Source: Ferruginibacter sp.
Lineage (GTDB): Bacteria > Bacteroidota > Bacteroidia > Chitinophagales > Chitinophagaceae
Reading direction: 5' to 3'
Assembly (NCBI GenBank): GCA_013141115.1
Contig: JABFRP010000002.1
Span: 834,389-898,388, forward strand
Length of the DNA: 64,000 nucleotides
Shown: one piece after another, positions 1 to 64,000 of the stretch
How positions within the stretch are numbered: position 1 is the stretch's first letter
Layout of the letters: the number at the start of each line of letters is the position of its first letter
Notes under the pieces: generated by a model
The model's input: only the letters and a program-made list of their open reading frames with translations
The model's database searches: none
Told to the model about the DNA's origin: nothing
Position numbers and translations under genes: made by a program

Positions 1-1030
1 TATTAATGGTGCAGCCGCCAAAGCCGCCGCCCATTTGCCTTGCACCAATTACATTGCCGCTGGCTTTTGCAAAGGCTACCAAAAAATCCGATTGGGGGCA
101 GCTTACATCATACAGTTTGCTTAAGCCTTCGTGGCCGGCATACATTATTTCGCCAAAGGCAGCCAGGTTATTTTGCTGTAAAAATGCAGCTCCCTTTTGC
201 GTACGTGCAATTTCTTCCACCACAAATTTGCAGCAGTTGTACACTTCGGGTTTCATTTTATCTTTATGCAGCTCTACATCGGCAGCACTTTTAATTTCTC
301 TAAAAGATTGCACGTTCAATTCTTTTTTCAATACTTCCATACCTTCTTCGCAACGCTTTCTCCTTACATTATATTCGCCGCTGGCTAATGTGTGAGATAC
401 CCTGGTGTTCAGTAATACAATTTTATAGCCGTCTAATTTTAATGGGAAATACTCGTGCGTAATATTTTTACAGTCCAGCAAAATAACATGGTCTTTTTTG
501 CCATTAATGCTGGCATACATATCCATGATGCCGCAGTTTACGCCGGGGTAATTATGTTCGGCACGCTGGCAAAGCAAGGCCAGTTCCACACGGTTCATTC
601 CAAAATTAAAAATATCATTAAGCGCAAATGCCAAACCACCTTCTACCGCTGCAGAACTACTCATGCCACTGCCACGGGGAATATCGCCACCAAAAACACA
701 ATCAAATCCACCAATGGGCTTACCCGCCAAAACAAATTCATTTACCACACTCAGTACATAATTTTTCCAGTTGTCCAGTTTTTTAACATCGGTTATGGCA
801 ATAGATAAACTTTCATCAAAGTCTGCCGCATAAAAATTCAACGTATCGGTATTATTTGCAGCCACGGCATAATAAATACCCTTGCTTATAGCCGCAGGCA
901 TTACATAACCATCATTATAATCGATATGCTCGCCAATTAAATTAATACGCCCCGGCGAAAAATATACATTGGGTTGTGTAGTAAATTTTTTTTTGAAAGT
1001 GTTGAGGATACTGGTGGCTAAATTGTTCAT
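1..1030 (-). CDS. galK: galactokinase (C-terminus runs off the window start)
   Basis: Own translation of the minus strand from the ATG at 1030 gives MNNLATSILNTFKKKF...GRINLIGEHIDYNDG (galactokinase signature) and GGDIPRGSGMSSSAA (GHMP kinase motif). It is absent from the ORF track because it has no in-window stop. Confidence 0.9.
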   Translation of the reverse strand, partial: MNNLATSILNTFKKKFTTQPNVYFSPGRINLIGEHIDYNDGYVMPAAISKGIYYAVAANNTDTLNFYAADFDESLSIAITDVKKLDNWKNYVLSVVNEFVLAGKPIGGFDCVFGGDIPRGSGMSSSAAVEGGLAFALNDIFNFGMNRVELALLCQRAEHNYPGVNCGIMDMYASINGKKDHVILLDCKNITHEYFPLKLDGYKIVLLNTRVSHTLASGEYNVRRKRCEEGMEVLKKELNVQSFREIKSAADVELHKDKMKPEVYNCCKFVVEEIARTQKGAAFLQQNNLAAFGEIMYAGHEGLSKLYDVSCPQSDFLVAFAKASGNVIGARQMGGGFGGCTIN

Positions 1031-1035
1031 GTTGA

Positions 1036-1992
1036 TTATGATAACAAAGTGATTTTATAAGTTGTTGTAAAATTAGCGTTTTCGCCGGGTGCCAGTACTT
1101 TGGCCCCTATGCCATTGTTAAATACATCTGGTGCGGCACTCAGGTTTTCTATGGCAATACTGTTCCGGTGCGGCGGCGTGTAAATTTGTAAATAAGGATA
1201 GCTTTTATCGGGATAAATTTCTACCTGTATTTTTTGTGCCGGATCTCTTAACACACAAAGTGGTTGACACTCATAAAAGTTTACGGTAAAGCAGGTATCA
1301 AATTCGACGTTGCCAATTTTTTTAAGCGCCCCAAATTCTTCGTAAGGAATTAATTTGCGGGTGGGTATTAATTCAGCATCAAACTCTACCAGTTCTTTAC
1401 TTTGAAATTCCAGTTGCAGCTCATCAATACTGCCACCAAAACCAAAGTACGGGTGCCAGCCATCCTGTATGGGTATTAAGCCTTCGTCTGTATTGGTAAT
1501 GCTGGTTACAATACTCAACGCATTATCTTTTTTTAATTCGTAGCTGATGCTGCAGGTATAGTTGAATGGATAACCTTTATCGCTACCGCTATATTCATGT
1601 TGCAGTAAAACGCCTGCCGCATTTTCATCGGCCCAGGTTTTAGCAACTGTAAAAATAGCATCGTATAATAAACCGTGCAGGGCATTGCCCTTTAGTGAAA
1701 ATTTTTCGGTAGTATATTGCTGCGCTCCAAATTTATAGGTAGCATCTTTTATACGGCAGGCAAAAGGCGAAAGTTTGCAACTTTTAAACCCTTTGGCGGT
1801 TACATTATTTTTAAAATCTTCAGTATTGCTATACCCATCAATTACATTTAAAGGGCTGCCATTATTTAAAACGGTAAACGCATGTAAAATAGCTCCGCAG
1901 GAAGGAATAATTTCTACCGATGTACCCGTGGCTGTGTCTTTTAAAATAACCTTATCAAAATCAGCATCACTTACAAATCTTGCATCAAACAT
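1036..1992 (-). CDS. galM: aldose 1-epimerase (galactose mutarotase family)
   Basis: 318 aa ORF with an aldose-epimerase-like GWHPYFGF motif. It lies directly upstream of galK in the same orientation. Confidence 0.8.
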   Translation of the reverse strand: MFDARFVSDADFDKVILKDTATGTSVEIIPSCGAILHAFTVLNNGSPLNVIDGYSNTEDFKNNVTAKGFKSCKLSPFACRIKDATYKFGAQQYTTEKFSLKGNALHGLLYDAIFTVAKTWADENAAGVLLQHEYSGSDKGYPFNYTCSISYELKKDNALSIVTSITNTDEGLIPIQDGWHPYFGFGGSIDELQLEFQSKELVEFDAELIPTRKLIPYEEFGALKKIGNVEFDTCFTVNFYECQPLCVLRDPAQKIQVEIYPDKSYPYLQIYTPPHRNSIAIENLSAAPDVFNNGIGAKVLAPGENANFTTTYKITLLS

Positions 1993-2452
1993 GTAGCTGT
2001 TTTAAATAAAAAATTTCAAACGAAATTAGGAAGGATATTAAAGCCATCCAAGAAATAAAATATGATTGAATTCAGGTATTGGCAGCCTGCCCCGGCCAGG
2101 TGCAGAAGAAAAGTTGGGGTTGGTTGAAAAAGCAGCGATATTTTTTCCAGCTTCGCTGAAAAGAGTTTAGCTACAAAGAGCCAAAGGCACTAAGCAGAAA
2201 AATGCTATGCATTTTCCCTTTGTGCCTTCGAGTCTTAGTGGCTAACCTAAATTTTTTGTAAAAAAATCCCTACCCTATTTGTGTTTCAAAAAACGTATTC
2301 ATTCTGTTCGATGGAATACCGACGAGGGAGTTCTGCTTGATGAGACACCAACTGGGGAATTATTTTTTCAATTGTGATTGCAATCATAAACCAAAACAAG
2401 TTGCCAGAGTAGATTTACCAATAATTTAATCAGTAAATCAAAACTTGTTGAT

Positions 2453-3025
2453 ATGAAAAGAACAATAAAAACCTCCCTGGCATTAGGCTCATTAGTTTTT
2501 GCATTAAGTTGCAATTCTGCAGAAGAAAAAACCAGCACTGCAAGCACCTCATCTGCCGCTGCAACTCCCGGCGCCGGACAATCGGCTGTGCAAGATGACC
2601 AGTCGGCAAAAAATGTAGTACAGGTTGCCATTGGCAGTAAAGATCATACCACTTTAGTAGCGGCAGTAAAAGCTGCTGAGTTAGTAGATGCATTAAGTAA
2701 TGCAGGCCCGTTTACCGTGTTTGCCCCTACCAATGCAGCTTTTGATAAATTACCTTCAGGCACTGTAGATGGTTTATTAAAACCCGAAAAGAAAGATGCA
2801 CTAACTGATATTTTGCAATATCATGTTTCGGTGGGTGTGTTTAAAGAAGATATGTTGCAGGACGGGCAAAGCATCGGCCAGGTAAATGGCGGCAATATTA
2901 CTATCAGTAAAAAAGATGGCAAACTGATGGTAAATGGAGTGGCCAATATTATTGCCACAGTGCCTGCATCTAACGGCATTGTATATGTAATTGATGCGGT
3001 GTTATTACCTCCGGCTACAAAATAA
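2453..3025 (+). CDS. fasciclin (FAS1) domain lipoprotein
   Basis: Signal peptide plus Cys (LVFALSC). FAS1 motifs HTTLVAAV...FTVFAPTNAAF...ILQYHV are present. Confidence 0.85.
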   Translation: MKRTIKTSLALGSLVFALSCNSAEEKTSTASTSSAAATPGAGQSAVQDDQSAKNVVQVAIGSKDHTTLVAAVKAAELVDALSNAGPFTVFAPTNAAFDKLPSGTVDGLLKPEKKDALTDILQYHVSVGVFKEDMLQDGQSIGQVNGGNITISKKDGKLMVNGVANIIATVPASNGIVYVIDAVLLPPATK

Positions 3026-3050
3026 AACAGTTTACGATCCAATAACTTAT

Positions 3051-3088
3051 AAAAAAGCAGTCCCCAACCAATTGGGGACTGCTTTTTT
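3051..3088. terminator. bidirectional rho-independent terminator hairpin
   Basis: An A-run, then gcagtcccc-N8-ggggactgc, then a T-run. It lies between convergent genes. Confidence 0.6.
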
Positions 3089-3103
3089 ATATACCAGTAT
3101 CAT

Positions 3104-3502
3104 TTAAAATATTTTATCGGTGCCGGGATGCTCAGCCAGAATTTTTATTTGCATTACAGTAGCAATACTAATGGCCCTTTGCTTTGCAAGGCCCGCATTT
3201 TTTCCTTCAAACAACTCATCAACAGTTTGGGTAAACAAGTTGGTCCATTGTGTAAAATGTTCGGCGGTTAAAGGCATTACCCGGTGTAAATGTTTGTGCA
3301 GTTCCATAGGATTACCTTCGTAAGAGCCGGTGTAGAATAAAGTATTTTCCCAAAAATTATACATTACAGGCAAATGTTTTTCCCAATGCACTTTTACAAC
3401 ATCTGTAAAAATGTATCCTATTACTGCATCCATTTTTATTTTTTCATAAAAGGCATCCACTAATAATTGTATATCCGCTTTTGCTTCAATATCTTTTTTC
3501 AT
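3104..3502 (-). CDS. group III truncated hemoglobin-like globin
   Basis: 132 aa. It is similar in length and pattern to Ctb-type truncated globins (FYEKI...NFW...G.Y.GNPM..H). It sits at the end of the nos/NO-stress cluster. Confidence 0.7.
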   Translation of the reverse strand: MKKDIEAKADIQLLVDAFYEKIKMDAVIGYIFTDVVKVHWEKHLPVMYNFWENTLFYTGSYEGNPMELHKHLHRVMPLTAEHFTQWTNLFTQTVDELFEGKNAGLAKQRAISIATVMQIKILAEHPGTDKIF

Positions 3503-3522
3503 ATTGTATAAGTTTTGGGTAA

Positions 3523-3948
3523 TTACAATTCTATACTGTTTAATATTTCTGCGGGGCAGTGCTCTTGTATCAATGGAAATAAAATTCTTTCTTCCTTTCT
3601 TACATGGGCTTCCAAAGCTTTTCCTAAAGTATCCATTGTGGTTTGCAGGTCGGCAGTTTTATCAAGGCTGATAAAAAGCTGCGTTAATTGTTCATGCTCA
3701 TATATTATTTCCGGGGTAATTTCTTCTATTTTACTATTGTATTGCTTTACCTTATGCAGCATTTGCTCTTCCTGCTTAAAATGTTTTTGCAAATTGCTGT
3801 GGTAAAAATTTGTTGCATATACTGCTTTGTCTTTGGGCAATTGCGGCAGACCTTTATATACCGGTGCATTTTTCTTTAAAAGTTGTGCCAGTATCAATGC
3901 ATCGTGATGCTCTCTTGATAAAGGTGCCAATGCTTCATGTCGTTTCAT
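3523..3948 (-). CDS. hemerythrin-like (HHE cation-binding) domain protein
   Basis: 141 aa helical protein with SREHHDALILAQ and H/E-rich helices. This gene is a common neighbour in nos clusters. Confidence 0.65.
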   Translation of the reverse strand: MKRHEALAPLSREHHDALILAQLLKKNAPVYKGLPQLPKDKAVYATNFYHSNLQKHFKQEEQMLHKVKQYNSKIEEITPEIIYEHEQLTQLFISLDKTADLQTTMDTLGKALEAHVRKEERILFPLIQEHCPAEILNSIEL

Positions 3949-3950
3949 AA

Positions 3951-4718
3951 TTACAGGTCTTTACGGTTAAATTTTCTCAGCGATAACCAGGTGGGAATTA
4001 CGATCCACAGGGTTAATACTAAAAAAGATAGCAGCACACCGGTTTGTGTGCCAAAAAAGTTTTTAAATATGGCGCCGGTATAACCCATTAGTGCCGATAC
4101 ATCCATTTTTAGTAATATTAAAATACGGCTAAGATCTATGGGGTTTAACGTACTTACCCCCACCATTATTTTTTCCATGGGATAATCGGCAAATTGAAAT
4201 AATACAAATAATACCAGCCCATCAAATAATAACGAAAAATATAACCATAGTAAAATGGCTACACCAATACCTTTGGCTTTGTCTCTTGTTATAACAGCGG
4301 CCAGCATGGCTATGGCTACAAAAATTACAGATAATAGTAACCCCGTGCCCAGCATCATAAAACCTGTTGCTGTGGCTTCATATAATAAAATAGGAATACC
4401 TGCACCCACAAAAAAGGCAATGGCCAGCGAAGATGCTAAACCGGAGAAAACACTTAGCCAGATCGTTTTTCTTTTTAGTGGCTGGCTTACCAGTAACTCT
4501 AAAAACTCGGCACTGTTATACACATAAATGGCCGAAAACATAATACTTACCAATGGCACAATTATTAAAATGATGTTGAGCAAACTCAGTAAGCCTTTGG
4601 CCGAATTATCTTCCAGGTTAAAAACACTTAATGAAATTAACAGCAAAAACAAGGTGTAGGCCAGCATAATTTTATTACGCAGGATATCTATAATAACGTA
4701 TTTGATAATTTTTTTCAT
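3951..4718 (-). CDS. nosY: ABC-2 type permease NosY
   Basis: 255 aa, about 6 TM segments, immediately downstream of nosF and nosD. Confidence 0.8.
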   Translation of the reverse strand: MKKIIKYVIIDILRNKIMLAYTLFLLLISLSVFNLEDNSAKGLLSLLNIILIIVPLVSIMFSAIYVYNSAEFLELLVSQPLKRKTIWLSVFSGLASSLAIAFFVGAGIPILLYEATATGFMMLGTGLLLSVIFVAIAMLAAVITRDKAKGIGVAILLWLYFSLLFDGLVLFVLFQFADYPMEKIMVGVSTLNPIDLSRILILLKMDVSALMGYTGAIFKNFFGTQTGVLLSFLVLTLWIVIPTWLSLRKFNRKDL

Positions 4719-4734
4719 TGGTAGTTTTTACTGG

Positions 4735-5448
4735 TTACCCATTTATTTTTACCATTACACTGGCGATAGCTTTAGACAATTTTTCCTGGCCGGTATCTTT
4801 TCTTAAATCCTCAATGGTTTTATGAAATTGCAGTACACCATCCTGCATATAGATCACCTGCGTTACCAGGTCGTCCAGCTCACTTAAAATATGCGAAGTG
4901 ATCAACACCAGTTTTCCTTTTTGCTTTTCGGCAATGATCTTATCTTTTAAAATTTCGGTGGCTACGGGGTCTAATCCGGCAGTAGGTTCATCTAATATCA
5001 ACACATCGGGGTTAAATAAAAAAGCCAGTGCTGCACTAACTTTTTGCCGTGTGCCGCCCGATAATGTTCTCATGCGTTTATGCAGCAACTCATTCAATTT
5101 AAATTGCTGCACCAGGTCTTCATCCAATACTGCATTTTTTTGATGGCGGATATCTTTCATCATTTCCAGCATTTGCCCAATGGTCATATTATCGGGGTAG
5201 CGGCCAATTTGCGGCATGTAGCCAATATGAGCACGGTATTGCCAGTCGTGCAAAATATTTTTTTCGTTGAAAGTTATAAAGCCGCTATTGCATACCACCA
5301 TGCCTAAAATACTTTTTATCAAAGTAGTTTTGCCGCTGCCGTTAGGACCGATCAATGCAATGCATTCGCCCTTGTTGCAGGTTACCGACACATTATCCAG
5401 TGCGGTTAGCTTACCAAATTTTTTTGATACGTTGCTTGCAATGATCAT
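4735..5448 (-). CDS. nosF: ABC transporter ATP-binding protein NosF
   Basis: Walker A GPNGSGKTT, signature LSGGTRQK, Walker B LILDEP. Its start overlaps the nosD stop. Confidence 0.9.
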   Translation of the reverse strand: MIIASNVSKKFGKLTALDNVSVTCNKGECIALIGPNGSGKTTLIKSILGMVVCNSGFITFNEKNILHDWQYRAHIGYMPQIGRYPDNMTIGQMLEMMKDIRHQKNAVLDEDLVQQFKLNELLHKRMRTLSGGTRQKVSAALAFLFNPDVLILDEPTAGLDPVATEILKDKIIAEKQKGKLVLITSHILSELDDLVTQVIYMQDGVLQFHKTIEDLRKDTGQEKLSKAIASVMVKING

Positions 5449-6680
5449 AGTGGTAAAGGTTTCATTAATGGATGATCGTCTTTTAAATTTTCCGGCGTAA
5501 GCGTGGGGATAATTTTTTCGGTTTTATCCAGCAGGCTGGTCATAAAACTTCTGAACAACATCATGGCCGGCGGATTTTGTTCAATGATCATGGAATACAT
5601 ACTTACGGGGCGGTAAGGCACATCACCAATTTTATCCTTGTTCAAATCATAGCCATCATATTTATCCCAGTAATTATTATTGAAAGTATTCAACACCAAA
5701 CTTCCGTTAGTACCCACATCAAAAGTATTACTGATAAAATTATTTTTAGTGAGTACAATATCCATGCAGCTTGCCTGTATCTTTAAAGCCCAGCCATTAT
5801 TATCAAAAACATTTTTTTCCATAGCAATGCGGCTGGCACCTTCCATGTGAATACCTGTAGTGTTTTTTGTAAAATGATTATTGTTGATATAGCCATCAGA
5901 TATTTCTTTCAGTAACAAACCATAAGAGGCATCGCCCCAGTTCTCTTCAAAATAATTATTAAACATTTTTACATGATTGCTAAACATTACTGCTACACCG
6001 GCACCATTGTTTTTAAAAATGTTGGTAATATAGGCATCGTTGTTGCTGAACATAAAATGCAGCCCGTAGCGCAGGTTATTAAAAGAAGTATTGCGCCAGA
6101 TAACAGAGTTAGTTACAAACTCAAAATATATACCGTCCCTGTGCCCGGATATAGTATTGGCAATAATGCGCATGCTATCACTCTTCCAGCAATGAATACC
6201 ATTACCGGCTTGCTGTTCTTCTTTACTGTTTGCTGTAAGGGTATTTTTTTCGATGGTACAATTGGTACCGTATTGAGAATAAATACCAAAAAAAGTATCG
6301 TCTAAAATATTATTTTTGATGATCACATCCCTGCGGTTATAAATTTTAATGCCTGCAAAATCTTCTATACTTGATACGCCGGAATGCACCACCTTAAATC
6401 CATCCACTACAACGCCATCTGCCTTAATTGAAATGTTTTCATACTGGTTTTCGCCATCCAAAACAGGATGGTTGATGCCAATTAAAAAAATAGTTTTATT
6501 AATGATAAGATTTTTTTCGTGATAAAGGCCTGCATCTACTAAAACCGTATCGCCCTTTGCTGCTATTTGTATAGCTTGCTGAATAGTTTTTATAGCCTGC
6601 AGTTTACCAACACGAATTGTTTTTGCATTACCGGTAACAGCGAACAGTACAAATACTATTATGGTGATAAAGGCTTTCAT
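5445..6680 (-). CDS. nosD: nitrous-oxide reductase maturation protein NosD (parallel beta-helix)
   Basis: 411 aa with a signal peptide and repeated N-rich PbH1-type beta-helix repeats. It lies between nosL and nosF. Confidence 0.9.
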   Translation of the reverse strand: MKAFITIIVFVLFAVTGNAKTIRVGKLQAIKTIQQAIQIAAKGDTVLVDAGLYHEKNLIINKTIFLIGINHPVLDGENQYENISIKADGVVVDGFKVVHSGVSSIEDFAGIKIYNRRDVIIKNNILDDTFFGIYSQYGTNCTIEKNTLTANSKEEQQAGNGIHCWKSDSMRIIANTISGHRDGIYFEFVTNSVIWRNTSFNNLRYGLHFMFSNNDAYITNIFKNNGAGVAVMFSNHVKMFNNYFEENWGDASYGLLLKEISDGYINNNHFTKNTTGIHMEGASRIAMEKNVFDNNGWALKIQASCMDIVLTKNNFISNTFDVGTNGSLVLNTFNNNYWDKYDGYDLNKDKIGDVPYRPVSMYSMIIEQNPPAMMLFRSFMTSLLDKTEKIIPTLTPENLKDDHPLMKPLPL

Positions 6681-7696
6681 TATTTTATTAAATCGCTCCA
6701 GTTAACCATTGCACCGGGATAACGTTGCTGCATTTTCAGCAAACTGTCTTTATTATCGAATGCAGCAATATTACCTGCCATCGGGCTTCTGAGTATTTCG
6801 CTTTTTAATAAAGAAGATTGATTAACATTAACTAACTGGTGGCTGCCGCAAAAATCAGTAAGGTAAATATCTTTTATGTTTTCAGAAGCCACATCTTTTG
6901 TTTTCAGGTAATTTAAAATACAATGCACATCATCAAACTTATATATCTTCCCTTTTTTGGTAAGCAGCTCGGCACCAAATTTTTCATCGCTGATGGTCAT
7001 TTTACAGAAGTAACAATTATCCACCCCTGTTTTAATGGGCTCTGGTTGTACACTGCAGGAAGAAAAACTAATGGTTAAAAATATTAAAGCAGTTGCAACA
7101 GCATAATTTTTTTTCATTTTTTTTGCAAACTTCCATTCGGCAAACACAGCTAAAAGTAATAAAGCGCCCACACCAATAAATATCCATCCTCCAATATCGG
7201 GCATAGAGTAAGCGCCAAAGTTCAGCAATTGTTTAAAGCCAATTAATGGTGGCTGATAAGCCATGCCCGGCACAATGATAGCTGCATCGGGATTTAAGTT
7301 GTGCCCATAATTATACTCCCATCTCCAAAAATCGTACATGGCCAATACGCCAAAGGCAACAAATAAAATGCATAAGCCGTTGAGTAATTTTCTTTTTGCA
7401 ACTACAGCTACTATAATAAACAGTGCGGCAAAAACAGCAATTATATAAGGCAATACGGTAAACTCTATAAAATCTTCGGTATGTAAAGTTTTCATACCAA
7501 TGTAATGGTTTAATCCATTGATGATATCTACATTACCCGCCAGTTTATGCGGATGAATCAATAACATCAATCCTTCAGGATATTGTGGCGCCACTAAATC
7601 TATTCTCCACATGGGTACAAATAAAACTGCAATTAATCCAAGGCCGCAAAGTATTAGCACCCCTCTTACCCAGCCTTGTATCCGTGACGTTTTCAT
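6680..7696 (-). CDS. nosL: membrane-anchored NosL copper chaperone (N-terminal polytopic domain fused to a NosL domain)
   Basis: The C-terminal part has the NosL-type CYFCKM...KFDDVHC motif after a lipobox-like SFSSC. The N-terminal ~200 aa has about 5 TM helices. Confidence 0.75.
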   Translation of the reverse strand: MKTSRIQGWVRGVLILCGLGLIAVLFVPMWRIDLVAPQYPEGLMLLIHPHKLAGNVDIINGLNHYIGMKTLHTEDFIEFTVLPYIIAVFAALFIIVAVVAKRKLLNGLCILFVAFGVLAMYDFWRWEYNYGHNLNPDAAIIVPGMAYQPPLIGFKQLLNFGAYSMPDIGGWIFIGVGALLLLAVFAEWKFAKKMKKNYAVATALIFLTISFSSCSVQPEPIKTGVDNCYFCKMTISDEKFGAELLTKKGKIYKFDDVHCILNYLKTKDVASENIKDIYLTDFCGSHQLVNVNQSSLLKSEILRSPMAGNIAAFDNKDSLLKMQQRYPGAMVNWSDLIK

Positions 7697-7721
7697 TTTG
7701 TTATTTTAAAATGATTGTAGT

Positions 7722-7752
7722 AAAAAAGGGCAGGCATAAAACCTGCCCTTTT
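7722..7752 (-). terminator. hairpin plus T-run just after the nosZ stop (terminator or attenuator inside the nos operon)
   Basis: gggcagg-N7-cctgccc, with a T-run on the minus strand. Confidence 0.5.
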
Positions 7753-7770
7753 GCTTTTTGCTCAATTCTT

Positions 7771-9765
7771 TTATTTTTTTGCTGCGCTATCTGCCACCGG
7801 ATAATTTTTACCCGTACTAAATAACAATGGCACATTACTTCCTGCCGGTGATACTCTTATGTAGCCCTGCATTTCCTGATGCAATGCACTACAGAAATCA
7901 GTACAATAGAATGGGAACATGCCCACTTTTTCAGCCACCCATTTTAAGGTTTGTGTTTCTCCGGGCATAATTAAAAGTTCGCCGGTGTTGGCTCCTTTTA
8001 TTGCAAATCCATGAGGTACATCCCAATCCTGTTCCAGGTTGGTTACATGAAAATATACTTCATCGCCTGCTTTTATGCCTTCAATATTATCAGGTGAAAA
8101 ATGCGAACGGATACAGGTCATATACACATCTACTTTATTTCCTGTTCTTACTACTTTGGTGGTACCTTCCCCTTTAGAAGCATAAGGATGCTGGTTTTCA
8201 TCAATCTTGAAAAACTTAACTGATTTTCCTTTTATCAGATCTGCAGGTACTGCCTGTGCATAGTGCGGTTCGCCAATGGTGGGAAAGTTGAGTATCAGTT
8301 GCATTTTATCGCCGCTAATATCATACAGTTGTGCACTTTGTGCTAACTCGGGGCCGGTAGGTAAATACCGGTCTTTAGTAATTTTATTATATGCTATTAA
8401 ATATTTAGCACTTGGTTTTTTGCTATCGCCACCGGGGATACATAAGTGACCAACAGAATAATAAGTGGGCACCCTGTCTACTACAGTAAGATCTTTAATA
8501 TTCCATTTAACCACTTCGCTTGATACAAAGAAAGTGGTGTAGGCAAAACCTTTACCATCAAACTCGGTATGTAAAGGGCCAAGGCCCGGTTTTTTTACTT
8601 CGCCATATAATGCGGCTTCGTATTTTATTACTGGTATACCATCGTAATCGCCTGCATAAGCTTTATCAGCAATGGCTTTTATCATTTTATCAAAACTAAA
8701 TACCGGAATTAAAGCGGCCAGTTTTCCACTGCCTACAATGTATTCGCCGGTTGGGTCAACATCGCAGCCATGTGGCGATTTAGGGCAAGGAATAAAATAG
8801 CAAATGTCTTTTAGTTCTTTTGCATCCAGTACGGTAACTTCTGTTTTAATTTCGGATGTGGCAGAATGTGTTTTATCACTGTACGTATTGTGTGCATATT
8901 TTACTGCCTGCTTTCTTCCTTTACCGGCTTTTAAATATTCTTCTGCTTTTTTCCAGTTTACTGCCATAATAAAATCCTTATCTTTTTGCGATGCATTTAC
9001 CTCTAACAAAGTATTGGCCTGTTCAGTATTGTAACAACTAAAGAAAAACCATCCATGAGATTTACCTTTACCGGCATGGCTTAAATCGAAGTTTACACCT
9101 GGGCATTGTATTTGAAAAGCAACATCCATTTTACCATCTTCTTTACCTACACTTATAAAACTAATAGTGCCTTTAAAATTTTGTTTGTAAGTATTAATAG
9201 GTACATCGCCATTTTTATCATCGGGTGGTACGCTAAACCTTGTACCTGCAACAACATACTCTGTATTTTCTGTAATAAAAGGAGAGCTGTGGTTACCGGC
9301 ACTGTTGGGTAATTCAATAATTTCCTGAGTGCGGAATGTAGTTAAATCTATTCGTGCCACACGTGGTGTATTATTGGCATTACCAAAAACCCAGCGGCCA
9401 TCAATTTCGCCATTGGTTTGCGATAATTCGGTATGGTGCAAATCATCCCATGGCACAAAACCATGAGAGGTATTTAACATTGGTTTTGTTTCTTCGCTAT
9501 AGCCCCAGCCTTTTTCCGGATCAACAGAAAAAACAGGAATTACACGAAGCAAACGGCCCGATGGTAAGCCATAAGCAGCCAATTGACCGCTAAAGCCGCC
9601 TGATACAAAATTGTAAAACTCATCGTATTTACCTGGTGCCACATAAGCTTTTGCAGCGGCATCAGAACTTACAGCATTACCGGCGTTTTTGGGTTTACAG
9701 GCATTAAAGCCCATCAGCAAACTGATACCGAAAACAGCTGCTGTTATTAATTTAATACATCTCAT
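7771..9765 (-). CDS. nosZ: Sec-dependent (clade II) nitrous-oxide reductase NosZ
   Basis: 664 aa. The Sec/lipoprotein-like leader has no twin-arginine. The C-terminal CuA motif is CTDFCSALHQEM, and the body is His-rich as expected for a beta-propeller. Confidence 0.95.
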   Translation of the reverse strand: MRCIKLITAAVFGISLLMGFNACKPKNAGNAVSSDAAAKAYVAPGKYDEFYNFVSGGFSGQLAAYGLPSGRLLRVIPVFSVDPEKGWGYSEETKPMLNTSHGFVPWDDLHHTELSQTNGEIDGRWVFGNANNTPRVARIDLTTFRTQEIIELPNSAGNHSSPFITENTEYVVAGTRFSVPPDDKNGDVPINTYKQNFKGTISFISVGKEDGKMDVAFQIQCPGVNFDLSHAGKGKSHGWFFFSCYNTEQANTLLEVNASQKDKDFIMAVNWKKAEEYLKAGKGRKQAVKYAHNTYSDKTHSATSEIKTEVTVLDAKELKDICYFIPCPKSPHGCDVDPTGEYIVGSGKLAALIPVFSFDKMIKAIADKAYAGDYDGIPVIKYEAALYGEVKKPGLGPLHTEFDGKGFAYTTFFVSSEVVKWNIKDLTVVDRVPTYYSVGHLCIPGGDSKKPSAKYLIAYNKITKDRYLPTGPELAQSAQLYDISGDKMQLILNFPTIGEPHYAQAVPADLIKGKSVKFFKIDENQHPYASKGEGTTKVVRTGNKVDVYMTCIRSHFSPDNIEGIKAGDEVYFHVTNLEQDWDVPHGFAIKGANTGELLIMPGETQTLKWVAEKVGMFPFYCTDFCSALHQEMQGYIRVSPAGSNVPLLFSTGKNYPVADSAAKK

Positions 9766-9798
9766 ATAGATTGTTTTAAGTAATTACTTTTTAGATAT

Positions 9799-10278
9799 TT
9801 ATTTTACACCATCGTTCTTACGCATAAATTCATATAACGCTCTGGCATCCTCATCGCTCAGGTTTTGATTAGGCATACGTACCAAACATATTTCCAGTTG
9901 CGCCTGTGCTTTAGGGTCTTTATTCAACATCTCATCGGTATTGGTTACAAAATTCATTATCCACTCCGCTGTATGGCGGCTTGTTACAGCTTTCCAACCG
10001 GGGCCAACTAATTTTTCGTCGGTTAGTTTGTGGCAACTGCTGCATTTTACACCAAATACTTTTTCGCCATTAGTTGCCATTGTGGCATCTAATGCAGCAG
10101 CAACTTCTACTTTAGTAAATTTTCCCTCTCCCCTGTTGGGATCGTAAGAAGGATTACCGTTTGATGCGTTTGCTTTGCTGTCGTAAGGATCAGTTGTAGC
10201 TTTGGTATCGCTTCCGGCCCCGCCACCGCAAGCCGAAATAAAAGCAGCTATACTTAAAATGATGATCAATTTTTTCAT
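9799..10278 (-). CDS. lipoprotein c-type cytochrome (electron donor of clade II nos clusters)
   Basis: Lipobox ISAC, heme motif CSSCH, distal Met region. It lies immediately upstream of nosZ. Confidence 0.85.
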   Translation of the reverse strand: MKKLIIILSIAAFISACGGGAGSDTKATTDPYDSKANASNGNPSYDPNRGEGKFTKVEVAAALDATMATNGEKVFGVKCSSCHKLTDEKLVGPGWKAVTSRHTAEWIMNFVTNTDEMLNKDPKAQAQLEICLVRMPNQNLSDEDARALYEFMRKNDGVK

Positions 10279-10459
10279 GATAATTCTTTTTTGATTTTAA
10301 ATGATGACACAAGATTACAGCAGGTTTAAATGTTTATTTATGCGTTGAATCATAAGTAAAAAAAAGGGGCTTTAAAATTTCAATCTTTTGCTGTAAATTT
10401 AAAAGGAGAGAAAAATTGCCAAAATCTTATATAGAACCGGGCTTAAACCCAGCCTGGTA

Positions 10460-10471
10460 TGATTACAGTCA
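10460..10471. promoter_or_regulatory. candidate Crp/Fnr-type box (degenerate copy)
   Basis: TGATTACAGTCA matches 10 of 12 positions of the exact TGATTTCAATCA boxes at 11157 and 12429. It lies in the divergent region between the cytochrome c/nosZ genes and the Crp/Fnr gene. Confidence 0.35.
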
Positions 10472-10559
10472 TAACTGTTTATAACCGCCATCATACCCTG
10501 TAAAATGGTATTCAAATACTTTTATCTATCATCTGTAGTTTTGCAACTGAAATTTTTTT

Positions 10560-11159
10560 ATGATAGACATTGACACACTATTGGCCTGGGGGGCAGCTTT
10601 TAAAAAATTAAAAGCCAACGAGATTATTTTTAATGAGGGTACACAAGCCCAGTTTTACTACCAGTTGGTAAGTGGCAGCGTACGTTGGGTAAACATTAAC
10701 GAAGAAGGTAAAGAGTTTTTACAGGTAATGATTGAACCTGGAGAATGTTTTGGAGAACTGCCATTGTTTGATGACGGTCCATTTGCAGCTACTTCCATTG
10801 CCAATGAAGATGCGGTGATCATCCGCCTGCACCGCTCTACCTTTTTACAATTGATCAAAGAAAATCCGGAAATACATTTTGCTTTTAGTAAACTTTTAAG
10901 TGAGCGGTTGCGCTTTAAATTTTTTATTTTAAAAGAGATGGCCAATCACAATCCCGAACACAGCATATCTACTTTGCTGAGTTATTTTAAGCAAACCAAA
11001 AAGAATATTTGTCCCAAGTGCAACAAGATAAAACTTACCCGCCAGCAAATTGCAGATATGACCGGCCTTAGAGTGGAAACAGTTATCCGTACCATAAAAA
11101 ACCTGCAAACAAAGGGCGAAGTAATCATTGAAAAAGGAAAAGTATATTGCTCAGTATGA
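10560..11159 (+). CDS. Crp/Fnr family transcriptional regulator
   Basis: 199 aa with a cNMP-binding-like beta-roll (GECFGELPLF) and a C-terminal HTH (RQQIADMTGLRVETVIRTIKNL). Confidence 0.85.
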   Translation: MIDIDTLLAWGAAFKKLKANEIIFNEGTQAQFYYQLVSGSVRWVNINEEGKEFLQVMIEPGECFGELPLFDDGPFAATSIANEDAVIIRLHRSTFLQLIKENPEIHFAFSKLLSERLRFKFFILKEMANHNPEHSISTLLSYFKQTKKNICPKCNKIKLTRQQIADMTGLRVETVIRTIKNLQTKGEVIIEKGKVYCSV

Positions 11160-11168
11160 TTTCAATCA
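11157..11168. promoter_or_regulatory. candidate Crp/Fnr box TGATTTCAATCA
   Basis: Perfect TGAT-N4-ATCA palindrome 46 nt upstream of the ATG at 11214. An identical 12-mer recurs at 12429. Confidence 0.5.
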
Positions 11169-11213
11169 TACCAGATATTTTTAAGCCGTAGTTTCTTTGT
11201 GTAAATATTTAAT

Positions 11214-12431
11214 ATGCCATTGTATTTGCAACGCTGGTTAAAAATTTGCCTGTTTAATTTATTTATTGTGGCATCTATTGGTGTAATACTAAGATACAAG
11301 ATCGCCTTCTCTTTGCCCTTTATCGATCAAAAACATTTATTGCATGGCCACTCCCATTTTGCTTTTGCAGGATGGATAACACAGGTCATTATGGTTTTTC
11401 TTATCGCCTATTTAGTACAACAAAAAGGCGAAGTTGTGTATAAAAAATATCGTTGGTTATTGTATGCCAATCTTTTTACTGCCATAGGCATGTTAATTTC
11501 TTTTCCTATTGAGGGGTATGGATTATTCTCTATAATTTTTTCTACGCTTTCAATTTTTGTTTCTTATGCCTTTGCCATTTATTACTGGAAAGATCTTAAT
11601 AGTTTTACAACAAAAAACACTGCTCACTCCTGGTTTAAGGCTGCAGTTTTATTTAATGCGCTTTCTTCTATCGGTGCCTTTGCTTTAGCCATTATGATGG
11701 TTGCCCGTATTGTTCATCAAAACTGGTACCTGGCTGCCGAATATTTTTATTTACATTTTCAATATAATGGCTGGTTCTTTTTTACCTGCATGGGTTTGCT
11801 TACATTAAAACTATCTGCCCATGCACCTGCCGTAATTTTAAAAAGAATTTTTATTTTATTTACTGCTGCTATAATACCTGCTTATTTTTTATCTGCGCTA
11901 TGGATGAATATTCCGTTATGGGTTTATGTGTTGGTTATACTGGCTGCATTTGCACAGGTATTGGGCTGGGTATTTGCTGTGGGTATAATAAAAAAGCAAG
12001 CTGTACAATTACAGCAGTCCATGCCGCCTGTTGCTAAATGGTTATTGTTGTTTTCTGCTGTTGCTTTATCTATAAAATTATTGCTGCAATTAGGTTCTAC
12101 CATCCCTTCGTTAAGCGATCTGGCTTTTGGTTTCAGGCCTATTGTAATTGGGTATTTACATTTGGTATTGCTGGGTGTAATTACTTTATTTCTTTTAGGA
12201 TATATTCTTTCATCCTCCGCATTTGTAATTAATAAAAAACTGGCAGGGGGTGCAGGCATCTTTGCCTGCGGTATAATTATTAACGAAATATTTTTAATGA
12301 CGCAAGGCGTGGCTGCTTTAGATTATACCAATATCCCTTTTATCAATGAATTATTATTAGCTGCTGCGGTTATTATGTTCTCTGGCCTGCTGTTAATCCT
12401 TATTAGTTTAAAAGAAAAAAATCAAAGCTGA
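11214..12431 (+). CDS. polytopic membrane protein of unknown function (about 12 TM, conserved HGHSHF)
   Basis: 405 aa hydrophobic ORF between the Crp/Fnr regulator and RIC. I recognise no family. Confidence 0.6.
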   Translation: MPLYLQRWLKICLFNLFIVASIGVILRYKIAFSLPFIDQKHLLHGHSHFAFAGWITQVIMVFLIAYLVQQKGEVVYKKYRWLLYANLFTAIGMLISFPIEGYGLFSIIFSTLSIFVSYAFAIYYWKDLNSFTTKNTAHSWFKAAVLFNALSSIGAFALAIMMVARIVHQNWYLAAEYFYLHFQYNGWFFFTCMGLLTLKLSAHAPAVILKRIFILFTAAIIPAYFLSALWMNIPLWVYVLVILAAFAQVLGWVFAVGIIKKQAVQLQQSMPPVAKWLLLFSAVALSIKLLLQLGSTIPSLSDLAFGFRPIVIGYLHLVLLGVITLFLLGYILSSSAFVINKKLAGGAGIFACGIIINEIFLMTQGVAALDYTNIPFINELLLAAAVIMFSGLLLILISLKEKNQS

Positions 12432-12440
12432 TTTCAATCA
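12429..12440. promoter_or_regulatory. candidate Crp/Fnr box TGATTTCAATCA
   Basis: Exact repeat of the 12-mer at 11157, about 47 nt upstream of the ATG at 12487. Confidence 0.5.
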
Positions 12441-12486
12441 CAAATGATCGGTAAAAAGGAATTCATCTTTGCAAAAACAATTTATT

Positions 12487-13206
12487 ATGACAAATTTATC
12501 AACACAAACATTGGCTACAATTGTAACACAAAATCATCAAACCGTTCCTGTACTGGAAAAATATAATCTCGATTTTTGCTGCAAAGGAAAAAGAACATTA
12601 CAACAAGCCTGCGAAGAAAAAGGTATTTCAGTTGAAAAACTTTTATTAGAATTAGAAGGCTCAAAAGATACTACAACCAAAGTACTTCCATTTACTGAAA
12701 TGAGTTACGAGCAACTGATCAGTTACATTCTTATCCATCATCATTTTTATGTAAAGCAAAGTATGCCCACTATTTTATTTCGTATAGAAAAAGTAGCAAC
12801 TAAACATGGAGACAGGTATCCTTACATGGTAAAAGTATTAGAAATATTTAATGCTATTAACGAAGACATGACGCAGCATATGCAAAAAGAAGAAATGATC
12901 TTATTTCCACGCATTAAAGAAGTAGGACAGTTATTAAGCAACGACCAAAAAACAGGCCTTGGTGAAACTTACATAACCGGCCCGGTAAATGTAATGGAAA
13001 CAGAGCATGACCATGCAGGTGAAATGCTGTATGAAATAAGGCAGTTAACTAATAATTATACGCCACCGGTAGATGCCTGCACCACATTTAAAGTTTGCCT
13101 GGCAGAGTTAAAAGAATTTGAAGAAGACCTGCACAAGCATGTACATTTAGAAAATAATTTGCTATTTCCGCTGGCAGAAAAAATGCTTAGTGAAGCGACT
13201 GCGTAA
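12487..13206 (+). CDS. ric: iron-sulfur cluster repair di-iron protein (RIC/YtfE/ScdA family)
   Basis: ScdA_N-like N-terminus (LDFCCKGKRTLQQAC) plus hemerythrin-like H/E motifs. The ATG at 12487 is preferred over the TTG at 12469. Confidence 0.85.
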   Translation: MTNLSTQTLATIVTQNHQTVPVLEKYNLDFCCKGKRTLQQACEEKGISVEKLLLELEGSKDTTTKVLPFTEMSYEQLISYILIHHHFYVKQSMPTILFRIEKVATKHGDRYPYMVKVLEIFNAINEDMTQHMQKEEMILFPRIKEVGQLLSNDQKTGLGETYITGPVNVMETEHDHAGEMLYEIRQLTNNYTPPVDACTTFKVCLAELKEFEEDLHKHVHLENNLLFPLAEKMLSEATA

Positions 13207-13207
13207 C

Positions 13208-13246
13208 AAAAAAAGATCCTGCTGAAATTTCAGCAGGATCTTTTTT
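13208..13246. terminator. bidirectional terminator
   Basis: An A-run, then gatcctgctgaaatttcagcaggatc, then a T-run. Confidence 0.7.
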
Positions 13247-13275
13247 ATAAGTATGCACTTATAAATTTAAGGTTG

Positions 13276-13347
13276 TGGCCTCGCCAGGAATCGAACCTGG
13301 ATCTGGAGCTTCGGAAACTCTTATACTATCCATTGTACTACGAGGCC
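13276..13347 (-). tRNA. tRNA-Arg(CCG), chromosomal type
   Basis: Manual cloverleaf: acceptor GGCCTCG/CGAGGCC, T arm CCAGG-TTCGATT-CCTGG, anticodon loop TTCCGAA. Confidence 0.85.
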
Positions 13348-13363
13348 TTTGTGTTAACTAAAA

Positions 13364-13957
13364 CTATCTTCCAAACTTTACAATATTACTACCAAATATT
13401 TTAACAGCGATAGCCAATAAAATAACACCAAAAAATTTACGCACCACTGCCATTCCATTTGGCCCTAAAAATTTTTCTATCCACTTCAGCGATTTTAATA
13501 CCGTATAAATAATAACACAGTTAATTAAAATGCCCAGCAAAATATTTATATCTGCATAATTTGCCTTTAAACTCATTATGGTAGTAAGTGTTCCGCTACC
13601 GGCAATTAGTGGAAATGCGATAGGCACCACGCTACCGCTTTTTGCATTGTTACTATCGGGCTTAAAAAACTCAATGCCCAATACCATTTCCAGTCCTAAT
13701 ATAAAAATTACAATACTACCTGCTACTGCAAAACTTTTTACATCCAGCCCCAGTATATTTAAAAATTCGTTTCCCACAAATAAAAACAAGAGCATCAATG
13801 CACCACTTACCAACGTGGCCTGTGTGGATTTTATATGTCCATCCATTTTTGCCCTCAAAGAGGCCAATACAGGTATGGAACCGATCATATCTATTACCGC
13901 AAATAAAGTGAACGTAACAGAAAGTAATTCCTTAAAGTTATATTCACCCCATTGCAT
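13364..13957 (-). CDS. MarC family (UPF0056) integral membrane protein
   Basis: 197 aa, 6 TM, typical MarC length and pattern. Confidence 0.8.
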   Translation of the reverse strand: MQWGEYNFKELLSVTFTLFAVIDMIGSIPVLASLRAKMDGHIKSTQATLVSGALMLLFLFVGNEFLNILGLDVKSFAVAGSIVIFILGLEMVLGIEFFKPDSNNAKSGSVVPIAFPLIAGSGTLTTIMSLKANYADINILLGILINCVIIYTVLKSLKWIEKFLGPNGMAVVRKFFGVILLAIAVKIFGSNIVKFGR

Positions 13958-14022
13958 AAAATATATTTTTGCAAATATAAACTTCTGTACCCAGTGTTAA
14001 AAAAGATTTACAAAAGCGGACT

Positions 14023-14253
14023 TTAATGGTGCTTTTTGGCGTGGAGAATAAACGGGTGTTTACAATTAATAAAATCATTTTTCATTTGCTGTAAACATGC
14101 AGCACAAACACAATCGTTGAAGAGGCTGTTTATATAAGCCCTTTCTTGTGCCGATAATATGATGCCATAGCATTGGCATTGGGCAATATTGCCCACTTTG
14201 CACTCAAAAGATTGGTTGCAGCGTGGGCAATATTTAGCTTCGTGCATACACAT
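14023..14253 (-). CDS. cysteine-rich small protein (CWC-type)
   Basis: 76 aa with CPRC...C.C..C.C...C.C..C spacing. Confidence 0.55.
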   Translation of the reverse strand: MCMHEAKYCPRCNQSFECKVGNIAQCQCYGIILSAQERAYINSLFNDCVCAACLQQMKNDFINCKHPFILHAKKHH

Positions 14254-14266
14254 AAACAGTACTTTA

Positions 14267-16666
14267 TTACGAGCCGCAACTTACACAGCCATCTTCCATG
14301 CTACAGGTTGGTCCATCAATTTGTGTGGGCTCTACATCGCTAACAATTTCTGCGGTGTTATTTACAATTTCGGCATTGGGCATTACGGGTACAATTTCTT
14401 CACTGCCTTGTTTTTCTACTGTAAACTGCACGGCTTGTGTTGCAGCCTGGCTACGTAAATAATACATACCGGTTTTCAATCCCTTCTTCCAGGCGTAAAA
14501 ATGCATGGAGGTTAATTTAGAGGCTGTTGGGCTATCTACAAATAAATTTAATGATTGCGATTGACAGATATAAGCACCTCTATCGGCAGCCATATCAATT
14601 AAACTACGTTGTTTAATTTCCCAAACTGTTTTGTACAATTCTTTTATTGCTGCAGGTATTTCTTCAATTTTTTGTATTGAGCCATTGGCTGCAATAATTT
14701 TATTTTTCATTGAATTATTCCACAAGCCAAGATTTACCAGATCTTTCAGCAAATGTTTATTTACAATAATAAATTCTCCACTTAAAACTCTTCTTGTATA
14801 AATGTTGCTGGTATATGGTTCAAAGCATTCGTTGTTACCAAAAATTTGTGAAGTAGATGCGGTAGGCATCGGTGCCACCAATAAAGAGTTTCTTACACCA
14901 TATTCTTTCACTTCAGCTTTTAATGCAGTCCAATCCCAACGGTCAGTCGGTGTTACGCCCCACATATCAAATTGAAAAATTCCTTTTGATACTGGTGAGC
15001 CTTGATAGGTTTCATAAGTACCCTGCACTTTTGCCAGATCTTTGCTTGCAGTCATAGCTGCAAAGTATATAGTTTCAAAAATATTTTTATTCAGCATTTT
15101 TGCCAACTCACTTTCAAATGGTAAACGTAACATAATGAAAACATCTGCCAGTCCCTGCACACCCAATCCAACGGGGCGATGCTTCATGTTGGAATATTTT
15201 GCCTCGGGCACCGGATAGTAATTATTATCAATTACATCATTTAAGTTTTTGGTTACCTGATACGTTACTTCAAATAATTTTTGATGATCAAATTTGCCAT
15301 CAATTACAAAACGAGGTAAGGCCAATGATGCCAGGTTACAAACTGCCACTTCTTCGGGGCTGGTGTATTCCATAATTTCGGTACAAAGATTACTGCTTTT
15401 GATAGTACCTAAATTTTGCTGATTGCTTTTACCGTTAGCCGCATCTTTATATAATAAATACGGTGTACCGGTTTCTATTTGTGATTCTAAAATTTTAAAC
15501 CAAAGCTCCTGTGCTTTTATAGTTTTTCTTGCTTTGCCTGCAGCTTCGTAACTGGTATATAGTTTTTCAAATTCAGCACCCCAACATTCGCTTAAGCCCG
15601 GCGCTTCATTAGGGCAAAATAAACTCCACTCTTCATTTGCCTCTACTCTTTTCATAAATAGATCACTCATCCATAAAGCAAAGAATAAATCCCTTGCTCT
15701 CATTTCTTCTTTACCATGATTTTTACGTAGGTCTAAAAATTCAAACACATCAGCATGCCATGGTTCTAAATAAATTGCAAAAGCACCTTTGCGTTTGCCG
15801 CCACCCTGATCTACATATCTTGCTGTATCATTAAATACTCTAAGCATTGGTATAATACCATTGCTGGTACCGTTAGTGCCACCAATATAACTGCCTGTTG
15901 CCCTTACATTATGTATTGCCAAACCAATACCTCCTGCACTTTGAGAGATTTTTGCTGTTTGTTTAAGCGTATCATAAATACCATCAATGCTGTCGTCTTT
16001 CATGGTCAACAAAAAACATGAACTCATTTGTGGTTTTGGTGTACCAGCATTAAATAAAGTTGGTGTGGCATGTGTCATCCAGCGTTCGCTCATTAAGTGG
16101 TAAGTTTTTACCACGCTCTCCATATCATTTTTATGAATACCCACGGCCACCCTCATGTACATATGTTGCGGACGTTCTACAATTTTATTATCGATCTTTA
16201 AAAGATAAGATTTTTCCAAAGTTTTAAAACCAAAATAGTCAAACGCAAAATCACGATCATAAATAATAGTACTGTCTAAAAGGTCGGCATTGGCTTCAAT
16301 AATTTCCATTACATCATCTGCAATCAATGGCAAAGCTTTACCCGATCTTATATCAACGTAATCATACAATTTCCTCATCGTAACCGAAAAACTCTTCACT
16401 GTATTTTTATGCAAATTACTTACTGCTATACGTGATGCTAATATTGCATAATCGGGATGTGTAATGGTTAATGATGCTGCCGTTTCTGCAGCCAGGTTAT
16501 CCAGTTCGGTAGTTGGTACACCTTCATAAATACCGCCGATAGTTTTTTTAGCTACATCAATTGCATTTACCATGGGACTAAGGCCGTATGATAATTTCTC
16601 TATTCTTGCGGTTACTTTATCAAATTTTACGGATTCTGTTTTACCGTTTCTCTTAATTACATGCAT
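14267..16666 (-). CDS. nrdA: ribonucleoside-diphosphate reductase alpha subunit (class Ia)
   Basis: 799 aa with an N-terminal ATP-cone ([16 protein letters not shown]), the active-site region NLCTEI, and a C-terminal Cys pair. Confidence 0.95.
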
Positions 16667-16793
16667 TTTTAATGACTCTATTTTAATTAGTTAGTACTTA
16701 CTGTTTTCGTGAGTTGTGAGTAGTGAATCGTGAGTTTAGCAATTGCAATTTGTGTACTCGCTATGTCAGTATGAACTACTCAACGCTCACGCT

Positions 16794-17765
16794 TTAAAAA
16801 TCTTCTTCCAATGAAAATGATTGTGTTTCCTTAGTTCCCATCACGCCAGCCTTTTGATAATCGCCTACTCTTTTTTCAAAGAAATTGGTTTTGCCCTGTA
16901 AAGAGATCATCTCCATAAAATCAAATGGATTGGTGGTATTATATACCGTTGCGTAACCTAATTCACTCAACCATCTGTCGGCAACAAACTCAATATACTG
17001 CTGCATCAGTTCGGCATTCATACCAATTAAACCTACTGGCAATGCTTCTGTTACAAATTCTTTTTCTATAGTTACGGCGTCGGTAATTATTTTTTGTACC
17101 TGCGCTTCAGTTAATTGATTTTTCAGCATTTTGTATAACAGGCAGGCAAACTCACAATGCAAGCCTTCATCACGGCTGATGAGTTCATTACTAAAAGTTA
17201 ATCCCGGCATTAAACCTCTTTTTTTCAACCAAAAAATAGAGCAAAAGCTACCGCTGAAAAATATACCTTCCACTGCAGCAAATGCTACCAGCCTTTCTGC
17301 AAAAGTTCCGTTATCTATCCAGCGCAATGCCCATTCTGCTTTTTTCTTTACTGCAGGTATGGTATCAATGGCATGAAAAAGTTTGTGCTTTTCTTCAGCA
17401 TTTTTAATGTAAGTGTCAATCAGCAAAGCATAGGTTTCGCTGTGTATATTTTCCATCATTATCTGAAAACCATAAAAGCATCTTGCTTCTGGCAATTGCA
17501 CTTCACTCATAAAGTTTACGGCCAGGTTTTCATTTACTATACCATCGCTGGCAGCAAAAAATGCTAGCACATGGCTAATAAAATGGCGTTCGCCATCGTT
17601 CAGGCTTTCCCAATCCTTCATGTCGCCACTTAAATCAATTTCTTCTGCTGTCCAAAAGCTGGCTTCATGCCTTTTGTACTGTTCCCAAATTTTGGGATAA
17701 TTGATAGGCAGGATAACAAAGCGGTCTTTATTTTCTTTTAAAAGAATTTCATCACTATTTTGCAT
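16794..17765 (-). CDS. nrdB: ribonucleoside-diphosphate reductase beta subunit
   Basis: 323 aa with di-iron ligand helices ([16 protein letters not shown]) and an acidic C-terminal tail. Confidence 0.95.
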
Positions 17766-17879
17766 AATAAACTATAAAAATATTTGCCTGTAAGAAAAAG
17801 TATAGTGCTGAAAAGGTGAGCCGGCAATTTTGCGGCGAAACCATCAGTACCATTACTTTTCTCCCGAAAGCGTTGTTAC

Positions 17880-18030
17880 TAAAATTGATTGTTGGCAGGT
17901 CTTCTGACTTACTCCGTTGTTTAATGCCTTCCCGTCAAATACAACAGTGGCTTGAAGTTTAAACAATTTAAAGGAGCTTACAGCTACGGGGATAGTTTCC
18001 GTTTTTCACGGGATTCCCTTTTAATTCCAT
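17880..18030 (-). promoter_or_regulatory. cobalamin riboswitch in the nrdBA leader
   Basis: The minus strand reads AAAAGGGAATCCCGTGAAAAACGGAAACTATCCCCGTAGCTGTAAGC...GCCACTG...GGGAAGGC...AGTAAGTCAGAAGACCTGCCAAC (B12 box). Confidence 0.85.
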
Positions 18031-18325
18031 TTCAATTGTTGCTAAAACGAAAACCAAAATCTGGTTGCAAAATAAAGGAGAAAATTATGTTTGTATTAAT
18101 TTGTTATGCACCAAATGTGAGAAACCTTTTACAGAAATTAAGAAAGATTTTTTAAGGGCTGAAAATGTGAGTGAATCACCCCAAAAGGGTGGCTCACTTA
18201 ACTCACAAAGGATTTAAAAATAAGGTAAGCCGTTCTTTTGGGTGCCCTTTTATCAAAAAGGAGTGAGCCTCCCTTTTAAGGTGACCCACTCCAGCTAAAA
18301 CATATTCTTTAATAAAATTATTTAA

Positions 18326-20263
18326 TTACCAATTAAAAGTAACACCTCCGTTAATTAAAAGAGGCATGGCATTATAACCCCTCAGGTCGAAGAATTTTTT
18401 ATTAGTAATATTTTGTCCGTTGGCGAAGAATTTCACATTACTGTTATATTTATATTCTGCATAAACACTTAATATAAAATAGCTATCCAGTAATACATCT
18501 TCTTTTCTGTATCCTCCTACATCATAACGGCTGCTTACCGATTTACCGGTAATGCTGGCATAGATGCCTTTGTTAAACTGGTACCCGATATTACAATTGA
18601 AATTGTTTTTAGGGCGCCGCAGCAGATAACTGTACGTGGTATCGTTTGTATTTTTTCTGCTTTGTGTTTGTTCATCACCGGTAATTAAAGTGTAGTTGGC
18701 TGTTACCGTCATATTTTTAACTGGCGCTGCGGTCAATTCCACTTCCACACCATCCACAATTTGTTTTACATAGTTGAAGTATTTAAAATTGATATTATCA
18801 TAATCAATTCCGTTTTTTATATCCCGGTGAAAATATACTACCCGGCTGCTGATCTTTTTACCAGATTGCTGAATGCCTAACTCGTAGTTGGTAGATTTTT
18901 CTGGAGCCAGCTCCAGATTACCACTATACTGATCAAATAACTGAAAAATAGAGGGTGCCTTAAATCCTGAAGCTATACTACCAAACACCCTCCAATTTTT
19001 ATTAATAGCATAAGAAGGATTGAAAGTGTAGGTACTATTGGTACCATAGCGGGAATGTTTGTTGGTTCTTCCGCCCAATTCAACATTTAATTTTTTATCA
19101 AATGCATTAAAAAGTAGTGAAGAATAAAAAGAGGTTTGGTGTAATGAACTATCAAATGGATTTGGATTATAAGGCCCAAAAAGGCTATGAACCGAAAAAT
19201 ATTTTTGATGCATGTATGCCCATCTGTAGTCAGTTCCAATAACAACTGTTAACCATTTAGCAGCGGCAATACTACTAAACAGTTCTACATATTGAGTACG
19301 ACCTTCGTATTTGTTACTTTCAAACTTTGTTCCATTTTTAATAACAAAAAAACTATCATTGGTGTATGCTCTTTTTAATTCGCCATATTGATAATTGCCC
19401 GTAATATTTACAATACCTTTTTTAAAATTTACACCAAAGCCTGAGCTTAAGTTGCTGTTTTTTATGCTGTAGTCTTTTTCATCTGCAAAAATGCCGGCAT
19501 CAATATCTGCTTTATACTGGCTGTGCATCACAAACGTTTTCAGTAATAATGATGGTATTACCTGGTATTGCACAGCAGCGCTAATTACATTGCCATCATA
19601 ACCATCTTTATCAAAATCTTTTGCACCGGTGCTATCATACGCAGAAGAAAAGCCATTGGTTTTTAGTTTTGCAAAACGGGTAGTGTAAGTAAGTTTGCCT
19701 GTTTTACCATACAGTTGTATGTTATTACGTGTGGTATTTTTATTACCAAAGCCTGTGGTGGCTTTTACATTAAAAGGTTTATCAATATCCTTTTTTACGG
19801 TAATGATATTTACCACACCGGCAACAGCATCGCTGCCGTACAAAGTAGATTGTGCGCCTTTGCACACTTCAATTCTTTCTACATCATTTATAGAAAAAAG
19901 ATTCAGGTCAAATTCATTGTTGATCATTGATGGATCGCTTACCGGAATACCATCTAATAATATTAACGTTCTGCCAGATGAAGCTCCTCTTAAAAAAATG
20001 GTTTGCACACTGCCCGGCGCATTGTAAGCTCCGTTAATTGTAATACCGGCTTGTTCATTTAAAATTTGCGCCACCGTTTTACCGCTGCTTTTTTCAATTT
20101 GTTCTTTGCTAATTACGGTTACTACTTTACCTGTTTGCGATTGTTTTACAGGTGTTTTGGTAGCTGTTTCCACTACCACTTCATTTAAAAGCCGGGTACT
20201 GTCCTGACCATACGATTGACTGCTGATAATAACAGCAGCCGCAATAAAAATTTTCTTTTTCAT
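18326..20263 (-). CDS. TonB-dependent receptor, BtuB-like (cobalamin or corrinoid uptake)
   Basis: 645 aa with a signal peptide, a plug domain, and a terminal aromatic residue (ends NW). It lies directly behind a cobalamin riboswitch. Confidence 0.85.
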   Translation of the reverse strand: MKKKIFIAAAVIISSQSYGQDSTRLLNEVVVETATKTPVKQSQTGKVVTVISKEQIEKSSGKTVAQILNEQAGITINGAYNAPGSVQTIFLRGASSGRTLILLDGIPVSDPSMINNEFDLNLFSINDVERIEVCKGAQSTLYGSDAVAGVVNIITVKKDIDKPFNVKATTGFGNKNTTRNNIQLYGKTGKLTYTTRFAKLKTNGFSSAYDSTGAKDFDKDGYDGNVISAAVQYQVIPSLLLKTFVMHSQYKADIDAGIFADEKDYSIKNSNLSSGFGVNFKKGIVNITGNYQYGELKRAYTNDSFFVIKNGTKFESNKYEGRTQYVELFSSIAAAKWLTVVIGTDYRWAYMHQKYFSVHSLFGPYNPNPFDSSLHQTSFYSSLLFNAFDKKLNVELGGRTNKHSRYGTNSTYTFNPSYAINKNWRVFGSIASGFKAPSIFQLFDQYSGNLELAPEKSTNYELGIQQSGKKISSRVVYFHRDIKNGIDYDNINFKYFNYVKQIVDGVEVELTAAPVKNMTVTANYTLITGDEQTQSRKNTNDTTYSYLLRRPKNNFNCNIGYQFNKGIYASITGKSVSSRYDVGGYRKEDVLLDSYFILSVYAEYKYNSNVKFFANGQNITNKKFFDLRGYNAMPLLINGGVTFNW

Positions 20264-20394
20264 TTTTTTGAAAAATTTTTTTTGTTGTGACTGCTTCCGT
20301 GGAAAATTTGTGGTTGGTGCTTACACCAAACACGGCGAAATATAAATGCCTTACAGCTTTTACACTCCATGCCTTTCACCCGAAAGCTTTGAAT

Positions 20395-20550
20395 GATTGT
20401 TAATTGATGTGGCAGGTCTTCTGGCTTACTCCCTGTTTGTTGCCTTCCCGTCAATTTAAAAACAGTGGCTTGAAGAACAAACAGTTTACAGAGTTTACAG
20501 CTACGGGGATAGCTCCCGATTTTAACGGGATTCCCTTTTAATACCGATTT
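20395..20550 (-). promoter_or_regulatory. cobalamin riboswitch in the TonB-receptor leader
   Basis: The minus strand reads AAAAGGGAATCCCGTTAAAATCGGGAGCTATCCCCGTAGCTGTAAAC...GCCACTG...GGGAAGGC...AGTAAGCCAGAAGACCTGCCAC (B12 box). It is a near paralog of the element at 17880. Confidence 0.85.
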
Positions 20551-20681
20551 GACATCGGCAACCAAATCTGCTGCAAATATAGGGGGTTTGATTTTTATTG
20601 TTTCAATAATTATCTACGTAATGTAGAGAAATAAAAAAGCCAATCAAAAATGATTGGCTTTAAAATAAATTACCTGTTTTG

Positions 20682-20752
20682 TTACCCGACCTGGATTCGA
20701 ACCAAGACAGGCAGAATCAGAATCTGCAGTACTACCATTATACTATCGGGCA
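20682..20752 (-). tRNA. tRNA-Gln(CTG), chromosomal type
   Basis: Manual cloverleaf: acceptor TGCCCGA/TCGGGTA, T arm CTTGG-TTCGAAT-CCAGG, anticodon arm GCAGA-TTCTGAT-TCTGC. Confidence 0.85.
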
Positions 20753-20803
20753 ATAATTAAAGAACAAACTATTTAAATACTGCCGTAATTTACAAACTTA
20801 AAT

Positions 20804-21094
20804 CTATTTAGCCGCAAGATGCCCTTCAGGATCTTTTAAAAAATCTTCCTTACATTCTTTAGCGCAAAAGCCATACAGCTTTCCTTTATACGTTACTGTA
20901 TCACTAACACCTGCCGAAGTGGGCATACCGCAGGTCAGATCTTTCTTTACTGCAAACGCTAACTTAGTTAAATCCTTTTCAATAGAATCTTTTGCTACTG
21001 CAACGGTTTCCATTTTCTTTTCGGGCATTACCGATTTGGGTTGATTGCAACTGAAAGCTGCTGCAACTATTATTATGCTAATAATATTTTTCAT
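20804..21094 (-). CDS. YHS-domain lipoprotein (metal binding)
   Basis: 96 aa with a signal peptide plus Cys and a C-terminal YHS-like KGKLYGFCAKECKEDF. Confidence 0.65.
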   Translation of the reverse strand: MKNIISIIIVAAAFSCNQPKSVMPEKKMETVAVAKDSIEKDLTKLAFAVKKDLTCGMPTSAGVSDTVTYKGKLYGFCAKECKEDFLKDPEGHLAAK

Positions 21095-21222
21095 ACTTTT
21101 TCATTTAGGTTGTAAAAATACATATTAATACCTTCTCTAAAAAAGGCCCGAACGGCATGGAAGGTTGTTAATTATTTTTAATGTCGTTCGGGTAATAAAT
21201 TCAGAGCGCATTTTTTTAACTC

Positions 21223-21624
21223 TTAATGCGCTTCTTCTTCTTTTTTACACTCTTTAACAATGGTATGAAATACATCATGTGCTGCTGCAATTTTTTTCTT
21301 CAGTTCATCATCAGCCGCATTTGCTGCAACTGCATTTTTAATACCCTTACATTCTTTAACCAGTTGTTTTAAAGCCTTCTTTGTTTCTTTAGGCTTATAA
21401 GTATCTGGTATGGGTGAAGCTTGCCATTGTTTTGCGGCAATAAACATACTATCTGCTTGTTGTTTCAGTGGTGTCAGGTTACCCTCTTCGGATGGATGGA
21501 AAGAGGTTGACATCAGGGAATGGAACGCTTTCATTTCGGCCCATGCTGCAGGTTTGTTTTGTGCAATTGTTGCTGTTATAAATATAAATAAAGCCAATGC
21601 TAATAATTGAATTTTCTTTTTCAT
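21223..21624 (-). CDS. secreted helical protein, unknown function
   Basis: 133 aa with a signal peptide. No family recognised. Confidence 0.5.
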   Translation of the reverse strand: MKKKIQLLALALFIFITATIAQNKPAAWAEMKAFHSLMSTSFHPSEEGNLTPLKQQADSMFIAAKQWQASPIPDTYKPKETKKALKQLVKECKGIKNAVAANAADDELKKKIAAAHDVFHTIVKECKKEEEAH

Positions 21625-21691
21625 TGTTTTAGTTTTTAGTAAATAAATATTGCTTAAATATAAATAGTTATTATTTCTTGCTTCATTTTTT

Positions 21692-22897
21692 TTAGTTAAT
21701 ACTTAATTGTTGTTTACCGTTTAGTTGATTTGTATTTACAGCCAAAACAGTTTTTTTAGCCTGCGCTTTCTTTTTATATTTTCTTCCCCACCAAATATAA
21801 AAGCCAGTTACTGGCAATGAGGCTGCAATCAGGCTAATTAAAAAGGCCAGCACCCTGCCCCAAAAACCTGCAATGCTTCCATCGTGAAGATCTATAGTCA
21901 TGGCACGGAATTTTTGCCCCGGGTTTTTATTATCGTAACCCATCTGCATGAGTGGTACACCCGAAGATTGATCATAATTAATAGTAGCTCTTTTATATCT
22001 TCTGCCATCAACGCTTTGTACCGTTATATTCAGTGTTGCCTTTTTTGTTTTAGGCATTGTAAGATTAAATGTATTGGCTTCCGGAAATTTTGCTGTGGCA
22101 TCGGTTATTACTTTATCCAATGAAGTTTTTTGGGAGGTTGTTTTAGTAGTATCGGAACTTGCCATCACATGCTTATGTTTGGTGCCGCCATTAAATGCCA
22201 ACTGTACATTATCATCAAACCATTTAAAAGCAAATACTAATCCGGTTAAGCCAATAAGCAGCAATAATGGCATTGCATAAAAACCAATTACATTATGCAG
22301 GTCGTAATTTTTACGTTTCCACCGGGAGGTATCTTTCCAGGCAAATTTTATCCTCCGTTTTAATGCTGCTTTATTTTTAGGCCACCACAATATTAAGCCG
22401 GTAATTAAGGAGAGTACAAATATTACCGTAGCCCACCCTACAATTTGTTTACCAATATTACCCATCATTAAATTAAGATGCAGGCTGATAACTATCTGAA
22501 AAAAACTCCACTTAGTATTTTCTATGTTAATGATCTTTGCATTGTAAGGATTAATGTAAACCGTTTTATTGTATCTGTACATTTGATTAAAAGTGTTGCC
22601 TTCTTTATTATACAGCGAGGCCTTAAAAAGCCAGGATTTGTTTTCGGCTGTTGAATATTCAATACCGGAAATGGGGTATTGGGCACCCAATGCATTTTGC
22701 GCCACAATTTTTAAGCTGTCTAAGGCCAGGCGTGGCTGATTGCTGTTTTCAACATAAATTTTATCTGAATTGAAATAGTTTTTTAACTCGTTATCGAAAC
22801 AGTATAAACAACCTGTTATGCCAATAATAAAAACTACAATACCCGATGCCAGTCCCATCCATAAATGAACAAATCCGAATAATTTTTTGAGTTTCAT
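21692..22897 (-). CDS. PepSY-associated TM helix protein (PiuB-like)
   Basis: 401 aa with the typical N-terminus LFGFVHLWMGLASGIVVF and terminal TM helices. Confidence 0.8.
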   Translation of the reverse strand: MKLKKLFGFVHLWMGLASGIVVFIIGITGCLYCFDNELKNYFNSDKIYVENSNQPRLALDSLKIVAQNALGAQYPISGIEYSTAENKSWLFKASLYNKEGNTFNQMYRYNKTVYINPYNAKIINIENTKWSFFQIVISLHLNLMMGNIGKQIVGWATVIFVLSLITGLILWWPKNKAALKRRIKFAWKDTSRWKRKNYDLHNVIGFYAMPLLLLIGLTGLVFAFKWFDDNVQLAFNGGTKHKHVMASSDTTKTTSQKTSLDKVITDATAKFPEANTFNLTMPKTKKATLNITVQSVDGRRYKRATINYDQSSGVPLMQMGYDNKNPGQKFRAMTIDLHDGSIAGFWGRVLAFLISLIAASLPVTGFYIWWGRKYKKKAQAKKTVLAVNTNQLNGKQQLSIN

Positions 22898-22952
22898 AAA
22901 TGAAAATTTATAAGCTGTACCACAAAAAATATGGTACAGCTTAGATGATTAA

Positions 22953-25352
22953 TTATAAATTAACACTGTATTTAACAGTATAATTTCTGCCAGGCATATT
23001 CCAGCCCCTCTTTTCATAATAATTTTCGTCTGTGATATTATTTACCTGTATGATAATTCTGTCATTTTTTCTTACCGGAATAGTAGTAGAAAAATCCAAC
23101 AGCATAAATTTAGCATACTCTATTTCAGGTTTTTTTATCAAATCACTGAAATCAGTATCAAATCTTTTACCTACATACCTCCCCGACAACCTAGTAACAA
23201 AACCTTTTACCCCATACTCTATTCCATAAATAAGTGTGAGGTTGGCAACATTGGTAATGTTCTTAGTTCTAAAAACATCCGAAGTAGTAATGGTAAGGTC
23301 TCTAACAACTTCAGTAAGTTTAAAGAATTTAGTGCCGTTGATAAAAAATCGCAAAGAATAATCGTAATTATGAAAAGCACCTGCATCAAAAGAAGCTCCA
23401 AACTCAAATCCATTCATATTAGAATGGTCGGCATTGATATAAGTTGTTTTTGAAACAATGGTATCTCCTTCATCAGTTTTTTGCGCAGGTGATATGGGTA
23501 CTGCCGCAGTAGGCCCAGTTGTAATTCTGTCTGCAACTTTAGTATTAAATAATGTAAGATCTACATCCAGTCCGATTTCTTTTTTAAAATAATTGATACC
23601 AAAATCAAAAGTGCTTGCCTTTTCAGGTTTTAAATCTACATTGCCTGACGTTTGGGTTACCCTTCCAATGACACTGCTTAGTGCGCCTGGACCGCTTATC
23701 GAGTATCCGGCTACATTAAATGCATCCGGGGTTACAAACGCTCTGCCGAGGCTGGAATGAATATCAAAATTTTTAGGTGCTTTAAATTTTATACCAAATC
23801 CGGGACTAAATACACCATACGATTTTCTGGCAGTTTTATAAGTTTCCAATAAAGGGGTTGTCAATACATCAAAATCAATATTATCATAACGTACACCCAG
23901 CGTTACAATCAATTTTTCGTTTAAAAAAGAAGATGCGGTATTGGCAAATATTGCGGTAGAATAAATACTGTAATTTGGCCTGTTGGGCGCTTTGGCAATA
24001 GCTGTTGTTACATTCCAGCTTTCGGTGGTGGTGCCCGATTTATTTCTGTCTATACCAAATGTAACACTATGATTTTTTATTTTTATATTATCCTGTAGTT
24101 GAAATCCGCTGAATGTGGATGTGGATTTTGATGTTACAAAACCCGATGTTCTGGGAACCTGATCTGATGTTTCTTTAGAGGCATAAATTTTAAAACTTAC
24201 ATAGTGTTTATTAATTACAGCGCTGGTATTTAAATAAGTTGAATAGCGGCTTTGGCTTTTTGTCAGCTGATTCGTAATACCCTCATAAATATCTCCGCTT
24301 GATTTTACATCATATGCGGAGTACATTTCAGCACCAGCATCAACCCTCCAGTTTTTCCCAATATTTTGGCCGAGGCGAAATGAACCAGTTGTAAACTGGT
24401 AAGAAGTGTATGAACGAACTGCACCATCAAGTCTTTTATCATCAAAACTCCTGACTGAATCTGTTAGAAATGCTGCATTGCGATAGGTATTTGTTATTTC
24501 TGTCCAGCCAAATTTATTTCTGAAAATGTTATCCTTGCCATAAATAATATCATCTTTCTGTTTGAAATGCTTTAGAGAAATATCAAAATCTGTTTTTGCA
24601 GAGATGCTGCCACCGGCATTAATACCAGCTTGTATAGTATTGTAACTACCATAGCCAGCATATACTGATTTTTTTATTTCGCCTCTTGATTTTTTTGTGA
24701 TCACATTTACCACTCCACCCATTGCCTGAGAGCCATACAATGCGGATGCTGCACCCTTAATGATTTCGATACGGTCTACATTACTCATATCTATCATGGC
24801 TAAATTGGTTGCTCCGGCGGGCCGGCCATCCAATAATAATAATGTACGCTGGTTTAACCCTGAGAACTGTGGCCTGAAACCACGAATACCCACGCCGGAA
24901 AGCATGATGGGGTATTGTATAATATCAACTCCTGAAGTTTTCTTTAACACATCTGCAAGATCATTTGCACCGGTGCCGGCAATATTTTTAGCGGTTACAA
25001 CTGATACTTGTTGGGGAATATTTCTTTTAACGAGGCCATTCCTGGTTGCTGTTACCACTACATCCTGTAACGCTGATTTGTCCAGTACTAATTCTACGGT
25101 AAAAGCGGTGGACGCAACTTGCACAGTTTGCGAAACATAATTTACCATACTTATTTCAACTGTAGCATTTGCTGGCACTTCTGCCTGGCCAAAGTTGTTG
25201 GTAAGTAATATTTTTTTGCTATCTGTAATTTTTAAAGTGGCATTAATCAATACCTCTTTTGTATCAATATCTTTTAATGTAATTTTTATGTTTTTTTGTG
25301 CTGCTGCTGATAATGAAATAAGCAGTAGTAATATGGATAGTATTTTTTTCAT
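22953..25352 (-). CDS. TonB-dependent receptor with an N-terminal carboxypeptidase-regulatory-like domain
   Basis: 799 aa with a signal peptide, a plug (DGRPAG, IEIIKGAASALYGSQAMGGVVNV) and a beta-barrel. Confidence 0.85.
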   Translation of the reverse strand: MKKILSILLLLISLSAAAQKNIKITLKDIDTKEVLINATLKITDSKKILLTNNFGQAEVPANATVEISMVNYVSQTVQVASTAFTVELVLDKSALQDVVVTATRNGLVKRNIPQQVSVVTAKNIAGTGANDLADVLKKTSGVDIIQYPIMLSGVGIRGFRPQFSGLNQRTLLLLDGRPAGATNLAMIDMSNVDRIEIIKGAASALYGSQAMGGVVNVITKKSRGEIKKSVYAGYGSYNTIQAGINAGGSISAKTDFDISLKHFKQKDDIIYGKDNIFRNKFGWTEITNTYRNAAFLTDSVRSFDDKRLDGAVRSYTSYQFTTGSFRLGQNIGKNWRVDAGAEMYSAYDVKSSGDIYEGITNQLTKSQSRYSTYLNTSAVINKHYVSFKIYASKETSDQVPRTSGFVTSKSTSTFSGFQLQDNIKIKNHSVTFGIDRNKSGTTTESWNVTTAIAKAPNRPNYSIYSTAIFANTASSFLNEKLIVTLGVRYDNIDFDVLTTPLLETYKTARKSYGVFSPGFGIKFKAPKNFDIHSSLGRAFVTPDAFNVAGYSISGPGALSSVIGRVTQTSGNVDLKPEKASTFDFGINYFKKEIGLDVDLTLFNTKVADRITTGPTAAVPISPAQKTDEGDTIVSKTTYINADHSNMNGFEFGASFDAGAFHNYDYSLRFFINGTKFFKLTEVVRDLTITTSDVFRTKNITNVANLTLIYGIEYGVKGFVTRLSGRYVGKRFDTDFSDLIKKPEIEYAKFMLLDFSTTIPVRKNDRIIIQVNNITDENYYEKRGWNMPGRNYTVKYSVNL

Positions 25353-25393
25353 AATAATTTTTGATGTTTTAAGAATTTGATATTGGCTTACTA

Positions 25394-25621
25394 CTATTTT
25401 TTAATCAGCGAAACCCAGTGGTACATTTGCAGCACCATAGCAATAACGATTGCTGCAATAAAAAACAAACTGTATAACCATAGCGTATTTGCTGGCGGCA
25501 ATAGCGATGCTGATGAGAAATAATTATTTAATACTGCCGCAATAGGCATTAGCAGTAAACCCAATGAAAGTCCTTTTATTTCCTGATGATAATATGATAT
25601 TAATGGAATGCTGTTTTGCAT
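25394..25621 (-). CDS. small 2-TM membrane protein
   Basis: 75 aa hydrophobic ORF between the two receptors. Confidence 0.35.
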   Translation of the reverse strand: MQNSIPLISYYHQEIKGLSLGLLLMPIAAVLNNYFSSASLLPPANTLWLYSLFFIAAIVIAMVLQMYHWVSLIKK

Positions 25622-25635
25622 GATAGAGATCTTTA

Positions 25636-27663
25636 CTAATTATTGAATGTAAATTGTAACTGCACATAAAAATTTCTGCCCGGCCTGGCAACATTACCCC
25701 AGTCTAAATGATCGTGGTATTTTTTATCAAAAATATTTTCTACTCCCGCTTGTAATTCTATATTGTTTTTAAAAATAGTTGCACCATAGCCGAGGCGGCC
25801 GTGCAGCAAAAAATAACCGGCCGTTTTATCTTCGCCGTATTGCTTACTTATTTTGTTTTGATCAAGTGCAGTTTCTGTTTCTACTTGCACAGAAAACCTT
25901 TTTGGCTGATAGCGGACTGAGTTGATATTTTTAAATGGAGCCACGTAAGGTAGCGGTTGCTTGTTATTATCTTTTGCTGATGTATATCTAACGGTGGTAA
26001 CAATATCAATCGCAGCAGATGGTTTAAAAAAACCACTTAGTTCTGCACCGGCTACCGAGCCGGAAGGGAGATTAATGTACGTTTTTACTCCATTGGCGCC
26101 AATCGTCATTGTACTAAATGTGGTATTAATTGTACCTGCAATAAAGTTGGTTACTTTAGAATAATAAGCGTTGACTTGCACCCTGCTTCTTTTCCAATTG
26201 TACAATACTGACAAATCAGCTTGTAAAGATTGCTCTGATTTCAATTGGGGGTTACCAATATAATCATATCCATCGCTGGCATTAAAAAGATAAAAGCCAA
26301 ATAATTCACTGGCTGCAGGCAACCTTTCGGCATAACCAATTGCTGTGGTTAATTTTATTTTGCGGCCCATTTTTTTTGAAAGCTGTGCCGAGATATTTTT
26401 TAAAACATCTGTTCTTCCTGTAAATGCATTATCAAAAATGGCTACATGGTCTTTTGCTTCTGCTGTTACTAATTTTGAAGAAATAACATCAGTTCTGCCG
26501 GTTAACTGCAATTGCAGCAAACTATCCGGCTGCCATAACCACGAAGCGGAGATACCATACTGATCTTTACGATTATCGGGCCATGTTAGCATATACATAG
26601 CAGATTGCCCGGTTTGGTACATCGTCATGGAGGCTTTTAAAAAAGTGGAGGAGCCATCTACCCTGAATAATAATTTTTGTTTTTTATTCAGTCGCATTTC
26701 ACCTTCGGTAAAAGCACCCATGGTTTTACTTTCTCCCGGCATATCCATATGCATGGGTACTAATGGCCGTTTACTATCATCCATAAAATGCTTTACCCGG
26801 TTGGCATAAATTTTTGTTTGCCATTTGTACAATCGCTTTGCAAAATTTTCTTTATGCCAACTAAAAGAAGCTATTCTTGCAGCAGCATAACCCACATCCA
26901 TAGGCAATGCAGTGTAACCAATATTCCATCCATCATCCGCAAGCACATCTGCTTTAAAATAATTGTATTGGTTTTGCATAAATTTTACAGATAAAGAATA
27001 GTTCACTTTTTCGTATTGCGAAAATGGAATGATTGCTCCGCCGCCACTTCTGTAATTTTTATTATTACGGTAAGTACCACTTGCGGCAACTGCCCATTTA
27101 CCTGATGAATAATTTAATCTTAAAGATTCGAATAAAGCTTTAGCTGCTGTTTGATAGCCGCTACTGAACACGCCGGTAAGTTTATCGTTGTACAAATAGT
27201 TGGGCTCCGCCATTTTCATGTTTACGGTTCCTCCAATGGAAGAGCCATTCATAAATCCGGTGTTAGCGGTTTGAACCTGTAGATTTTCTAAATTTACAGG
27301 TTCAATATAAATGGTTGCCGGATCCATTTTATCGGTACAGGCACCATGTATGTTCATCCCATCCAGTTGCACATTAATTTGCCCGCCATTAAAATATCTT
27401 ATGGAAGGTTCCATACCATAAGCACCTCTTCGTATTAGCGACAGCTCAGTTAAACGGCTCATAATATCTTCCAGCGTGGATGCATTGTTGCTTTTAAAAA
27501 AATTAACCAGTTGCTGTTGTGCTGTTTTCTGCACACTGTTTATGGCTACTTCCTGTAATTGAATAATGCGTATGGTATCGGTAGTTGCAAGGGTATTATT
27601 ATTTTGTGCAGCTGTTGTAATAGTACATGCGGCAGCAAGTAAAAAAGCAAATAACTTTTTCAT
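25636..27663 (-). CDS. TonB-dependent receptor, possibly a copper receptor (OprC/NosA-like)
   Basis: 675 aa with a plug and barrel. It has a CxxxM motif (HGACTDKMDP) and a Met/His cluster (PMHMDMPGE). The copper assignment is inference. Confidence 0.7.
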   Translation of the reverse strand: MKKLFAFLLAAACTITTAAQNNNTLATTDTIRIIQLQEVAINSVQKTAQQQLVNFFKSNNASTLEDIMSRLTELSLIRRGAYGMEPSIRYFNGGQINVQLDGMNIHGACTDKMDPATIYIEPVNLENLQVQTANTGFMNGSSIGGTVNMKMAEPNYLYNDKLTGVFSSGYQTAAKALFESLRLNYSSGKWAVAASGTYRNNKNYRSGGGAIIPFSQYEKVNYSLSVKFMQNQYNYFKADVLADDGWNIGYTALPMDVGYAAARIASFSWHKENFAKRLYKWQTKIYANRVKHFMDDSKRPLVPMHMDMPGESKTMGAFTEGEMRLNKKQKLLFRVDGSSTFLKASMTMYQTGQSAMYMLTWPDNRKDQYGISASWLWQPDSLLQLQLTGRTDVISSKLVTAEAKDHVAIFDNAFTGRTDVLKNISAQLSKKMGRKIKLTTAIGYAERLPAASELFGFYLFNASDGYDYIGNPQLKSEQSLQADLSVLYNWKRSRVQVNAYYSKVTNFIAGTINTTFSTMTIGANGVKTYINLPSGSVAGAELSGFFKPSAAIDIVTTVRYTSAKDNNKQPLPYVAPFKNINSVRYQPKRFSVQVETETALDQNKISKQYGEDKTAGYFLLHGRLGYGATIFKNNIELQAGVENIFDKKYHDHLDWGNVARPGRNFYVQLQFTFNN

Positions 27664-27713
27664 AGTAAAAAAATTTAAGCAGGCAATCGTAAAACGCTGC
27701 CTGCTTTTAAAAA

Positions 27714-28547
27714 CTAAAATTGTACTTCAAAAAATTGTGTGGTAGTATCTGCAACAGCAGTACCTGCCATGTAATCCATGTTCAGTTGCCACAAACCCGT
27801 CATGGTAAAATTTACTTTTCCCTTATAGTGCCCTTTGCCAGTATGTACCGGGTTTACATTGTTAGGCGAGCCGTGGCCCATAGTGGGCATTTCGGGTGTA
27901 AGCGTTACAGAAAGGCTGCTGTCTGCAGGAAAGCTCATCATGGACACTTTTTTATAAATAGCAATTTCCATATCGTTGATGCCCACTTTTGGAGATGTGG
28001 GTTCAATTAGTGCTACAAAATATTTACCGGCATCGTGTGCCGCAGTAAAAGATTTTATTTTAGATTTAGTGGGTTCGGCAACAGTAAAAGGCATTGTAAT
28101 AAAACCTTCTTTACCCGAAACGTGATTATGCACATTTACTTTCACCGTCCACGAGCCGCCCATTGACGACATAATAAAAACCACGCTGCAGGGGTACAAA
28201 TGATTTACTGCTTCTTCCGAAACCGGGTTTTCATAAGGAGCGCTATGCTGCATCATTCCCATATCCATCATGGGCGTAAGTTTAACATGTGCGTCTTCAA
28301 CCCGGTTGCCCGAAACAGAATCGTACAATGCAATATAAAATTTGGTGTAGCCTGCATACACCGTAGTTTCTTTGGTATATACCACCACTTTTACTGCAGC
28401 ACCTGCTGCATAGCCTTCGGCTTGTTTGGTTAAGCCAAGTGTGGGGTCAGTTTCTTCAATAGTTTTTTCTTTAGTACAAGAGGATAATATTGGGGCAATA
28501 CTTATGAGGGCCGGCAATAGCATTGCCAGAAATGATTTTTTCATCAC
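27714..28547 (-). CDS. Met/His-rich lipoprotein (putative metal binding)
   Basis: 277 aa with lipobox LSSC and the motifs TPMMDMGMMQH and EMPTMGHGSP. Confidence 0.55.
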   Translation of the reverse strand: MMKKSFLAMLLPALISIAPILSSCTKEKTIEETDPTLGLTKQAEGYAAGAAVKVVVYTKETTVYAGYTKFYIALYDSVSGNRVEDAHVKLTPMMDMGMMQHSAPYENPVSEEAVNHLYPCSVVFIMSSMGGSWTVKVNVHNHVSGKEGFITMPFTVAEPTKSKIKSFTAAHDAGKYFVALIEPTSPKVGINDMEIAIYKKVSMMSFPADSSLSVTLTPEMPTMGHGSPNNVNPVHTGKGHYKGKVNFTMTGLWQLNMDYMAGTAVADTTTQFFEVQF

Positions 28548-28594
28548 TAAATAGTTTTAATTTTTTAATAAATAATAAAGAGAGGGAAATAAAA

Positions 28595-28966
28595 CTATGC
28601 CTGTGGCGGATGAAAAAAGGCGTAAGCCATTTCTGTAAGCGGATGATCTTTTTCAACTGCTGTTGCCTTAGATGCAAGCATTGAAAAAGTTGTTGCTTTG
28701 GTACAGAAAAAAGATGCAGAAGAAAGTACTTCTATTTTATTTTCAAATTTTCTTTCGGGTATTTGCTGATCTTTCTTTTCCTCTTCCTGCATTTTCTTCA
28801 TCATCTGGCACTTACCATTACAATGCAGCTTAGGCTTTGCTTTATTAATACAGTTTTTAGCAAAGGCAGCGGTATTAGCATAATAATCAAAAATAACAAA
28901 GCCGCCTTTAAACGTTTGTATGGCAAACGCAAAAATTAATAATATGGCTGCTGTATACCTGATCAT
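28595..28966 (-). CDS. small membrane protein with an HCNGKCQMMKKM motif
   Basis: The internal ATG at 28966 is preferred. The track start at 29074 would leave no room before the divergent gene at 29078. Confidence 0.45.
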   Translation of the reverse strand: MIRYTAAILLIFAFAIQTFKGGFVIFDYYANTAAFAKNCINKAKPKLHCNGKCQMMKKMQEEEKKDQQIPERKFENKIEVLSSASFFCTKATTFSMLASKATAVEKDHPLTEMAYAFFHPPQA

Positions 28967-29077
28967 TGGTGCAAAGGTAAAAGGTTTTGTCAATGTAATT
29001 ATGCGTTCGCTCATAAATGCATTGAGTTTTTTTATCAGAGGCATTAATTTCTTACATGCTTTCAGTATCTTCAAAGC

Positions 29078-30469
29078 ATGACAGCAAAAATTAACAAGCT
29101 TAATCTTTTTGATTTTACCATGATAGTGGTGAGCCTGGTTATCGGCATGGGTATTTTTCGTACGCCAGCCAATGTGGCCAAAGCATCGCCGGATACTTTT
29201 TTATTTTTTGCTGCCTGGATTGCCGGCGGCCTGGTGGCTCTTTGCGGCGCATTAACCTATGCCGAAATTGGCAGCCGCTTACCGGTTACCGGCGGCTATT
29301 ACAAAGTTTTTTCTTATGCCTACCATCCCTCCATTGCATTTGCCATTAACTGTGTAATACTGGTAAGCAATGCCGCTTCGCTTGCTGCGGTGGCGTTGGT
29401 GGGTGGAGAATATATTACCGGCATTTTTATCCCACTGTCAAAAGATATGAATTGGATGGATATACCGGCCAATGTAAATTATATTCAAACCATACATATC
29501 ATTATTGCCATTACCGCCATTGTAATTTTTTACGGTGTTAATTTGGCTGGCTTAAAAATGAGCGCAAAAACACAAAATGTGTTAACTGTAATAAAGATCA
29601 TTCTAATACTGTTACTGATAGCACCATTATTTTTTGCAGATAACAGTGCAGTAGCGCAACAAGTGAGTAATGCAACAATTAGCCCTACTATTAAAGAATA
29701 CATAAAAGCATTCGGTATTGGTTTGGTAGCCGTAAGTTTTACTTATGGTGGTTATCAGCAAACCATAAATTTTGGTGCCGAAGTTGATCAACCTGCAAAA
29801 AATATTCCCCGTGGTATTTTCTTTGGCATTGCCACCATTGTAATATTATACCTTACCATAAACTACGCTTACATTAAAGTAATTGGTTTTGATACCTTGC
29901 ACCAGCCCGAAACAAAAAATATTGCAGCCATCATGGCATCAAAAATATTTGGCATTAATGCAGAAAGAATATTATCAGGGTTTTTATTTTTAAGTGTGTT
30001 GGCTTATGTAAATGTATTGCTGATGAGCAACCCGAGGGTTATGTATGCCATGAGCGAAGATAATATTCTGCCACCGGTATTTAAAAAGCGTAACCCCAAA
30101 ACCGATGTGCTTACTGTTTCGCTTTCGGTATTTGCAGCCATTTGCATTATCATTATTTTTTGGGCCAAGGAGTTTGATAAAATATTAAGCTTCACTATTT
30201 TTTTAGATTGCTTTGGCATGATACTTTCTGCCGCCACCATTTTTATTTTAAGAAAAAAAACAAAACATCTGGATGACACCGGCATTTACAAAATGAAACT
30301 GTTTCCCCTTATGCCGGTTATCTTTATTATTGCTTATGTATTTGTTGCCATCAGTATTACAATGGATTATGCAAAGAATGATTATGCAGCAGCAACAGGG
30401 CTTGCAGTAATGGCTGTTTTTACGGGCTTGTATTTTTTATTGACCGCTTTAAAAAAGAATAAAAGTTAA
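29078..30469 (+). CDS. APC superfamily amino-acid permease
   Basis: 463 aa, 12 TM, with the N-terminus GMGIFRTPANVA. Confidence 0.85.
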   Translation: MTAKINKLNLFDFTMIVVSLVIGMGIFRTPANVAKASPDTFLFFAAWIAGGLVALCGALTYAEIGSRLPVTGGYYKVFSYAYHPSIAFAINCVILVSNAASLAAVALVGGEYITGIFIPLSKDMNWMDIPANVNYIQTIHIIIAITAIVIFYGVNLAGLKMSAKTQNVLTVIKIILILLLIAPLFFADNSAVAQQVSNATISPTIKEYIKAFGIGLVAVSFTYGGYQQTINFGAEVDQPAKNIPRGIFFGIATIVILYLTINYAYIKVIGFDTLHQPETKNIAAIMASKIFGINAERILSGFLFLSVLAYVNVLLMSNPRVMYAMSEDNILPPVFKKRNPKTDVLTVSLSVFAAICIIIIFWAKEFDKILSFTIFLDCFGMILSAATIFILRKKTKHLDDTGIYKMKLFPLMPVIFIIAYVFVAISITMDYAKNDYAAATGLAVMAVFTGLYFLLTALKKNKS

Positions 30470-30489
30470 ACCGACTTAAACCTTTACCA

Positions 30490-31650
30490 ATGGATATCTC
30501 CTACATTATTAACGAACTGGCCGAAGACAGAGAAAATTATTTTAACGCTGTTGCGCCACCGATAATGCAAACCAGTAATTTTGTTTTTAAAACAGTAGGG
30601 GAAATGCGTAAAGCATTTGCAGATGAATACAGCACCTATTTATACAGCAGGGGCAAAAACCCCACCGTAGATATTTTAAGAAAAAAATTAGCAGCATTGG
30701 ATGGTGCCGAAGATTGTTTGGTTTTTAACAATGGTGCTGCCGCCACTTTTGCTGCTGTGCTGGCCAATGTAAAAGCCGGCGATCACATTGTATGTGTTGA
30801 CAAGCCTTATAGCTGGACACAAAAACTATGCAACGATATTTTGCCCCGCTTTAATGTAACTACAACTTATATTGATGGAACGGCTATTGAAAATTTTGAA
30901 AGAGCCATTTTACCTAACACTACACTAATTTATTTGGAAAGCCCTAATAGCTGGGATTATAAACTACAGGATTTAAAAGCAGTAGCCGAACTGGCCAAAG
31001 CCGAAGGCATTATTACCATTATTGATAACAGTTATTGTACACCATTATACCAAAAACCAATTGAGCTGGGTATTGACCTTGCCATGCAAACCGCCACCAA
31101 ATACATTGGCGGCCACAGTGATACGTTAGGTGGTGTGCTGAGTGGTAAAAAAGAAATGATCCAACGCATTTTTAACAGTGAGTATATGAATATTGGCAGC
31201 GGCATACAGCCCTTTAATGCCTGGTTGCTGATAAGAGGATTAAGAACATTGCCTGCAAGGCTGGATCGTATTACAGCATCTACAAATAAAGTAGTGGCTT
31301 ATTTAAAAACCCATCCTAAAGTAGAAACGGTTATTTTTCCCTTTGATGAAAGCTTTGCGCAATACCAATTAGCCAAACAACAAATGAGTGGCGCCTGCGG
31401 CCTGTTTACTTTTATTATTAAAGCCGATACTATCGACCAGATAGAAAAATTTTGCGAAGATCTGCAGCATTTTTTTATGGCAGTAAGCTGGGGCGGTCAC
31501 GAAAGCCTGATTATTCCCAAATGCTCGGGCATACAACCTGCTGCTTTTGATGCCACTAACAGGGAGCACCGGATGCTGCGCTTGTATGTGGGGCTGGAAG
31601 ATGCTGACTACCTTATTAAAGACCTGGAGCAGGCTTTTGAAAAGCTGTAA
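30490..31650 (+). CDS. Cys/Met-metabolism PLP-dependent enzyme (cystathionine gamma-synthase, beta-lyase or gamma-lyase family)
   Basis: 386 aa with the PLP-lysine motif QTATKYIGGHSD. Confidence 0.85.
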   Translation: MDISYIINELAEDRENYFNAVAPPIMQTSNFVFKTVGEMRKAFADEYSTYLYSRGKNPTVDILRKKLAALDGAEDCLVFNNGAAATFAAVLANVKAGDHIVCVDKPYSWTQKLCNDILPRFNVTTTYIDGTAIENFERAILPNTTLIYLESPNSWDYKLQDLKAVAELAKAEGIITIIDNSYCTPLYQKPIELGIDLAMQTATKYIGGHSDTLGGVLSGKKEMIQRIFNSEYMNIGSGIQPFNAWLLIRGLRTLPARLDRITASTNKVVAYLKTHPKVETVIFPFDESFAQYQLAKQQMSGACGLFTFIIKADTIDQIEKFCEDLQHFFMAVSWGGHESLIIPKCSGIQPAAFDATNREHRMLRLYVGLEDADYLIKDLEQAFEKL

Positions 31651-31715
31651 ACCAAATCTTACCGCCTGTCATATACTTTTTAGTTGGTTCGCCTTAGATG
31701 ATTTATTTTTGTAGT

Positions 31716-33167
31716 ATGCGCTATAAACTTTATACCCTTATTGCACTGGTTGCAATTGGCGTGCAGGCAGGTGCCCAGCAAAAATGGGACTTACGTAAAT
31801 GTGTTGACTATGCTATGGCTAACAACCTTACTGTAAAACAAACGGCATTACAGGAGCAATTTAGTAGCCTTACGCTTAAGCAAAGTAAGTTATCTCAATA
31901 CCCTAATGCCAGTTTTAATAATAATTTAAGTTATAACTATGGTATTGTACAAGATGCTGCTTATAATAGAGTAAATGGCGGGTCGTTTTCCTATTCTGGC
32001 AGCCTTCAAAGCAGCGTAGAAATATTTAACTGGTTTAGTAAAAAAAATACTATTGCGGCTAATGAGTGGGAAGTACAGGCTTCAAGGGCAAACACCGACA
32101 AGTTAAAAAATGATATTGCTTTAACAGTGGCAAATTTTTATCTGCAAGTATTGCTGTCTAAAGAACAAGTGTATATTGCAGAAATACAATTAAAACAAAG
32201 TCAGGCGCAATACAGCAATACCCGCAAGTTGGTTGATGCAGGCTCACTGCCTGAATTAAATGCCGCAGAACTGGAAGCACAAATTGCAAAAGATAGTGCC
32301 AACGTAATTACGGCTAAAGGCAATGTAACTTCTAATATTCTTTCTTTAAAAGCTTATATGAGTATTGATGCTGCTGAACCTTTTGAAATAGATACACCAC
32401 CAGTTGACAGGATACCAGTAGAAAATATTGCAGACTTGCAACCAGAAGCTGTGTATGCATCTGCCCTTGCCAACTTACCTCAACAACGTTACAACCAACT
32501 AAAACTTAAAGCCGCACAAAAAAGCAGGGATGCAGCCAAGGGAAGTTTATACCCAACCTTATCTGGATTTGGCAGTTTAAACTCTGGCTTTAATGATAAA
32601 ACATATGAAGTGCGTGGAGCCGATACACTTACTATACCCGTAATAAATCCGCCAAAAATTGGCTCTGTTATTGTTGGTGGCACACCCTATGATGTGCTTT
32701 CGCTGAACACTTATACCAGAGTCAATCCAATAGTTGGCAAAAGAAGTTTTTTTCCGCAGTTATCTGATAATTTCAGAAAATCAATTGGCATTAGTTTAAG
32801 TGTACCCATTTTTAATGGTGGTAGTACTCGTACTGCATGGGAAAGAAGCAAGCTTACAATAATGAATCTGGAATTGCAGCAACAGGTAGATAATCAAAAA
32901 ACAAAACAGGATATTTATACAGCTTATAATAATGCTGTAGTAGCGTTGGAAAAATTTAATGCTGGTAAAAAATCGGTGGAAACTGCAGAAAGAAGTTATG
33001 CCTTTGCAAGAAAGAGAGCGGATGTTGGCATGCTATCAACCTTTGAATTGATCACCAATCAAAATAATTTATTTACACAGCGCCTGCAAAATTCACTTAA
33101 CCAGTTTGATTATGTGTTTAAAATGAAAGTGCTGGAGTTTTACAAAGGACAGGGTTTGAAATTATAA
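31716..33167 (+). CDS. TolC family outer-membrane efflux protein
   Basis: Signal peptide and two repeated OEP coiled-coil halves. The ATG at 31716 is preferred. Confidence 0.85.
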   Translation: MRYKLYTLIALVAIGVQAGAQQKWDLRKCVDYAMANNLTVKQTALQEQFSSLTLKQSKLSQYPNASFNNNLSYNYGIVQDAAYNRVNGGSFSYSGSLQSSVEIFNWFSKKNTIAANEWEVQASRANTDKLKNDIALTVANFYLQVLLSKEQVYIAEIQLKQSQAQYSNTRKLVDAGSLPELNAAELEAQIAKDSANVITAKGNVTSNILSLKAYMSIDAAEPFEIDTPPVDRIPVENIADLQPEAVYASALANLPQQRYNQLKLKAAQKSRDAAKGSLYPTLSGFGSLNSGFNDKTYEVRGADTLTIPVINPPKIGSVIVGGTPYDVLSLNTYTRVNPIVGKRSFFPQLSDNFRKSIGISLSVPIFNGGSTRTAWERSKLTIMNLELQQQVDNQKTKQDIYTAYNNAVVALEKFNAGKKSVETAERSYAFARKRADVGMLSTFELITNQNNLFTQRLQNSLNQFDYVFKMKVLEFYKGQGLKL

Positions 33168-33325
33168 AACCCCCTCCGCCCCCTGAAGGGGGAACTTTGG
33201 AGTACATGAATTTGAAAAGATTGTTTTTAGGGTAATAAAAAATTGAATAAAGAAATAATGTACAAGAGTGCGACGCCAATGAAGTTCATAAAAGGATTTT
33301 GGCCCGGCTCACAAAAAAACAAACA

Positions 33326-34687
33326 ATGAGTAAGACGCTTAAATGGGTTTTGATTTCCGTTGGTATTTTATTAGTGGCCATGGTGGGGCTATCTAAAGCC
33401 GGTGTGTTTGGCAAAAACGAAGGCACAAAAGTTACTTCGGAAAAAGTACAGCAAAGAACCATTACAGAAATTGTAAATGCACCCGGAAAAATATATCCGG
33501 AAATTGAAGTGAAAGTAAGCCCGGATATTAGCGGCGAGATAACTGAACTGAATGTGCAGGAAGGTGATACCGTAAAAAAAGGTCAGGTGCTGGCACGCAT
33601 TTATGCAGATATATATGATATACAACGTAACCAGGCCGCAAGTGGTGTTGCACAAAGCCAGGCACAGGTAAATAATTCGCAGGCGGCATTGGATGCATTA
33701 AAAGCACAGCAGGAGCAGGCCGAAAGAACTTACAATATGCAAAAGCAATTGTTTGATGATAAAGTGATCAGCCGCAATGAATTTAATGTGGCAGAAGCCA
33801 ATTACAAAACGGCCAGGGCCAATTACAATGCTGCAGTACAGGGTATACGTGGCGGACAGGCCAGTGTACAAAGTGCACAAGCTAATTTACAAAAGGCCAA
33901 TAAAGATTTGGGCAGAACAGTAATTGTGGCCCCAACCGATGGTGTGATATCTTTATTAAATGTAAAAAAAGGAGAAAAAGTAGCGGGTAACAGTTTTAAT
34001 GTGGGTACCGAAATGATGCGTATTGCTGATATGGAAAAAATTGAGATCAGGGTTGATGTGGGTGAAAACGATATTCCTAAAGTAAAATTAGGCGATAGTG
34101 CCATTATAGAAGTGGATGCTTATACCGACAGAAAATTTAAAGGTATTGTAACACAAATTGCCAGTAGTAATAATGGTGCTGCCACACAAAGTGCATTAAG
34201 TAATACCAGCACCGATGTTACACAATACAAAGTGTACATCAGGCTATTGCCCGAAAGTTATATGGACCTGCTGGGTAAAGGCAGTTTTCCTTTCAGGCCG
34301 GGCATGAGTGCCAGTGCAGATATACAAACTAAAACACACCACAATGTTTTAAGTGTACCTATTAATGCTGTAACTACCCGTGATAAAAACGACAGTACCA
34401 AAACGGATAAAAAAACAGATCCTAATACTACTGCAAACACCAGCAGTGCTGCTGCAACTGCTTATGACGATTTGGAAGTGGTGGTTTTTGTGTTAGATAA
34501 AGAGCAAAAAATAAAAAAAGTAAAAGTAAAAACGGATATACAGGACATTAATTATATTGAAATTACCAGTGGCCTTAAAGCAGGCGATGAAGTAATTACC
34601 GGGCCTTATGATGTGGTGAGTAAAACTTTAAAAGAGGATGATAAAGTAAAAGTGGTGGATAAAAAGGAATTGTTTGATAAAAAATAA
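33326..34687 (+). CDS. efflux periplasmic adaptor (HlyD/MacA-type)
   Basis: TM anchor, biotinyl-lipoyl-like motif (VQEGDTVKKGQVLARI) and a long coiled coil. The ATG at 33326 is preferred over the TTG at 33299. Confidence 0.85.
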   Translation: MSKTLKWVLISVGILLVAMVGLSKAGVFGKNEGTKVTSEKVQQRTITEIVNAPGKIYPEIEVKVSPDISGEITELNVQEGDTVKKGQVLARIYADIYDIQRNQAASGVAQSQAQVNNSQAALDALKAQQEQAERTYNMQKQLFDDKVISRNEFNVAEANYKTARANYNAAVQGIRGGQASVQSAQANLQKANKDLGRTVIVAPTDGVISLLNVKKGEKVAGNSFNVGTEMMRIADMEKIEIRVDVGENDIPKVKLGDSAIIEVDAYTDRKFKGIVTQIASSNNGAATQSALSNTSTDVTQYKVYIRLLPESYMDLLGKGSFPFRPGMSASADIQTKTHHNVLSVPINAVTTRDKNDSTKTDKKTDPNTTANTSSAAATAYDDLEVVVFVLDKEQKIKKVKVKTDIQDINYIEITSGLKAGDEVITGPYDVVSKTLKEDDKVKVVDKKELFDKK

Positions 34688-34711
34688 TACTGCTGCCAGG
34701 TTGCAGAAAAA

Positions 34712-35434
34712 CTATTTAAATAGCTTTTCTGCAACGGCTACACTTTCGGGTTTGCCTACATCAACTAAGTTATCGCCGCTATGATCGTAGCCCATAATAA
34801 CATGTTCGGCTGCCAGATCGAGATAACTATCCATAATAGAAAATTTTCCCTGTTGCCTTATTAAAGAAAATATTTGCGGATCATAAATTACCACACAACT
34901 GTATGCTTTAGCAATAAGGTTGGGCTTGTTGATGGAAATTTTTTCCTGCCCTGTTTGCAAATTCTTCCAGCCACACAAACGGTTATCTTCATCAAACAAT
35001 AACACCCTCGACGATTTTCTATCGGTAACACCAAATGTAACCAATGGTTTATGCTGCTGATGAAAAGCCATCAGTTTATTCAGATCTAAATTGGTAAGAA
35101 TATCTACGTTTAAAGAAATAAATGGCTTGTCGCTTTCCAATAAATGCCTTGCCTTCATTAATCCGCCGCCGGTTTCCAGTACTTCATCGCTTTCATCACT
35201 GATGACAATATTGCTGCCCCAGCCTTTATTTGTTTTTATTGCATCAATTATTTGTTGAGGAAAATGATGGATGTTTACCACCACATCGGTAATGCCATAT
35301 TGCTGCAGGTACTCAATATTGCGTTGCAATAAAGATTTGCCGTTTACTATAGCTAAGGCTTTGGGATGCTTATCTGTCCATGGTTTGAAACGAGTTCCTA
35401 AACCTGCTGAAAATATTATTGCTTTACTATTCAT
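34712..35434 (-). CDS. sugar-1-phosphate nucleotidyltransferase (MurU-like)
   Basis: GLGTRFKPWTDKHPKALAIV motif. The start at M29 (35434) is preferred. Confidence 0.75.
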   Translation of the reverse strand: MNSKAIIFSAGLGTRFKPWTDKHPKALAIVNGKSLLQRNIEYLQQYGITDVVVNIHHFPQQIIDAIKTNKGWGSNIVISDESDEVLETGGGLMKARHLLESDKPFISLNVDILTNLDLNKLMAFHQQHKPLVTFGVTDRKSSRVLLFDEDNRLCGWKNLQTGQEKISINKPNLIAKAYSCVVIYDPQIFSLIRQQGKFSIMDSYLDLAAEHVIMGYDHSGDNLVDVGKPESVAVAEKLFK

Positions 35435-35634
35435 GCTTTTTATTGTTACGATTTGTTGTTTTTCGCAACTCTCATTAAATTCATTATTTACTTTTTTGCT
35501 TCTCCAAAAAAGTAACAAAAAAGGAGCTCCGAAATCGATTACAGCCCGATTTCTGGTCAGTTCCCTGATATAGCTTTTGTACTACTGTAAACTGAACATT
35601 TATAATTCAAACAACATTCTTTTTAAAATCAATA

Positions 35635-37098
35635 CTACCTAGCCGGTTTCACCTCCTCCGTTTTCCAATTTTCTTTGTTATTATGATTGAGTTCGATCTT
35701 TACCTTAAACTTATTTCTCAAATGCCTTGCAATAGCTTCGGCTGCATACACACTGCGGTGCTGGCCACCAGTGCATCCAAAGTTGATGGTTAAATGTTCA
35801 AAGCCTCTTTTAATATAGTCTTCTACCGAAATATCAACAATGCTATAAACACTGTTTAAAAAATCGGGCATCTTGGTTTGCTGTTCTAAAAAATCTTTTA
35901 CCGGTTTATCCAGTCCCGATAAATGTTTATAATCATCAAACCTGCCGGGATTTAAAATACCTCTCATATCAAAAACAAATCCGCCGCCATTTTGGGTTTC
36001 ATCTTTTGGATAACCTGTTTTTATAAAAGAAAAACTGTTTATCGTTACCACCAACGGTGTATCTGCTGTTGCCTGCACGGGAGTAAATTCCTGCACCACT
36101 TCATCGCTGATACAAATTTCCAATACCCTTTTAAATTCCGGTACGGCAATGCCCATACTTTGATTATTGATAAACCATTTTAAATTTTGCAATGCTAATG
36201 GAATGCTGGTTAAAAAGTGCGCCTTACGCTCAAACAAACCTCTAAAACCATAAGCCCCCAACACCTGCAACAAACGAATTAATACATAACCATTATACTG
36301 GCTGCGAAAAACATCCCTGTCCACTGTTTCTTCTACAATAGCTTCAAAAGAACTGATGTAATCTTCCAGCAGATCCCGTTTCCACTCATCGGGCAAATTA
36401 GCTTTTGCCTGCCATAGTAATGAAGCCACATCATATTGCGGCGCTCCCTTCATGCCGCCCTGATAATCTATAAAATGAACGCTGTTATCCTGCACCATTA
36501 TATTCCGGCTTTGAAAATCACGAAACATAAAAAACTTATACTCGGTATGCGCTAAATAATTACTCAGTGCTTCAAAGTCATCTATCAGTTTTTGTTTGTC
36601 GTACGGACGGCGCAAAGCATCTAAAAAGTAATATTTAAAATACAGCAGATCGGCCATGATAGCCTGCTTACCAAAAGCACTGTTGGTAAGGCATTTTTTA
36701 TAATTCAACTCTTCGTGCCCCTTTACCTGCAATACTGCCAACTGTTGTAAACTTTCTTTATACAGATCGTATACAGGTTGTACATAACCTAATTCTTCTA
36801 ATTTATTCAGCAGCGATACATCTCCAAAATCTTCCTGTATATAAATATCTTTTTCTTTGTTGATGGCTAATATTTGCGCTGTAGATAATCCTTTCTTTTT
36901 AAAATGTTCCGAAAAGTAAATGAAGGAATCGTTTTCTTTTATATTAGCCCCGTAAGTGGCTATAAAATTTTTATCCGCTGTATGAATACGAAAGTAATGC
37001 CGCTCGCTGCCCGCCTGTGGCAGTTTATCTATGGATACAATAGCATCTTTTGAAAATCCGGTAAAAAGTTCTTTTATTCTGTCTGTTATACTGTTCAT
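35635..37098 (-). CDS. APH-type sugar kinase (AmgK-like) fused to a RapZ C-terminal-like domain
   Basis: Kinase motifs FRDFQSRNIMV and FIDYQG. The C-terminal 130 aa carries the RapZ-type motif GCTGGQHRSV. Confidence 0.7.
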   Translation of the reverse strand: MNSITDRIKELFTGFSKDAIVSIDKLPQAGSERHYFRIHTADKNFIATYGANIKENDSFIYFSEHFKKKGLSTAQILAINKEKDIYIQEDFGDVSLLNKLEELGYVQPVYDLYKESLQQLAVLQVKGHEELNYKKCLTNSAFGKQAIMADLLYFKYYFLDALRRPYDKQKLIDDFEALSNYLAHTEYKFFMFRDFQSRNIMVQDNSVHFIDYQGGMKGAPQYDVASLLWQAKANLPDEWKRDLLEDYISSFEAIVEETVDRDVFRSQYNGYVLIRLLQVLGAYGFRGLFERKAHFLTSIPLALQNLKWFINNQSMGIAVPEFKRVLEICISDEVVQEFTPVQATADTPLVVTINSFSFIKTGYPKDETQNGGGFVFDMRGILNPGRFDDYKHLSGLDKPVKDFLEQQTKMPDFLNSVYSIVDISVEDYIKRGFEHLTINFGCTGGQHRSVYAAEAIARHLRNKFKVKIELNHNNKENWKTEEVKPAR

Positions 37099-37208
37099 TA
37101 AAATGTTTTACGATGGTAAAAATAGAATATTTATACAATACGCTACTACGCATAATAAAAACTCCGGCATGATGCCGGAGTAAATTATCATTTTCAGGGG
37201 GAATTACC

Positions 37209-40200
37209 TTACCAGTTTACTTCATCAATTTCTACCACGCCGTACTGATTATCCAACGCAATGTTTTTAATTTCCAAAGTGGCATTTTCTTTTTGAAAAT
37301 TTTTAAATACCACCACTCTTAAATAAATGGGTATTCTTTCGGCAGAATAACCATAATAATCATTGGCATTTACTTTTATGCTGTACTTTCCTTTTACAGC
37401 ATTTTTTATAGCGTATTCGCCTGCAATACCATTGTTCCAATAATTATACGCTAACTGCAGGCGGCCGCCATTGGCAGTATTAGGGTGAGTGTAATTGCAT
37501 ACCTGATTTTTAGGTTCGGTTATTTGCAAATTGTTGACGTAAGTATAATTTCCGCCGACTACAATTCGCAAATCCACAGGCAATGCTTTAATAAGATTAG
37601 GGTTGATGAATGAAATATCCAATCCTTTTATATTAAGGCTGATTATAGTATTCATTTCCGACAAGGCGTTTTCTTTGATGCTTAAAAAATTATTTTCAGC
37701 ATCTGCCACAGTAATAATTTCGTAGTATGTTTTTATTGCAGCCTGGTAATTTTTATTTTGAAAATAGGCCAATGCCATATCTCTTTTTACCGCCAGGTCT
37801 TTAGCATCATCCTGTAATATGCCTTCATAAATTTCTATGGCTGCATCAAATTTTTTCCATTTTTCTAAAGTGTAGGCAGCTATTTTTAATCCCTGGCTGC
37901 TGCCTTTGCACAATTCAATTGCGGAATACAATATCTCGGTTGCTTCTTCATTTTTTCTCTTTTCAAAAAAATAATCAGCCATATCAAAATAGAAAGCAAT
38001 GTTGGTACTGTACTCTTTTTCTAGTTTTTTAAATGCATCCCAAAGGTCGGGGTAAGCCGCTTTTCTTATATCCTCCAGGTAATCCACATCTTCCTGGTGG
38101 CTTAATTTATACTCCGTCCATTGCGGGTATTGGTAAGTGCGTTTGGCTCTTTTGGTATTCATTACAATGGCGCCATTAGCACCATCGGGGCCAAATAATG
38201 CAGCAGCAGCCGGGCCTTGTAAAACGGTTACATCTTCTATATCATCAACATTAATATCATTGGCGCCCGACATAATTGTTCCATCCACCACATACAATGG
38301 GGCACTGCCAGTACCTAAGCTATTTGCACCTCGTAGCCTGATCATTGTTTCGGCACCTAGCTTTGCGTAAGACTGACTTCTTACCTGTAAGCCCGCCACT
38401 TTACCTGCCAATGCGTTGTTGATATCAGTTTGCCTTATGGTATTTAATTGCGCTGCAGTTACATACTGTACGCTACCTGATGCTGATCTTGCAGATCTTT
38501 TAATGCCATAGGCAGCAGTTACTACCACTTCATTCAACTGGCCACCGCCGGTTACAACAGTATTACTTTGCACAAGTGCAGATGAAGCGCCTTTATCTGA
38601 TTTTGTAATTGCTGCTGCTTCATCAGTTTTTTGTACCGGAGCAGTTTTAGTTATATCGATCAATGCTTCGCCGGCGTTCCACCATCTTACTTTTTTATTG
38701 TACTCATTTGCCACGGCCTGTAAAGCATCCTGCTCTGTATATTGCTTAAGCGCTTGTATTTTATAATCGCTCCGGTACACATAATTCAACTCGGCACATT
38801 TTTCTTCCAGCTCTTTAGGTGGCGCAATTTTGTAATTGATATAATCTTCTATTCTTTCCAGCACCAAATAAGAAGTTTGCGGTGTTACCACTTTTTCTGT
38901 AAGGCCAAATACCACCATATTTTGCCAATGGTAATATTGGTAGTTATTGTACATTAAGGAGTCATATGCTTTTAGCATCAGTAATTTTTTATACGCTTCT
39001 TCGCTACAGTTATCAGTGGCAGATAAAAAATAATCCTCCGTTTTGGTAATGGCGCTATTGTTACCATACAGCAATTGCAAATTGCCCTGCTGCTGTATAG
39101 TACCACTTAGTAAAATGCTTTTACCCAATTTAATCGGAAACTGTTCTTTTATATTGATGGAATTACCATTATATTTTACAAGAAAATTTTCGGCCTTTTC
39201 TATTTTTTTAACCGCATCAGCAACTGAAGTATTATTTAGATTGATAACTGCACCGCCGCTGGTACCAGTAATAGCAAGCAGGTTTTTTAAATTATTGCTG
39301 GCAGCAGATACAATACAGTTTACTTGTATGGCGCCTGCTTTAGGCAAAGCATTGCCAATAGCATTAATACCATCAGAAAAAAGTAACACAGCATCTGCCT
39401 GCACTGTGCTAAAATTCAGGTTGCCCAATGCTGTTGCACCTTTATAGTCGTAATCCAATAAATAATTACGGATGCTGTTGAAATTATTTTTTTGGGTAGT
39501 ATACTGCAAGGTTTGCTGCAGCTTATGATTAAAGAGTGTAATGGTAGTTTTATTGATTTCATTTACAGCAATATACTTTTCTAAAAAATTAAGTTCCTTA
39601 ACCAGGTCTCTTCCTTTAGCCGATTTAGATACATCCCAGTAAACATGAATGGCTTTGGGTTGCACATTATAGTGTGTGGTGATGTTGGGAAGCACCCTCA
39701 TTAAAAAGTAAGTGGTATTATCTTTTTTAGAAAAACATACCTGCGGCAGCCTGTTTAGTTGGTTAACAGAAAAAGAGATAGGCTTATTTACACTGATATT
39801 TTTTGCCTGCCAGTTAAAAGTTGAAATATTATCTTTTGCTGTAAACAATTGATCCTGTAAAAATCCTTTATTGCCATAAGGAACAGCAATTGTATTATTA
39901 AATTTTATATCCAGCTTAAATGTTTCTGTTACATCGGTAAAATTTAAAGGCAGGTTATAAGTAAGCAAAGAACTATCCTCTTGCATAGCTTGTGTAATGG
40001 TAAAATTTATTTTGCGGCTGCTCTTTGCTGCTATAGGATAAATACGCAGGCTGTAATGATTTTGCCAGTCCATTTGTAAAATAGCGGGATCAATTCTTTT
40101 ACCTACTATTGAACTGTACGCCCTGTTAGCTTTCCATCTTTCTTCAATACTACCCTCCCGGTATTTACCATTTAAATCCAGCTGAAATGCAGTGATCACC

Positions 40201-40424
40201 TGGCCCCTGTTCAATTCAAAGGTTTGGTAGCCTTCTACTTCTTCATCCTTAGGATTATAAAATTCCAACTCTACCATTGTGGTGGCAATAAAAGCATTGG
40301 CATCAATGGAAATATTGCAGGTTTTTAATTGTACTTTCTGATCAAATAATTTTTGCTGTGCGTTACCAGTTGTAATAAATATGATTACAAAGAGGAAGGG
40401 TAAGAATATCTTGTTCATAAACAA
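37209..40424 (-). CDS. 1071 aa secreted multidomain protein: VIT, vWA, TonB-plug-like and TPR
   Basis: N-terminal VIT-like region, MIDAS motif WDVSKS, a plug-like segment (LAGKVAGLQV...LYVVDG...VTVLQGPAAAALFG) and C-terminal TPR-like helices. Confidence 0.7.
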   Translation of the reverse strand: MFMNKIFLPFLFVIIFITTGNAQQKLFDQKVQLKTCNISIDANAFIATTMVELEFYNPKDEEVEGYQTFELNRGQVITAFQLDLNGKYREGSIEERWKANRAYSSIVGKRIDPAILQMDWQNHYSLRIYPIAAKSSRKINFTITQAMQEDSSLLTYNLPLNFTDVTETFKLDIKFNNTIAVPYGNKGFLQDQLFTAKDNISTFNWQAKNISVNKPISFSVNQLNRLPQVCFSKKDNTTYFLMRVLPNITTHYNVQPKAIHVYWDVSKSAKGRDLVKELNFLEKYIAVNEINKTTITLFNHKLQQTLQYTTQKNNFNSIRNYLLDYDYKGATALGNLNFSTVQADAVLLFSDGINAIGNALPKAGAIQVNCIVSAASNNLKNLLAITGTSGGAVINLNNTSVADAVKKIEKAENFLVKYNGNSINIKEQFPIKLGKSILLSGTIQQQGNLQLLYGNNSAITKTEDYFLSATDNCSEEAYKKLLMLKAYDSLMYNNYQYYHWQNMVVFGLTEKVVTPQTSYLVLERIEDYINYKIAPPKELEEKCAELNYVYRSDYKIQALKQYTEQDALQAVANEYNKKVRWWNAGEALIDITKTAPVQKTDEAAAITKSDKGASSALVQSNTVVTGGGQLNEVVVTAAYGIKRSARSASGSVQYVTAAQLNTIRQTDINNALAGKVAGLQVRSQSYAKLGAETMIRLRGANSLGTGSAPLYVVDGTIMSGANDINVDDIEDVTVLQGPAAAALFGPDGANGAIVMNTKRAKRTYQYPQWTEYKLSHQEDVDYLEDIRKAAYPDLWDAFKKLEKEYSTNIAFYFDMADYFFEKRKNEEATEILYSAIELCKGSSQGLKIAAYTLEKWKKFDAAIEIYEGILQDDAKDLAVKRDMALAYFQNKNYQAAIKTYYEIITVADAENNFLSIKENALSEMNTIISLNIKGLDISFINPNLIKALPVDLRIVVGGNYTYVNNLQITEPKNQVCNYTHPNTANGGRLQLAYNYWNNGIAGEYAIKNAVKGKYSIKVNANDYYGYSAERIPIYLRVVVFKNFQKENATLEIKNIALDNQYGVVEIDEVNW

Positions 40425-40811
40425 TTTTTATACCTGATGCCAAAAGAAAAATTATTACATAAAATTTTTTGAGGAAATTAATATTGCTTAGTGAGATTGG
40501 TTTACTGTGGCAATTTGCTTTCAAAAAAAGTTTATGGTTGAACTAAGTAATTGCATAGCCAAAAACTGGCACATGGCTGGTTAGCTAATTTGTATTGTAT
40601 CACAATCAGGTTGTGCAATTTTGTGTATGATGACTCCTGAAGTAACATTGCGCAACAATCTATATAGCAGTAATATTAACTACTTTTTACTTCTTCCGCC
40701 AAATTGAATTACTTCAAAAAAGCGTTTCGCCTTTCATTAACACAGCATCGTAATACTTTAACACAATGTTTAAAGTGTGCCGCTTACTTTCGGTAATTAA
40801 AACTAACCTGT

Positions 40812-42179
40812 ATGAAAAAAATAATACTCCTCCCTGTTATGTCCATGTATGCACTAACTGCTTTTTGCCAACAAGATTCCTTATTAAAAAACTTTAAATT
40901 CCGTAACAGTAATTACAAGGCTATTAATTTAAATATTGGGGGCAACGGTCAATTTAATAAAACAGATTTTATTGCCGGAACCACCAAAAATTCCGGCGGT
41001 GGCGGAAGTGTTGGTGTAAACTATTACACGGCCCAAAGCACCGATAAAATACTTTTAACAGCATCCGCAGGTATTGGATCTTACTTCAATTTTGCCAAAT
41101 CAAACAATACCGGTGGGGTTAGCAGAACAAATGCCTTTTCAGTTAATCCAAACTTTAATGTATTGAATAAATGGTTTTCCAACAGTAAATTTATTGAGCT
41201 CGGTGCAGATGGCACTGCCTCTGTTTTCACAGGTAAAGACAAGAGCAATATACCCGGCACTACTTCAAAACAAAGCCAGCTTAATTATGATTTTGCCGTT
41301 AATGCAGGCATTGGAACAGGCAGACTGGAAAATATCACCGACATGCAGAATGCACTCTGGTTATCTAAAGCATTGCAAGCATCTAACAGTTTGTTACACC
41401 CATTATCCGCATCAGAATTGAATGAATTGGGCCGCACTATTACGGCAGCTAATAATACCCGTGTGCTGGATGGCAGAAAAAGAACACAATTTGTTTTGAC
41501 AACCATTGATAATTTTTTTCAGCAAAAAGGATTGATACCAAAAACCGACATTAATTATTTCAGCAACCTGAATGATATTGTATTCTTTGCTTTTAATACT
41601 CCCCGGTTATCCGGAACAGAAAAATTCATTCGATTTACACCGGCAATAACTGATTACAAAAACGATAATATGCAAAACAACAACGCCAGTAAATATGAGG
41701 GAAAAGCAAATACCAAATCTCTTGTACTGTCAACAGGTTTTAATAAATACACAGCCAGCAGTCTTATTCATCAAAATAATTATGGTGTTTCGTTAAACTT
41801 CTCTTATAATGATGTTGATTTTTCGGACAGGTATTTTATATCCGGCACAGTAACAAGTGAAGTAAAAGGAATGCTTAAAGTAAAACAAGCCAGTGTGAAT
41901 TTATTTTTTGAACATGCCATTTACCCAAATACGAGAACGATCATAAATTTTAACCTGCAACCACAATTGGGATACCAGGATGTGAATAAGCAAACCAGCC
42001 TTTTTGGCCAGGTGGATCTTACTGGTTCACTTAACTATTTTATCAGTTACCGAACAAGGTTTGTATGTAATCTTTATGGAATTTACCGTAATAATGTACA
42101 GCAAATTCAACGCCCCGTTGAATTGCTTCCCAATGCCATTCAATTAAATGCGGGTGCAGGATTAATTGTGAGTATATAA
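40812..42179 (+). CDS. secreted, probably outer-membrane beta-rich protein, unknown function
   Basis: 455 aa with a signal peptide, N/S/T-rich with alternating beta-strand-like composition. Confidence 0.55.
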   Translation: MKKIILLPVMSMYALTAFCQQDSLLKNFKFRNSNYKAINLNIGGNGQFNKTDFIAGTTKNSGGGGSVGVNYYTAQSTDKILLTASAGIGSYFNFAKSNNTGGVSRTNAFSVNPNFNVLNKWFSNSKFIELGADGTASVFTGKDKSNIPGTTSKQSQLNYDFAVNAGIGTGRLENITDMQNALWLSKALQASNSLLHPLSASELNELGRTITAANNTRVLDGRKRTQFVLTTIDNFFQQKGLIPKTDINYFSNLNDIVFFAFNTPRLSGTEKFIRFTPAITDYKNDNMQNNNASKYEGKANTKSLVLSTGFNKYTASSLIHQNNYGVSLNFSYNDVDFSDRYFISGTVTSEVKGMLKVKQASVNLFFEHAIYPNTRTIINFNLQPQLGYQDVNKQTSLFGQVDLTGSLNYFISYRTRFVCNLYGIYRNNVQQIQRPVELLPNAIQLNAGAGLIVSI

Positions 42180-42194
42180 GCGTTCTGTTAAAAT

Positions 42195-42236
42195 AATAAA
42201 TGGCCGGATTAATTATCCGGCCATTTATTATTTTAA
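42195..42236. terminator. bidirectional terminator between convergent genes
   Basis: aaatggccggat-N5-atccggccattt, flanked by A and T runs. Confidence 0.7.
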
Positions 42237-42247
42237 CCTTTTCAATC

Positions 42248-43696
42248 TCACTCTCCCACCACTTCCTCTTTCCGCTTCCTGAATTTTTTTGGATCGCTTC
42301 CATCCATCTGTACAATGGCCGGATAAAATTTACCCAACACATCCACCAACGTTGTCTGACTTTGCATCACTTCATTAATATCCTTGTAGGCAAATGGTGC
42401 TTCATCCAAGCCACCGCCAATTAATTTTACACCATGAGATGCCAATTCTTTTTTTAATGCTTCTTGTGTGATGTTAGCCAACGCTTTGGTACGACTCATT
42501 TTTCTTCCTGCACCGTGAGAAGCAGAATTTAAAGAAGCCATTTCGCCTTTACCTTTTACAATAAAGCCCGGTGCCGTCATAGAGCCAGGAATGATTCCTA
42601 ATACATCTTTACCTGCAGGTGTGGCACCTTTACGATGCACAATTACTTCGTTACCATTATACATTTCTTTCCATGCAAAGTTGTGGTGATTCTCTACCAC
42701 TGCCAATGGTTTTTCTCCAATAGCTTTTGCAATTTTTGCATGTATGGTGTGGTGACAGGCACTTGCATAATCACCTGCTAAATTCATGGCCAACCAATAT
42801 TCCATTCCTTCTTCCGTATCTAAATCCAGCCATGCCAAATGTTTGGCTTCTTTTGGCAACACCGTTTTTTGCATCGCAATTTGTGTGTAGTGGTTAGCAA
42901 TGTTGGCGCCTAATCCACGGCTTCCGCTATGGCTTAACAGTCCAACATAATTACCCACTGCCAAACCCATTGAATTTGTTGCATCCGTAATTTCAACTTT
43001 ACCAAATTCTACAAAATGGTTACCGCTACCGGAAGTACCTAATTGCTTTAATGCTTTATGTTGCAATGGTTGTAAAAAAGCAATGTCGTTGAATTCAGTT
43101 CTGTCCAATACTTCATGCTCTGTTCTTTCTGTAAACTCTCTTCCTGCACCAAACAAAGTATTGGCCACTAATTCTCTTTGAAAGTTAGCTTGTCTTTTTT
43201 TCAACTCATCAGGGTTGATGGCGAAAATGCTTAAACACATTCTGCAACCAATATCAACACCAACCGCATAAGGAATAATGGCATTGTTTGTTGCCAGCAC
43301 ACCACCGATTGGTAAACCATAACCCTGGTGTGCATCGGGCATTAATGCACCAGCAACAGCCACAGGTAATTTTGCGGCAATTTTCATTTGTGCCAATGCG
43401 CCTTCTTCAATATGCTTTGCACCAAAGACATTATAATCCACTCCCTTTTCATTCAACGGAATTTCTATTGCTTCAGCTTCTTCCACTACAATTAATTTTT
43501 CTGCTATCTTCCCCAACACTTCATCTGCCAAATAATTTTCTGGTGCAGCTAATACATCTTTCAATATCTGTAATGCTTCTTCTTCAGTTGAATGTTTAAA
43601 GTGCGTACACATGGTATGCATCGCCACACTTACCACCGGCCCTTCTTCGTAGCCAATAGCACGGATCTGTTTTCCTGTTAATTTTAATTTGCTCAT
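42248..43696 (-). CDS. rtcB: RtcB family RNA 3'-phosphate/5'-OH ligase
   Basis: 482 aa with RtcB motifs GSGNHFVEFG, HRKGAT and SASHGAGR, plus a ~60 aa N-terminal extension. Confidence 0.95.
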   Translation of the reverse strand: MSKLKLTGKQIRAIGYEEGPVVSVAMHTMCTHFKHSTEEEALQILKDVLAAPENYLADEVLGKIAEKLIVVEEAEAIEIPLNEKGVDYNVFGAKHIEEGALAQMKIAAKLPVAVAGALMPDAHQGYGLPIGGVLATNNAIIPYAVGVDIGCRMCLSIFAINPDELKKRQANFQRELVANTLFGAGREFTERTEHEVLDRTEFNDIAFLQPLQHKALKQLGTSGSGNHFVEFGKVEITDATNSMGLAVGNYVGLLSHSGSRGLGANIANHYTQIAMQKTVLPKEAKHLAWLDLDTEEGMEYWLAMNLAGDYASACHHTIHAKIAKAIGEKPLAVVENHHNFAWKEMYNGNEVIVHRKGATPAGKDVLGIIPGSMTAPGFIVKGKGEMASLNSASHGAGRKMSRTKALANITQEALKKELASHGVKLIGGGLDEAPFAYKDINEVMQSQTTLVDVLGKFYPAIVQMDGSDPKKFRKRKEEVVGE

Positions 43697-43778
43697 TTTG
43701 TTTTAATTATAAATCCTTTACTAAATATACTATAATGTTCTATTTTAATTTTGTAACTTGCTAATACAACAGTCAATC

Positions 43779-43973
43779 ATGCAACAGTCAACCACAGCAG
43801 AGAAATTCCAAAAGAGAACTGCTGAATACTTTATCGAAAAAGCAAAGCAGGCTAAGGGCAAAGAAAAATTTTTGGTTGCTCTTCAAAAGAGCAGGTATAT
43901 TTCTGATGCACTTCAAAATGGTTTATCTTTTTCCGATTTAAAAGAACAGGGCTTTAAGTTTGCAACCGTATAA
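43779..43973 (+). CDS. small hypothetical protein
   Basis: 64 aa from the ATG at 43779. Its stop overlaps the start of the next ORF. Confidence 0.4.
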   Translation: MQQSTTAEKFQKRTAEYFIEKAKQAKGKEKFLVALQKSRYISDALQNGLSFSDLKEQGFKFATV

Positions 43974-44481
43974 ATACATATTACTTAAGCCTGACTATTA
44001 CACTTTCACAACGATTGGCGGAACTGAATACCATTGTTATTTTTATACCTCCGAAGAAATTTTTTCCGATTATCCTTCACTATCTAAAAAAGTATTTGGT
44101 TTTAATATCGGTCTAAAAGATAACGTATCTCTTCAAAAAGGCCTTGATAAACGCATTGCTGCTACTGTTGTTACCATACTAAAAAACTTTATTGACGAAA
44201 AGAAAAATGCAGTAATATACATTTGTGATAATAGCGATGGCCGTGAAAAAGCCCGATATCATAAATTCTCACACTGGTTTCGTCAATATAATGACGGCAG
44301 TATTATACAGCTTAAAGGCGTTGTTCGTGCCGGTGGAACCAACATATTGAATGCATTACTGATTCATAAAGAAAATAAATACCTAAACGACTTTATTGAA
44401 GCCTACGAAATACTAACAGGTGCTTATACCAAACCAGATGATGATGAACTACAAAATATTTTGAATGACCCGGAATGGTAA
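43960..44481 (+). CDS. hypothetical protein
   Basis: 173 aa ORF with a TTG start coupled to the preceding small ORF. No family recognised. Confidence 0.45.
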   Translation: MQPYKYILLKPDYYTFTTIGGTEYHCYFYTSEEIFSDYPSLSKKVFGFNIGLKDNVSLQKGLDKRIAATVVTILKNFIDEKKNAVIYICDNSDGREKARYHKFSHWFRQYNDGSIIQLKGVVRAGGTNILNALLIHKENKYLNDFIEAYEILTGAYTKPDDDELQNILNDPEW

Positions 44482-44503
44482 TTTGTAACAACCCATCTTT
44501 CAT

Positions 44504-45031
44504 TTACTGCGCCGGTATCTTCAACCCCATTGCTTTCATGGCCAGCAAGGCTTCTGCATTGCCTAAAGCATCGTTTACCGGGTTATGATCGTGGGTGGTT
44601 TTACGAAACAGTTTTTTCCATTCTGCGTTTAAGCCGGTATCCATCTTCATGCCGCAATACAGATCGCCAATGCGTCTTGCCGAAAACCCAAAAGGATTTT
44701 TACCCAGGTAAGTATGAAAATACCAGTTGATCCATTGCCAGTCGAATGCCGGGTTATCGCTAATAAATATTGGACGATTCTTTGAATTTTCCGATAACCA
44801 TTTGGCAAAATCCTCCATCACTTTTTTAGGATCTTCAAATTGTTCGTGCTCCTGCCTGCTTATACCGCTTACCGCCAATGCTTCGGGAATCCATTGTTCC
44901 GAAATAGGTTTTGTTTTACCGTAAAAGGTTTTGCTTAATGTTGGCTCCAGCACTACGGCACCAAAGCATACCATCGAATAGGCATGTGGTATGGGACCAT
45001 CTGATTCAACATCTACTATAATGTAACTCAT
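44504..45031 (-). CDS. DEDD-type 3'-5' exonuclease (DnaQ/RNase T-like)
   Basis: 175 aa with IIVDVESDG (ExoI), FISDNPAFDW (ExoII) and HDHNPVNDA (ExoIII, DEDDh). Confidence 0.8.
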   Translation of the reverse strand: MSYIIVDVESDGPIPHAYSMVCFGAVVLEPTLSKTFYGKTKPISEQWIPEALAVSGISRQEHEQFEDPKKVMEDFAKWLSENSKNRPIFISDNPAFDWQWINWYFHTYLGKNPFGFSARRIGDLYCGMKMDTGLNAEWKKLFRKTTHDHNPVNDALGNAEALLAMKAMGLKIPAQ

Positions 45032-45060
45032 TGTTTTTGTTTTAAAATTTTAAATAATTT

Positions 45061-45113
45061 TGATACCAGCTTTAGTTTTTTATGGCATCATCGTTGCGTC
45101 GCACTCTTGTACG
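45061..45113 (+). repeat. short interspersed repeat, copy a
   Basis: tgataccagctttagttttttatggcatcatcgttgcgtcgcactcttgtacg is about 90 percent identical over ~45 nt to 47470..47516. Confidence 0.7.
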
Positions 45114-45147
45114 ACATAATTCTATTGAACTTTTATCAAAGCCTAGA

Positions 45148-45504
45148 TTAATGCCAATCATGATGGCAAAACCTGCATTGTTTTGCTAAAGGAGTTCTTG
45201 CTATTTTATTACATTTAGGACATAGGTTTAATTCCAGCTCCTCTTTATGCGCATTAAAAATCCTTTTTGCAATTCTCAATTTATAAGCCTCATAACCATC
45301 ATTTGTTAGCTCACTTATATTTTTATCACAAAGAATATCTCCCCCTTCTGTTAACACTTTATACATTAAGAGATTAGCTGCTTCGCTTTCAATTGCAGAG
45401 GCCGGCACTTTTACTGAAGCAAAGTTTACTTTTCGCCAGAAATATTTGCCACAATAATTAAAAATATATTCTACCAACTCTGGATAGAGTTTATCACTCG
45501 CCAT
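45148..45504 (-). CDS. hypothetical protein with a C-terminal zinc ribbon
   Basis: 118 aa with CPKC-x13-CRFC. Its start overlaps the stop of the upstream nucleotidyltransferase gene. Confidence 0.55.
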   Translation of the reverse strand: MASDKLYPELVEYIFNYCGKYFWRKVNFASVKVPASAIESEAANLLMYKVLTEGGDILCDKNISELTNDGYEAYKLRIAKRIFNAHKEELELNLCPKCNKIARTPLAKQCRFCHHDWH

Positions 45505-46558
45505 AATGCACCTCCCTTATTTTAATTAATAACTCATTTATACTTTCTACATTGGGTTCATCCTGCAAATTGGATTGCTGATACAACAAAGGCAACTCAT
45601 CCTTCATTGCTTCCGCCTGTTGCACTAAGTCATCATACTCAAATTTGCCTTCTTTTATAGCCAGTAGAAAATCTCTGTCTTTTCTGAAAACATTTATTCT
45701 TCCTTCTACAGCAATTTCTTTTGCCATCAGTAAAAGCCGGAACACATGCATCATATTTTTTGAGTCGTACTTTTTACCATGCTGCATGGTGGTATCATAG
45801 CGTTGCTCATTGCGTTTTGCCACCCAATCCCAATACTCTTTATGTTGTTTGCAATAGATAGAATAGGCATCTTTATTAAAATACAACATCGCTATCGGCT
45901 TTTCTCCTTTGGGAATGCTGCTTAAACTTACTTCGTTGGCATTGTCTTTTTTTGCTACGCCGGAATAATTCAATTCGTTGGAGTAATACAAATTGTAACA
46001 ATCCCTTAGATGCGCTATGGCTGCTAAACCTATTTTGCTTTGCTCCAACCCTTTTTCTTGCAGGTATTTTTTTAAAGGCAGGGCCTCTGCATCTTCATGT
46101 ACAAAACAAAAATCCAGTACCGACTTTCTTTCTTCTTCAACAGGGTTTACTATTTTCTTTTCCAATCCATAGGCTTTTTTTATTTGTGTAAAAGCATAAT
46201 TGGCAAAACTCTGTTCACATTGTTTAGATATAAACATTCCCGGTTGCAGCATATCCATGATGGGATGTTTTTGCAAAATACATTTCTCCGGTACATTCAG
46301 CATCTCCAATATATTAGGGTTGCTTTTCGATAACAATTCCATGAACCTTTTCAATTCGTAATACACAATATCATTGCTATCGTTGTTTACCTGCGCTGTA
46401 TATTCCAAACCATAAAACATATCCTTTGGCAGCACAAACACACCTTTGATATCGGTATCCGATGTTGGGGTATCCAGTCCATAAGACCTGCTGCCGGTTA
46501 TTACTTCAAAAACCAGCAGCCCGTTATTTTTTATCCATTCAATGGTTAGCTTTTGCAT
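45494..46558 (-). CDS. pol-beta superfamily nucleotidyltransferase, RlaP-like (long paralog)
   Basis: 354 aa with the motif ITGSRSYGLDTPTSDTDIKGVF (GS...DxD). Confidence 0.75.
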   Translation of the reverse strand: MQKLTIEWIKNNGLLVFEVITGSRSYGLDTPTSDTDIKGVFVLPKDMFYGLEYTAQVNNDSNDIVYYELKRFMELLSKSNPNILEMLNVPEKCILQKHPIMDMLQPGMFISKQCEQSFANYAFTQIKKAYGLEKKIVNPVEEERKSVLDFCFVHEDAEALPLKKYLQEKGLEQSKIGLAAIAHLRDCYNLYYSNELNYSGVAKKDNANEVSLSSIPKGEKPIAMLYFNKDAYSIYCKQHKEYWDWVAKRNEQRYDTTMQHGKKYDSKNMMHVFRLLLMAKEIAVEGRINVFRKDRDFLLAIKEGKFEYDDLVQQAEAMKDELPLLYQQSNLQDEPNVESINELLIKIREVHYGE

Positions 46559-47297
46559 ACAACATTTTTAAAAAGAATTCATTTAGTAACCCCATGTCGG
46601 CATTATTTACCGCCAGGTTTTCTTTTCCGGCTTCTATGTACTCAAACAAATTCAATATCCATTCATTTAATTTTTCATCCTTTTTGTGCAAATACTTTTC
46701 GCCAACAGTTGCCTTCAATGCTATTAATGTTCTCAATCTTTCCCTGTACTCTTCTTCCACATATTTCATCAGGCCTTCTATATGCATGGGCAAAACAGTA
46801 TTGTCTTTTATTATCCAGTTGCAGGAAAGTAAAGACCGTATCAAATAGAAATAACTTTTCAACTTCAACTCTTCCTTATCTTTCAGCTCTTCCCAAAACT
46901 TTATTGCCAGGGAATAGTGATGAAAGAAAACTGCGATGGGGGAATAATAACTGCCGACCAGCATTTTAAACTCCTCCTTAAAACCCGGCACCAAAAAATA
47001 TTCTATCGGCGAATTAAACCTTTCTATCAACGGTGCATTGGATTTTTTAAGCAGGGTTAGGGATTTTCTAAGATCCCAGCCTGTTATATCCAGGTCGCCA
47101 TCCATTATCTCTACCGTATCTTTTTTTACACTCAACGATAAATACCAATCCCGTTCATGCATGTATATAAAGCGGATATCAAAATCGCTATCCGGCGAAG
47201 GAAAGCCCCAGGCCCTGCTACCCGTCTCGCAGGCATAGAGGATTTTGATGTTTTTACTTTGTTCTATTTCGGTTAGTATGTGTTTTATGTTTTGCAT
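46539..47297 (-). CDS. pol-beta superfamily nucleotidyltransferase, RlaP-like (short paralog)
   Basis: 252 aa with the motif ETGSRAWGFPSPDSDFDIRFIY. It overlaps the next gene by 20 nt. Confidence 0.75.
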   Translation of the reverse strand: MQNIKHILTEIEQSKNIKILYACETGSRAWGFPSPDSDFDIRFIYMHERDWYLSLSVKKDTVEIMDGDLDITGWDLRKSLTLLKKSNAPLIERFNSPIEYFLVPGFKEEFKMLVGSYYSPIAVFFHHYSLAIKFWEELKDKEELKLKSYFYLIRSLLSCNWIIKDNTVLPMHIEGLMKYVEEEYRERLRTLIALKATVGEKYLHKKDEKLNEWILNLFEYIEAGKENLAVNNADMGLLNEFFLKMLYAKANH

Positions 47298-47316
47298 TGT
47301 TTATTTTTTTGCTTCC

Positions 47317-47464
47317 TGCCCCATCGGGGGATACGTTGGTAGAAAAATCAATCCGCATTAAGGAAGTCCCGTAGGGACGACAGGTATCTTGCGTCCCTAC
47401 GGGACTTGTGCATTCCGGACGAACTTCTTTTCTACCCACCTTATGTCCCGATGGGACAAGGGCA
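47317..47464. repeat. 148-bp imperfect palindromic (MITE/REP-like) element
   Basis: The central perfect 16-bp stem is aagtcccgtagggacg (47364-47379) paired with cgtccctacgggactt (47392-47407). The outer arms also pair (ggtagaaaa/ttttctacc, catcgggg/cccgatgg). Confidence 0.7.
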
Positions 47465-47469
47465 GTTTT

Positions 47470-47516
47470 TGATACCGGCTTTTGTTTTTTATGGCATCAT
47501 CGTTGCATCGCAATCC
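47470..47516 (+). repeat. short interspersed repeat, copy b
   Basis: tgataccggcttttgttttttatggcatcatcgttgcatcgcaatcc matches copy a. Confidence 0.7.
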
Positions 47517-47535
47517 TTTCATTGTTGTAATGCTA

Positions 47536-48162
47536 TTAAGCATAAATACCATCAGCATATGATTCACTTGCGGTGAATTTATAATTATTGATTTTTTCAG
47601 AAATAGCATCTAGAAAACGTTTTAGCTTAAGCATTAATAAGGCAAAATTTCTAACATTTAATAAAGTTGGTTTTTTTGAAAGATTTCCTTTCTTATCCAA
47701 AGGGTATCTATAAGCCATTGAAAAGCTATCGCCATCTGAGAGCTGCTTAATTATGATTGCTGCATCAGTAAAACTCTTTTTTAAAATATTTTTTGAGTCC
47801 TTTTTTGAATATAGTTTTATGAATTCAACCCAAAGATTTTTTAAGTCGTGATTTGTAGGGAAATTTGTATTCTGATTTAAACAATAATTTAAACTCCATA
47901 TAAACTCCTTCAATTTTAGTTCAATGCTATGCCTATATAAATATATAATAGGATAGACCAATAAATCTTTAGCCCTTTCTTCTTTAATATATGACATAAC
48001 TAATAATTCCGCAGCATCGAAATAACCCAAGTTGTAAACTGCAAATCTATGAGATTCTTCATAATCCAAGATTGCATTATTCCTCATATCACTACAGTCA
48101 CTCCTAAATAATTTATCGCCTTTTTCTAATAAAGGTGATTTCCAAATAAATTTCCTTGCCAT
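47536..48162 (-). CDS. hypothetical protein in the AT-rich cassette
   Basis: 208 aa ORF. Local composition is clearly more AT-rich than the neighbouring genes. No family assigned. Confidence 0.5.
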   Translation of the reverse strand: MARKFIWKSPLLEKGDKLFRSDCSDMRNNAILDYEESHRFAVYNLGYFDAAELLVMSYIKEERAKDLLVYPIIYLYRHSIELKLKEFIWSLNYCLNQNTNFPTNHDLKNLWVEFIKLYSKKDSKNILKKSFTDAAIIIKQLSDGDSFSMAYRYPLDKKGNLSKKPTLLNVRNFALLMLKLKRFLDAISEKINNYKFTASESYADGIYA

Positions 48163-48192
48163 ATTTATAATTAAGTATTTTTAACCTCTTTT

Positions 48193-49042
48193 CTATAAAT
48201 CGCTGAACATATCTTTCAAATATTCAAAGGGTTTCATTTTACTTTTTTTAATTGAATCTAATCCTTTAGTTATTGCTTCGTAAAAATTATTTGTTTGAAA
48301 ATCAATTTTAAGTTGCTCAATCTGCTTCTGCGATTCTTCTTCTTTTTTAGATAACTCTCGTAAAAAAAATATGCCTGCATTTCTAACTTTTTCAAGTCTG
48401 ATAACAACTTCCCGAAATTCTTTCTCTGAAATTTGAATTGGGTTTTTTAATTCATCATTATAATCGCAATAAAAGCCTCTTTGTCTGAATAAATCTACCT
48501 TAGAAAACCAATTTAATTCTCTTCTAAGAATTATTATCTTTCTTAAAAAAGTAAAATTTATACTTGTCCAAAATAAAATTTTTATCATCTCTCATTCCCT
48601 TAATTAGGTTATTCACATGTTCGGGATTATCATTCATTTTTTTAATTATTTTCTTTAATTCATCGCCTGCCAAAGAAATTATAAATATGAAATACGCAAT
48701 TACATACCTTATCTCATGATTCCTGAAGAAAGAGTCAATCCCTTTCGATTTTCTAAAATCAAATCCATTGCCATCTAAAAAAACTATAATTGCTTTTATA
48801 AGTTCTTCAATACTTATGATTGAAGCTGAAATACCCAAGCCAAAATCTCCGTTTTTGGCAAGAACCATTCCTGACTCCCAGCGTCTATCGGAGTTTTCTA
48901 AAATATCATTGTAAACAATTAAGCATTCTTTTCTTGAAATGTTTAAAAATGTTTTACCCTCCATACTTGTTGCTTTAAATTTGTCTAATAAAATTAATTT
49001 AATCACCTGATTCCCCTTTATTAAATATCTATCTATATGCAA
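48193..49042 (-). pseudogene. AbiV/HEPN-like gene apparently split by a frameshift (ORFs 48524..49042 and 48193..48588)
   Basis: The two ORFs overlap by 65 nt. The junction contains the homopolymers TTTTTT and AAAAA. The upstream part has a GLGISASIISIEELIKA helix and the downstream part has SKVDLFRQRGFYCDY, resembling AbiV-type proteins as I recall them. Confidence 0.4.
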
Positions 49043-49088
49043 TTGCCATCACAGCCAATCTTCTCCGCTTCAATAAAAGCTCAATAAA

Positions 49089-49136
49089 GGTATGCCGTAT
49101 CCCGATACATCGGGAAGTGACACAACGATGATGAGC
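49089..49136 (-). repeat. short interspersed repeat, copy c (inverted relative to copy d)
   Basis: The reverse complement gctcatcatcgttgtgtcacttcccgatgtatcgggatacggcatacc matches 61709..61754. Confidence 0.7.
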
Positions 49137-49245
49137 AGAATTACAAAAGCCCGTCCCAAAAAAGAACCACGATTGAACTGATTAAAAGGATTTGACTGAT
49201 TTAGTCCTTTTCAGGTAAATCAGCCAAATCATAAAAATCATGGTT

Positions 49246-50349
49246 CTATTTCTGCACCACAAATATCTGTTTCAACTGTTCTATCAATGAACCATTACCA
49301 CTTACGCTGATCTCACCAATTTTGTCGGCAATTTTTTCAACGTATTCCATCTCTTTCAATTTCCACAACATGGTATTGTCTTCCATTAATTTGGCAGTGT
49401 TTAACAAACTACGGGTGCTGGCGGTTTCTTCACGCCGCATGATGCTGTTGGCCTGTGCATTTTTTTCTGCCACCAACACTTTGTTCATGATGTCTTTTAC
49501 ATCGCCTGGCAAAATGATATCCCGGATACCGAAACCATTTACTGCAACACCTAAATCTTCGGCAGTATTTTTTATTGCTTCCAAAATAAATGGCACAATG
49601 GTATCTTTTTTCTCCAGCAATTCGTCAAAGCCCAAACCACCAATGTACTCCCGCAATGCCAACTGAAAAGCCACATACAACTGCCGTTCGTAATCTTTGT
49701 TTTGCAACAACGCTTTTTCAATATCGGCCACTTTGTACTGGGCATAACCGTTGATACGCAATGCAGCTTTGTCTTTGGTCAAAATTTCCTGACCGTTGAT
49801 TTCTATTTGCTGCATACGGGTATCGGCTTTACCCACTACAATGGTGATGCTGTTTTTCCACCAGTAGTAAATACCGGCTGGCAATATTTGTGCATACTTT
49901 CCATCAATGAACAAGATGGCTTGCTCATAGTTTTCTACAGTGTAGCTACGCACATAAGGCGCTACCAATTTGTTTTGCAATACGGCACGGCTGATGTTTT
50001 CAGTAATGTCTATTTTGCTGATATCTGCTTTAATAAATTCGTAGTTGTTGACTACGTTTTTCCAAAAAGCATAACGGCCTGCAGTTAATACCTGCTTTAA
50101 CAAACCATCCTGGTACTGCAACACTATTTCATTATCACTTACTTCAATTACCTGCAAGGCGTTGGCTAATGCAGTATCCTGCAATAAAATGTTTAATTCT
50201 GTAGCGGCATAAAATGGTTTGGTTACATCATGTATCATCACGGTTTCATTAAACCACAACCAATAGTTCCCTTCAGTCAACATTTTTTTGTACTCGCCAT
50301 TTTTAAATACCAATGCTATTTGGTAGGCGTTGATTTTTACTTGTTTCAT
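49246..50349 (-). CDS. SPFH/Band-7 (slipin family) protein without a TM anchor
   Basis: 367 aa with a C-terminal SPFH core (GIRDIILPGDVKDIMNKVLVAEKNAQAN). The N-terminus has three repeats of G.Y...L..G.Y..W.N. Confidence 0.85.
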   Translation of the reverse strand: MKQVKINAYQIALVFKNGEYKKMLTEGNYWLWFNETVMIHDVTKPFYAATELNILLQDTALANALQVIEVSDNEIVLQYQDGLLKQVLTAGRYAFWKNVVNNYEFIKADISKIDITENISRAVLQNKLVAPYVRSYTVENYEQAILFIDGKYAQILPAGIYYWWKNSITIVVGKADTRMQQIEINGQEILTKDKAALRINGYAQYKVADIEKALLQNKDYERQLYVAFQLALREYIGGLGFDELLEKKDTIVPFILEAIKNTAEDLGVAVNGFGIRDIILPGDVKDIMNKVLVAEKNAQANSIMRREETASTRSLLNTAKLMEDNTMLWKLKEMEYVEKIADKIGEISVSGNGSLIEQLKQIFVVQK

Positions 50350-50648
50350 TTTGTTTGTTATTATGCCCGCTGATTTCGCAGATGGCGCTGATTAAATTTT
50401 GTTTTAAATAAAGTTGAAATTGGTTGCCATTCTGTAATCACGGAAATGCTTGGTTAACAGATTCTGGCTGACAGTTGTTTTACTATTATTTACCAAAATA
50501 ATTTTAGTAACGTTTAAATAAACCAAGTGTCATTTGTTACCTGCTAATTTTGTCATTTGCAAAGCGTTTACTGAATTTGCTTTGCTGTAAAAGTTGCAAC
50601 AACTTTACAAACAGCGGGCAACGCAATTTCAACTTTAATGGATCACCA

Positions 50649-50720
50649 TTTTTTAAGAAGCGGTGTACTTCTTTACGCTACATTAACGGTGTAGTGCTCT
50701 ACCAATTGAGCTATCCGAGC
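50649..50720 (-). ncRNA. tRNA-like element A (Asn-GTT-like 5' two-thirds, aberrant 3' part)
   Basis: The minus strand reads GCTCGGA-TA-GCTCAATTGGTAGAGC-A-CTACA-CCGTTAA-TGTAG, then AGAAG-TACACCG-CTTCT. No 3' strand complementary to GCTCGGA is present. Confidence 0.5.
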
Positions 50721-50786
50721 TGGATTTCGGAAAGGGATTCGAACCCTAACAATTGTTGTTGCTCTAACCAACTGAGCTATCCTGTT
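50721..50786 (-). ncRNA. tRNA-like element B (D arm, T arm and encoded T-CCA tail, mini anticodon arm)
   Basis: The minus strand reads AACAGGA-TA-GCTCAGTTGGTTAGAGC-(AACAA-CAA-TTGTT)-AGGG-TTCGAAT-CCCT-TCCGAAA-T-CCA. The 5' and 3' acceptor strands pair at only 3 of 7 positions. Confidence 0.5.
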
Positions 50787-50787
50787 T

Positions 50788-50812
50788 TACCAGGAGAAGG
50801 ACTTGAACCTTC
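50788..50812 (-). ncRNA. tRNA-like element C (isolated T arm plus 3' acceptor strand)
   Basis: GAAGG-TTCAAGT-CCTTC-TCCTGGT-A on the minus strand. I could not fold a D or anticodon arm upstream of it. Confidence 0.35.
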
Positions 50813-51005
50813 GACACACAACGTGATGGCTGGCGTACCTTACAGCAACAATAGCATACAGATAGTTACTACGTCTGCACTGTTGTGTTTTAAAACACTA
50901 ACCTGGTTTGCTTTCTGAAGGTGTATACCAGTCTTGCTGTTAAGCAAGCTTTTGAATTGAATTTTTACTTCAACAATATTTTAAAGAACTTCTTGTTTTA
51001 CTTTG

Positions 51006-51061
51006 ATAACACAAATCTCCAACCTATGTGTGCAATTTATTTGCACAGTAAAAATTATTTT
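51006..51061. promoter_or_regulatory. 56-bp duplicated promoter/operator-like element, copy 1
   Basis: 50 of 56 nt are identical to 52012..52067. It contains the palindrome tgtgcaa-N5-ttgcaca (51029-51047). Confidence 0.55.
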
Positions 51062-51072
51062 TTATTTTTTTG

Positions 51073-51266
51073 CCACTCTTGTGCGATTCGAACGCACACT
51101 TTGCTTTCGCAACAGGCCGGCTGTAAATACGCTTCCCTACTAATTGGTAAACTTTCGGTGCACTGTAAACTGTATTCATTCAAACGAGCAGTCTGAACGC
51201 CATCTTCCGGTCACTCCACGGATACGCTTAATTTTTCCGCAGCACTTCCTTTTATGCTAAAGAGTG
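51073..51266 (-). ncRNA. 194-nt tRNA-like RNA (acceptor, D arm and T arm with a ~143-nt central region)
   Basis: The 5' end reads CACTCTT-TA-GCAT-AAAAGGAA-GTGC (51241-51266). The 3' end reads GTGCG-TTCGAAT-CGCAC-AAGAGTG-G (51073-51097). The 7-nt acceptor strands are perfectly complementary. Confidence 0.4.
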
Positions 51267-51272
51267 AAATAA

Positions 51273-52013
51273 TTATTTCCCCGGGCAATTCAATGTTTCA
51301 TAAACCTCATTTATTTCTGTTACAAATGCCCCGGTATAACTTTGTATTACCAATAAATCCTCTATGCTTGATTTAAATTTTAAAATGGTCGTTTTATCAT
51401 TTAGCCACTCATTTAAAAATTCTATACCACCATCAGCAAAAGGATTATCAATACTCAAATTCCCTTTCCTTGTCACCTTAACTCCAGACGCTATCGTTTG
51501 AACAAAATGCATTAAAGCACTGAATTCTTTTACTTCTTCCCACATTTCAGTTGTCCAGCTAATATCAAAGCCTGTTTTTGAAAGCATAATAATTACAGCT
51601 TCAAGGTCTTCAAAATCAGCAGCAGGATATTTTGTCAAGCATTTTTTAAAGAATGATTTCATATACTGCTCCAGAAAATCCGTTTCGTCTGTTGACCATT
51701 CTCCCGATCTTAAATATGCCATTCTGCTTAAAGCTATTTCTACAGAATGTGCTGGAAAATTGAATTCACTGATAAGTTCCAATAAACGTGGCAGAAAATA
51801 TTTGTACTCCACCGCTTCAATTTCTTCCGACATAGCTGAAGTATTATAGACACTCAGCAAGTCTAAAGGAATTTTTTCAACCGGTATACTCAATAGCAAT
51901 TCCTGTTCTTCTTCACTCACACAACATGGGCATACATCAAGTTTACCATTAAGTTTGTAGCGGGCAAACAGGTTGTAACCTTTTTGTATGATCTCCTTCA
52001 TTTCCTTTTCCAT
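51273..52013 (-). CDS. hypothetical protein (246 aa from M33)
   Basis: ORF 51273..52109. The ATG at 52013 is preferred because upstream of it lies the shared divergent promoter element. No family recognised. Confidence 0.55.
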   Translation of the reverse strand: MEKEMKEIIQKGYNLFARYKLNGKLDVCPCCVSEEEQELLLSIPVEKIPLDLLSVYNTSAMSEEIEAVEYKYFLPRLLELISEFNFPAHSVEIALSRMAYLRSGEWSTDETDFLEQYMKSFFKKCLTKYPAADFEDLEAVIIMLSKTGFDISWTTEMWEEVKEFSALMHFVQTIASGVKVTRKGNLSIDNPFADGGIEFLNEWLNDKTTILKFKSSIEDLLVIQSYTGAFVTEINEVYETLNCPGK

Positions 52014-52067
52014 AACACAAATCCCAATCCCTTGTGTGCAATCTATTTGCACAGTAAAAATTATTTT
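52012..52067. promoter_or_regulatory. 56-bp duplicated promoter/operator-like element, copy 2 (divergent region of the WYL gene)
   Basis: Palindrome tgtgcaa-N5-ttgcaca at 52035-52053. On the plus strand, TTTG inside the palindrome followed after 21 nt by TATTTTTA resembles a Bacteroidota -33/-7 promoter ahead of the ATG at 52093. Confidence 0.55.
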
Positions 52068-52092
52068 CACTATTTTTAAAAAAAAATTCAAA

Positions 52093-53106
52093 ATGCCTGT
52101 AAACCGCAATGCCCTAATCCGCTACCGCACTATCGACAAATGCCTGCAAAACCGCCGCCGCAAATGGACCATCGAAGACCTGATAGATGCCTGCAATGAT
52201 GCTTTGTACGAGTACGAAGGCGTGCATACCAATATCAGCATGCGTACCATCCGGCTGGATCTGAATGCCATGCGTAGTGATTCTCTCGGCTACAATGCCC
52301 CCATCATAGTAAACAACAAAAAATTTTATACTTATGAAGATGCGGAGTATTCCATTGCTAACAGTCCGCTTACTACACAAGATCTGGGCATATTGCAGGA
52401 AGTATCGCACCTACTGCGCCAGTTTAAAGGTTTCAGCCACTTTAACGAAGTGAGCGAAATGGTAAATAAACTGGAAGACAAAATTTACAGCGAACAACAC
52501 CAGCAGGCATCCGTAATTGATTTTGAAAAAAACGACTTGCTCACCGGCATTGAATGGCTGGATATTTTATACAAGGCCATTGTAAATAAAACCACCTTGC
52601 TCATCACTTACCAATCTTTTAAAGCACGCCAGGCGGCCGATATTATTTTTTATCCCTACCTGCTTAAAGAATACCGCAACCGCTGGTTTATCCTGGGTAT
52701 GAAAAAGCAGGGCAAAGAAATCATCACTTTTGCATTAGACCGTATTCAAAATATTACAGCACAGGACAAAGAACTTTTTGTGCAGCACAAAAAATTTGAG
52801 CCGCATACTTACTTCGATAATATTATTGGCGTTACCCGTAACTATGCCGAAGAGCCGACCACCATTTTATTTTGGGCCAGTGCACATCATGCACCTTATA
52901 TAAAAACTAAACCCATACATGCATCACAAAAAATAGTAGAAGAAGTAAAAGGCGGTACGCATTTCAGCATTGCCGTTATCCCCAATTTTGAAATGGAAAG
53001 AGAACTGATCGGCTTTGGTGAAGGCATTAAAATTTTATCGCCTAATAATATTGTGCGGCAGATAAAACGGAAAGTGCGTTTGATAAGCGAGCTGTACCAG
53101 GAATAA
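52093..53106 (+). CDS. WYL-domain transcriptional regulator (HTH-WYL-WCX type)
   Basis: The N-terminus MPVNRNALIRYRTIDKCLQN is typical of this family. A central WYL-like segment is YPYLLKEYRNRWFILG. Confidence 0.8.
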   Translation: MPVNRNALIRYRTIDKCLQNRRRKWTIEDLIDACNDALYEYEGVHTNISMRTIRLDLNAMRSDSLGYNAPIIVNNKKFYTYEDAEYSIANSPLTTQDLGILQEVSHLLRQFKGFSHFNEVSEMVNKLEDKIYSEQHQQASVIDFEKNDLLTGIEWLDILYKAIVNKTTLLITYQSFKARQAADIIFYPYLLKEYRNRWFILGMKKQGKEIITFALDRIQNITAQDKELFVQHKKFEPHTYFDNIIGVTRNYAEEPTTILFWASAHHAPYIKTKPIHASQKIVEEVKGGTHFSIAVIPNFEMERELIGFGEGIKILSPNNIVRQIKRKVRLISELYQE

Positions 53107-53148
53107 GGAAATTAAATTTTTCAAAACTTAACTTACCTTTCCGGTTGC

Positions 53149-54231
53149 TTAATTCATCGTCACTTCCTGCCGTCTAAACCCAAACACTTCCGTTCTTTCA
53201 ATTACATTATCTTTTTCATCGGGGTTGGCAATTTCTGCTATGGTCATAGGCTTTGTAATGCTATTGCTAAAACCTAAGTGATCCGATAAGCGTTGCGATT
53301 TTGTTGTACTCAACTTTCCAAATTCATATTTTGCAATTAACCTGCCTTTACGCATCAGTGCACTATCTACCAGTGTAAGCGAATTATTAAAAGTGCAGAT
53401 CAGTTGTACATTTAAAAAATCGGCCAGCAACCCATCGGAAATGTTCAATAAATTAGATACCGATGCATTGCCATTTAATTTTCTATCCATAATTATATTT
53501 TCTGCATCTTCAATGATCAGCACACTGTTGGGATTGCTCACCAGCAACTCAATAAAATCGGGGCTGGTAATATCCGCTGCTACATTGGGAGACACAAACA
53601 ACACCCGCTTTTTAATTTTACCAATAAGGTAACGCAGGTAAGTGGTTTTGCCTGTGCCGGGTAAACCGTGCAGTAATACAATGCCTTTGTCTTTATCTTT
53701 TGTAAGCCGCTTGCAAATGGTATCACTCACTGCTTTAAAATCATCTTCATAAAAAAGATCCAGGCTAAGCTTAGTACGTTTTACTTCCAGTTGCTTTAAC
53801 TCCAGCCCGTTTCGGCCACGGCTGATGAGGTTTATCTCTAACGGCTTTCTGCGCTGCTTCTCTTTAAACTGTTTCATCAGGTTAGTACAGTCGTTTATAA
53901 AATCTTCCTGCATCCCGCTGTGATATATTTCGCAGTAATTGGTATCAAACTCTATTACACATCCGTTTTTCATGATCATAAATGTTTCATCAAAAACGTA
54001 GCGTTTTTTCTTACTGTCGTAATAGCGGTAACCATGCTGCGACTCTATCAAATGCCCAAACTTGTCTTTGATAGCAGCAAATGCTTTTTCCCCATCAATA
54101 TTGTTGATATAGTTAGCACTGGGTATTTGCCCAAAGCAATACAGGTATAATGATTTGCCACTTAAAAATCCATTATCAAAAATGCTGTTGGCATTGATCA
54201 TTTTTTGATTGGTAGTATTTTCCATTTTCAT
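53149..54231 (-). CDS. AAA+ ATPase (classic AAA clade) with an N-terminal domain of unknown function
   Basis: 360 aa with Walker A GLPGTGKT and Walker B LIIEDAEN. Confidence 0.8.
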   Translation of the reverse strand: MKMENTTNQKMINANSIFDNGFLSGKSLYLYCFGQIPSANYINNIDGEKAFAAIKDKFGHLIESQHGYRYYDSKKKRYVFDETFMIMKNGCVIEFDTNYCEIYHSGMQEDFINDCTNLMKQFKEKQRRKPLEINLISRGRNGLELKQLEVKRTKLSLDLFYEDDFKAVSDTICKRLTKDKDKGIVLLHGLPGTGKTTYLRYLIGKIKKRVLFVSPNVAADITSPDFIELLVSNPNSVLIIEDAENIIMDRKLNGNASVSNLLNISDGLLADFLNVQLICTFNNSLTLVDSALMRKGRLIAKYEFGKLSTTKSQRLSDHLGFSNSITKPMTIAEIANPDEKDNVIERTEVFGFRRQEVTMN

Positions 54232-54358
54232 TATTTTTAAGCTGCTAAAATCTCTACTTCAAAAATTACTAGCGGCTTGTTTTTTAATTCTTGTTAATTT
54301 ACATACTGCTTAAAGTCCCCGGAATTTATCCCGATTTTTTCGGGAGGGGATTTAGGGG

Positions 54359-54844
54359 CTAATGCACAATTTTATTAGCGCAACTGCTGCTTGCAAAAGC
54401 ATCCGGCTTGGCTTTAAAAGCAAAGCCCATCCCCATGATATATCCCATGGCTTCTTTCAAAGCATCATTACTTTTAAAATTAGGATTGGTATTAATATCC
54501 ACATGCACTTCCATATCCACACTGTAGCGGCTAAAAATATTGCACAGCGTATACGCTACTTCAACACTCTTCGCTACTTCCACTAACATCCGTTGTTTGA
54601 TACTCATTTTTTGCAAAGTAGTTTCGTTGCAGATATACATAAACCCTCCTTTACCCTTACGTATAAAAACAATTACGGTAGCAAATTCAGTTTCCTTTCC
54701 TTTTACCTGGCTATCGGTACCAATACACACTTTCAGTTCATGGCCCATTGCTCTTTCTCTTTCAATAGTTACCTTTACTTCATCCTCAATAGGAATGCGT
54801 ATTTTTTCACCGTTTAATTTTCTCCATTGCTGTTGCTGTTCCAT
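54359..54844 (-). CDS. YkuK/DUF458 family RNase H-like protein
   Basis: 161 aa with the motif CIGTDSQVKGKETEFATVIVFIRKGKGGF, matching the IGTDSQ...TAIV..R.GKG pattern I recall for YkuK. Confidence 0.7.
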   Translation of the reverse strand: MEQQQQWRKLNGEKIRIPIEDEVKVTIERERAMGHELKVCIGTDSQVKGKETEFATVIVFIRKGKGGFMYICNETTLQKMSIKQRMLVEVAKSVEVAYTLCNIFSRYSVDMEVHVDINTNPNFKSNDALKEAMGYIMGMGFAFKAKPDAFASSSCANKIVH

Positions 54845-54973
54845 TTTTTTAAAGTTTTCTTAATGCCCTTCGGGACATTAATTTTTATTAGCGAACTTTT
54901 GTTCCCTGATGAAGCGACATTGGCAGAGTTTATCCTGACAAAGGAAGGACTCCATTCAACATTTTTTCTTTAA

Positions 54974-55720
54974 TCATCTTTTCCCAGCCTTTATTGAATC
55001 AAGTATTTGAATCAATGATTTGTTTTTAAATTCATTTGCTTCATTATACTTTTCAAACTCTTTATAATACCTGTGCTTGTAATGCCCATGCACCAACCGG
55101 GATTGCTTTTTCCGTAAATCTTTTCGCTCCAGGTAATTGTCCAATAATTTCATCTTCGATTCCAGCTCGGCATCTTTTATCCTTACCTTATCAATCATAT
55201 TGGGCTTTATTTTTAACACATATCTCCAAACTTCAATAAACTCATACCGCTTAATGGGTTGTTTTTTCCAATCCAATTCCCACACTTCTCTAAAAAATTG
55301 TTTTTCAGATTCGTTGAAATCCATTTTTAAAGATTGGTATTCGTAAGGCCTTAAAAGATGTTGTGGTTTTACAACATAAATTTTTCGCCCCCGTTTCCGC
55401 TTCTTTCTTTTAAAGTCTTTTTTCCAGTGGTACTCGTAAGTATTTATTTTTTTTAAAATCGTTTCAAAAAAAATCCCATGCCTGCTCCTTGCCACATCCT
55501 CCCTTACTACAAAAAACCTAACCCATCCTTTTTGTATCGGCGGATGCAATGGCTCCCACCCCAAATTTCTTTGTTGCAGATACAATGCATTTTCTTCTTT
55601 ATGCAATTGTATCAGTTGCTTATCAAAATCTTTATACCGCAGTCTTTTCTTTTGCCTTGCAGTACGTAAACGGTAACAGAGCATATCTTCTCCGTACTGT
55701 TGAATAAGTTTTGTGTCCAT
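54974..55720 (-). CDS. highly basic hypothetical protein
   Basis: 248 aa, K/R/W/Y-rich (KKDFKRKKRKRGRK). It is the first CDS downstream of the tRNA array on the same strand. Confidence 0.55.
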   Translation of the reverse strand: MDTKLIQQYGEDMLCYRLRTARQKKRLRYKDFDKQLIQLHKEENALYLQQRNLGWEPLHPPIQKGWVRFFVVREDVARSRHGIFFETILKKINTYEYHWKKDFKRKKRKRGRKIYVVKPQHLLRPYEYQSLKMDFNESEKQFFREVWELDWKKQPIKRYEFIEVWRYVLKIKPNMIDKVRIKDAELESKMKLLDNYLERKDLRKKQSRLVHGHYKHRYYKEFEKYNEANEFKNKSLIQILDSIKAGKR

Positions 55721-55843
55721 AATGTTTTATTTTGTTTCGATCGAAAACTCCTGTGCCATTGCAGCAGGTGTGTTATTTGTTTCATTATGAACCGTGTTAC
55801 TTTTTTCATTACTTCTTTTTTAAGTTGTATAAATTTATTTTTG

Positions 55844-55914
55844 CATCAATACAAGGATTCGAACCCTGACAGATAGTGTTGGAAGCTATCATGCTACCTT
55901 TACATCATACTGAT
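55844..55914 (-). tRNA. tRNA-Trp(CCA)
   Basis: Manual fold: acceptor ATCAGTA/TATTGAT, T arm CAGGG-TTCGAAT-CCTTG, anticodon arm ATAGC-TTCCAAC-ACTAT with one C-A mismatch. Confidence 0.7.
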
Positions 55915-55925
55915 AATTTTTATTG

Positions 55926-55996
55926 CGGACGAAGCAAGACTCGAACTTGCACTACCAGCTCTTCAAACAGGCACTCTACCGTTGAGTTATTCGTCC
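55926..55996 (-). tRNA. tRNA-Phe(GAA)
   Basis: Acceptor GGACGAA/TTCGTCC, T arm GCAAG-TTCGAGT-CTTGC, anticodon loop TTGAAGA. The anticodon stem has one U-U mismatch. Confidence 0.75.
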
Positions 55997-55999
55997 AGT

Positions 56000-56067
56000 T
56001 TGTTTGCAACAGGCTTGTTGATTGATCTATATTTCCTCATCGTCGAATTCACCTGTTATCAAACAAT
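56000..56067. repeat. hairpin spacer element 1 inside the tRNA array
   Basis: The arms tgtttgcaacagg (56001-56013) and cctgttatcaaaca (56052-56066) pair. It shares its terminal sequence with the element at 56569. Confidence 0.5.
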
Positions 56068-56077
56068 TTCTTTATTG

Positions 56078-56151
56078 AGTCCTGCAGAGGACTCGAACCT
56101 CCTTCTTTCGATTTGCAGTCGAATGCATACGACCATGTCTGCCAGCAGGAC
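56078..56151 (-). tRNA. tRNA-Cys(GCA)
   Basis: Acceptor GTCCTGC/GCAGGAC, T arm GGAGG-TTCGAGT-CCTCT, anticodon arm TTCGA-CTGCAAA-TCGAA. Confidence 0.8.
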
Positions 56152-56156
56152 ATTTG

Positions 56157-56240
56157 CGGAGAGTAAAGGATTCGAACCTTTGCACCGAATAAACGATGAT
56201 GGCTTAGCGGGCCACTACAATACCACTCTGTCAACTCTCC
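56157..56240 (-). tRNA. tRNA-Ser(GCT), type II, with C at position 33
   Basis: Acceptor GGAGAGT/ACTCTCC, T arm AAAGG-TTCGAAT-CCTTT, a long variable arm, and anticodon arm GTGGC-CCGCTAA-GCCAT. Confidence 0.7.
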
Positions 56241-56252
56241 TAAATATTTTTG

Positions 56253-56340
56253 CGGAGAGAAAGAGATTCGAACTCTTGATCCGCCAAATGGCGGACAGTA
56301 TGTTTTCAAGACAGCATCCATGACCATCCGGACTCTCTCC
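56253..56340 (-). tRNA. tRNA-Ser(TGA), type II, with a weak anticodon stem
   Basis: Acceptor GGAGAGA/TCTCTCC, T arm AAGAG-TTCGAAT-CTCTT, variable arm CCGCC-ATTT-GGCGG, and loop CTTGAAA closed by only 3 Watson-Crick pairs. Confidence 0.65.
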
Positions 56341-56345
56341 AATTG

Positions 56346-56485
56346 TGTGAGTGGATGGATTACTCACTTCACATTTATTTAATTTTTGTGTTCATGTATT
56401 CCGCTTCGCTCCATTTCGAACCATCTAAGTCTTTTGAACAGCAGATTTACAGTCTGCTACGAATCGCCGTCTTCGTCGCACTCAC
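56346..56485 (-). tRNA. tRNA-Tyr(GTA)-like gene with a 55-nt insertion in the T-loop (possibly a pseudogene)
   Basis: Acceptor GTGAGTG/CACTCAC, D arm ACGA-N10-TCGT, anticodon arm GCAGA-CTGTAAA-TCTGC. The T stem GATGG (56421-56425) pairs with CCATC (56354-56358) and encloses TTCGAA plus 55 nt (56360-56414) plus T. Confidence 0.5.
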
Positions 56486-56492
56486 ATTTTTG

Positions 56493-56564
56493 AGGATGAA
56501 AAAAGATTCGAACTTTTAACCCTCCCGCTAACAACGGGACGCTCTGCCATTGAGCTATTCATCG
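56493..56564 (-). tRNA. tRNA-Asn(GTT)
   Basis: Acceptor CGATGAA/TTCATCC (C1 x C72 mismatch), T arm AAAAG-TTCGAAT-CTTTT, anticodon arm TCCCG-TTGTTAG-CGGGA. Confidence 0.75.
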
Positions 56565-56568
56565 ATTA

Positions 56569-56671
56569 TTTGTTTGACCAGGGATTTTTAAAGATTGATG
56601 GGATTAAAAAAATTATAGCATCCATAATCTTTTTAATCATTTTCATCCACCCAAATCCCAGTTCAAACAAA
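56569..56671. repeat. 103-nt hairpin spacer element 2 inside the tRNA array
   Basis: The arms tttgtttgaccagggattt and aaatcccagttcaaacaaa pair at 17 of 19 positions. There is further inner pairing (gattaaaaa/tttttaatc). Confidence 0.55.
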
Positions 56672-56674
56672 CTG

Positions 56675-56748
56675 TAGTTCCGGTGAGACTCGAACTCACA
56701 ACCACCGAATTAAAAGTTCGGTGCATCTAACCATTGAGCTACGAAACT
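56675..56748 (-). tRNA. tRNA-Lys(TTT)
   Basis: Acceptor AGTTTCG/CGGAACT, T arm GTGAG-TTCGAGT-CTCAC, anticodon arm CCGAA-CTTTTAA-TTCGG. The D stem is weakened by an extra T. Confidence 0.75.
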
Positions 56749-56755
56749 ATTTTTG

Positions 56756-56828
56756 TGATGACTAAAGGACTCGAACCTTTAACCACTACCGTATCAGGAT
56801 AGCACTCTGCCAATTGAGTTAAGTCATC
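56756..56828 (-). tRNA. tRNA-Ile(GAT)
   Basis: Acceptor GATGACT/AGTCATC, T arm AAAGG-TTCGAGT-CCTTT, anticodon arm CTATC-CTGATAC-GGTAG. Confidence 0.8.
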
Positions 56829-56832
56829 TTTG

Positions 56833-56904
56833 TTGCGACCGCAAGATTCGAACTTGCATCTTCTGGCTTATGAGACCAGTATGTTACCATTACACCAAGT
56901 CACA
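56833..56904 (-). tRNA. tRNA-Met(CAT) (elongator Met or lysidine-dependent Ile2, undecided)
   Basis: Acceptor TGTGACT/GGTCGCA (2 G-U pairs), T arm GCAAG-TTCGAAT-CTTGC, anticodon arm CTGGT-CTCATAA-GCCAG. It lacks the initiator GGG/CCC stem. Confidence 0.75.
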
Positions 56905-56918
56905 ATTTTATTTTTTTG

Positions 56919-56991
56919 TTGACTTAATTGGATTCGAACCAATAACCTTTTGCGTATAAGGCAACTGCTCTCACCGTTAAGCTATAAGTCA
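56919..56991 (-). tRNA. tRNA-Ile(TAT)
   Basis: Acceptor TGACTTA/TAAGTCA, T arm ATTGG-TTCGAAT-CCAAT, anticodon loop CTTATAC. Confidence 0.7.
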
Positions 56992-56997
56992 ATTTAG

Positions 56998-57070
56998 TTG
57001 GTCTAACAAGATTCGAACTTGTATCCCCACGTTCGTAGCGTAGTATTCTCATCCGTTGAACTATAGACCA
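56998..57070 (-). tRNA. tRNA-Arg(ACG)
   Basis: Acceptor TGGTCTA/TAGACCA, T arm ACAAG-TTCGAAT-CTTGT, anticodon arm CTACG-CTACGAA-CGTGG. Confidence 0.8.
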
Positions 57071-57074
57071 ATTT

Positions 57075-57168
57075 GTGCGGCTTCCGGATTTGAACCGGAT
57101 ACGACCCTCTTATGTTTACCTCTTAGAAAAAGAGGAAGACGATCATGTTACCATTACACTCAACCGCA
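57075..57168 (-). tRNA. atypical 94-nt tRNA-like gene (anticodon assignment ambiguous; the best hairpin gives TTC)
   Basis: Acceptor TGCGGTT/AGCCGCA, D arm GTGT-AATGGTA-ACAT, T arm TCCGG-TTCAAAT-CCGGA. The 44-nt central region holds the hairpin CCTCT-TTTTCTA-AGAGG plus a second AAGAGG copy. Confidence 0.45.
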
Positions 57169-57170
57169 TT

Positions 57171-57243
57171 GGTTGACTTCGGGTCTCGAACCCTGTTCCC
57201 CACATTCACAGTGTGGTACTTTACCAGTTAAGCTAAAGCCAAC
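57171..57243 (-). tRNA. tRNA-His(GTG)
   Basis: Acceptor GTTGGCT/AGTCAAC, anticodon arm CCACA-CTGTGAA-TGTGG. The T arm CAGGG-TTCGAGA-CCCGA is imperfect. Confidence 0.7.
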
Positions 57244-57253
57244 ATTTAATAAG

Positions 57254-57325
57254 TGCAGCATGAGTGATTCGAACACTCTCCTCCGATTTGGAAGACCGGC
57301 ACGCCGCCATCAACGCATATACTGC
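57254..57325 (-). tRNA. tRNA-Gly(TCC)
   Basis: Acceptor GCAGTAT/ATGCTGC, T arm GAGTG-TTCGAAT-CACTC, anticodon arm CCGGT-CTTCCAA-ATCGG. Confidence 0.8.
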
Positions 57326-57335
57326 AATTTTTTTG

Positions 57336-57406
57336 TTATCGAGGATAGATTCGAACTATCAACTTCAGAGTCAAATTCTGAAATGTTGCCATTACACCAC
57401 TCGATA
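57336..57406 (-). tRNA. tRNA-Gln(TTG)
   Basis: Acceptor TATCGAG/CTCGATA, T arm GATAG-TTCGAAT-CTATC, anticodon arm TCAGA-ATTTGAC-TCTGA. Confidence 0.8.
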
Positions 57407-57416
57407 ATTTTTTTTG

Positions 57417-57488
57417 CGGTTCGTATGAGAATCGAACTCATAGCTTCTGATAGACAATCAGAAATGTTAGCCGTTACACTAACGAACC
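57417..57488 (-). tRNA. tRNA-Asp(GTC) with U at position 37
   Basis: Acceptor GGTTCGT/ACGAACC, T arm ATGAG-TTCGATT-CTCAT, anticodon arm TCTGA-TTGTCTA-TCAGA. Confidence 0.75.
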
Positions 57489-57543
57489 GTTATAGTGGAG
57501 TACTGACTGAAGCAATACTGCACACTATGTTTCAAAGGGCTTG

Positions 57544-57616
57544 CAGTCTGTACCGGATTCGAACCGGTATTGTCAAGTAGAAAGCTTGATATCCTGAACC
57601 ATTAGATCAACAGACC
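57544..57616 (-). tRNA. tRNA-Glu(TTC) with U at position 37
   Basis: Acceptor GGTCTGT/ACAGACT, T arm ACCGG-TTCGAAT-CCGGT, anticodon arm TCAAG-CTTTCTA-CTTGA. Confidence 0.75.
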
Positions 57617-57622
57617 ATTTTG

Positions 57623-57695
57623 TATAGTAGGCAAGATTCGAACTTGCAGCCTCTCCGGTCCAGGCGGAGTATCCAACCAATTGGAATGCTACTAT
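57623..57695 (-). tRNA. tRNA-Pro(TGG) with C at position 33
   Basis: Acceptor ATAGTAG/CTACTAT, T arm GCAAG-TTCGAAT-CTTGC, anticodon arm CTCCG-CCTGGAC-CGGAG. Confidence 0.7.
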
Positions 57696-57720
57696 GTTTA
57701 AAAAATAATCAAAGAACTTT

Positions 57721-57757
57721 TTAAAAAGCTTCCCCGTTGCATCTCACGGGGAAAGCT
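57721..57757 (-). terminator. rho-independent terminator just upstream of the tRNA array
   Basis: agcttccccg-N10-cggggaaagct, with a T-run on the minus strand. Confidence 0.6.
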
Positions 57758-57779
57758 TTATTCCTCCTTCTGCATCTGA

Positions 57780-57860
57780 TTATTTTATACGCCTTTTTAT
57801 CTTATTGAAAATGGCTTCTGCAAATGCCTGCATCAACCATACTACTATTAAAAATGTCAT
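57780..57860 (-). CDS. possible 26-aa hydrophobic/basic micro-protein
   Basis: Own translation: MTFLIVVWLMQAFAEAIFNKIKRRIK. It is followed by the terminator at 57721-57757. No homology evidence. Confidence 0.25.
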   Translation of the reverse strand: MTFLIVVWLMQAFAEAIFNKIKRRIK

Positions 57861-57880
57861 ACGCTGTTTTTTTTAAATAC

Positions 57881-57976
57881 TTAATACTTACGGTTTCTTT
57901 TTTCTACTTTACCTGCATACGCCACCAACAAGTGTATTATAATCAGCAAAAATTTTAGCATGTGCAATGTTTCCAT
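57881..57976 (-). CDS. possible 31-aa hydrophobic/basic micro-protein
   Basis: Own translation: METLHMLKFLLIIIHLLVAYAGKVEKRNRKY. It is preceded by AAAGGAGGGTAAA, a strong SD-like site that is rare elsewhere in this window. Confidence 0.3.
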   Translation of the reverse strand: METLHMLKFLLIIIHLLVAYAGKVEKRNRKY

Positions 57977-58013
57977 TTTACCCTCCTTTTATTTTTGGGC
58001 CATTGCTAAAAAC

Positions 58014-58051
58014 AAAAAGCCCGGTCGTTTTTTAGTACGACCGGGCTTTTT
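58014..58051. terminator. bidirectional terminator
   Basis: An A-run, then gcccggtcg-N10-cgaccgggc, then a T-run. Confidence 0.65.
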
Positions 58052-58068
58052 ACTCAACAAGTTTTTTA

Positions 58069-58218
58069 TTACTCATTTACCTTACACGGTCGTGTTATAT
58101 TTTTATCAATCGATGCATTACTAAACAGCACAGCATGGCCTATCGGCATAATAGTACTATACCAGTTGATCGACATACTTCGGTTTGCTATTTGTTGTTT
58201 ACAATTTTGTTGATGCAT
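58069..58218 (-). CDS. possible 49-aa small protein
   Basis: Own translation: MHQQNCKQQIANRSMSINWYSTIMPIGHAVLFSNASIDKNITRPCKVNE. It is followed by the terminator at 58014-58051. Confidence 0.2.
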   Translation of the reverse strand: MHQQNCKQQIANRSMSINWYSTIMPIGHAVLFSNASIDKNITRPCKVNE

Positions 58219-58296
58219 TTTTATTTTTTAGTTTACAATTTTATTTATGTCATTAACCTTCGCTACTTCCATTTATTACAGTTCAACACAGTGGCA

Positions 58297-58326
58297 ACAA
58301 AAAACCCCGCTGATTCAGGCGGGGCT
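58297..58326 (-). terminator. rho-independent terminator
   Basis: ccccgc-N8-gcgggg, with a T-run on the minus strand. Confidence 0.6.
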
Positions 58327-58353
58327 TAGGTTATAGCGAATTAGTTTTGATAC

Positions 58354-58446
58354 TTATTCATCAGCATAACATGCCCCGCAACTGGTGTAATCCCCTTTTG
58401 GACTAAACCAATTCATCGCTTCAATATGTAGTTGTATGCGTAACAT
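58354..58446 (-). CDS. possible 30-aa Cys-containing peptide
   Basis: Own translation: MLRIQLHIEAMNWFSPKGDYTSCGACYADE. It is followed by the terminator at 58297-58326 and lies downstream of the two-component system. Confidence 0.2.
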   Translation of the reverse strand: MLRIQLHIEAMNWFSPKGDYTSCGACYADE

Positions 58447-58614
58447 GTTTTGTTGTTGTTAAATTTTATTTGCACTGCAAAGATGAATTTATTTTTGATA
58501 CTGCCAAATATTTTTCAAAAAAAAAGTAAAAATATTTTTACAGCCGTCATCATTACAAATCATTTTCTCCAATGAAAACAAGTAAAAAAATAACAGGAAA
58601 TTATTTTTAAAAAA

Positions 58615-59280
58615 TTATTGCAAGGGCATATACAAATGTTCCCGTATGGCATAAACGATAATGCCGGCAGTATTTTTTACGTTCATTTTTTCAATAATTT
58701 TTAAACGCAGGCCTTCTACCGTTCTTACACTTAAAAATATTTTTTCGCCAATTTCTTTACTGGTTAATCCTTCGCAGATGTAGTGTATAATTTCTTTTTC
58801 CCGCTCATTAAAATCTGCTTTCTGCGTTTTCAGTTGCAGGTTAAACCTGCTTTTAGCTACCATACCCGCCAGTTTTTTTGAAGTAAGACGGCAGTAGTGC
58901 GACTCGTTATCAGCAACAGTATGCACTGCTTCAATTATTTCAGTTTTGTCGGCATTTTTTAACAGATAGCCTTTGGCTCCTGCCTCAAGCATATCAATAA
59001 TAAGATCTTCTTCATCAAACATAGTTAATGCAATAATACCAATAGAAGGATAATACATCGTAAGGTGTTTGGTAGCAGTAACACCATCAAGATTGGGCAT
59101 TTTTACATCCGTTATCACCACATCAGGTAAATGTTGCTTTACCAGCTCTATCAATTCTTTTCCATCGCCTGCCTCGCCTGCAACAATAATATCAGGCTGC
59201 TTTTGTAACATCAGTTTTAAACCATCTCTAAAAATTTCATGGTCGTCGGCAATAATAACCTTAATGGTCTTTATACTCAT
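58615..59280 (-). CDS. LuxR/NarL-family response regulator
   Basis: 221 aa with a receiver domain (IIADDH, DVVITDVKMP) and a C-terminal LuxR HTH (REKEIIHYICEGLTSKEIGEKIFLSVRTVE). Confidence 0.9.
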   Translation of the reverse strand: MSIKTIKVIIADDHEIFRDGLKLMLQKQPDIIVAGEAGDGKELIELVKQHLPDVVITDVKMPNLDGVTATKHLTMYYPSIGIIALTMFDEEDLIIDMLEAGAKGYLLKNADKTEIIEAVHTVADNESHYCRLTSKKLAGMVAKSRFNLQLKTQKADFNEREKEIIHYICEGLTSKEIGEKIFLSVRTVEGLRLKIIEKMNVKNTAGIIVYAIREHLYMPLQ

Positions 59281-59288
59281 GGTAGTTA

Positions 59289-60035
59289 TTAAACAGGAAT
59301 GTCAAAAATATAAGTTACTCCTTTACCGGGTTGAGAGTTGCAGATCAGTTCGCCACCCATCACTTCGGTGCGGCTCTGTAAGTTACGCAACCCAAGGCCT
59401 TTAAGTTCTTTTGATTTTGAAAAATAATCGAACCCTTTTCCGTTATCTGCAGTGGCCAGTAAAATACGATTATCGTCCTTACGCAAACTGATCAGTAATA
59501 AATTGGCGCCGGAATGTTTGATGGTATTATGCAACACTTCCTGCACAATACGGTACAAATTAATTTCTTTATTCTGATCAAGCCGTATCTCCTGATCGCA
59601 GTTAAACTTAATTTCCAGCCTGCTGGCTTTTTTATATGTTTCGGCCAATTCTTCAATACCGCTTTTTAAGCCTTTACGCAACAAAGTATTGGGCATAAGA
59701 TTGTTGGAGATTTCACGCAGCTTTTGAATAATACTATCGATATGCTGGCTCGATTTTACCACCAGTTGCTGGTCTTGCTCACCCACCGTTTCAATATTAT
59801 TAATTTGCAATTTTACAGCAGATAATAAAGGCCCCAATTCATCATGCAGGTCCGATGCAATTCTTCTTCTTTCATTTTCCAACGTATCAATTTCTGCCTG
59901 TATTTTATCCTTATGCATACGGATGCTTTTGCGGTGATAGCGTATAGCTGTTATAATAAAATATAACAGAATAGTGCCCACTACCGCAGCAACGATTAAA
60001 ATAGCCCTGTAAAATTCTTCTTCCTGGGTATGCAT
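59289..60035 (-). CDS. histidine kinase core (HisKA_3 plus HATPase_c)
   Basis: H-box RIASDLHDELGPLL and the ATPase G-boxes ADNGKGF and GLGLRNL. Confidence 0.85.
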   Translation of the reverse strand: MHTQEEEFYRAILIVAAVVGTILLYFIITAIRYHRKSIRMHKDKIQAEIDTLENERRRIASDLHDELGPLLSAVKLQINNIETVGEQDQQLVVKSSQHIDSIIQKLREISNNLMPNTLLRKGLKSGIEELAETYKKASRLEIKFNCDQEIRLDQNKEINLYRIVQEVLHNTIKHSGANLLLISLRKDDNRILLATADNGKGFDYFSKSKELKGLGLRNLQSRTEVMGGELICNSQPGKGVTYIFDIPV

Positions 60036-60661
60036 AAAGCGCCTATTGCAAACATCAAATTAACGATAAGATTTGAATAATTGATCACTTCCTGCAAGCC
60101 CCGCCTTAATTGCCTGCTTGTATCTATACCAAACAGTGAAAGGCTGGCGGTTCTGCTTAAAAGATAAAAAGAGAAGAAAATAATTATGCCCAGTATGATC
60201 CAGAATTTAGGATTTTTAAACAAGGGCGCCCTGTCCTGTATCACCACTTTATTAAAGGTTGTTACGGCAAAAAACAGCAATGCCGTGGCATATATAACCC
60301 TAAAATACATATTGGGTTTGGTAAACCCTTCCGGGTAAAAACTAAATACCAACCACATCAGAAAAGCAATCAGGTTAATAAAGATAAAAAGCCGCCGGTT
60401 AAAATTAAACAGCCCCCATAAGTGAAAAAGCCAGGTATAAAAAACAAACTCAATGAAACAGAAAACATTAATCATCACCGTCTTTTCATCATACATTTCT
60501 TTTTCTATAAGTACATAACTGATAATTTCAACTAGTAAAGAAATGCAGGCCAGGTAAAAAAAGGGGTAGTAAGACCGGTCGATCCTTTTAAACTTTACTA
60601 TCCCAATGATTACTGTAAAGCCAATGCAAAGGCTAAGTATAAACTGTACTTCGTTTGTCAT
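59996..60661 (-). CDS. polytopic membrane domain protein (probable sensor module of the kinase)
   Basis: 221 aa, about 7 TM. Its end overlaps the kinase ORF start by 40 nt. Confidence 0.6.
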   Translation of the reverse strand: MTNEVQFILSLCIGFTVIIGIVKFKRIDRSYYPFFYLACISLLVEIISYVLIEKEMYDEKTVMINVFCFIEFVFYTWLFHLWGLFNFNRRLFIFINLIAFLMWLVFSFYPEGFTKPNMYFRVIYATALLFFAVTTFNKVVIQDRAPLFKNPKFWIILGIIIFFSFYLLSRTASLSLFGIDTSRQLRRGLQEVINYSNLIVNLMFAIGALCIPRKKNFTGLF

Positions 60662-60685
60662 ATATCAGGTACGAAGTTGAATGGT

Positions 60686-61237
60686 TTAATAGTTGATGCA
60701 GGGAGGATCGCATTGCCCCTGCTCAATTCCTCCTGTGCTATCACCCGGCAGTTCGCTTGCCATTTTGGCTGCCTGCACCGGAGCTCCGGAATCTTTTTTT
60801 ACTGCCGCTTTGTTTTCTGTACCTGCAAAATGCTGATCATCTTTCAGGTATAAATTATTACCCCGGCTATCCACCCCTACCAATATTAAACGCACACTGT
60901 TACTATCGCCGCTTTGTTTTATACCATACAATATTTTAATACCCACACAATCCGGTATTTGTAAAATTTCAATAATGGCTTTTTTATTAAATGCTTCGCT
61001 AAAAGGAATTGAAGTGGTGGGCCGTAATTTTAATAACGAATCTCTTTCCCTGGCAAAAGCAGCCTGGTACTCTCTGATTTGCTCAAGCGGAATAAAGTGA
61101 TCAATTTTTCCCAATGCCGAAGTATCTTTTGGTACAGGAATAAATTCACCTTCCCTGTTTTGTTTACAGGACACTGTATAAAGTATGACGGGCAGCAGCA
61201 GCAATACCGCAGTCATTATTTTTTTAAACCGTTGCAT
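60686..61237 (-). CDS. lipoprotein, unknown function
   Basis: 183 aa with a signal peptide and lipobox YTVSC. Confidence 0.55.
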   Translation of the reverse strand: MQRFKKIMTAVLLLLPVILYTVSCKQNREGEFIPVPKDTSALGKIDHFIPLEQIREYQAAFARERDSLLKLRPTTSIPFSEAFNKKAIIEILQIPDCVGIKILYGIKQSGDSNSVRLILVGVDSRGNNLYLKDDQHFAGTENKAAVKKDSGAPVQAAKMASELPGDSTGGIEQGQCDPPCINY

Positions 61238-61448
61238 AATAAGGAATTTTTAAAATGAAGCTAAAAGTAATCACCCATTAATATAAAACAATACGTAGAA
61301 CTACTTTTTTTTACTGCACCAACTACGGTAAACTATCAGTAGCATTACACTTGTTTTTTTATACTTCCTTACCCAACTTTACAACATAATTACCCTACCC
61401 CTTTTGTTTTGCCGGCAGCATTTAACCATTTCACTAAAAGTAAAAGTT

Positions 61449-61676
61449 ATGAAACAAACTATGGGCACTAAAAAAAGAACTCCGCTGCTACAGCTTACCG
61501 TTAATGCCGACTTTAACTGGGACTCTCCGGAAACAATGACCACATTTTATAAGGCAGAAATAAAAAAGGCCAGTGATGCCCTTAATCAACTTTCTATACT
61601 CACCGATGCTAAACAGATCGTTACTTTATGCGGCAAAATAAAAGCCATGAAGAAAAAAATGGTGAGGGGATGGTGA
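61449..61676 (+). CDS. small hypothetical protein
   Basis: 75 aa from the ATG at 61449. Confidence 0.35.
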   Translation: MKQTMGTKKRTPLLQLTVNADFNWDSPETMTTFYKAEIKKASDALNQLSILTDAKQIVTLCGKIKAMKKKMVRGW

Positions 61677-61708
61677 GAAGGATTTTTTGTTACGGGCATT
61701 AGGGCTTT

Positions 61709-61754
61709 GAGCATCATCGTTGTGTCGTGCCGATACATCGGGATACGGCATACC
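61709..61754 (+). repeat. short interspersed repeat, copy d
   Basis: gagcatcatcgttgtgtcgtgccgatacatcgggatacggcatacc matches the reverse complement of 49089..49136. Confidence 0.7.
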
Positions 61755-62008
61755 ATTGAGGGGTTTTTATGGAAGCCGAAATAAAAGTATAGAATAAAAA
61801 ATCTCATCACAATTTGTGATGAGATAAACAATATCATTTTATTAAATCACATTTCAATTGATTCAAGCTGTTCCATTGAAGGAGGCATTTCATCGTAAAC
61901 TTTACCATTTAATTCCCTTCCAGCTTTCTTTTTATTTATGACAAGCCCTATTGCATAAATTTTGATTTGATAGATTTGATGTAATTTGATAATTCAATCT
62001 ATTTAAAG

Positions 62009-62938
62009 ATGAAAAAATTACCTAATACTGCTTTATGGCAGCCTAGAAAAGACTCAATAGAAACATTAAAAGATATTTTTTATAAAAGATGTTTACATGT
62101 CGAATCCTTAATTATAAGTAAAGCTAAGCAAGAAAAAGAATTCAATATCGACAATTTTGACTCGGGTATTCCAATTGAAGAAATAATCAGAGAAGAATTT
62201 AGTAAAATATTACCCAAAAGATATTCTGTAACGAAAGGTATAGTTAATGATAGGCAAGGCTTTACGGCTGGAGAACAAGATTTTATCATTTTCAATAACT
62301 TTTGGTTTCCAGATTTGAAATCTGGTGCTGCTAAAGAATCTAAACGGATTCATTTTCCAATTGAAGGTGTATATGCTATAGGCGAAATTAAGCAGACATT
62401 GACAATAGAAACTTTAGATAACGCTATGGAAAAATTGGTAATTGGTAAAAGGTTGAAACGCCCTATGACAGGAAGAACTAGAATTGCTGAAAATAGAGAA
62501 ATTAATGATTGTATTCACGAATCCTCAAATCCATTATATTCATTTATCATTGGCGTAAACTTAGACGTTAATTTAAGCATGGATGATATTTTTGTGAGAT
62601 TTTTTGAAATTAATAAGCAATTAAAAAGATCTGAAATAATTAATAGTTTATGTGTTTTAGCAAAAGGGACTATTATCTGGTGTTATTTCGATGATACAAA
62701 ACTTGATCTGCAACCTGAAAAATTTACAAAAAATACAGGTCAATTTCCCCCAATTATACCCGTTTTACTTGAAACTAATGAGAGCAGAAAATGCTCTTTA
62801 TACGATTTGGTTTTACACTTATCTGCACACCTTTATGATACAATATTAGGTGGTGAAGACATGGCTGCGGCTTATGGTAATAATTACAATCATATAAAAA
62901 TTCCTCCAAAAGAAAAATATCAAATTAATCCAGAATAA
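62009..62938 (+). CDS. PD-(D/E)xK nuclease-fold protein (resembles the family I recall as DUF6602)
   Basis: 309 aa with GEQDFIIFNN...PIEGVYAIGEIKQTL (D...E.K motif). It lies in an AT-rich islet. Confidence 0.55.
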   Translation: MKKLPNTALWQPRKDSIETLKDIFYKRCLHVESLIISKAKQEKEFNIDNFDSGIPIEEIIREEFSKILPKRYSVTKGIVNDRQGFTAGEQDFIIFNNFWFPDLKSGAAKESKRIHFPIEGVYAIGEIKQTLTIETLDNAMEKLVIGKRLKRPMTGRTRIAENREINDCIHESSNPLYSFIIGVNLDVNLSMDDIFVRFFEINKQLKRSEIINSLCVLAKGTIIWCYFDDTKLDLQPEKFTKNTGQFPPIIPVLLETNESRKCSLYDLVLHLSAHLYDTILGGEDMAAAYGNNYNHIKIPPKEKYQINPE

Positions 62939-63050
62939 AATTTTAAAACAACCTTCGTTGCCGCTGGCATTCTAACCTACTTGTAACTGAATGCCATTAT
63001 AGCACTTGCTGTATTTTTTTTAGTACCAACCCTTTGAAAATTATATCCCC

Positions 63051-63410
63051 TCAATACGGCATCGTCAATGCATCTCCAATCACCACATTCTTAAAATTGG
63101 TTGCCAAAAAAGACATATCCGTTTCTGTCCATTTTGGATCGGTGGCCCAGGCAATACTTTTCCTGGCAAAATCTTTTTCCCAGTCCTGGCTGATGATGAT
63201 AGTTTGTACGGTTAAATTGCCCACTAAAAAATCTTTTAGCTCAATAGAAAAATAGGGAATGGTGGCAATAAAATCTATAAGCTCTTCTTCAGTAGCATCA
63301 GTAATTGCTTTGGCAAAATAATTATCCGCCGTTTTTCTGCGGTAATGGATAGTGATCTTTATACAATCGTTGATCACGTATAATAAATAGGCTCTTGTAA
63401 TTCCTTTCAT
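63051..63410 (-). CDS. hypothetical protein
   Basis: 119 aa ORF. No family recognised. Confidence 0.45.
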   Translation of the reverse strand: MKGITRAYLLYVINDCIKITIHYRRKTADNYFAKAITDATEEELIDFIATIPYFSIELKDFLVGNLTVQTIIISQDWEKDFARKSIAWATDPKWTETDMSFLATNFKNVVIGDALTMPY

Positions 63411-63427
63411 AAACTATGCTTTAATAA

Positions 63428-64000
63428 TTAAAATAATTTTCCCTGCCCGCCCGGCACTCTAAATTGGGTAGTATCCAAACTCCATTCTTCGGCATTCATG
63501 TTGTACAACTTGCCGTATTTTTTATAGGTCTGCGCTACCATGTTGGCAATATTGCCTTCACCTCTCATACGCACACCCCAGCGGGTATCGTTTACCTGCC
63601 CATCGTGGCTTTGTTCTATCAAATGCCAAACCTTATCGGCATGATTAGGAAAATTTTTATACAACCAGTCGTGAAATAAAAATTTAATAGCGCCATTTAA
63701 ACGAATGAAAGTATAGGCAGTGAACGTGGCACCGTTATCTGCAGCGGCTTTCATAATGCGTTGCATTTCGTGGTCGTTAAGGCCGGGTATCATTGGGCCC
63801 ATCATAATGCCCATGCGTACACCGGCGCTGCTGAGTTCGTTGATCACTTTTAGTTTTTGCTTTGCCGTTGTAGTACGTGGCTCCATGGCCCGGCGCAGGT
63901 CTTCATTAAAAGAAGTGATGGAAACCATGGCCGATACGATATTCTTCTTGCCCATTTCCTGCAGCACATCCTTGTCTTTTAATATCCAGCTGTTTTTAGT
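63428..64000 (-). CDS. radical SAM protein, PA0069-like (N-terminus beyond the window end)
   Basis: The C-terminal region (VSITSFNEDLRRAMEPRT...PMIPGLNDHE...) resembles PA0069/SPL-like radical SAM proteins. The reading frame stays open to position 64000. Confidence 0.7.
   Translation of the reverse strand, partial: TKNSWILKDKDVLQEMGKKNIVSAMVSITSFNEDLRRAMEPRTTTAKQKLKVINELSSAGVRMGIMMGPMIPGLNDHEMQRIMKAAADNGATFTAYTFIRLNGAIKFLFHDWLYKNFPNHADKVWHLIEQSHDGQVNDTRWGVRMRGEGNIANMVAQTYKKYGKLYNMNAEEWSLDTTQFRVPGGQGKLF

Follow-up and report, generated by a model that had tools for sequence, protein, structure and literature searches.

A conserved Chitinophagaceae locus places a tRNA array, YkuK and an AAA+ ATPase beside a predicted SPFH-RtcB RNA repair module

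Introduction

An RNA repair system combining a Band-7 protein, a tRNA-like RNA, RtcB and RlaP was predicted by Burroughs and Aravind in 2016, as quoted in the preprint bioRxiv 10.1101/312249. RlaP adds one or two NMPs to the 3' ends of damaged RNA (PMC12776372). In Anabaena, a long tRNA array and the rtcB, slipin and AAA ATPase genes belong to one repressor regulon; impaired translation induces the array and rtcB, the array helps survival, and the idea of combining RtcB repair with extra tRNAs from a long array has been published for this organism (PMC8421152, PMC10272220).

The window analyzed here comes from a soil-dwelling member of the Chitinophagaceae and spans 64,000 nucleotides of DNA. 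Its locus has, side by side, components of the four kinds that are dispersed yet co-regulated in Anabaena, and co-regulation of the dispersed parts argues for a functional link independent of adjacency. The original prediction, made from the window's sequence, considered the combination undescribed. This is half right, as the repair core was predicted in 2016 and co-regulation of the array, rtcB, slipin and AAA genes is published for Anabaena, so the novelty is lower than claimed. What is new is a covarying double tRNA-like RNA, a predicted leader/terminator switch and a link between YkuK and phage tRNA arrays. Judging from sequence comparison, we put at roughly 55% the probability that this conserved locus unites two modules, both responding to damaged translation machinery. 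Module A would comprise the leader ORF/terminator switch, a putative supernumerary tRNA array, the YkuK nuclease and the AAA+ ATPase, and module B the double tRNA-like RNA, SPFH, RtcB and, as additions, RlaP and DEDDh.

Results and Discussion

Gene order persists while the flanks turn over

We compared the locus with those of the 80 closest species-level genomes, every one from Chitinophagaceae. Among loci having both flanks, 36 of 49 carry the tRNA array, YkuK, AAA+, structured RNA, SPFH and RtcB on one strand in this order, the full combination being scored as at least three tRNAs plus YkuK plus RtcB. Taken singly, same-strand RtcB lies downstream of SPFH in 54/59 loci and YkuK upstream of it in 46/55, while AAA is found in 38/55 and at least three tRNAs in 48/55. 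Internal genes are kept in 39/47 to 50/54 loci. Because the genes flanking the locus are kept in just 3/47 and 5/54, internal linkage is far above ordinary synteny. Random juxtaposition, which the original prediction had equated with parts never co-located in related genomes, is thereby ruled out: the six core parts are co-oriented and collinear in dozens of Chitinophagaceae. Given this recurrence, the locus looks like one emergency system for damaged translation machinery.

The proposal of one system that repairs and replaces is partly supported: the core is co-located, and the function itself is inferred. The WYL regulator, RlaP pair, DEDDh exonuclease and AbiV cassette, which had been counted in, are lineage-specific accessories outside the conserved unit. 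The unit extends past the proposed end at 57695, to about 58218, because the leader region there is conserved.

In the window, modules A and B belong to different transcription units. A convergent WYL gene and a DUF6169 gene on the opposite strand divide them, and the case for their coupling is therefore one of neighborhood. They could instead be unrelated, an attenuator-controlled tRNA/YkuK/AAA operon lying beside a Band-7/tRNA-like RNA/RtcB repair operon by descent and not cooperating with it. Each half does exist alone: Burkholderia, Subdoligranulum and E. coli have the repair core without array, YkuK or AAA, and phages have YkuK-bearing tRNA arrays without RtcB or SPFH. Moreover, one family supplies all 80 loci, so shared descent inflates the counts. 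We still consider mere neighbors unlikely, since adjacency and orientation outlast the flanking genes and survive repeated remodeling of the space between the modules, and since the Anabaena counterparts are co-regulated although dispersed.

The proposed repair module contains a double tRNA-like RNA

The features of this side of the locus are as follows.

42248-43696, minus strand: RtcB 3'-phosphate RNA ligase, core (Pfam, 5e-84)
43960-44481, plus strand: DUF6169 protein (Pfam, 3e-21)
44504-45031, minus strand: DEDDh 3'-5' exonuclease, accessory (Pfam Rv2179c-like, 1e-7)
45148-45504, minus strand: zinc-ribbon protein, 118 aa (CPKC...CRFC)
45494-46558, minus strand: RlaP-N plus extension, 354 aa (Pfam, 8e-27, N-terminal half only)
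46539-47297, minus strand: RlaP, 252 aa (Pfam, 4e-66)
47536-49042, minus strand: AT-rich insertion with three ORFs, of which the last is HEPN_AbiV (GC 0.278)
48524-49042, minus strand: HEPN_AbiV ORF (Pfam, 6e-12)
49246-50349, minus strand: SPFH/Band-7 "slipin", core (Pfam, 6e-27)
50640-50877, minus strand: double tRNA-like RNA (78-locus alignment, covariation)
51273-52070, minus strand: acidic 265-aa protein, accessory (gene call on identical contig)
52093-53106, plus strand: WYL + WCX regulator, accessory (Pfam; PADLOC WYL, 5e-22)

Pfam reproduced every domain call of the original prediction at its coordinates, including RtcB, the exonuclease, the two coupled pol-beta nucleotidyltransferases beside a zinc ribbon, the AbiV/HEPN-like cassette, the slipin, the WYL regulator, AAA+ and YkuK.

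Of all proteins in the locus, SPFH is the most conserved, with 71-95% identity across the family. It has an extra N-terminal domain and, on reading of the sequence, no hydrophobic N-terminal segment, in agreement with its description as a slipin lacking a TM segment. The tRNA-like elements noted ahead of it proved to be a double RNA. A 5' hairpin precedes module 1 of this RNA, which has a closing stem, T-arm, acceptor-like hairpin and D-arm, the permuted arm order of YrlA; module 2 has a T-arm, hairpin, D-arm and anticodon-like stem-loop, and 3' of it stands a hairpin with a pseudoknot-forming loop. Rfam matches a tRNA at 50655-50714 (29.6 bits) and YrlA at 50756-50820 (37 bits, under the gathering score). 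Across 78 distinct loci, 95.2% of cells in its 45 pairs are paired, compared with 79% in shuffles and about 44% when slid, and in 38 of the pairs both partners change; 0 of 500 shuffles reached the observed values. The predicted RNA upstream of SPFH is thus strongly supported by covariation.

Alignment to solved RtcB structures shows that the catalytic motifs of the ligase are intact (PDAHxGYG, DIGC, GSGNHF, HSGSRG, HHN and SHGAGR). The opposite-strand DUF6169 gene adjoins RtcB repeatedly in many loci. Between RtcB and SPFH, the exonuclease (10/59 loci) has DVESD and H-x4-D motifs on direct reading of its translation and matches a PADLOC exonuclease effector model at 2e-38. The accessory RlaP/RlaP-N/zinc-ribbon cassette (45148-47297, minus strand) has overlapping stop and start codons, the two RlaP genes sharing 20 nt; it occurs in 12/59 loci and is invariably paired. 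The AbiV insertion is specific to the window (0/59 relatives) and occupies a variable slot, where locus L005 has an unrelated 507-aa AbiV protein. On the other side of the RNA, the acidic protein has no family match in Pfam or other profile searches, including PADLOC and PHROGs, and among relatives only L008 has one. The WYL gene (8/55 loci) diverges from the RNA-SPFH side, and the gene call on an identical contig places its true start at about 52093, giving 337 aa.

YkuK links the locus to phage tRNA arrays

53149-54231, minus strand: classical-clade AAA+ ATPase, core (Pfam AAA, 4e-10)
54359-54844, minus strand: YkuK-family RNase H-like protein (PF04308), core (Pfam, 7e-38)
54974-55720, minus strand: basic 248-aa protein, accessory (pI 9.96)

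The AAA+ ATPase begins with an uncharacterized region of about 170 aa; its top PDB matches are BCS1, Rpt3 and AFG2, and it matches phrog_14322 at 7.8e-24. Its homologues in the two jumbo phages examined have no tRNAs nearby. YkuK belongs to the phage protein family phrog_11311, and its acidic and His residues are kept even in phage homologues. In phage contigs, YkuK homologues lie in or beside same-strand tRNA arrays: of 83 such contigs, 66 have at least three tRNAs within 6 kb, and 56 have a tRNA within 1 kb. For the YkuK and AAA+ pair, AlphaFold modeling gave a weak model (pLDDT 64.6), and no Foldseek match was significant. The basic protein, present as predicted next to YkuK, matches nothing in Pfam, NCBIfam, PHROGs or PDB and recurs in 5/55 related loci.

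These phage families, and the YkuK-linked arrays typical of large phages, would fit domesticated phage or mobile-element cargo serving phage-host conflict and not a general response to translational stress. Such cargo might confer anti-ribotoxin immunity against anticodon-nuclease defense or toxin systems, or form the reversible arm of abortive infection, in which HEPN/AbiV damages RNA and RtcB undoes the damage. The AU-rich, atypical acceptor stems of the array tRNAs and the inclusion of Ile-UAU are consistent with this origin, as are the HEPN/AbiV genes in the variable slot of two loci, the fit of the exonuclease to a PADLOC effector model and the WYL regulator, a frequent occupant of defense islands. 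However, our survey of ORFs and domains in the region noticed no integrase, repeats or attachment site, PADLOC reports no known defense system, AbiV is missing from 59/59 relatives, SPFH has no phage match, and the leader switch is predicted to sense translation itself, not a phage cue. We regard phage cargo as distinctly unlikely, and favor a response to damaged translation machinery.

The tRNA array is variable and divergent

55843-57695, minus strand: tRNA array, 17 intact genes (ARAGORN and Rfam)
56341-56491, minus strand: tRNA-Tyr(GUA) with a T-loop insertion of about 58 nt (compared with intact Tyr of L003, L004 and L005)
57071-57170, minus strand: non-canonical tRNA-like element (fold and alignment)

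The intact tRNAs are, in order, Pro-UGG, Glu, Asp, Gln-UUG, Gly-UCC, His, Arg-ACG, Ile-UAU, Met, Ile-GAU, Lys, Asn, Ser-UGA, Ser-GCU, Cys, Phe and Trp, none with an encoded CCA. Where 19 genes had been counted, 17 are intact; the others are the split tRNA-Tyr, probably a pseudogene, and the non-canonical element. The latter has normal acceptor, D and T arms, but carries a 9-bp stem, 7-nt bulge, 6-bp stem and UUUCU loop in place of the anticodon arm, and its stems covary in an alignment of at least 27 loci. To call the set "near-complete" was an overstatement, because it serves 15 amino acids, lacks Leu, Val, Thr and Ala, and has a disrupted Tyr.

The collinear order of the array is common to more than 60 loci, and its size ranges from 0 to 18 genes, with piecemeal loss, pseudogenes, mutated anticodons and insertions. 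Four loci whose upstream flank is complete lack the array, and YkuK is retained in three of these. Orthologous array tRNAs have mean pairwise identities of 0.61-0.85 within this one family; conservation of housekeeping tRNAs is much higher. The array therefore looks dispensable and fast-evolving. A housekeeping tRNA operon, with YkuK and AAA as maturation factors and an attenuator tuning tRNA supply to growth, would suit an array that is widespread at a comparable position behind a leader sensing tRNA availability, but is very improbable given this erosion and divergence, the loci that keep YkuK, AAA, SPFH and RtcB wholly without an array, and the usual homes of Ile-GAU in rRNA operons and Trp beside secE-nusG, because of which those two array copies should be extra.

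A conserved leader ORF overlaps a predicted terminator switch

58069-58218, minus strand: leader ORF 1, 49 codons (translation MHQQNCKQQ...NITRPCKVNE)
58014-58046, minus strand: intrinsic terminator T1, GCCCGGTCGT-loop-ACGACCGGGC-UUUUU (sequence)
57881-57976, minus strand: small hydrophobic ORF, METLHMLKFLL... (translation; Shine-Dalgarno AAGGAGG ahead)
57723-57774, minus strand: conserved box UGCAGAAGGAGGAA, then intrinsic terminator T2 (terminator scan)

A conserved leader ORF of about 50 codons heads the array operon and overlaps a predicted antiterminator/terminator switch. An in-frame leader ORF, mostly of 49-53 codons, is present at 41 loci. In 40/41 its frame stays open for 45 codons or more, and the alternative frames do so in 9/41 and 5/41. 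Leu, Val, Thr and Ala, which are missing from the array, make up 19.6% of leader residues versus 29.6%. This codon bias is partial, Phe, Glu and Gly being depleted too, and its p-value ignores the relatedness of the sequences. The Arg-Pro codons CGA CCG of leader ORF 1 (within 58087-58093) are a second copy of the T1 3' arm, and the T1 5' arm would alternatively pair with this upstream ACGACCG copy to form the antiterminator. The copy follows sequence changes in the T1 arm (GGCCG variants). Of 52 occurrences of the T1 motif in the loci, 47 lie within 900 nt upstream of an array; elsewhere it heads the main tRNA cluster of L007 once and YkuK/AAA in array-less loci twice, marking the operon head even after array loss.

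Downstream, a small ORF led by a Shine-Dalgarno sequence is found at the position of the hydrophobic ORF in about 20 of 53 loci, whereas GGAG or GAGG occurs at -16 to -4 in 0/35 long ORFs of the window. The box UGCAGAAGGAGGAA is accompanied by a covarying hairpin in 21 distinct loci, and T2 ends 28 nt before the first tRNA.

A model for the two modules

We propose that, in healthy cells, ribosomes would finish the leader to its stop codon and cover the in-frame ACGACCG copy, so that T1 forms; with T2 as a second block, the array operon would be off. When tRNAs are cleaved or depleted, or ribosomes poisoned, the leader ribosome would stall early or be absent, and the freed copy would pair with the T1 5' arm and let RNA polymerase enter the array. 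One point against such an attenuator is that it would further need a means to prevent read-through if the leader is wholly untranslated. The tRNAs supplied by the array would be divergent in sequence and serve mostly split codon boxes, the usual anticodon-nuclease targets; they would act as replacements, decoys or both. YkuK, with its RNase H fold, and AAA+ may mature the polycistronic precursor or dispose of damaged tRNA and stalled complexes. RtcB would reseal breaks with 2',3'-cyclic-P/3'-P and 5'-OH ends, and oligomeric SPFH together with its tRNA-like RNA may serve as scaffold or cofactor; RlaP, where present, could restore missing 3' nucleotides and DEDDh trim ends. In some genomes, WYL may add transcriptional control of module B.

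One more accessory RNA lies between SPFH and the WYL gene.

51065-51260, minus strand: structured RNA, about 200 nt, accessory (RNAalifold)

It has no Rfam match at E up to 10. On 8 sequences, RNAalifold finds 52 pairs, and compensatory changes occur in 27 of them; the fold has a closing stem and, on its 3' side, a T-arm-like hairpin. Its position is variable, and it is present in 10 of about 78 loci, 6 of which have WYL.

Conserved linkage of the array, YkuK, SPFH and RtcB

Pfam reproduced, position for position, every domain that the original prediction had read from the sequence: RtcB, an Rv2179c-like DEDD exonuclease, two RlaP-type nucleotidyltransferases, HEPN_AbiV, SPFH/Band-7, WYL+WCX, AAA and YkuK (PF04308). 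The window is chromosomal DNA from a Ferruginibacter-like member of the Chitinophagaceae: its YkuK is 100% identical to a Ferruginibacter sp. protein at NCBI, and the SPFH homologues nearest to its own bear Ferruginibacter names. The island runs on the minus strand apart from the WYL and DUF6169 genes, and its principal landmarks are these:

42248-43696, minus strand: RtcB
44504-45031, minus strand: DEDDh exonuclease
49246-50349, minus strand: SPFH/Band-7 protein
55843-57695, minus strand: tRNA array
within 57723-57774, minus strand: T2, the second intrinsic terminator
57723-57976, minus strand: region with a small hydrophobic ORF
58014-58046, minus strand: T1, the first intrinsic terminator
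58069-58218, minus strand: leader ORF

We anchored a neighbourhood survey on the SPFH protein, since a 10-kb flank on each side spans the whole island. Scanning one genome per species recovered a relative of this protein in 484 genomes, and the best 80 of the 484 were analysed. All 80 belong to the Chitinophagaceae (Ferruginibacter, Niastella, Longitalea, Puia, Lacibacter, Terrimonas and others), with SPFH identities of 71-94%. Components were scored by tblastn with the window proteins and by ARAGORN, using as denominators the loci with enough flank. The recurrent order in these best-80 loci, on one strand, is tRNA array, (basic protein), YkuK, AAA, non-coding gap, SPFH, (RlaP pair and Zn ribbon), (DEDDh) and RtcB, where brackets mark optional members; an optional WYL gene lies on the other strand between AAA and the gap.

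Components found near the SPFH gene in the best 80 of 484 genomes (loci with the component / loci with enough flank)
RtcB: 54/59
YkuK: 46/55
AAA: 38/55
At least 3 tRNAs: 48/55
At least 10 tRNAs: 27/55
At least 3 tRNAs with YkuK and RtcB: 36/49
WYL: 8/55
RlaP pair: 12/59
DEDDh: 10/59
AbiV: 0/59

As a control, we scored genes that flank the island in the window. Among the same best-80 loci, the two-component system is kept in 3 of 47 and the 455-aa protein encoded at 40812-42179 in 5 of 54; hence linkage within the island is far above the level of background synteny. The combination put forward in the original prediction thus holds in its core, with array, YkuK and RtcB co-located in most relatives, but not in its full extent, as WYL, RlaP, DEDDh and AbiV are accessories and not core. 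PADLOC recognised no known defence system.

Members of the same slipin subfamily in other phyla have a single tRNA-like gene upstream (that of Burkholderia scores 42 bits as a tRNA), with RtcB and RlaP downstream in Burkholderia stagnalis and Subdoligranulum; E. coli STEC639 has the slipin core without RtcB. The array, YkuK and AAA are absent from the Burkholderia, Subdoligranulum and E. coli STEC639 loci. These array-free cores and the joint retention in Chitinophagaceae bear from opposite sides on the idea that the island is simply two independent neighbouring operons, which we consider improbable, if a serious alternative. We favour instead, at a probability of roughly 55%, a functionally coupled locus for stress-gated, putative tRNA replacement and RNA repair.

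The STEC639 locus (CP061233.1, 6468-8922 of our extract L169) is a small island between rluF/DUF3811 and lysC. Besides its slipin, which has 36% identity, it holds a T-arm-like sequence and an RlaP-like nucleotidyltransferase, and tblastn detected no RtcB there.

RtcB, SPFH and the accessory proteins

RtcB matches PF01139 with 283 bits (Pfam cutoff 27), and its motifs PDAHQGYG, DIGC, GSGNHF, HSGSRG, HHN and SHGAGR align with solved RtcB structures at the metal-binding Cys/His residues and the His nucleophile. [quoted passage not shown] SPFH and RtcB share a strand in 54 of 59 loci, with a median gap of 1.2 kb and a minimum of 47 nt. No phage homologue of SPFH was found at 1e-20.

The remaining proteins vary between relatives. 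Pfam finds two RlaP genes in the window, and just 12 of 59 relatives carry the pair; RlaP enzymes extend damaged RNA at its 3' end by 1-2 NMP (PMC12776372). Besides its DEDDh motifs, the exonuclease has a match to the PADLOC "effector exonuclease" model at 2e-38, far above its Pfam matches. The 118-aa protein ends in a C-terminal CxxC...CxxC ribbon, and the 248-aa basic protein has a pI of 9.96. In the WYL regulator the WYL and WCX domains score 1.3e-12 and 5.9e-8 in Pfam, with 5e-22 for WYL in PADLOC. Pfam gave no HTH match at E values up to 0.01 for an N-terminal winged HTH; the N-terminal segment MPVNRNALIRYRTIDKCL may resemble that of WYL-type regulators. The AbiV protein (HEPN_AbiV, PF18728; 46 bits, cutoff 27) lies outside the conserved unit. 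We considered whether the three ORFs of the AbiV region are pieces of the 507-aa AbiV gene found in a related locus (L005) and rejected this, as tblastn found no similarity.

In a related genome of 6.5 Mb (locus L003, 2412-4267), genes for a 2H-phosphoesterase (LigT / 2'-5' RNA ligase family), a further RNA-end-healing enzyme near an array, and for a radical-SAM protein precede the tRNA array by about 1.8 kb, and small unannotated ORFs occupy the interval.

YkuK is shared with the tRNA arrays of large phages

YkuK matches PF04308 with 130 bits, and residues D44, E89, E112, H114 and D116 do not vary between the Chitinophagaceae and phage proteins. The YkuK/DUF458 family has been placed near RNase H1 (PMC3985635). 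Our AlphaFold model, for which only close homologues were supplied, is of low confidence (pLDDT 64.6); in Foldseek it gave no match at E values up to 1e-3, and weaker ones to PIWI, endonuclease V and UvrC.

Homologues of YkuK with 30-40% identity occur in large phages, and in Phaeobacter phage MD18 (L086, 8040-8525) the gene sits within a 25-tRNA array. Applying ARAGORN to viral contigs (L089-L168 among them), we found at least three same-strand tRNAs within 6 kb of YkuK at 66 of 83 loci; at 56 of the 83 a tRNA lies no more than 1 kb away. The literature searched yielded no mention of a link between YkuK/DUF458 and tRNA arrays; a YkuK partner common to bacterial and phage arrays is new. In schizo-T4-like Vibrio phages (L088, Vibrio phage 1.081.O, 6462-8462) the YkuK homologue adjoins a protein with DUF2828, a family that is probably a relative of Ro/TROVE.

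The best PDB matches of the AAA protein, a classical-clade member, are BCS1, Rpt3 and AFG2; it falls in a phage protein family of unknown function. In the two jumbo phages checked, XacN1 and PA5oct, no tRNAs lie near its homologues; the phage link therefore concerns YkuK only.

These observations touch on a second alternative, that the island is a phage-conflict module of phage origin. The tRNA clusters of large phages (Phaeobacter phage MD18, T4-like Vibrio and Pseudomonas phages) share with it dense same-strand arrays, an embedded or adjacent YkuK and atypical tRNAs. Unlike it, they are viral and not chromosomal, and they come without SPFH, RtcB or AAA+ within 6 kb. We regard a phage-conflict module of phage origin as unlikely. 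The bacterial array is widespread in one family, in fixed order relative to its neighbours, and does not show the patchy distribution that indicates horizontal spread of L-arrays (PMC8421152).

The tRNA array consists of divergent, variable genes

The array had been read as 19 tRNA genes. ARAGORN and Rfam agree with this for 17 intact tRNAs, which cover 15 amino acids; the other two are aberrant, one being a tRNA-Tyr disrupted by an insertion of about 58 nt and the other a non-canonical tRNA-like element. All 19 are packed into 1.85 kb in one orientation (minus strand). Across the family the arrays follow a collinear backbone of Pro, Glu, Asp, Gln, Gly, His, X, Arg, Ile-UAU, Met, Ile-GAU, (Val), Lys, Asn, Tyr, Ser, Ser, Cys, Phe and Trp, where X is the non-canonical element.

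The genes on this backbone vary between loci. Arrays hold between 0 and 18 genes, members having been lost piecemeal, and some carry mutated anticodons (His-AUG, Asn-AUU, Tyr-AUA, Cys-ACA) or hairpin insertions. The array is missing altogether from four loci whose upstream flank is a full 10 kb, and three of these four retain YkuK. Orthologous array tRNAs have a mean identity of 61-85%, nearly every species having its own sequence, and many have AU-rich acceptor stems whose first base is not G. From the variable size, the losses, the mutated anticodons, the loci without an array, the low identity and the atypical acceptor stems, we infer that these are probably dispensable, fast-evolving extra genes. 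We consider a housekeeping tRNA operon very improbable. Array content is skewed to split codon boxes (Phe, Lys, Asn, His, Asp, Ser-GCU, Ile, Gln, Met, Glu, Tyr, Cys, Trp); tRNAs for Leu, Val, Thr and Ala are rare in the family. Anticodon nucleases usually hit split-box tRNAs.

Several array elements are unusual in themselves. The non-canonical element (57071-57170, minus strand), between tRNA-His and tRNA-Arg, has normal acceptor, D and T arms and an anticodon arm drawn out into a long bulged rod with a UUUCU loop at its end. It occurs in at least 27 loci, and ARAGORN labels it variously as Arg-UCU, Glu, Ser or a tRNA with a 4-base anticodon. A tRNA with a protein-spliced intron would suit RtcB, but we rejected this reading because the arm is one continuous bulged rod, with no 7-nt anticodon loop bearing U33, no position-37/38 geometry and no bulge-helix-bulge. 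The insert of the tRNA-Tyr (56341-56491, minus strand) lies in the T-loop, and the first tRNA of five related loci (tRNA-Pro of L006, L014, L022, L035 and L076) has palindromic inserts, CTCCCGATAG...CTATCGGGAG, in the D region. A tRNA-Ile(UAU) at 56918-56991 (minus strand) is present in 17 other loci as well; this tRNA is unusual in bacteria, where AUA is normally read by a lysidine-modified CAU tRNA, and it would free AUA decoding from TilS. Long conserved hairpins that are not tRNAs occupy the Lys-Asn spacer (56565-56673, -39 kcal/mol) and the Cys-Phe spacer (55997-56076, minus strand), and the Lys-Asn hairpin has no repeat copy elsewhere in the window.

A leader ORF and two terminators precede the array

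T1, an intrinsic terminator of the form GCCCGGUCG...CGACCGGGC-U tract, stands upstream of the array in 47 loci. Its motif occurs 52 times in the loci: 47 copies lie at most 900 nt upstream of an array, one (in the related locus L007) heads the main tRNA cluster and two are at the head of YkuK/AAA in genomes without an array. About 48 nt upstream of T1 lies ACGACCG, a copy of its 3' arm; an antiterminator can arise when this copy pairs with the 5' arm. The copy covaries with T1, reading GGCCG wherever the T1 arms read GGCC. It is also read in frame, as Arg-Pro, by a leader ORF of mostly 49-53 codons, so that the leader ORF and T1 form a candidate switch (58014-58218, minus strand) at the head of the array operon, found in more than 40 related loci. 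In 40 of 41 loci this frame stays open for 45 codons or more, compared with 9 of 41 and 5 of 41 for the other two frames. The stop codon falls at a median of 21 nt after the ACGACCG copy and 27 nt before T1.

The 41 leader peptides have a biased composition. Leu, Val, Thr and Ala together make up 19.6% of residues versus 29.6% in the window proteins, with a nominal p of 8e-24 that ignores relatedness. His, Arg, Cys, Gln, Pro and Trp are enriched; Phe, Glu and Gly show the opposite trend and are depleted.

Downstream of T1, the small hydrophobic ORF has a canonical Shine-Dalgarno sequence, a feature absent from the 35 long ORFs checked in the window. Next come a conserved box, UGCAGAAGGAGG, and T2, which ends 28 nt before tRNA-Pro. 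In other loci the position of the hydrophobic ORF is taken by a small peptide of a different type, MKFL...HPAEFxLR. A 5-codon mini-ORF, MQKEE, in the purine box was rejected because its frame is unconserved. On the operon strand the region holds no match to the Bacteroidetes promoter consensus TTTG-N-TAnnTTTG, whose matches across the window are below chance, as are those in a sigma-70 promoter scan.

Taken together, two terminators and a leader ORF before the array suggest conditional expression. Efficient translation of the leader would mask the antiterminator, leading to termination and keeping the operon off; stalled or absent ribosomes would permit read-through into the array. Leader-peptide attenuators (trp, his, thr, pheA) likewise have a short conserved leader ORF that ends just before an intrinsic terminator, and an alternative pairing with a segment of the ORF by which ribosome position sets termination. 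They differ in that their targets are biosynthetic enzymes and not tRNA genes. In addition, the design here has three segments, with the duplicated terminator arm read as Arg-Pro; a general bias against Leu, Val, Thr and Ala takes the place of a single regulatory codon run; and a second small ORF with a Shine-Dalgarno sequence and a second terminator follow T1.

A double tRNA-like RNA lies upstream of SPFH

In 78 distinct loci a conserved non-coding stretch begins at the motif CTGTATGCT; it encodes a covarying, structured RNA, located 290-530 nt upstream of SPFH, that has both T-arms and D-arms. RNAalifold predicted 35 pairs from the 78 loci, 30 of them with compensatory changes. We extended this structure by a 5' hairpin, two pairs of the anticodon-like stem and a pseudoknot. 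Standard pairs fill 95.2% of cells in the extended structure, compared with 79.1% after shuffling and about 44% when partners are slid, and the covariation scores are 0.49, 0.18 and about 0.09, respectively. Changes on both sides are seen in 38 of 45 pairs, and none of 500 shuffles reached any of these observed values.

The RNA is not a single cloverleaf in normal order, and ARAGORN makes no call for it in the window. It consists of two permuted YrlA-like modules and a pseudoknot. Module 1 runs closing stem, T-arm, acceptor-like hairpin, D-arm, the exact order of the YrlA tRNA-like domain; aligned to it, Rfam YrlA (RF02553) scores 37 bits, below the gathering threshold of 69. Module 2 runs T-arm, hairpin, D-arm, anticodon-like stem-loop, and is followed by a hairpin whose loop pairs with a downstream GGUGA. 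Pfam found no TROVE (Ro60/Rsr) domain among the ORFs of the region.

Band-7/SPFH operons for RNA repair with a "b7a-tRNA", RtcB and in some cases RlaP were predicted by Burroughs and Aravind in 2016; as quoted in a preprint, the b7a-tRNA "strongly resembles an authentic tRNA" (bioRxiv 10.1101/312249). The present locus matches that system in having an SPFH gene, a tRNA-like RNA gene just upstream and RtcB and RlaP after it. It differs in that the RNA, of about 240 nt, has two permuted tRNA-like modules and a pseudoknot, and in that the operon is joined to the array, YkuK and AAA+. The RNA of the Chitinophagaceae is an elaborated variant of b7a-tRNA, and this double, YrlA-like version is new. 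The Salmonella rsr-yrlBA-rtcBA operon, which encodes Ro60/Rsr and the Y RNA YrlA, is similar in its loop-closed acceptor-like stem, its order of T-arm, acceptor hairpin and D-arm, and the adjacent RtcB. There, however, the protein partner is Ro/TROVE and not SPFH, the second tRNA-like module and pseudoknot are missing, and the regulator is RtcR, where here it would be WYL or the attenuator.

A second structured RNA of about 200 nt, at approximately 51065-51260 (minus strand), carries a T-arm-like hairpin at its 3' end and matches no Rfam family. Of about 78 loci 10 have it, mostly those with WYL; elsewhere it lies just upstream of or inside the tRNA array.

Relation to the Anabaena regulon and implications

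The long tRNA arrays of Anabaena are silent until induced by translational stress, when they supply extra tRNAs and aid survival; in some cyanobacteria rtcB adjoins the array and is co-regulated with it (PMC8421152). Members listed for the TrcR regulon include the trn operon and rtcB as well as a slipin and an AAA ATPase (PMC10272220), and the Anabaena authors have already proposed that RtcB repair and array tRNAs jointly keep the tRNA pool (PMC8421152; PMC10272220). Anabaena sp. PCC 7120 and our locus thus have in common a long same-strand array, rtcB, a slipin and an AAA-family ATPase, the likeness in the last two being one of annotation names alone. In Anabaena, however, the genes are dispersed and the array is on a plasmid, whereas here they are physically fused. 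The RHH repressor TrcR acts there through promoter repeats, in place of an apparent leader-ORF/terminator switch with WYL in some genomes. Cyanobacterial arrays also carry an HNH endonuclease, unlike the window locus, and tblastn of YkuK against a plasmid collection returned no cyanobacterial match.

The original prediction saw one system that both repairs and replaces damaged tRNAs, in a combination not previously described. The linkage of its core is confirmed, but several of its parts are accessory and repair plus replacement is not a new idea, because co-regulation of the Anabaena array and rtcB has been published (PMC8421152; PMC10272220). As for the combination, the core of Band-7, tRNA-like RNA, RtcB and RlaP had been predicted and the Anabaena regulon was known; what is new is the physical fusion of all parts, kept across one Bacteroidota family, and a putative leader-ORF attenuator replacing the repressor.

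More speculatively, the island may be a self-contained translation backup kit. The attenuator would read the health of tRNAs and ribosomes and release divergent tRNAs together with YkuK as a tRNA-array nuclease and AAA+ as an unfoldase, while a two-headed tRNA-mimic RNA would load an SPFH cage with RtcB, where broken tRNAs would be resealed. We hold this picture only tentatively, and think it rather doubtful in full. If it is true, YkuK would be an unrecognised enzyme of tRNA-array maintenance or processing common to bacteria and large phages, and the attenuator would be the first known case of tRNA genes under the control of a tRNA-integrity sensor. Such an attenuator, if it works as proposed, would provide direct feedback from tRNA integrity to spare-tRNA expression, with a bearing on survival of anticodon nucleases, ribosome-targeting antibiotics and phage attack.

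Niastella caeni and Longitalea arenae are among the cultivable soil bacteria that have this compact locus, which makes three open questions testable. The first is the purpose of long "cryptic" tRNA arrays, since in this locus an RNA ligase and, apparently, a translation-sensing switch are hard-wired to the array. The second is the role of Band-7/SPFH proteins and tRNA-like RNA in RNA repair. To our knowledge the Band-7-associated tRNA-like RNA has never been validated experimentally, and the large, strongly covarying RNA described here suits structural and pull-down work. The third is the function of YkuK/DUF458, for which the tight tie to tRNA arrays in bacteria and phages offers a concrete hypothesis.

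Elsewhere in the window, and without relation to the RNA-repair and tRNA island, there are two stand-alone tRNAs, tRNA-Gln(CUG) at 20681-20752 and tRNA-Arg(CCG) at 13275-13347, and two cobalamin riboswitches, at 17877-18073 and 20394-20581 (minus strand; 101 and 115 bits), upstream of large minus-strand ORFs.

Follow-up and report, generated by a model that had tools for sequence, protein, structure and literature searches.

Upstream of a slipin gene in a 64,000-nucleotide stretch of Ferruginibacter sp. DNA (the whole of which we call the window) lie several pieces that look like parts of tRNAs, and the locus raises the question of whether these are relics of tRNA genes or belong to an RNA that works with the neighboring protein. 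A sequence-only reading had divided 164 nt into three units, named C, B and A in the direction of transcription, and had suggested that B in particular might be an RNA cofactor of the slipin protein rather than debris. We found that these elements are the core of one conserved structured RNA and not three decayed linear tRNAs. The region is the center of a single highly structured non-coding RNA that precedes a slipin gene with no transmembrane segment, and the feature is far larger than the 164 nt first noticed. From 5' to 3', it has a multi-helix domain, two tRNA-like modules that are circularly permuted, an H-type pseudoknot and a ~230-nt domain at the 3' end (Table 1). As originally stated, the distance from the end of these tRNA-like elements to the ATG of the slipin gene (position 50349), on the same strand, is about 300 nt.

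Table 1. Features of the slipin-associated RNA and its surroundings, in window coordinates.
Feature	Position	Strand	Description
Whole conserved structured RNA	50401..50989	-	~590 nt, 5' motif through U-rich tract downstream of the 3'-domain closing helix; alignments A2 and A3
Conserved 5' motif	50974..50989	-	GUUCUUUAAAAUAUUG; from upstream sequences of 53 loci
Hairpin P0	50957..50973	-	UUGAA...UUCAA; compensatory variants seen by eye, no formal count
5' domain (P1-P5)	50830..50948	-	RNAalifold and pair counts
Hairpin P1	50948-50933	-	5' domain
Helix P2	50931-50925 with 50836-50830	-	5' domain, long-range
Helix P3	50911-50908 with 50851-50848	-	5' domain, long-range
Hairpin P4	50902-50882	-	5' domain
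Hairpin P5	50880-50856	-	5' domain
tRNA-like module 1	50756..50821	-	circularly permuted; element C plus 5' half of element B
Helix P6	50821-50818 with 50759-50756	-	in place of the anticodon stem of module 1; encloses T arm 1, AS1 and D arm 1
T arm 1	50812-50796	-	module 1; GAAGG-UUCAAGU-CCUUC
Closed acceptor-like hairpin AS1	50795-50780	-	module 1
D arm 1	50777-50761	-	module 1; preceded by U8 A9
tRNA-like module 2	50678..50748	-	circularly permuted, broken within the variable region; 3' half of element B with most of element A
T arm 2	50748-50732	-	module 2; (U)AGGG-UUCGAAU-CCCU(U)
Closed acceptor-like hairpin AS2	50731-50714	-	module 2; loop contains the 'CCA' of element B
D arm 2	50711-50696	-	module 2
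Anticodon-type arm	50694-50678	-	module 2; CUACA-CCGUUAA-UGUAG, 7-nt loop CCGUUAA
H-type pseudoknot	50644..50672	-	hairpin AGAAG-UACACCG-CUUCU; loop CACCG pairs with UGGUG past an A-rich linker
3' domain	50401..50643	-	nested long-range helices P7, P8, P9, P10 and P11; alignment A3 and RNAalifold
Helix P7	50635-50623 with 50423-50411	-	closes the 3' domain
U-rich tract	50413-50401	-	CUUUAUUUAAAAC; 3' of the closing helix
Slipin/Band-7 (SPFH) gene	49246..50349	-	367 aa; Pfam Band_7 E=5.8e-27; no transmembrane segment
Palindrome	51028..51048	-	CTGTGCAAATAAATTGCACA; candidate operator/promoter element, upstream of the RNA
Palindrome, second copy	52034-52054		CTGTGCAAATAAATTGCACA; adjoins the WYL-regulator gene

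In the slipin protein, an N-terminal region of beta-repeats is accompanied by an SPFH domain and a coiled coil. Among solved structures, its SPFH and coiled-coil part is nearest to stomatin, QmcA and HflK/C, whose structures were solved as large oligomers; the AlphaFold model, built from a 13-sequence alignment, was poor (pLDDT 49.6). The surrounding cluster encodes RtcB, two RlaP proteins, an exonuclease, a HEPN protein, a WYL regulator and an array of 15 tRNAs. RtcB lies 5.5 kb downstream of the RNA on the same strand, and the tRNA array lies 5 kb upstream. RtcB repair operons are widespread in bacteria, yet little is understood of the substrates and accessory factors involved. RlaP works on tRNA that has been cleaved (PMC12776372). 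In Anabaena, deletion of trcR derepresses slipin, an AAA ATPase, rtcB and a tRNA array together, and relief of TrcR repression under translational stress is reported (PMC10272220).

ARAGORN called no tRNA at 50640-50830 and, apart from one odd call, none in the homologous block of 60 loci. The Rfam tRNA model (RF00005) gave element A (50655-50714) 29.6 bits against a gathering threshold of 29, matching model positions 7-64 only, and gave element B 25.8 bits. Rfam-based pipelines may label part of this RNA as tRNA. The YrlA model (RF02553) matched 50756-50820 with 37 bits (E=4e-6 in a 1.5-kb scan; model positions 23-86), and in homologues it scored 30-39 bits; in the window as in homologues, its hits fall on module 1 and often on module 2 as well. 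The YrlA gathering threshold of 69 bits says little here, since even the RNAs beside Ro60 genes in this bacterial family reach only 34-49.5 bits. A scan of 50000-51500 with Rfam 15 at E values up to 10 returned nothing beyond these partial hits of the YrlA and tRNA models. No match came from Pedo-repair or other Rfam motifs, and there was no other gathering-level match in the window to known large non-coding RNAs, tmRNA or T-box leaders. A recent origin from the tRNAs of the window's own array was also considered and rejected, as the similarity is limited to generic D-arm resemblance.

We examined 80 related loci, and in 77 of 77 Chitinophagaceae loci with sufficient upstream DNA the RNA immediately precedes the slipin/Band-7 gene; blastn detected the structured block in 73 of the 80. 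The conserved counterpart that the sequence-only reading had proposed to look for upstream of related slipin genes is present in these 77 loci. The slipin gene is the invariant downstream neighbor across the 80 loci, and the upstream neighbor varies between an AAA ATPase, an RNaseH-like gene, a tRNA and a promoter motif. Covariation was assessed on 53 homologous sequences, all from one bacterial family (Chitinophagaceae), and backs approximately 120 base pairs. In alignment A2, 95.3% of cells are paired, compared to 78.6% after shuffling, a control inflated by the relatedness of the 53 sequences, and 36-48% after sliding, a control unaffected by it. Double changes occur in 60 of 78 pairs, RNAalifold counts 56 of 73 pairs as compensatory, and near-invariant non-tRNA sequence flanks the tRNA-like modules. 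The suggestion that the elements are not debris is upheld by the strong covariation in the 53 homologues and by the invariable linkage to slipin inside an RtcB/RlaP cluster. These sequence comparisons show that the RNA elements are under strong structural selection.

Each of the two modules follows the same YrlA-type order: a T arm, a closed acceptor-like hairpin and a D arm. The helices of module 1 (6-9) are 95-100% paired with compensatory changes, those of module 2 (10-14) are 91-100% paired, and P6 joins module 1 to the remainder of the RNA. Tertiary features of tRNA are also present. The Levitt pair 15:48 covaries in module 2 (G:C in 25 sequences, A:U in 23 and exceptions in 5, n=53) and is G:C in 46 sequences in module 1. 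U8, A14, the D-loop GG (G18 G19) and the T-loop UUCGAAU (UUCRANY) are retained, with A or G at position 9. Closure of the acceptor ends makes aminoacylation impossible for both modules. The anticodon-type loop of module 2 keeps U33, R37 and A38 among homologues; its 'anticodon' is variable, which argues against specific decoding or a role as a decoy for a single toxin. A model built from module 1 (R1) scored 85 bits at module 1 of the window and 53-86 bits in nearly all homologous loci.

This register differs from the one read from the window alone. All of the motifs quoted in that reading are present on the minus strand, including the D arm UAGCUCAGUUGGUUAGAGC (50779-50761), the T arm (50748-50732), the AACAA-CAA-UUGUU hairpin and CCA (50723-50721). 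The division into units A, B and C does not hold, however: the real folding units are shifted in register, and element B is split between them, its 5' half going with C and its 3' half with A. Element C does contain the T arm described for it, but this arm belongs with the 5' half of B in module 1. The D arm and anticodon-type arm of element A are present as described, whereas its supposed non-canonical T arm (GAAG-UACACCG-CUUC) is the pseudoknot hairpin. Element B is not, as the earlier reading took it, a tRNA-like gene of its own (~65 nt) with a CCA tail and a miniature anticodon hairpin of 5 bp and 3 nt; we found instead modules permuted like YrlA and embedded in the ~590-nt RNA. The linear acceptor stem pairs at 3 of 7 positions in the window, as stated, but across homologues only 58% of its cells are paired, which is the shuffle level. 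The miniature hairpin is at the shuffle level too, with 29% of cells paired, and we rejected the linear tRNA reading of element B on these two counts in the 53 homologues. It is correct that none of the window's 17 real tRNA genes encodes CCA, but the CCA of element B occurs in only one of 53 sequences, the window's own, and lies within a hairpin loop. We attribute it to chance.

The non-tRNA domains are conserved as well. In most genomes, the AAA-ATPase or RNaseH-like gene upstream has its stop codon immediately before the 5' motif or overlapping with it. P0 varies across loci as GUUGAU/AUCAAC, GCUGC/GCAGC and GCCGGU/AUCGGC. The 5'-domain helices (1-5) are paired in 94-98% of cells with double changes in most pairs, and a nearly invariant stretch, AGUGCAG...GUAAC...CUGUAUGCU.UUG, surrounds P5. 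Complementarity between the pseudoknot loop and the downstream strand, 4-7 nt at a fixed offset, was found in 52 of 53 sequences, with variants CAGC/GCUG, CGCC/GGCG, CAUC/GAUG and GCUUC/GAAGC. For the 3' domain, RNAalifold on alignment A3 predicted 42 pairs, 39 of them with compensatory changes, and 85.2% of cells are paired, compared to 66.4% after shuffling and 34-49% after sliding.

The closest known relative of the modules is YrlA, a Y RNA whose tRNA-like domain is permuted in the same way, running from T arm through a closed acceptor-like stem-loop (AS) to D arm (Chen et al. 2014, PMC4201824); pseudouridine-55 and dihydrouridine have been mapped in YrlA. Both modules share this order as well as the conserved tertiary nucleotides, including the 15:48 pair that covaries in module 2, and the locus likewise lies in an RtcB RNA-repair cluster. 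There are also differences. YrlA is ~110 nt long, whereas this RNA has ~590 nt with additional covarying domains and a pseudoknot, carries two modules in tandem and has a full anticodon-type arm on one of them. The Ro-binding motif GNCGAAN0-1G, which in YrlA lies near the 5' end, was found in only 10 of 53 sequences, where it coincides with the T arm. A terminal stem formed from both RNA ends is present in the Ro60-adjacent YrlA-like RNAs of three sister loci (L018, L019 and L037) but absent from the window module. Because the Ro-binding motif and the terminal stem are absent, the analogy with Y RNAs is limited to the tRNA-like domain and the genes around it. A TROVE (Ro60/Rsr) domain, expected for YrlA within about 4 kb on the same strand, was not found in the window by a Pfam scan of 30 ORFs together with most, not all, ORFs of at least 300 aa. 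Model R1 also finds YrlA-like RNAs beside Ro60/TROVE genes in sister genomes (44-64 bits), and L018 and L019 each have a TROVE gene with its own, separate YrlA-like RNA. YrlA is reported to be occasionally adjacent to Band-7 genes (Wang et al. 2018, 10.1101/312249). We read the RNA as the Band-7-associated counterpart of a Y RNA, with a function inferred accordingly. The locus shows that the YrlA-type permuted tRNA mimic is not tied to Ro and can sit in a much larger RNA beside another ring-forming protein.

[quoted passage not shown] As that passage describes it, b7a-tRNA resembles the window RNA in being tRNA-like and in its place beside a Band-7/slipin gene in an RtcB locus, and differs from it in that the latter has no supported linear acceptor pairing and consists of permuted units inside a much larger RNA. 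We found tRNA-like RNAs upstream of slipin-RtcB(-RlaP) in Photobacterium, Burkholderia and Subdoligranulum, the last a Firmicute among these other phyla. The Burkholderia and Photobacterium counterparts fold as linear cloverleaves whose acceptor stem has 7 bp; the tRNA model gives them 42-54 bits, and ARAGORN calls them tRNAs, with odd anticodon loops. These proteobacterial cloverleaves upstream of slipin are the predicted b7a-tRNA, insofar as the summary in 10.1101/312249 characterizes it. The rtcR-slipin-nucleotidyltransferase loci of E. coli and Citrobacter showed no convincing tRNA-like RNA (12-14 bits with R1 and nothing with Rfam), which indicates that the protein can exist without one.

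Other tRNA mimics with altered topology include tmRNA, with its two-piece permuted forms, plant-virus tRNA-like structures and mascRNA. From general knowledge, these share with the window RNA an L-shape formed by T and D arms within a larger RNA and an adjacent pseudoknot, but the window RNA has no tag reading frame, no end that could be aminoacylated and a different gene context; neither Rfam nor ARAGORN gave a tmRNA match. ROOL, GOLLD, OLE and HEARO resemble it in size class (~0.6 kb), in multi-domain covarying structure and in nearness to tRNA genes. None of these is built on tRNA-like modules or linked to slipin/RtcB, however, and Rfam showed no match to them in sequence or structure.

We think it rather probable that this one ~590-nt RNA with two permuted tRNA mimics is a partner of slipin in RtcB/RlaP repair. 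It would serve the slipin protein as YrlA serves the Ro (Rsr) ring in rsr-yrlA-rtcBA operons. The rigid, L-shaped mimics may present a tRNA-like surface that recruits or positions the RtcB ligase, the RlaP nucleotidyltransferase, the exonuclease or cleaved tRNAs at a stomatin-like ring or cage oligomer of slipin, and the non-tRNA domains might bind protein and shield the RNA ends. In most genomes, the RNA would be transcribed within an operon (RNaseH-like gene, AAA ATPase, RNA, slipin); in the window, it is probably made from its own palindrome-bearing promoter, probably under the neighboring WYL regulator. The modules probably descend from a chain of tandem tRNA-like genes in which pairing switched partners, so that the 3' acceptor strand of each unit joined the 5' acceptor strand of the unit after it. 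The permuted model R1 gives 20-32 bits at junctions between neighboring tRNA genes, which makes a tandem-tRNA origin plausible, and such re-pairing of acceptor strands between neighboring units suggests a simple route between linear tRNA-like genes and permuted mimics. A bolder extension is tentative and, in our judgment, has the odds against it: the RNA would represent an undescribed class of large (~0.6 kb), ornate RNAs whose domain-swapped tRNA mimics, derived from tandem tRNA genes, dock on a soluble stomatin-like ring or cage, forming a Ro/Y-RNA-like or vault-like particle that captures damaged tRNAs for RtcB/RlaP, with Band-7 in place of Ro. We know of no validation of the predicted Band-7-associated tRNA-like RNA. 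This locus supplies a covariation-defined RNA with exact helices, a pseudoknot and tertiary pairs, and the role of tRNA-like RNAs in RNA repair becomes testable in culturable Chitinophagaceae, among them the carriers Niastella caeni, N. soli and Chitinophaga arvensicola.

The alternative that survives best, unlikely as we hold it to be, treats the ~590-nt structure as a 5' untranslated region through which the slipin mRNA would control downstream expression. P7 and the U tract could act as an attenuator, or the anticodon-type loop could be cut by tRNA-damaging nucleases, thereby coupling damage to expression. A terminator scan called no independent minus-strand terminator between the RNA and the slipin gene, and the RNA could therefore be just a long 5' leader. 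It always directly precedes slipin in the same orientation, with 40-100 nt or more between its end and the ATG, a U-rich tract follows P7 in most loci, and in most genomes it sits inside the operon with no room for a promoter of its own. For a leader, however, the size and ornateness would be extreme, and no Rfam cis-regulatory family matches. The core mimics tRNA in tertiary detail, as trans-acting YrlA does, and shows no T-box-like binding of tRNA. Moreover, equivalent modules occur as free-standing YrlA-like RNAs beside the Ro60 genes of sister genomes, and the complete cloverleaf of the proteobacterial counterpart resembles a separately processed small RNA.

It is still less probable that the modules are processing or stability elements with no part in an RNA-protein complex, cut as punctuation by RNase P, RNase Z or RNase E between the AAA-ATPase and slipin cistrons or protecting mRNA ends. 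The RNA does lie between cistrons in most loci, tRNA arrays lie upstream in the same direction of transcription, and the YrlA of M. smegmatis is reported to be open to RNase P cleavage and CCA addition (PMC4201824). However, a loop closes each acceptor-like stem, and the lack of free 5' or 3' ends makes these hairpins poor substrates for RNase P and RNase Z. Punctuation would also have no need of ~400 further nt of covarying 5' and 3' domains and a pseudoknot, and the tight linkage is to the slipin gene rather than to the upstream cistron. The view that the elements are pseudogenes, debris of the neighboring array with no selected function, could draw on the nearness of the 15 tRNAs, on the plausible tandem-tRNA origin and on the silence of ARAGORN, but is in effect refuted by the comparative data: the block is kept in every related locus with enough flank, compensatory substitutions are pervasive in a register unlike that of a linear tRNA, a tertiary pair (15:48) covaries and the non-tRNA flanks of the modules are near-invariant.

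In pattern scans, a 15-base signature gave chance matches in viral and metagenome contigs, in which only 4 of 129 loci fit an extended motif and none of these four had a T loop; a 20-base signature had no match in viral contigs, which held one distant slipin homologue with too short a flank. Within the window, the palindrome CTGTGCAAATAAATTGCACA has four strand-matches, corresponding to two sites, compared to 0.06 expected by chance, and is a putative operator. In several loci, the motif recurs ahead of the RNA and ahead of other units.

The motifs described in the sequence-only reading are all present on the minus strand: the D arm UAGCUCAGUUGGUUAGAGC, the T arm AGGG-UUCGAAU-CCCU, the hairpin AACAA-CAA-UUGUU and a CCA at 50723-50721, together with a second D arm and, after it, an anticodon-type arm (CUACA-CCGUUAA-UGUAG), the hairpin GAAG-UACACCG-CUUC and an upstream T arm (GAAGG-UUCAAGU-CCUUC). 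As that reading stated, the slipin start codon (50349) lies about 300 nt downstream of the block. It had divided the block (50649-50812) into three tRNA-like elements, A, B and C, with B taken as a linear tRNA ending in an encoded CCA tail. We counted pairs for the linear form of element B, with the 3' strand of one closed acceptor-like hairpin (AS1) and the 5' strand of the next (AS2) as its acceptor stem. The acceptor stem was 58% paired and the mini anticodon hairpin 29%, both indistinguishable from shuffles, and the 5' half of the mini hairpin is the 3' strand of helix P6. The CCA itself is real, and no genuine tRNA gene in the window (17 in all) encodes one, but it sits within the AS2 loop and, among the 53 aligned sequences, is confined to that of the window, so it was rejected as a tail. 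These pair counts and the CCA result therefore show that the A/B/C division misplaces the register of what are two permuted modules and a pseudoknot. The full RNA is about 590 nt long and extends far beyond the flagged region. The observation is thus real but mis-parsed.

ARAGORN called no tRNA in the block, and at Rfam gathering thresholds the only match was a partial tRNA (50655-50714), whose 29.6 bits just exceed the cut-off of 29. When 50000-51500 was scanned sensitively against Rfam, the top match was the Y-RNA-like family YrlA (RF02553; 50756-50820; 37 bits, E = 4e-6, model positions 23-86). Element C and the 5' half of element B thereby fall into a single alignment that runs T arm, closed stem-loop, D arm.

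Close homologues of the slipin protein number in the thousands, chiefly in Ferruginibacter and other Chitinophagaceae. From a scan of one genome per species we obtained 80 slipin loci at 69-91% protein identity, and in 73 of these blastn with the window's upstream region detected a homologous non-coding block, which without exception sits just 5' of the slipin gene. R1, a covariance model built from module 1, detects that module in all loci with enough upstream sequence, mostly at 53-86 bits with two weak cases; its E-values are rough because calibration was shortened. The alignments are drawn from one bacterial family throughout, with many sequences from metagenome-assembled genomes. The sequence-only reading had proposed a functional Band-7-associated tRNA-like RNA rather than debris. 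The conserved counterpart upstream of orthologous slipin genes and the compensatory changes in the 53-sequence alignment bear out the latter point, and we infer that the functional reading is right in spirit; in detail it is wrong on the unit, the CCA and the size.

The core alignment comprises 53 sequences spanning window positions 50962-50628, on which RNAalifold predicted 73 pairs, 56 with compensatory double changes. In the final structure, including the pseudoknot, 95.3% of cells were paired, compared to 78.6% when partners were shuffled (500 shuffles) and 36-48% when partners were slid by 1-3 columns. Both-sided changes were seen in 60 of the 78 pairs of the core structure. The core covariation score was 0.519 versus 0.197 for shuffled and about 0.08 for slid partners, and none of the 500 shuffles reached the observed value. 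The P2-P5 region carries a nearly invariant run, AGUGCAG...GUAAC...CUGUAUGCU.UUG. In 52 of 53 sequences, the loop of the last core hairpin pairs about 7 nt downstream, over an A-rich linker, and this pseudoknot has compensatory variants (CACC/GGUG, CAGC/GCUG, CGCC/GGCG, CAUC/GAUG and GCUUC/GAAGC).

Features of the slipin-associated RNA and its surroundings; genes are in the order read along the minus strand, and positions are those of the window unless a locus is named
Feature	Position	Strand	Remarks
15-tRNA array	57616-55843	-	
tRNA-junction R1 matches	e.g. 56798-56870, 56717-56793		also in many loci
248-aa ORF		-	after tRNA array
RNaseH-like protein (PF04308)		-	after 248-aa ORF; Pfam
AAA ATPase		-	after RNaseH-like gene
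WYL/WCX regulator		opposite	after AAA ATPase
Palindrome copy 2	52034-52054		divergent region, 278-aa ORF / WYL-regulator gene
278-aa ORF		-	between WYL/WCX regulator and RNA region
Palindrome copy 1	51028-51048		upstream of RNA
P1	core RNA	-	hairpin
P2, P3	core RNA	-	long-range helices enclosing hairpins P4, P5
P6	core RNA	-	encloses T arm 1, closed hairpin AS1, D arm 1
T arm 2, closed hairpin AS2, D arm 2, 5-bp arm with 7-nt loop	core RNA	-	after P6
GAAG/CUUC hairpin	core RNA	-	last core helix; loop forms pseudoknot
Slipin/Band-7 gene	50349-49246	-	directly after RNA region
AbiV-type HEPN gene (172 aa) and two small ORFs (131, 208 aa)	48193-49042	-	between slipin and RlaP
Two RlaP nucleotidyltransferases		-	after HEPN gene and small ORFs
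3'-5' exonuclease		-	after RlaP pair
DUF6169 gene		opposite	between exonuclease and RtcB
RtcB	43696-42248	-	
Ro60/TROVE and YrlA-like RNA, sister loci	L018 5333-6844, 7264-7819; L019 607-2136, 2345-2462; L037 7664-7802		

Modules 1 and 2 (50756-50821 and 50678-50748) both retain U8, A14, the D-loop GG and a UUCGAAU-type T loop, with A or G at position 9. In module 2 the Levitt pair, between D-loop position 15 and the residue that immediately precedes T arm 2 and corresponds to position 48, covaries, being G:C in 25 sequences and A:U in 23, with 5 exceptions; in module 1 it is G:C in 46 sequences. The arm 3' of D arm 2 is anticodon-like: its loop spans 7 nt, and positions 33, 37 and 38 hold U, a purine and A, respectively. 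The 'anticodon' itself differs widely between sequences, with GUU (12 sequences) and GAU (8) among many versions, and is therefore not a decoding element. Beyond generic D-arm identity, neither module resembles a particular tRNA of the window array.

Upstream of P1 are a conserved motif, GUUCUUUAAAAUAUUG, and a hairpin, P0, whose covariation was judged by eye. These come immediately after the stop codon of the AAA-ATPase or RNaseH-like gene in most genomes, and therefore the RNA usually lies within an operon. Past the pseudoknot, a 3' domain of about 240 nt (50643-50401) folds into nested long-range helices and is closed by a 13-bp helix (AAGUUGAAAUUGC/CCAAUUUCAACUU) followed by a U-rich tract. 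The alignment of this domain is noisier than that of the core; RNAalifold predicted 42 pairs, 39 with compensatory changes, and 85.2% of cells were paired compared to 66.4% shuffled and 34-49% slid (covariation score 0.592 versus 0.265). No Rfam family covers the RNA, and we found no description of it in the searchable literature. The stretch from the RNA end to the slipin ATG (50352-50400, minus strand) contains short direct repeats, AAUCAGCG..AUCUGCG..AAUCAGCG in the window, and equivalent repeats (two to five copies of AUCCGUG or AAUUCGUG) are found among related loci L004, L005, L012, L014, L017, L021, L029 and L043.

Upstream of the RNA, the window and a minority of loci carry a palindrome, CTGTGCAAATA[A/G]ATTGCACA, together with a stretch containing TTTG; the window has two palindrome copies, versus 0.06 expected by chance. 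We regard it as a candidate operator or promoter, probably controlled by the WYL regulator. The palindrome flanks are conserved, and several copies of the motif are also present in loci L003, L017, L019, L037 and L046.

YrlA RNAs combine a tRNA-like domain ordered T, AS, D with tRNA tertiary contacts, a Ro-binding motif (GNCGAAN0-1G) near the 5' end, and a Ro60 gene within about 4 kb (Chen et al. 2014, PMC4201824). The window RNA has the T-AS-D domain with its tertiary contacts, but it carries no GNCGAAN0-1G motif near the 5' end, and no TROVE/Ro60 domain was found in the 30 window ORFs scanned with Pfam, which included most ORFs of at least 300 aa. Three sister loci (L018, L019 and L037) gave extra R1 matches of 44-64 bits, directly after genes with TROVE and Ro60-vWA domains in L018 and L019. 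Rfam aligned the full YrlA model to these extra RNAs at 34-49.5 bits, and the terminal stem is present in them. Together, these results show that bona fide Ro-associated YrlA-like RNAs exist in Chitinophagaceae, that they also score below the Rfam gathering score of 69, and that the modules next to slipin are closely related to the tRNA-like domain of these RNAs and lie in a different scaffold. Rfam-based annotation would therefore miss YrlA-like RNAs in this phylum. In some sister genomes, the island that holds the slipin RNA also encodes a Ro60/TROVE (Rsr) protein with one or two YrlA-like RNAs.

The RNA-repair setting cited in the sequence-only reading is evident in the island around the slipin gene, with RtcB, two RlaP proteins, an exonuclease and a HEPN gene. 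The slipin-RlaP interval is a variable part of the island and may encode a ribonuclease toxin; the 131-aa and 208-aa ORFs beside the HEPN gene gave no family match. In related locus L081, DinB_2 and another ORF stand where the window has the HEPN gene and small ORFs. Beside RtcB on the opposite strand is a conserved ORF of about 455 aa (40812-42179, plus strand; L081 counterpart 14077-15441) with no Pfam match. The 15 array tRNAs are Trp, Phe, Cys, Ser, Asn, Lys, Ile, Met, Ile-UAU, Arg, His, Gly, Gln, Asp and Glu; all lack an encoded CCA, and their 3' flanks are A-rich. Like arrays lie upstream of the slipin locus in most related genomes (first ~2 kb, most of L001-L066). The window array has an arrangement like that of the Anabaena trn operon, which is stress-induced and regulated together with rtcB and a slipin gene; there, deletion of the repressor gene trcR co-derepresses a slipin gene, an AAA ATPase, rtcB and a tRNA array, and translational stress is reported to relieve TrcR repression (PMC10272220).

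The slipin protein lacks a transmembrane segment. Stomatin, QmcA and HflK/C, solved as oligomers of 16 to 26 chains, are the nearest matches to its SPFH and coiled-coil part, and we infer that the slipin protein too forms a large oligomer. Residues 1-176 look like three tandem beta-hairpin-rich copies (1-41, 65-109 and 133-176), and the SPFH domain starts with the third; the AlphaFold model was too low in confidence for interpretation (pLDDT 49.6). RlaP extends the 5' half of a cleaved tRNA by one or two nucleotides before ligation (PMC12776372), and rsr-yrlBA occupies the equivalent operon position in Salmonella (Wang et al. 2018, 10.1101/312249). In the main rival model, which is less probable, the RNA would be a cis-acting leader or attenuator of the slipin mRNA; a scan for consensus terminators found none on the minus strand between the RNA and the slipin gene. 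In the best-supported model, the RNA would be to the slipin protein what a Y RNA is to Ro. The tRNA mimics would give tRNA-handling enzymes or cleaved tRNAs a rigid, L-shaped surface, and the 5' domain, 3' domain and pseudoknot would bind the slipin ring and protect the RNA.

[quoted passage not shown] 2018 (10.1101/312249), who also report that YrlA occasionally neighbours Band-7. The RNA is a large, permuted, new variant of this predicted, unvalidated tRNA-like class. Among the records of a plasmid collection, we found distant slipin homologues (33-43% identity) in operons of Burkholderia (divergent rtcR, tRNA-like RNA, slipin, RtcB, RlaP), Photobacterium (divergent rtcR, tRNA-like RNA, slipin, RtcB) and Subdoligranulum (tRNA-like RNA, slipin, RtcB, RlaP). 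In Burkholderia the RNA is a linear cloverleaf (7-bp acceptor stem, 6-nt anticodon loop) preceded by an extra T arm, and in Photobacterium two to three units form a chain whose first member has a perfect acceptor stem of 7 bp; the tRNA model scores these RNAs at 42-54 bits. In Subdoligranulum, the RNA combines a closed hairpin and a D-like arm with two T arms. The association between tRNA-like RNA and the slipin family therefore spans phyla, with a linear topology in Proteobacteria in contrast to the permuted one in Chitinophagaceae. No convincing tRNA-like RNA was found at the E. coli (L083) or Citrobacter (L087) slipin loci, where R1 gave 12-14 bits. These loci (L083 6468-8922, E. coli STEC639; L087 2960-6913, Citrobacter freundii) encode slipin and an RlaP-like nucleotidyltransferase without RtcB, and have a 450-530-nt gap before slipin, preceded by rtcR in Citrobacter.

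R1 also scores 20-32 bits on junctions of adjacent array tRNA genes, where the T arm of one meets the D arm of the next, making such junctions a source of false positives for YrlA-type searches. The Photobacterium units abut without a spacer. Based on these two findings, we propose a chain of tandem tRNA-like genes as the origin of the permuted modules: each 3' acceptor strand would have re-paired with the 5' acceptor strand of the next unit. The division into A, B and C probably reflects this ancestry. Unrelated to the RNA, the window contains two cobalamin riboswitches (17877-18073 and 20394-20581, minus strand; 101 and 115 bits), and about 110-130 nt downstream of each is a large ORF on the same strand (323 aa and 645 aa).
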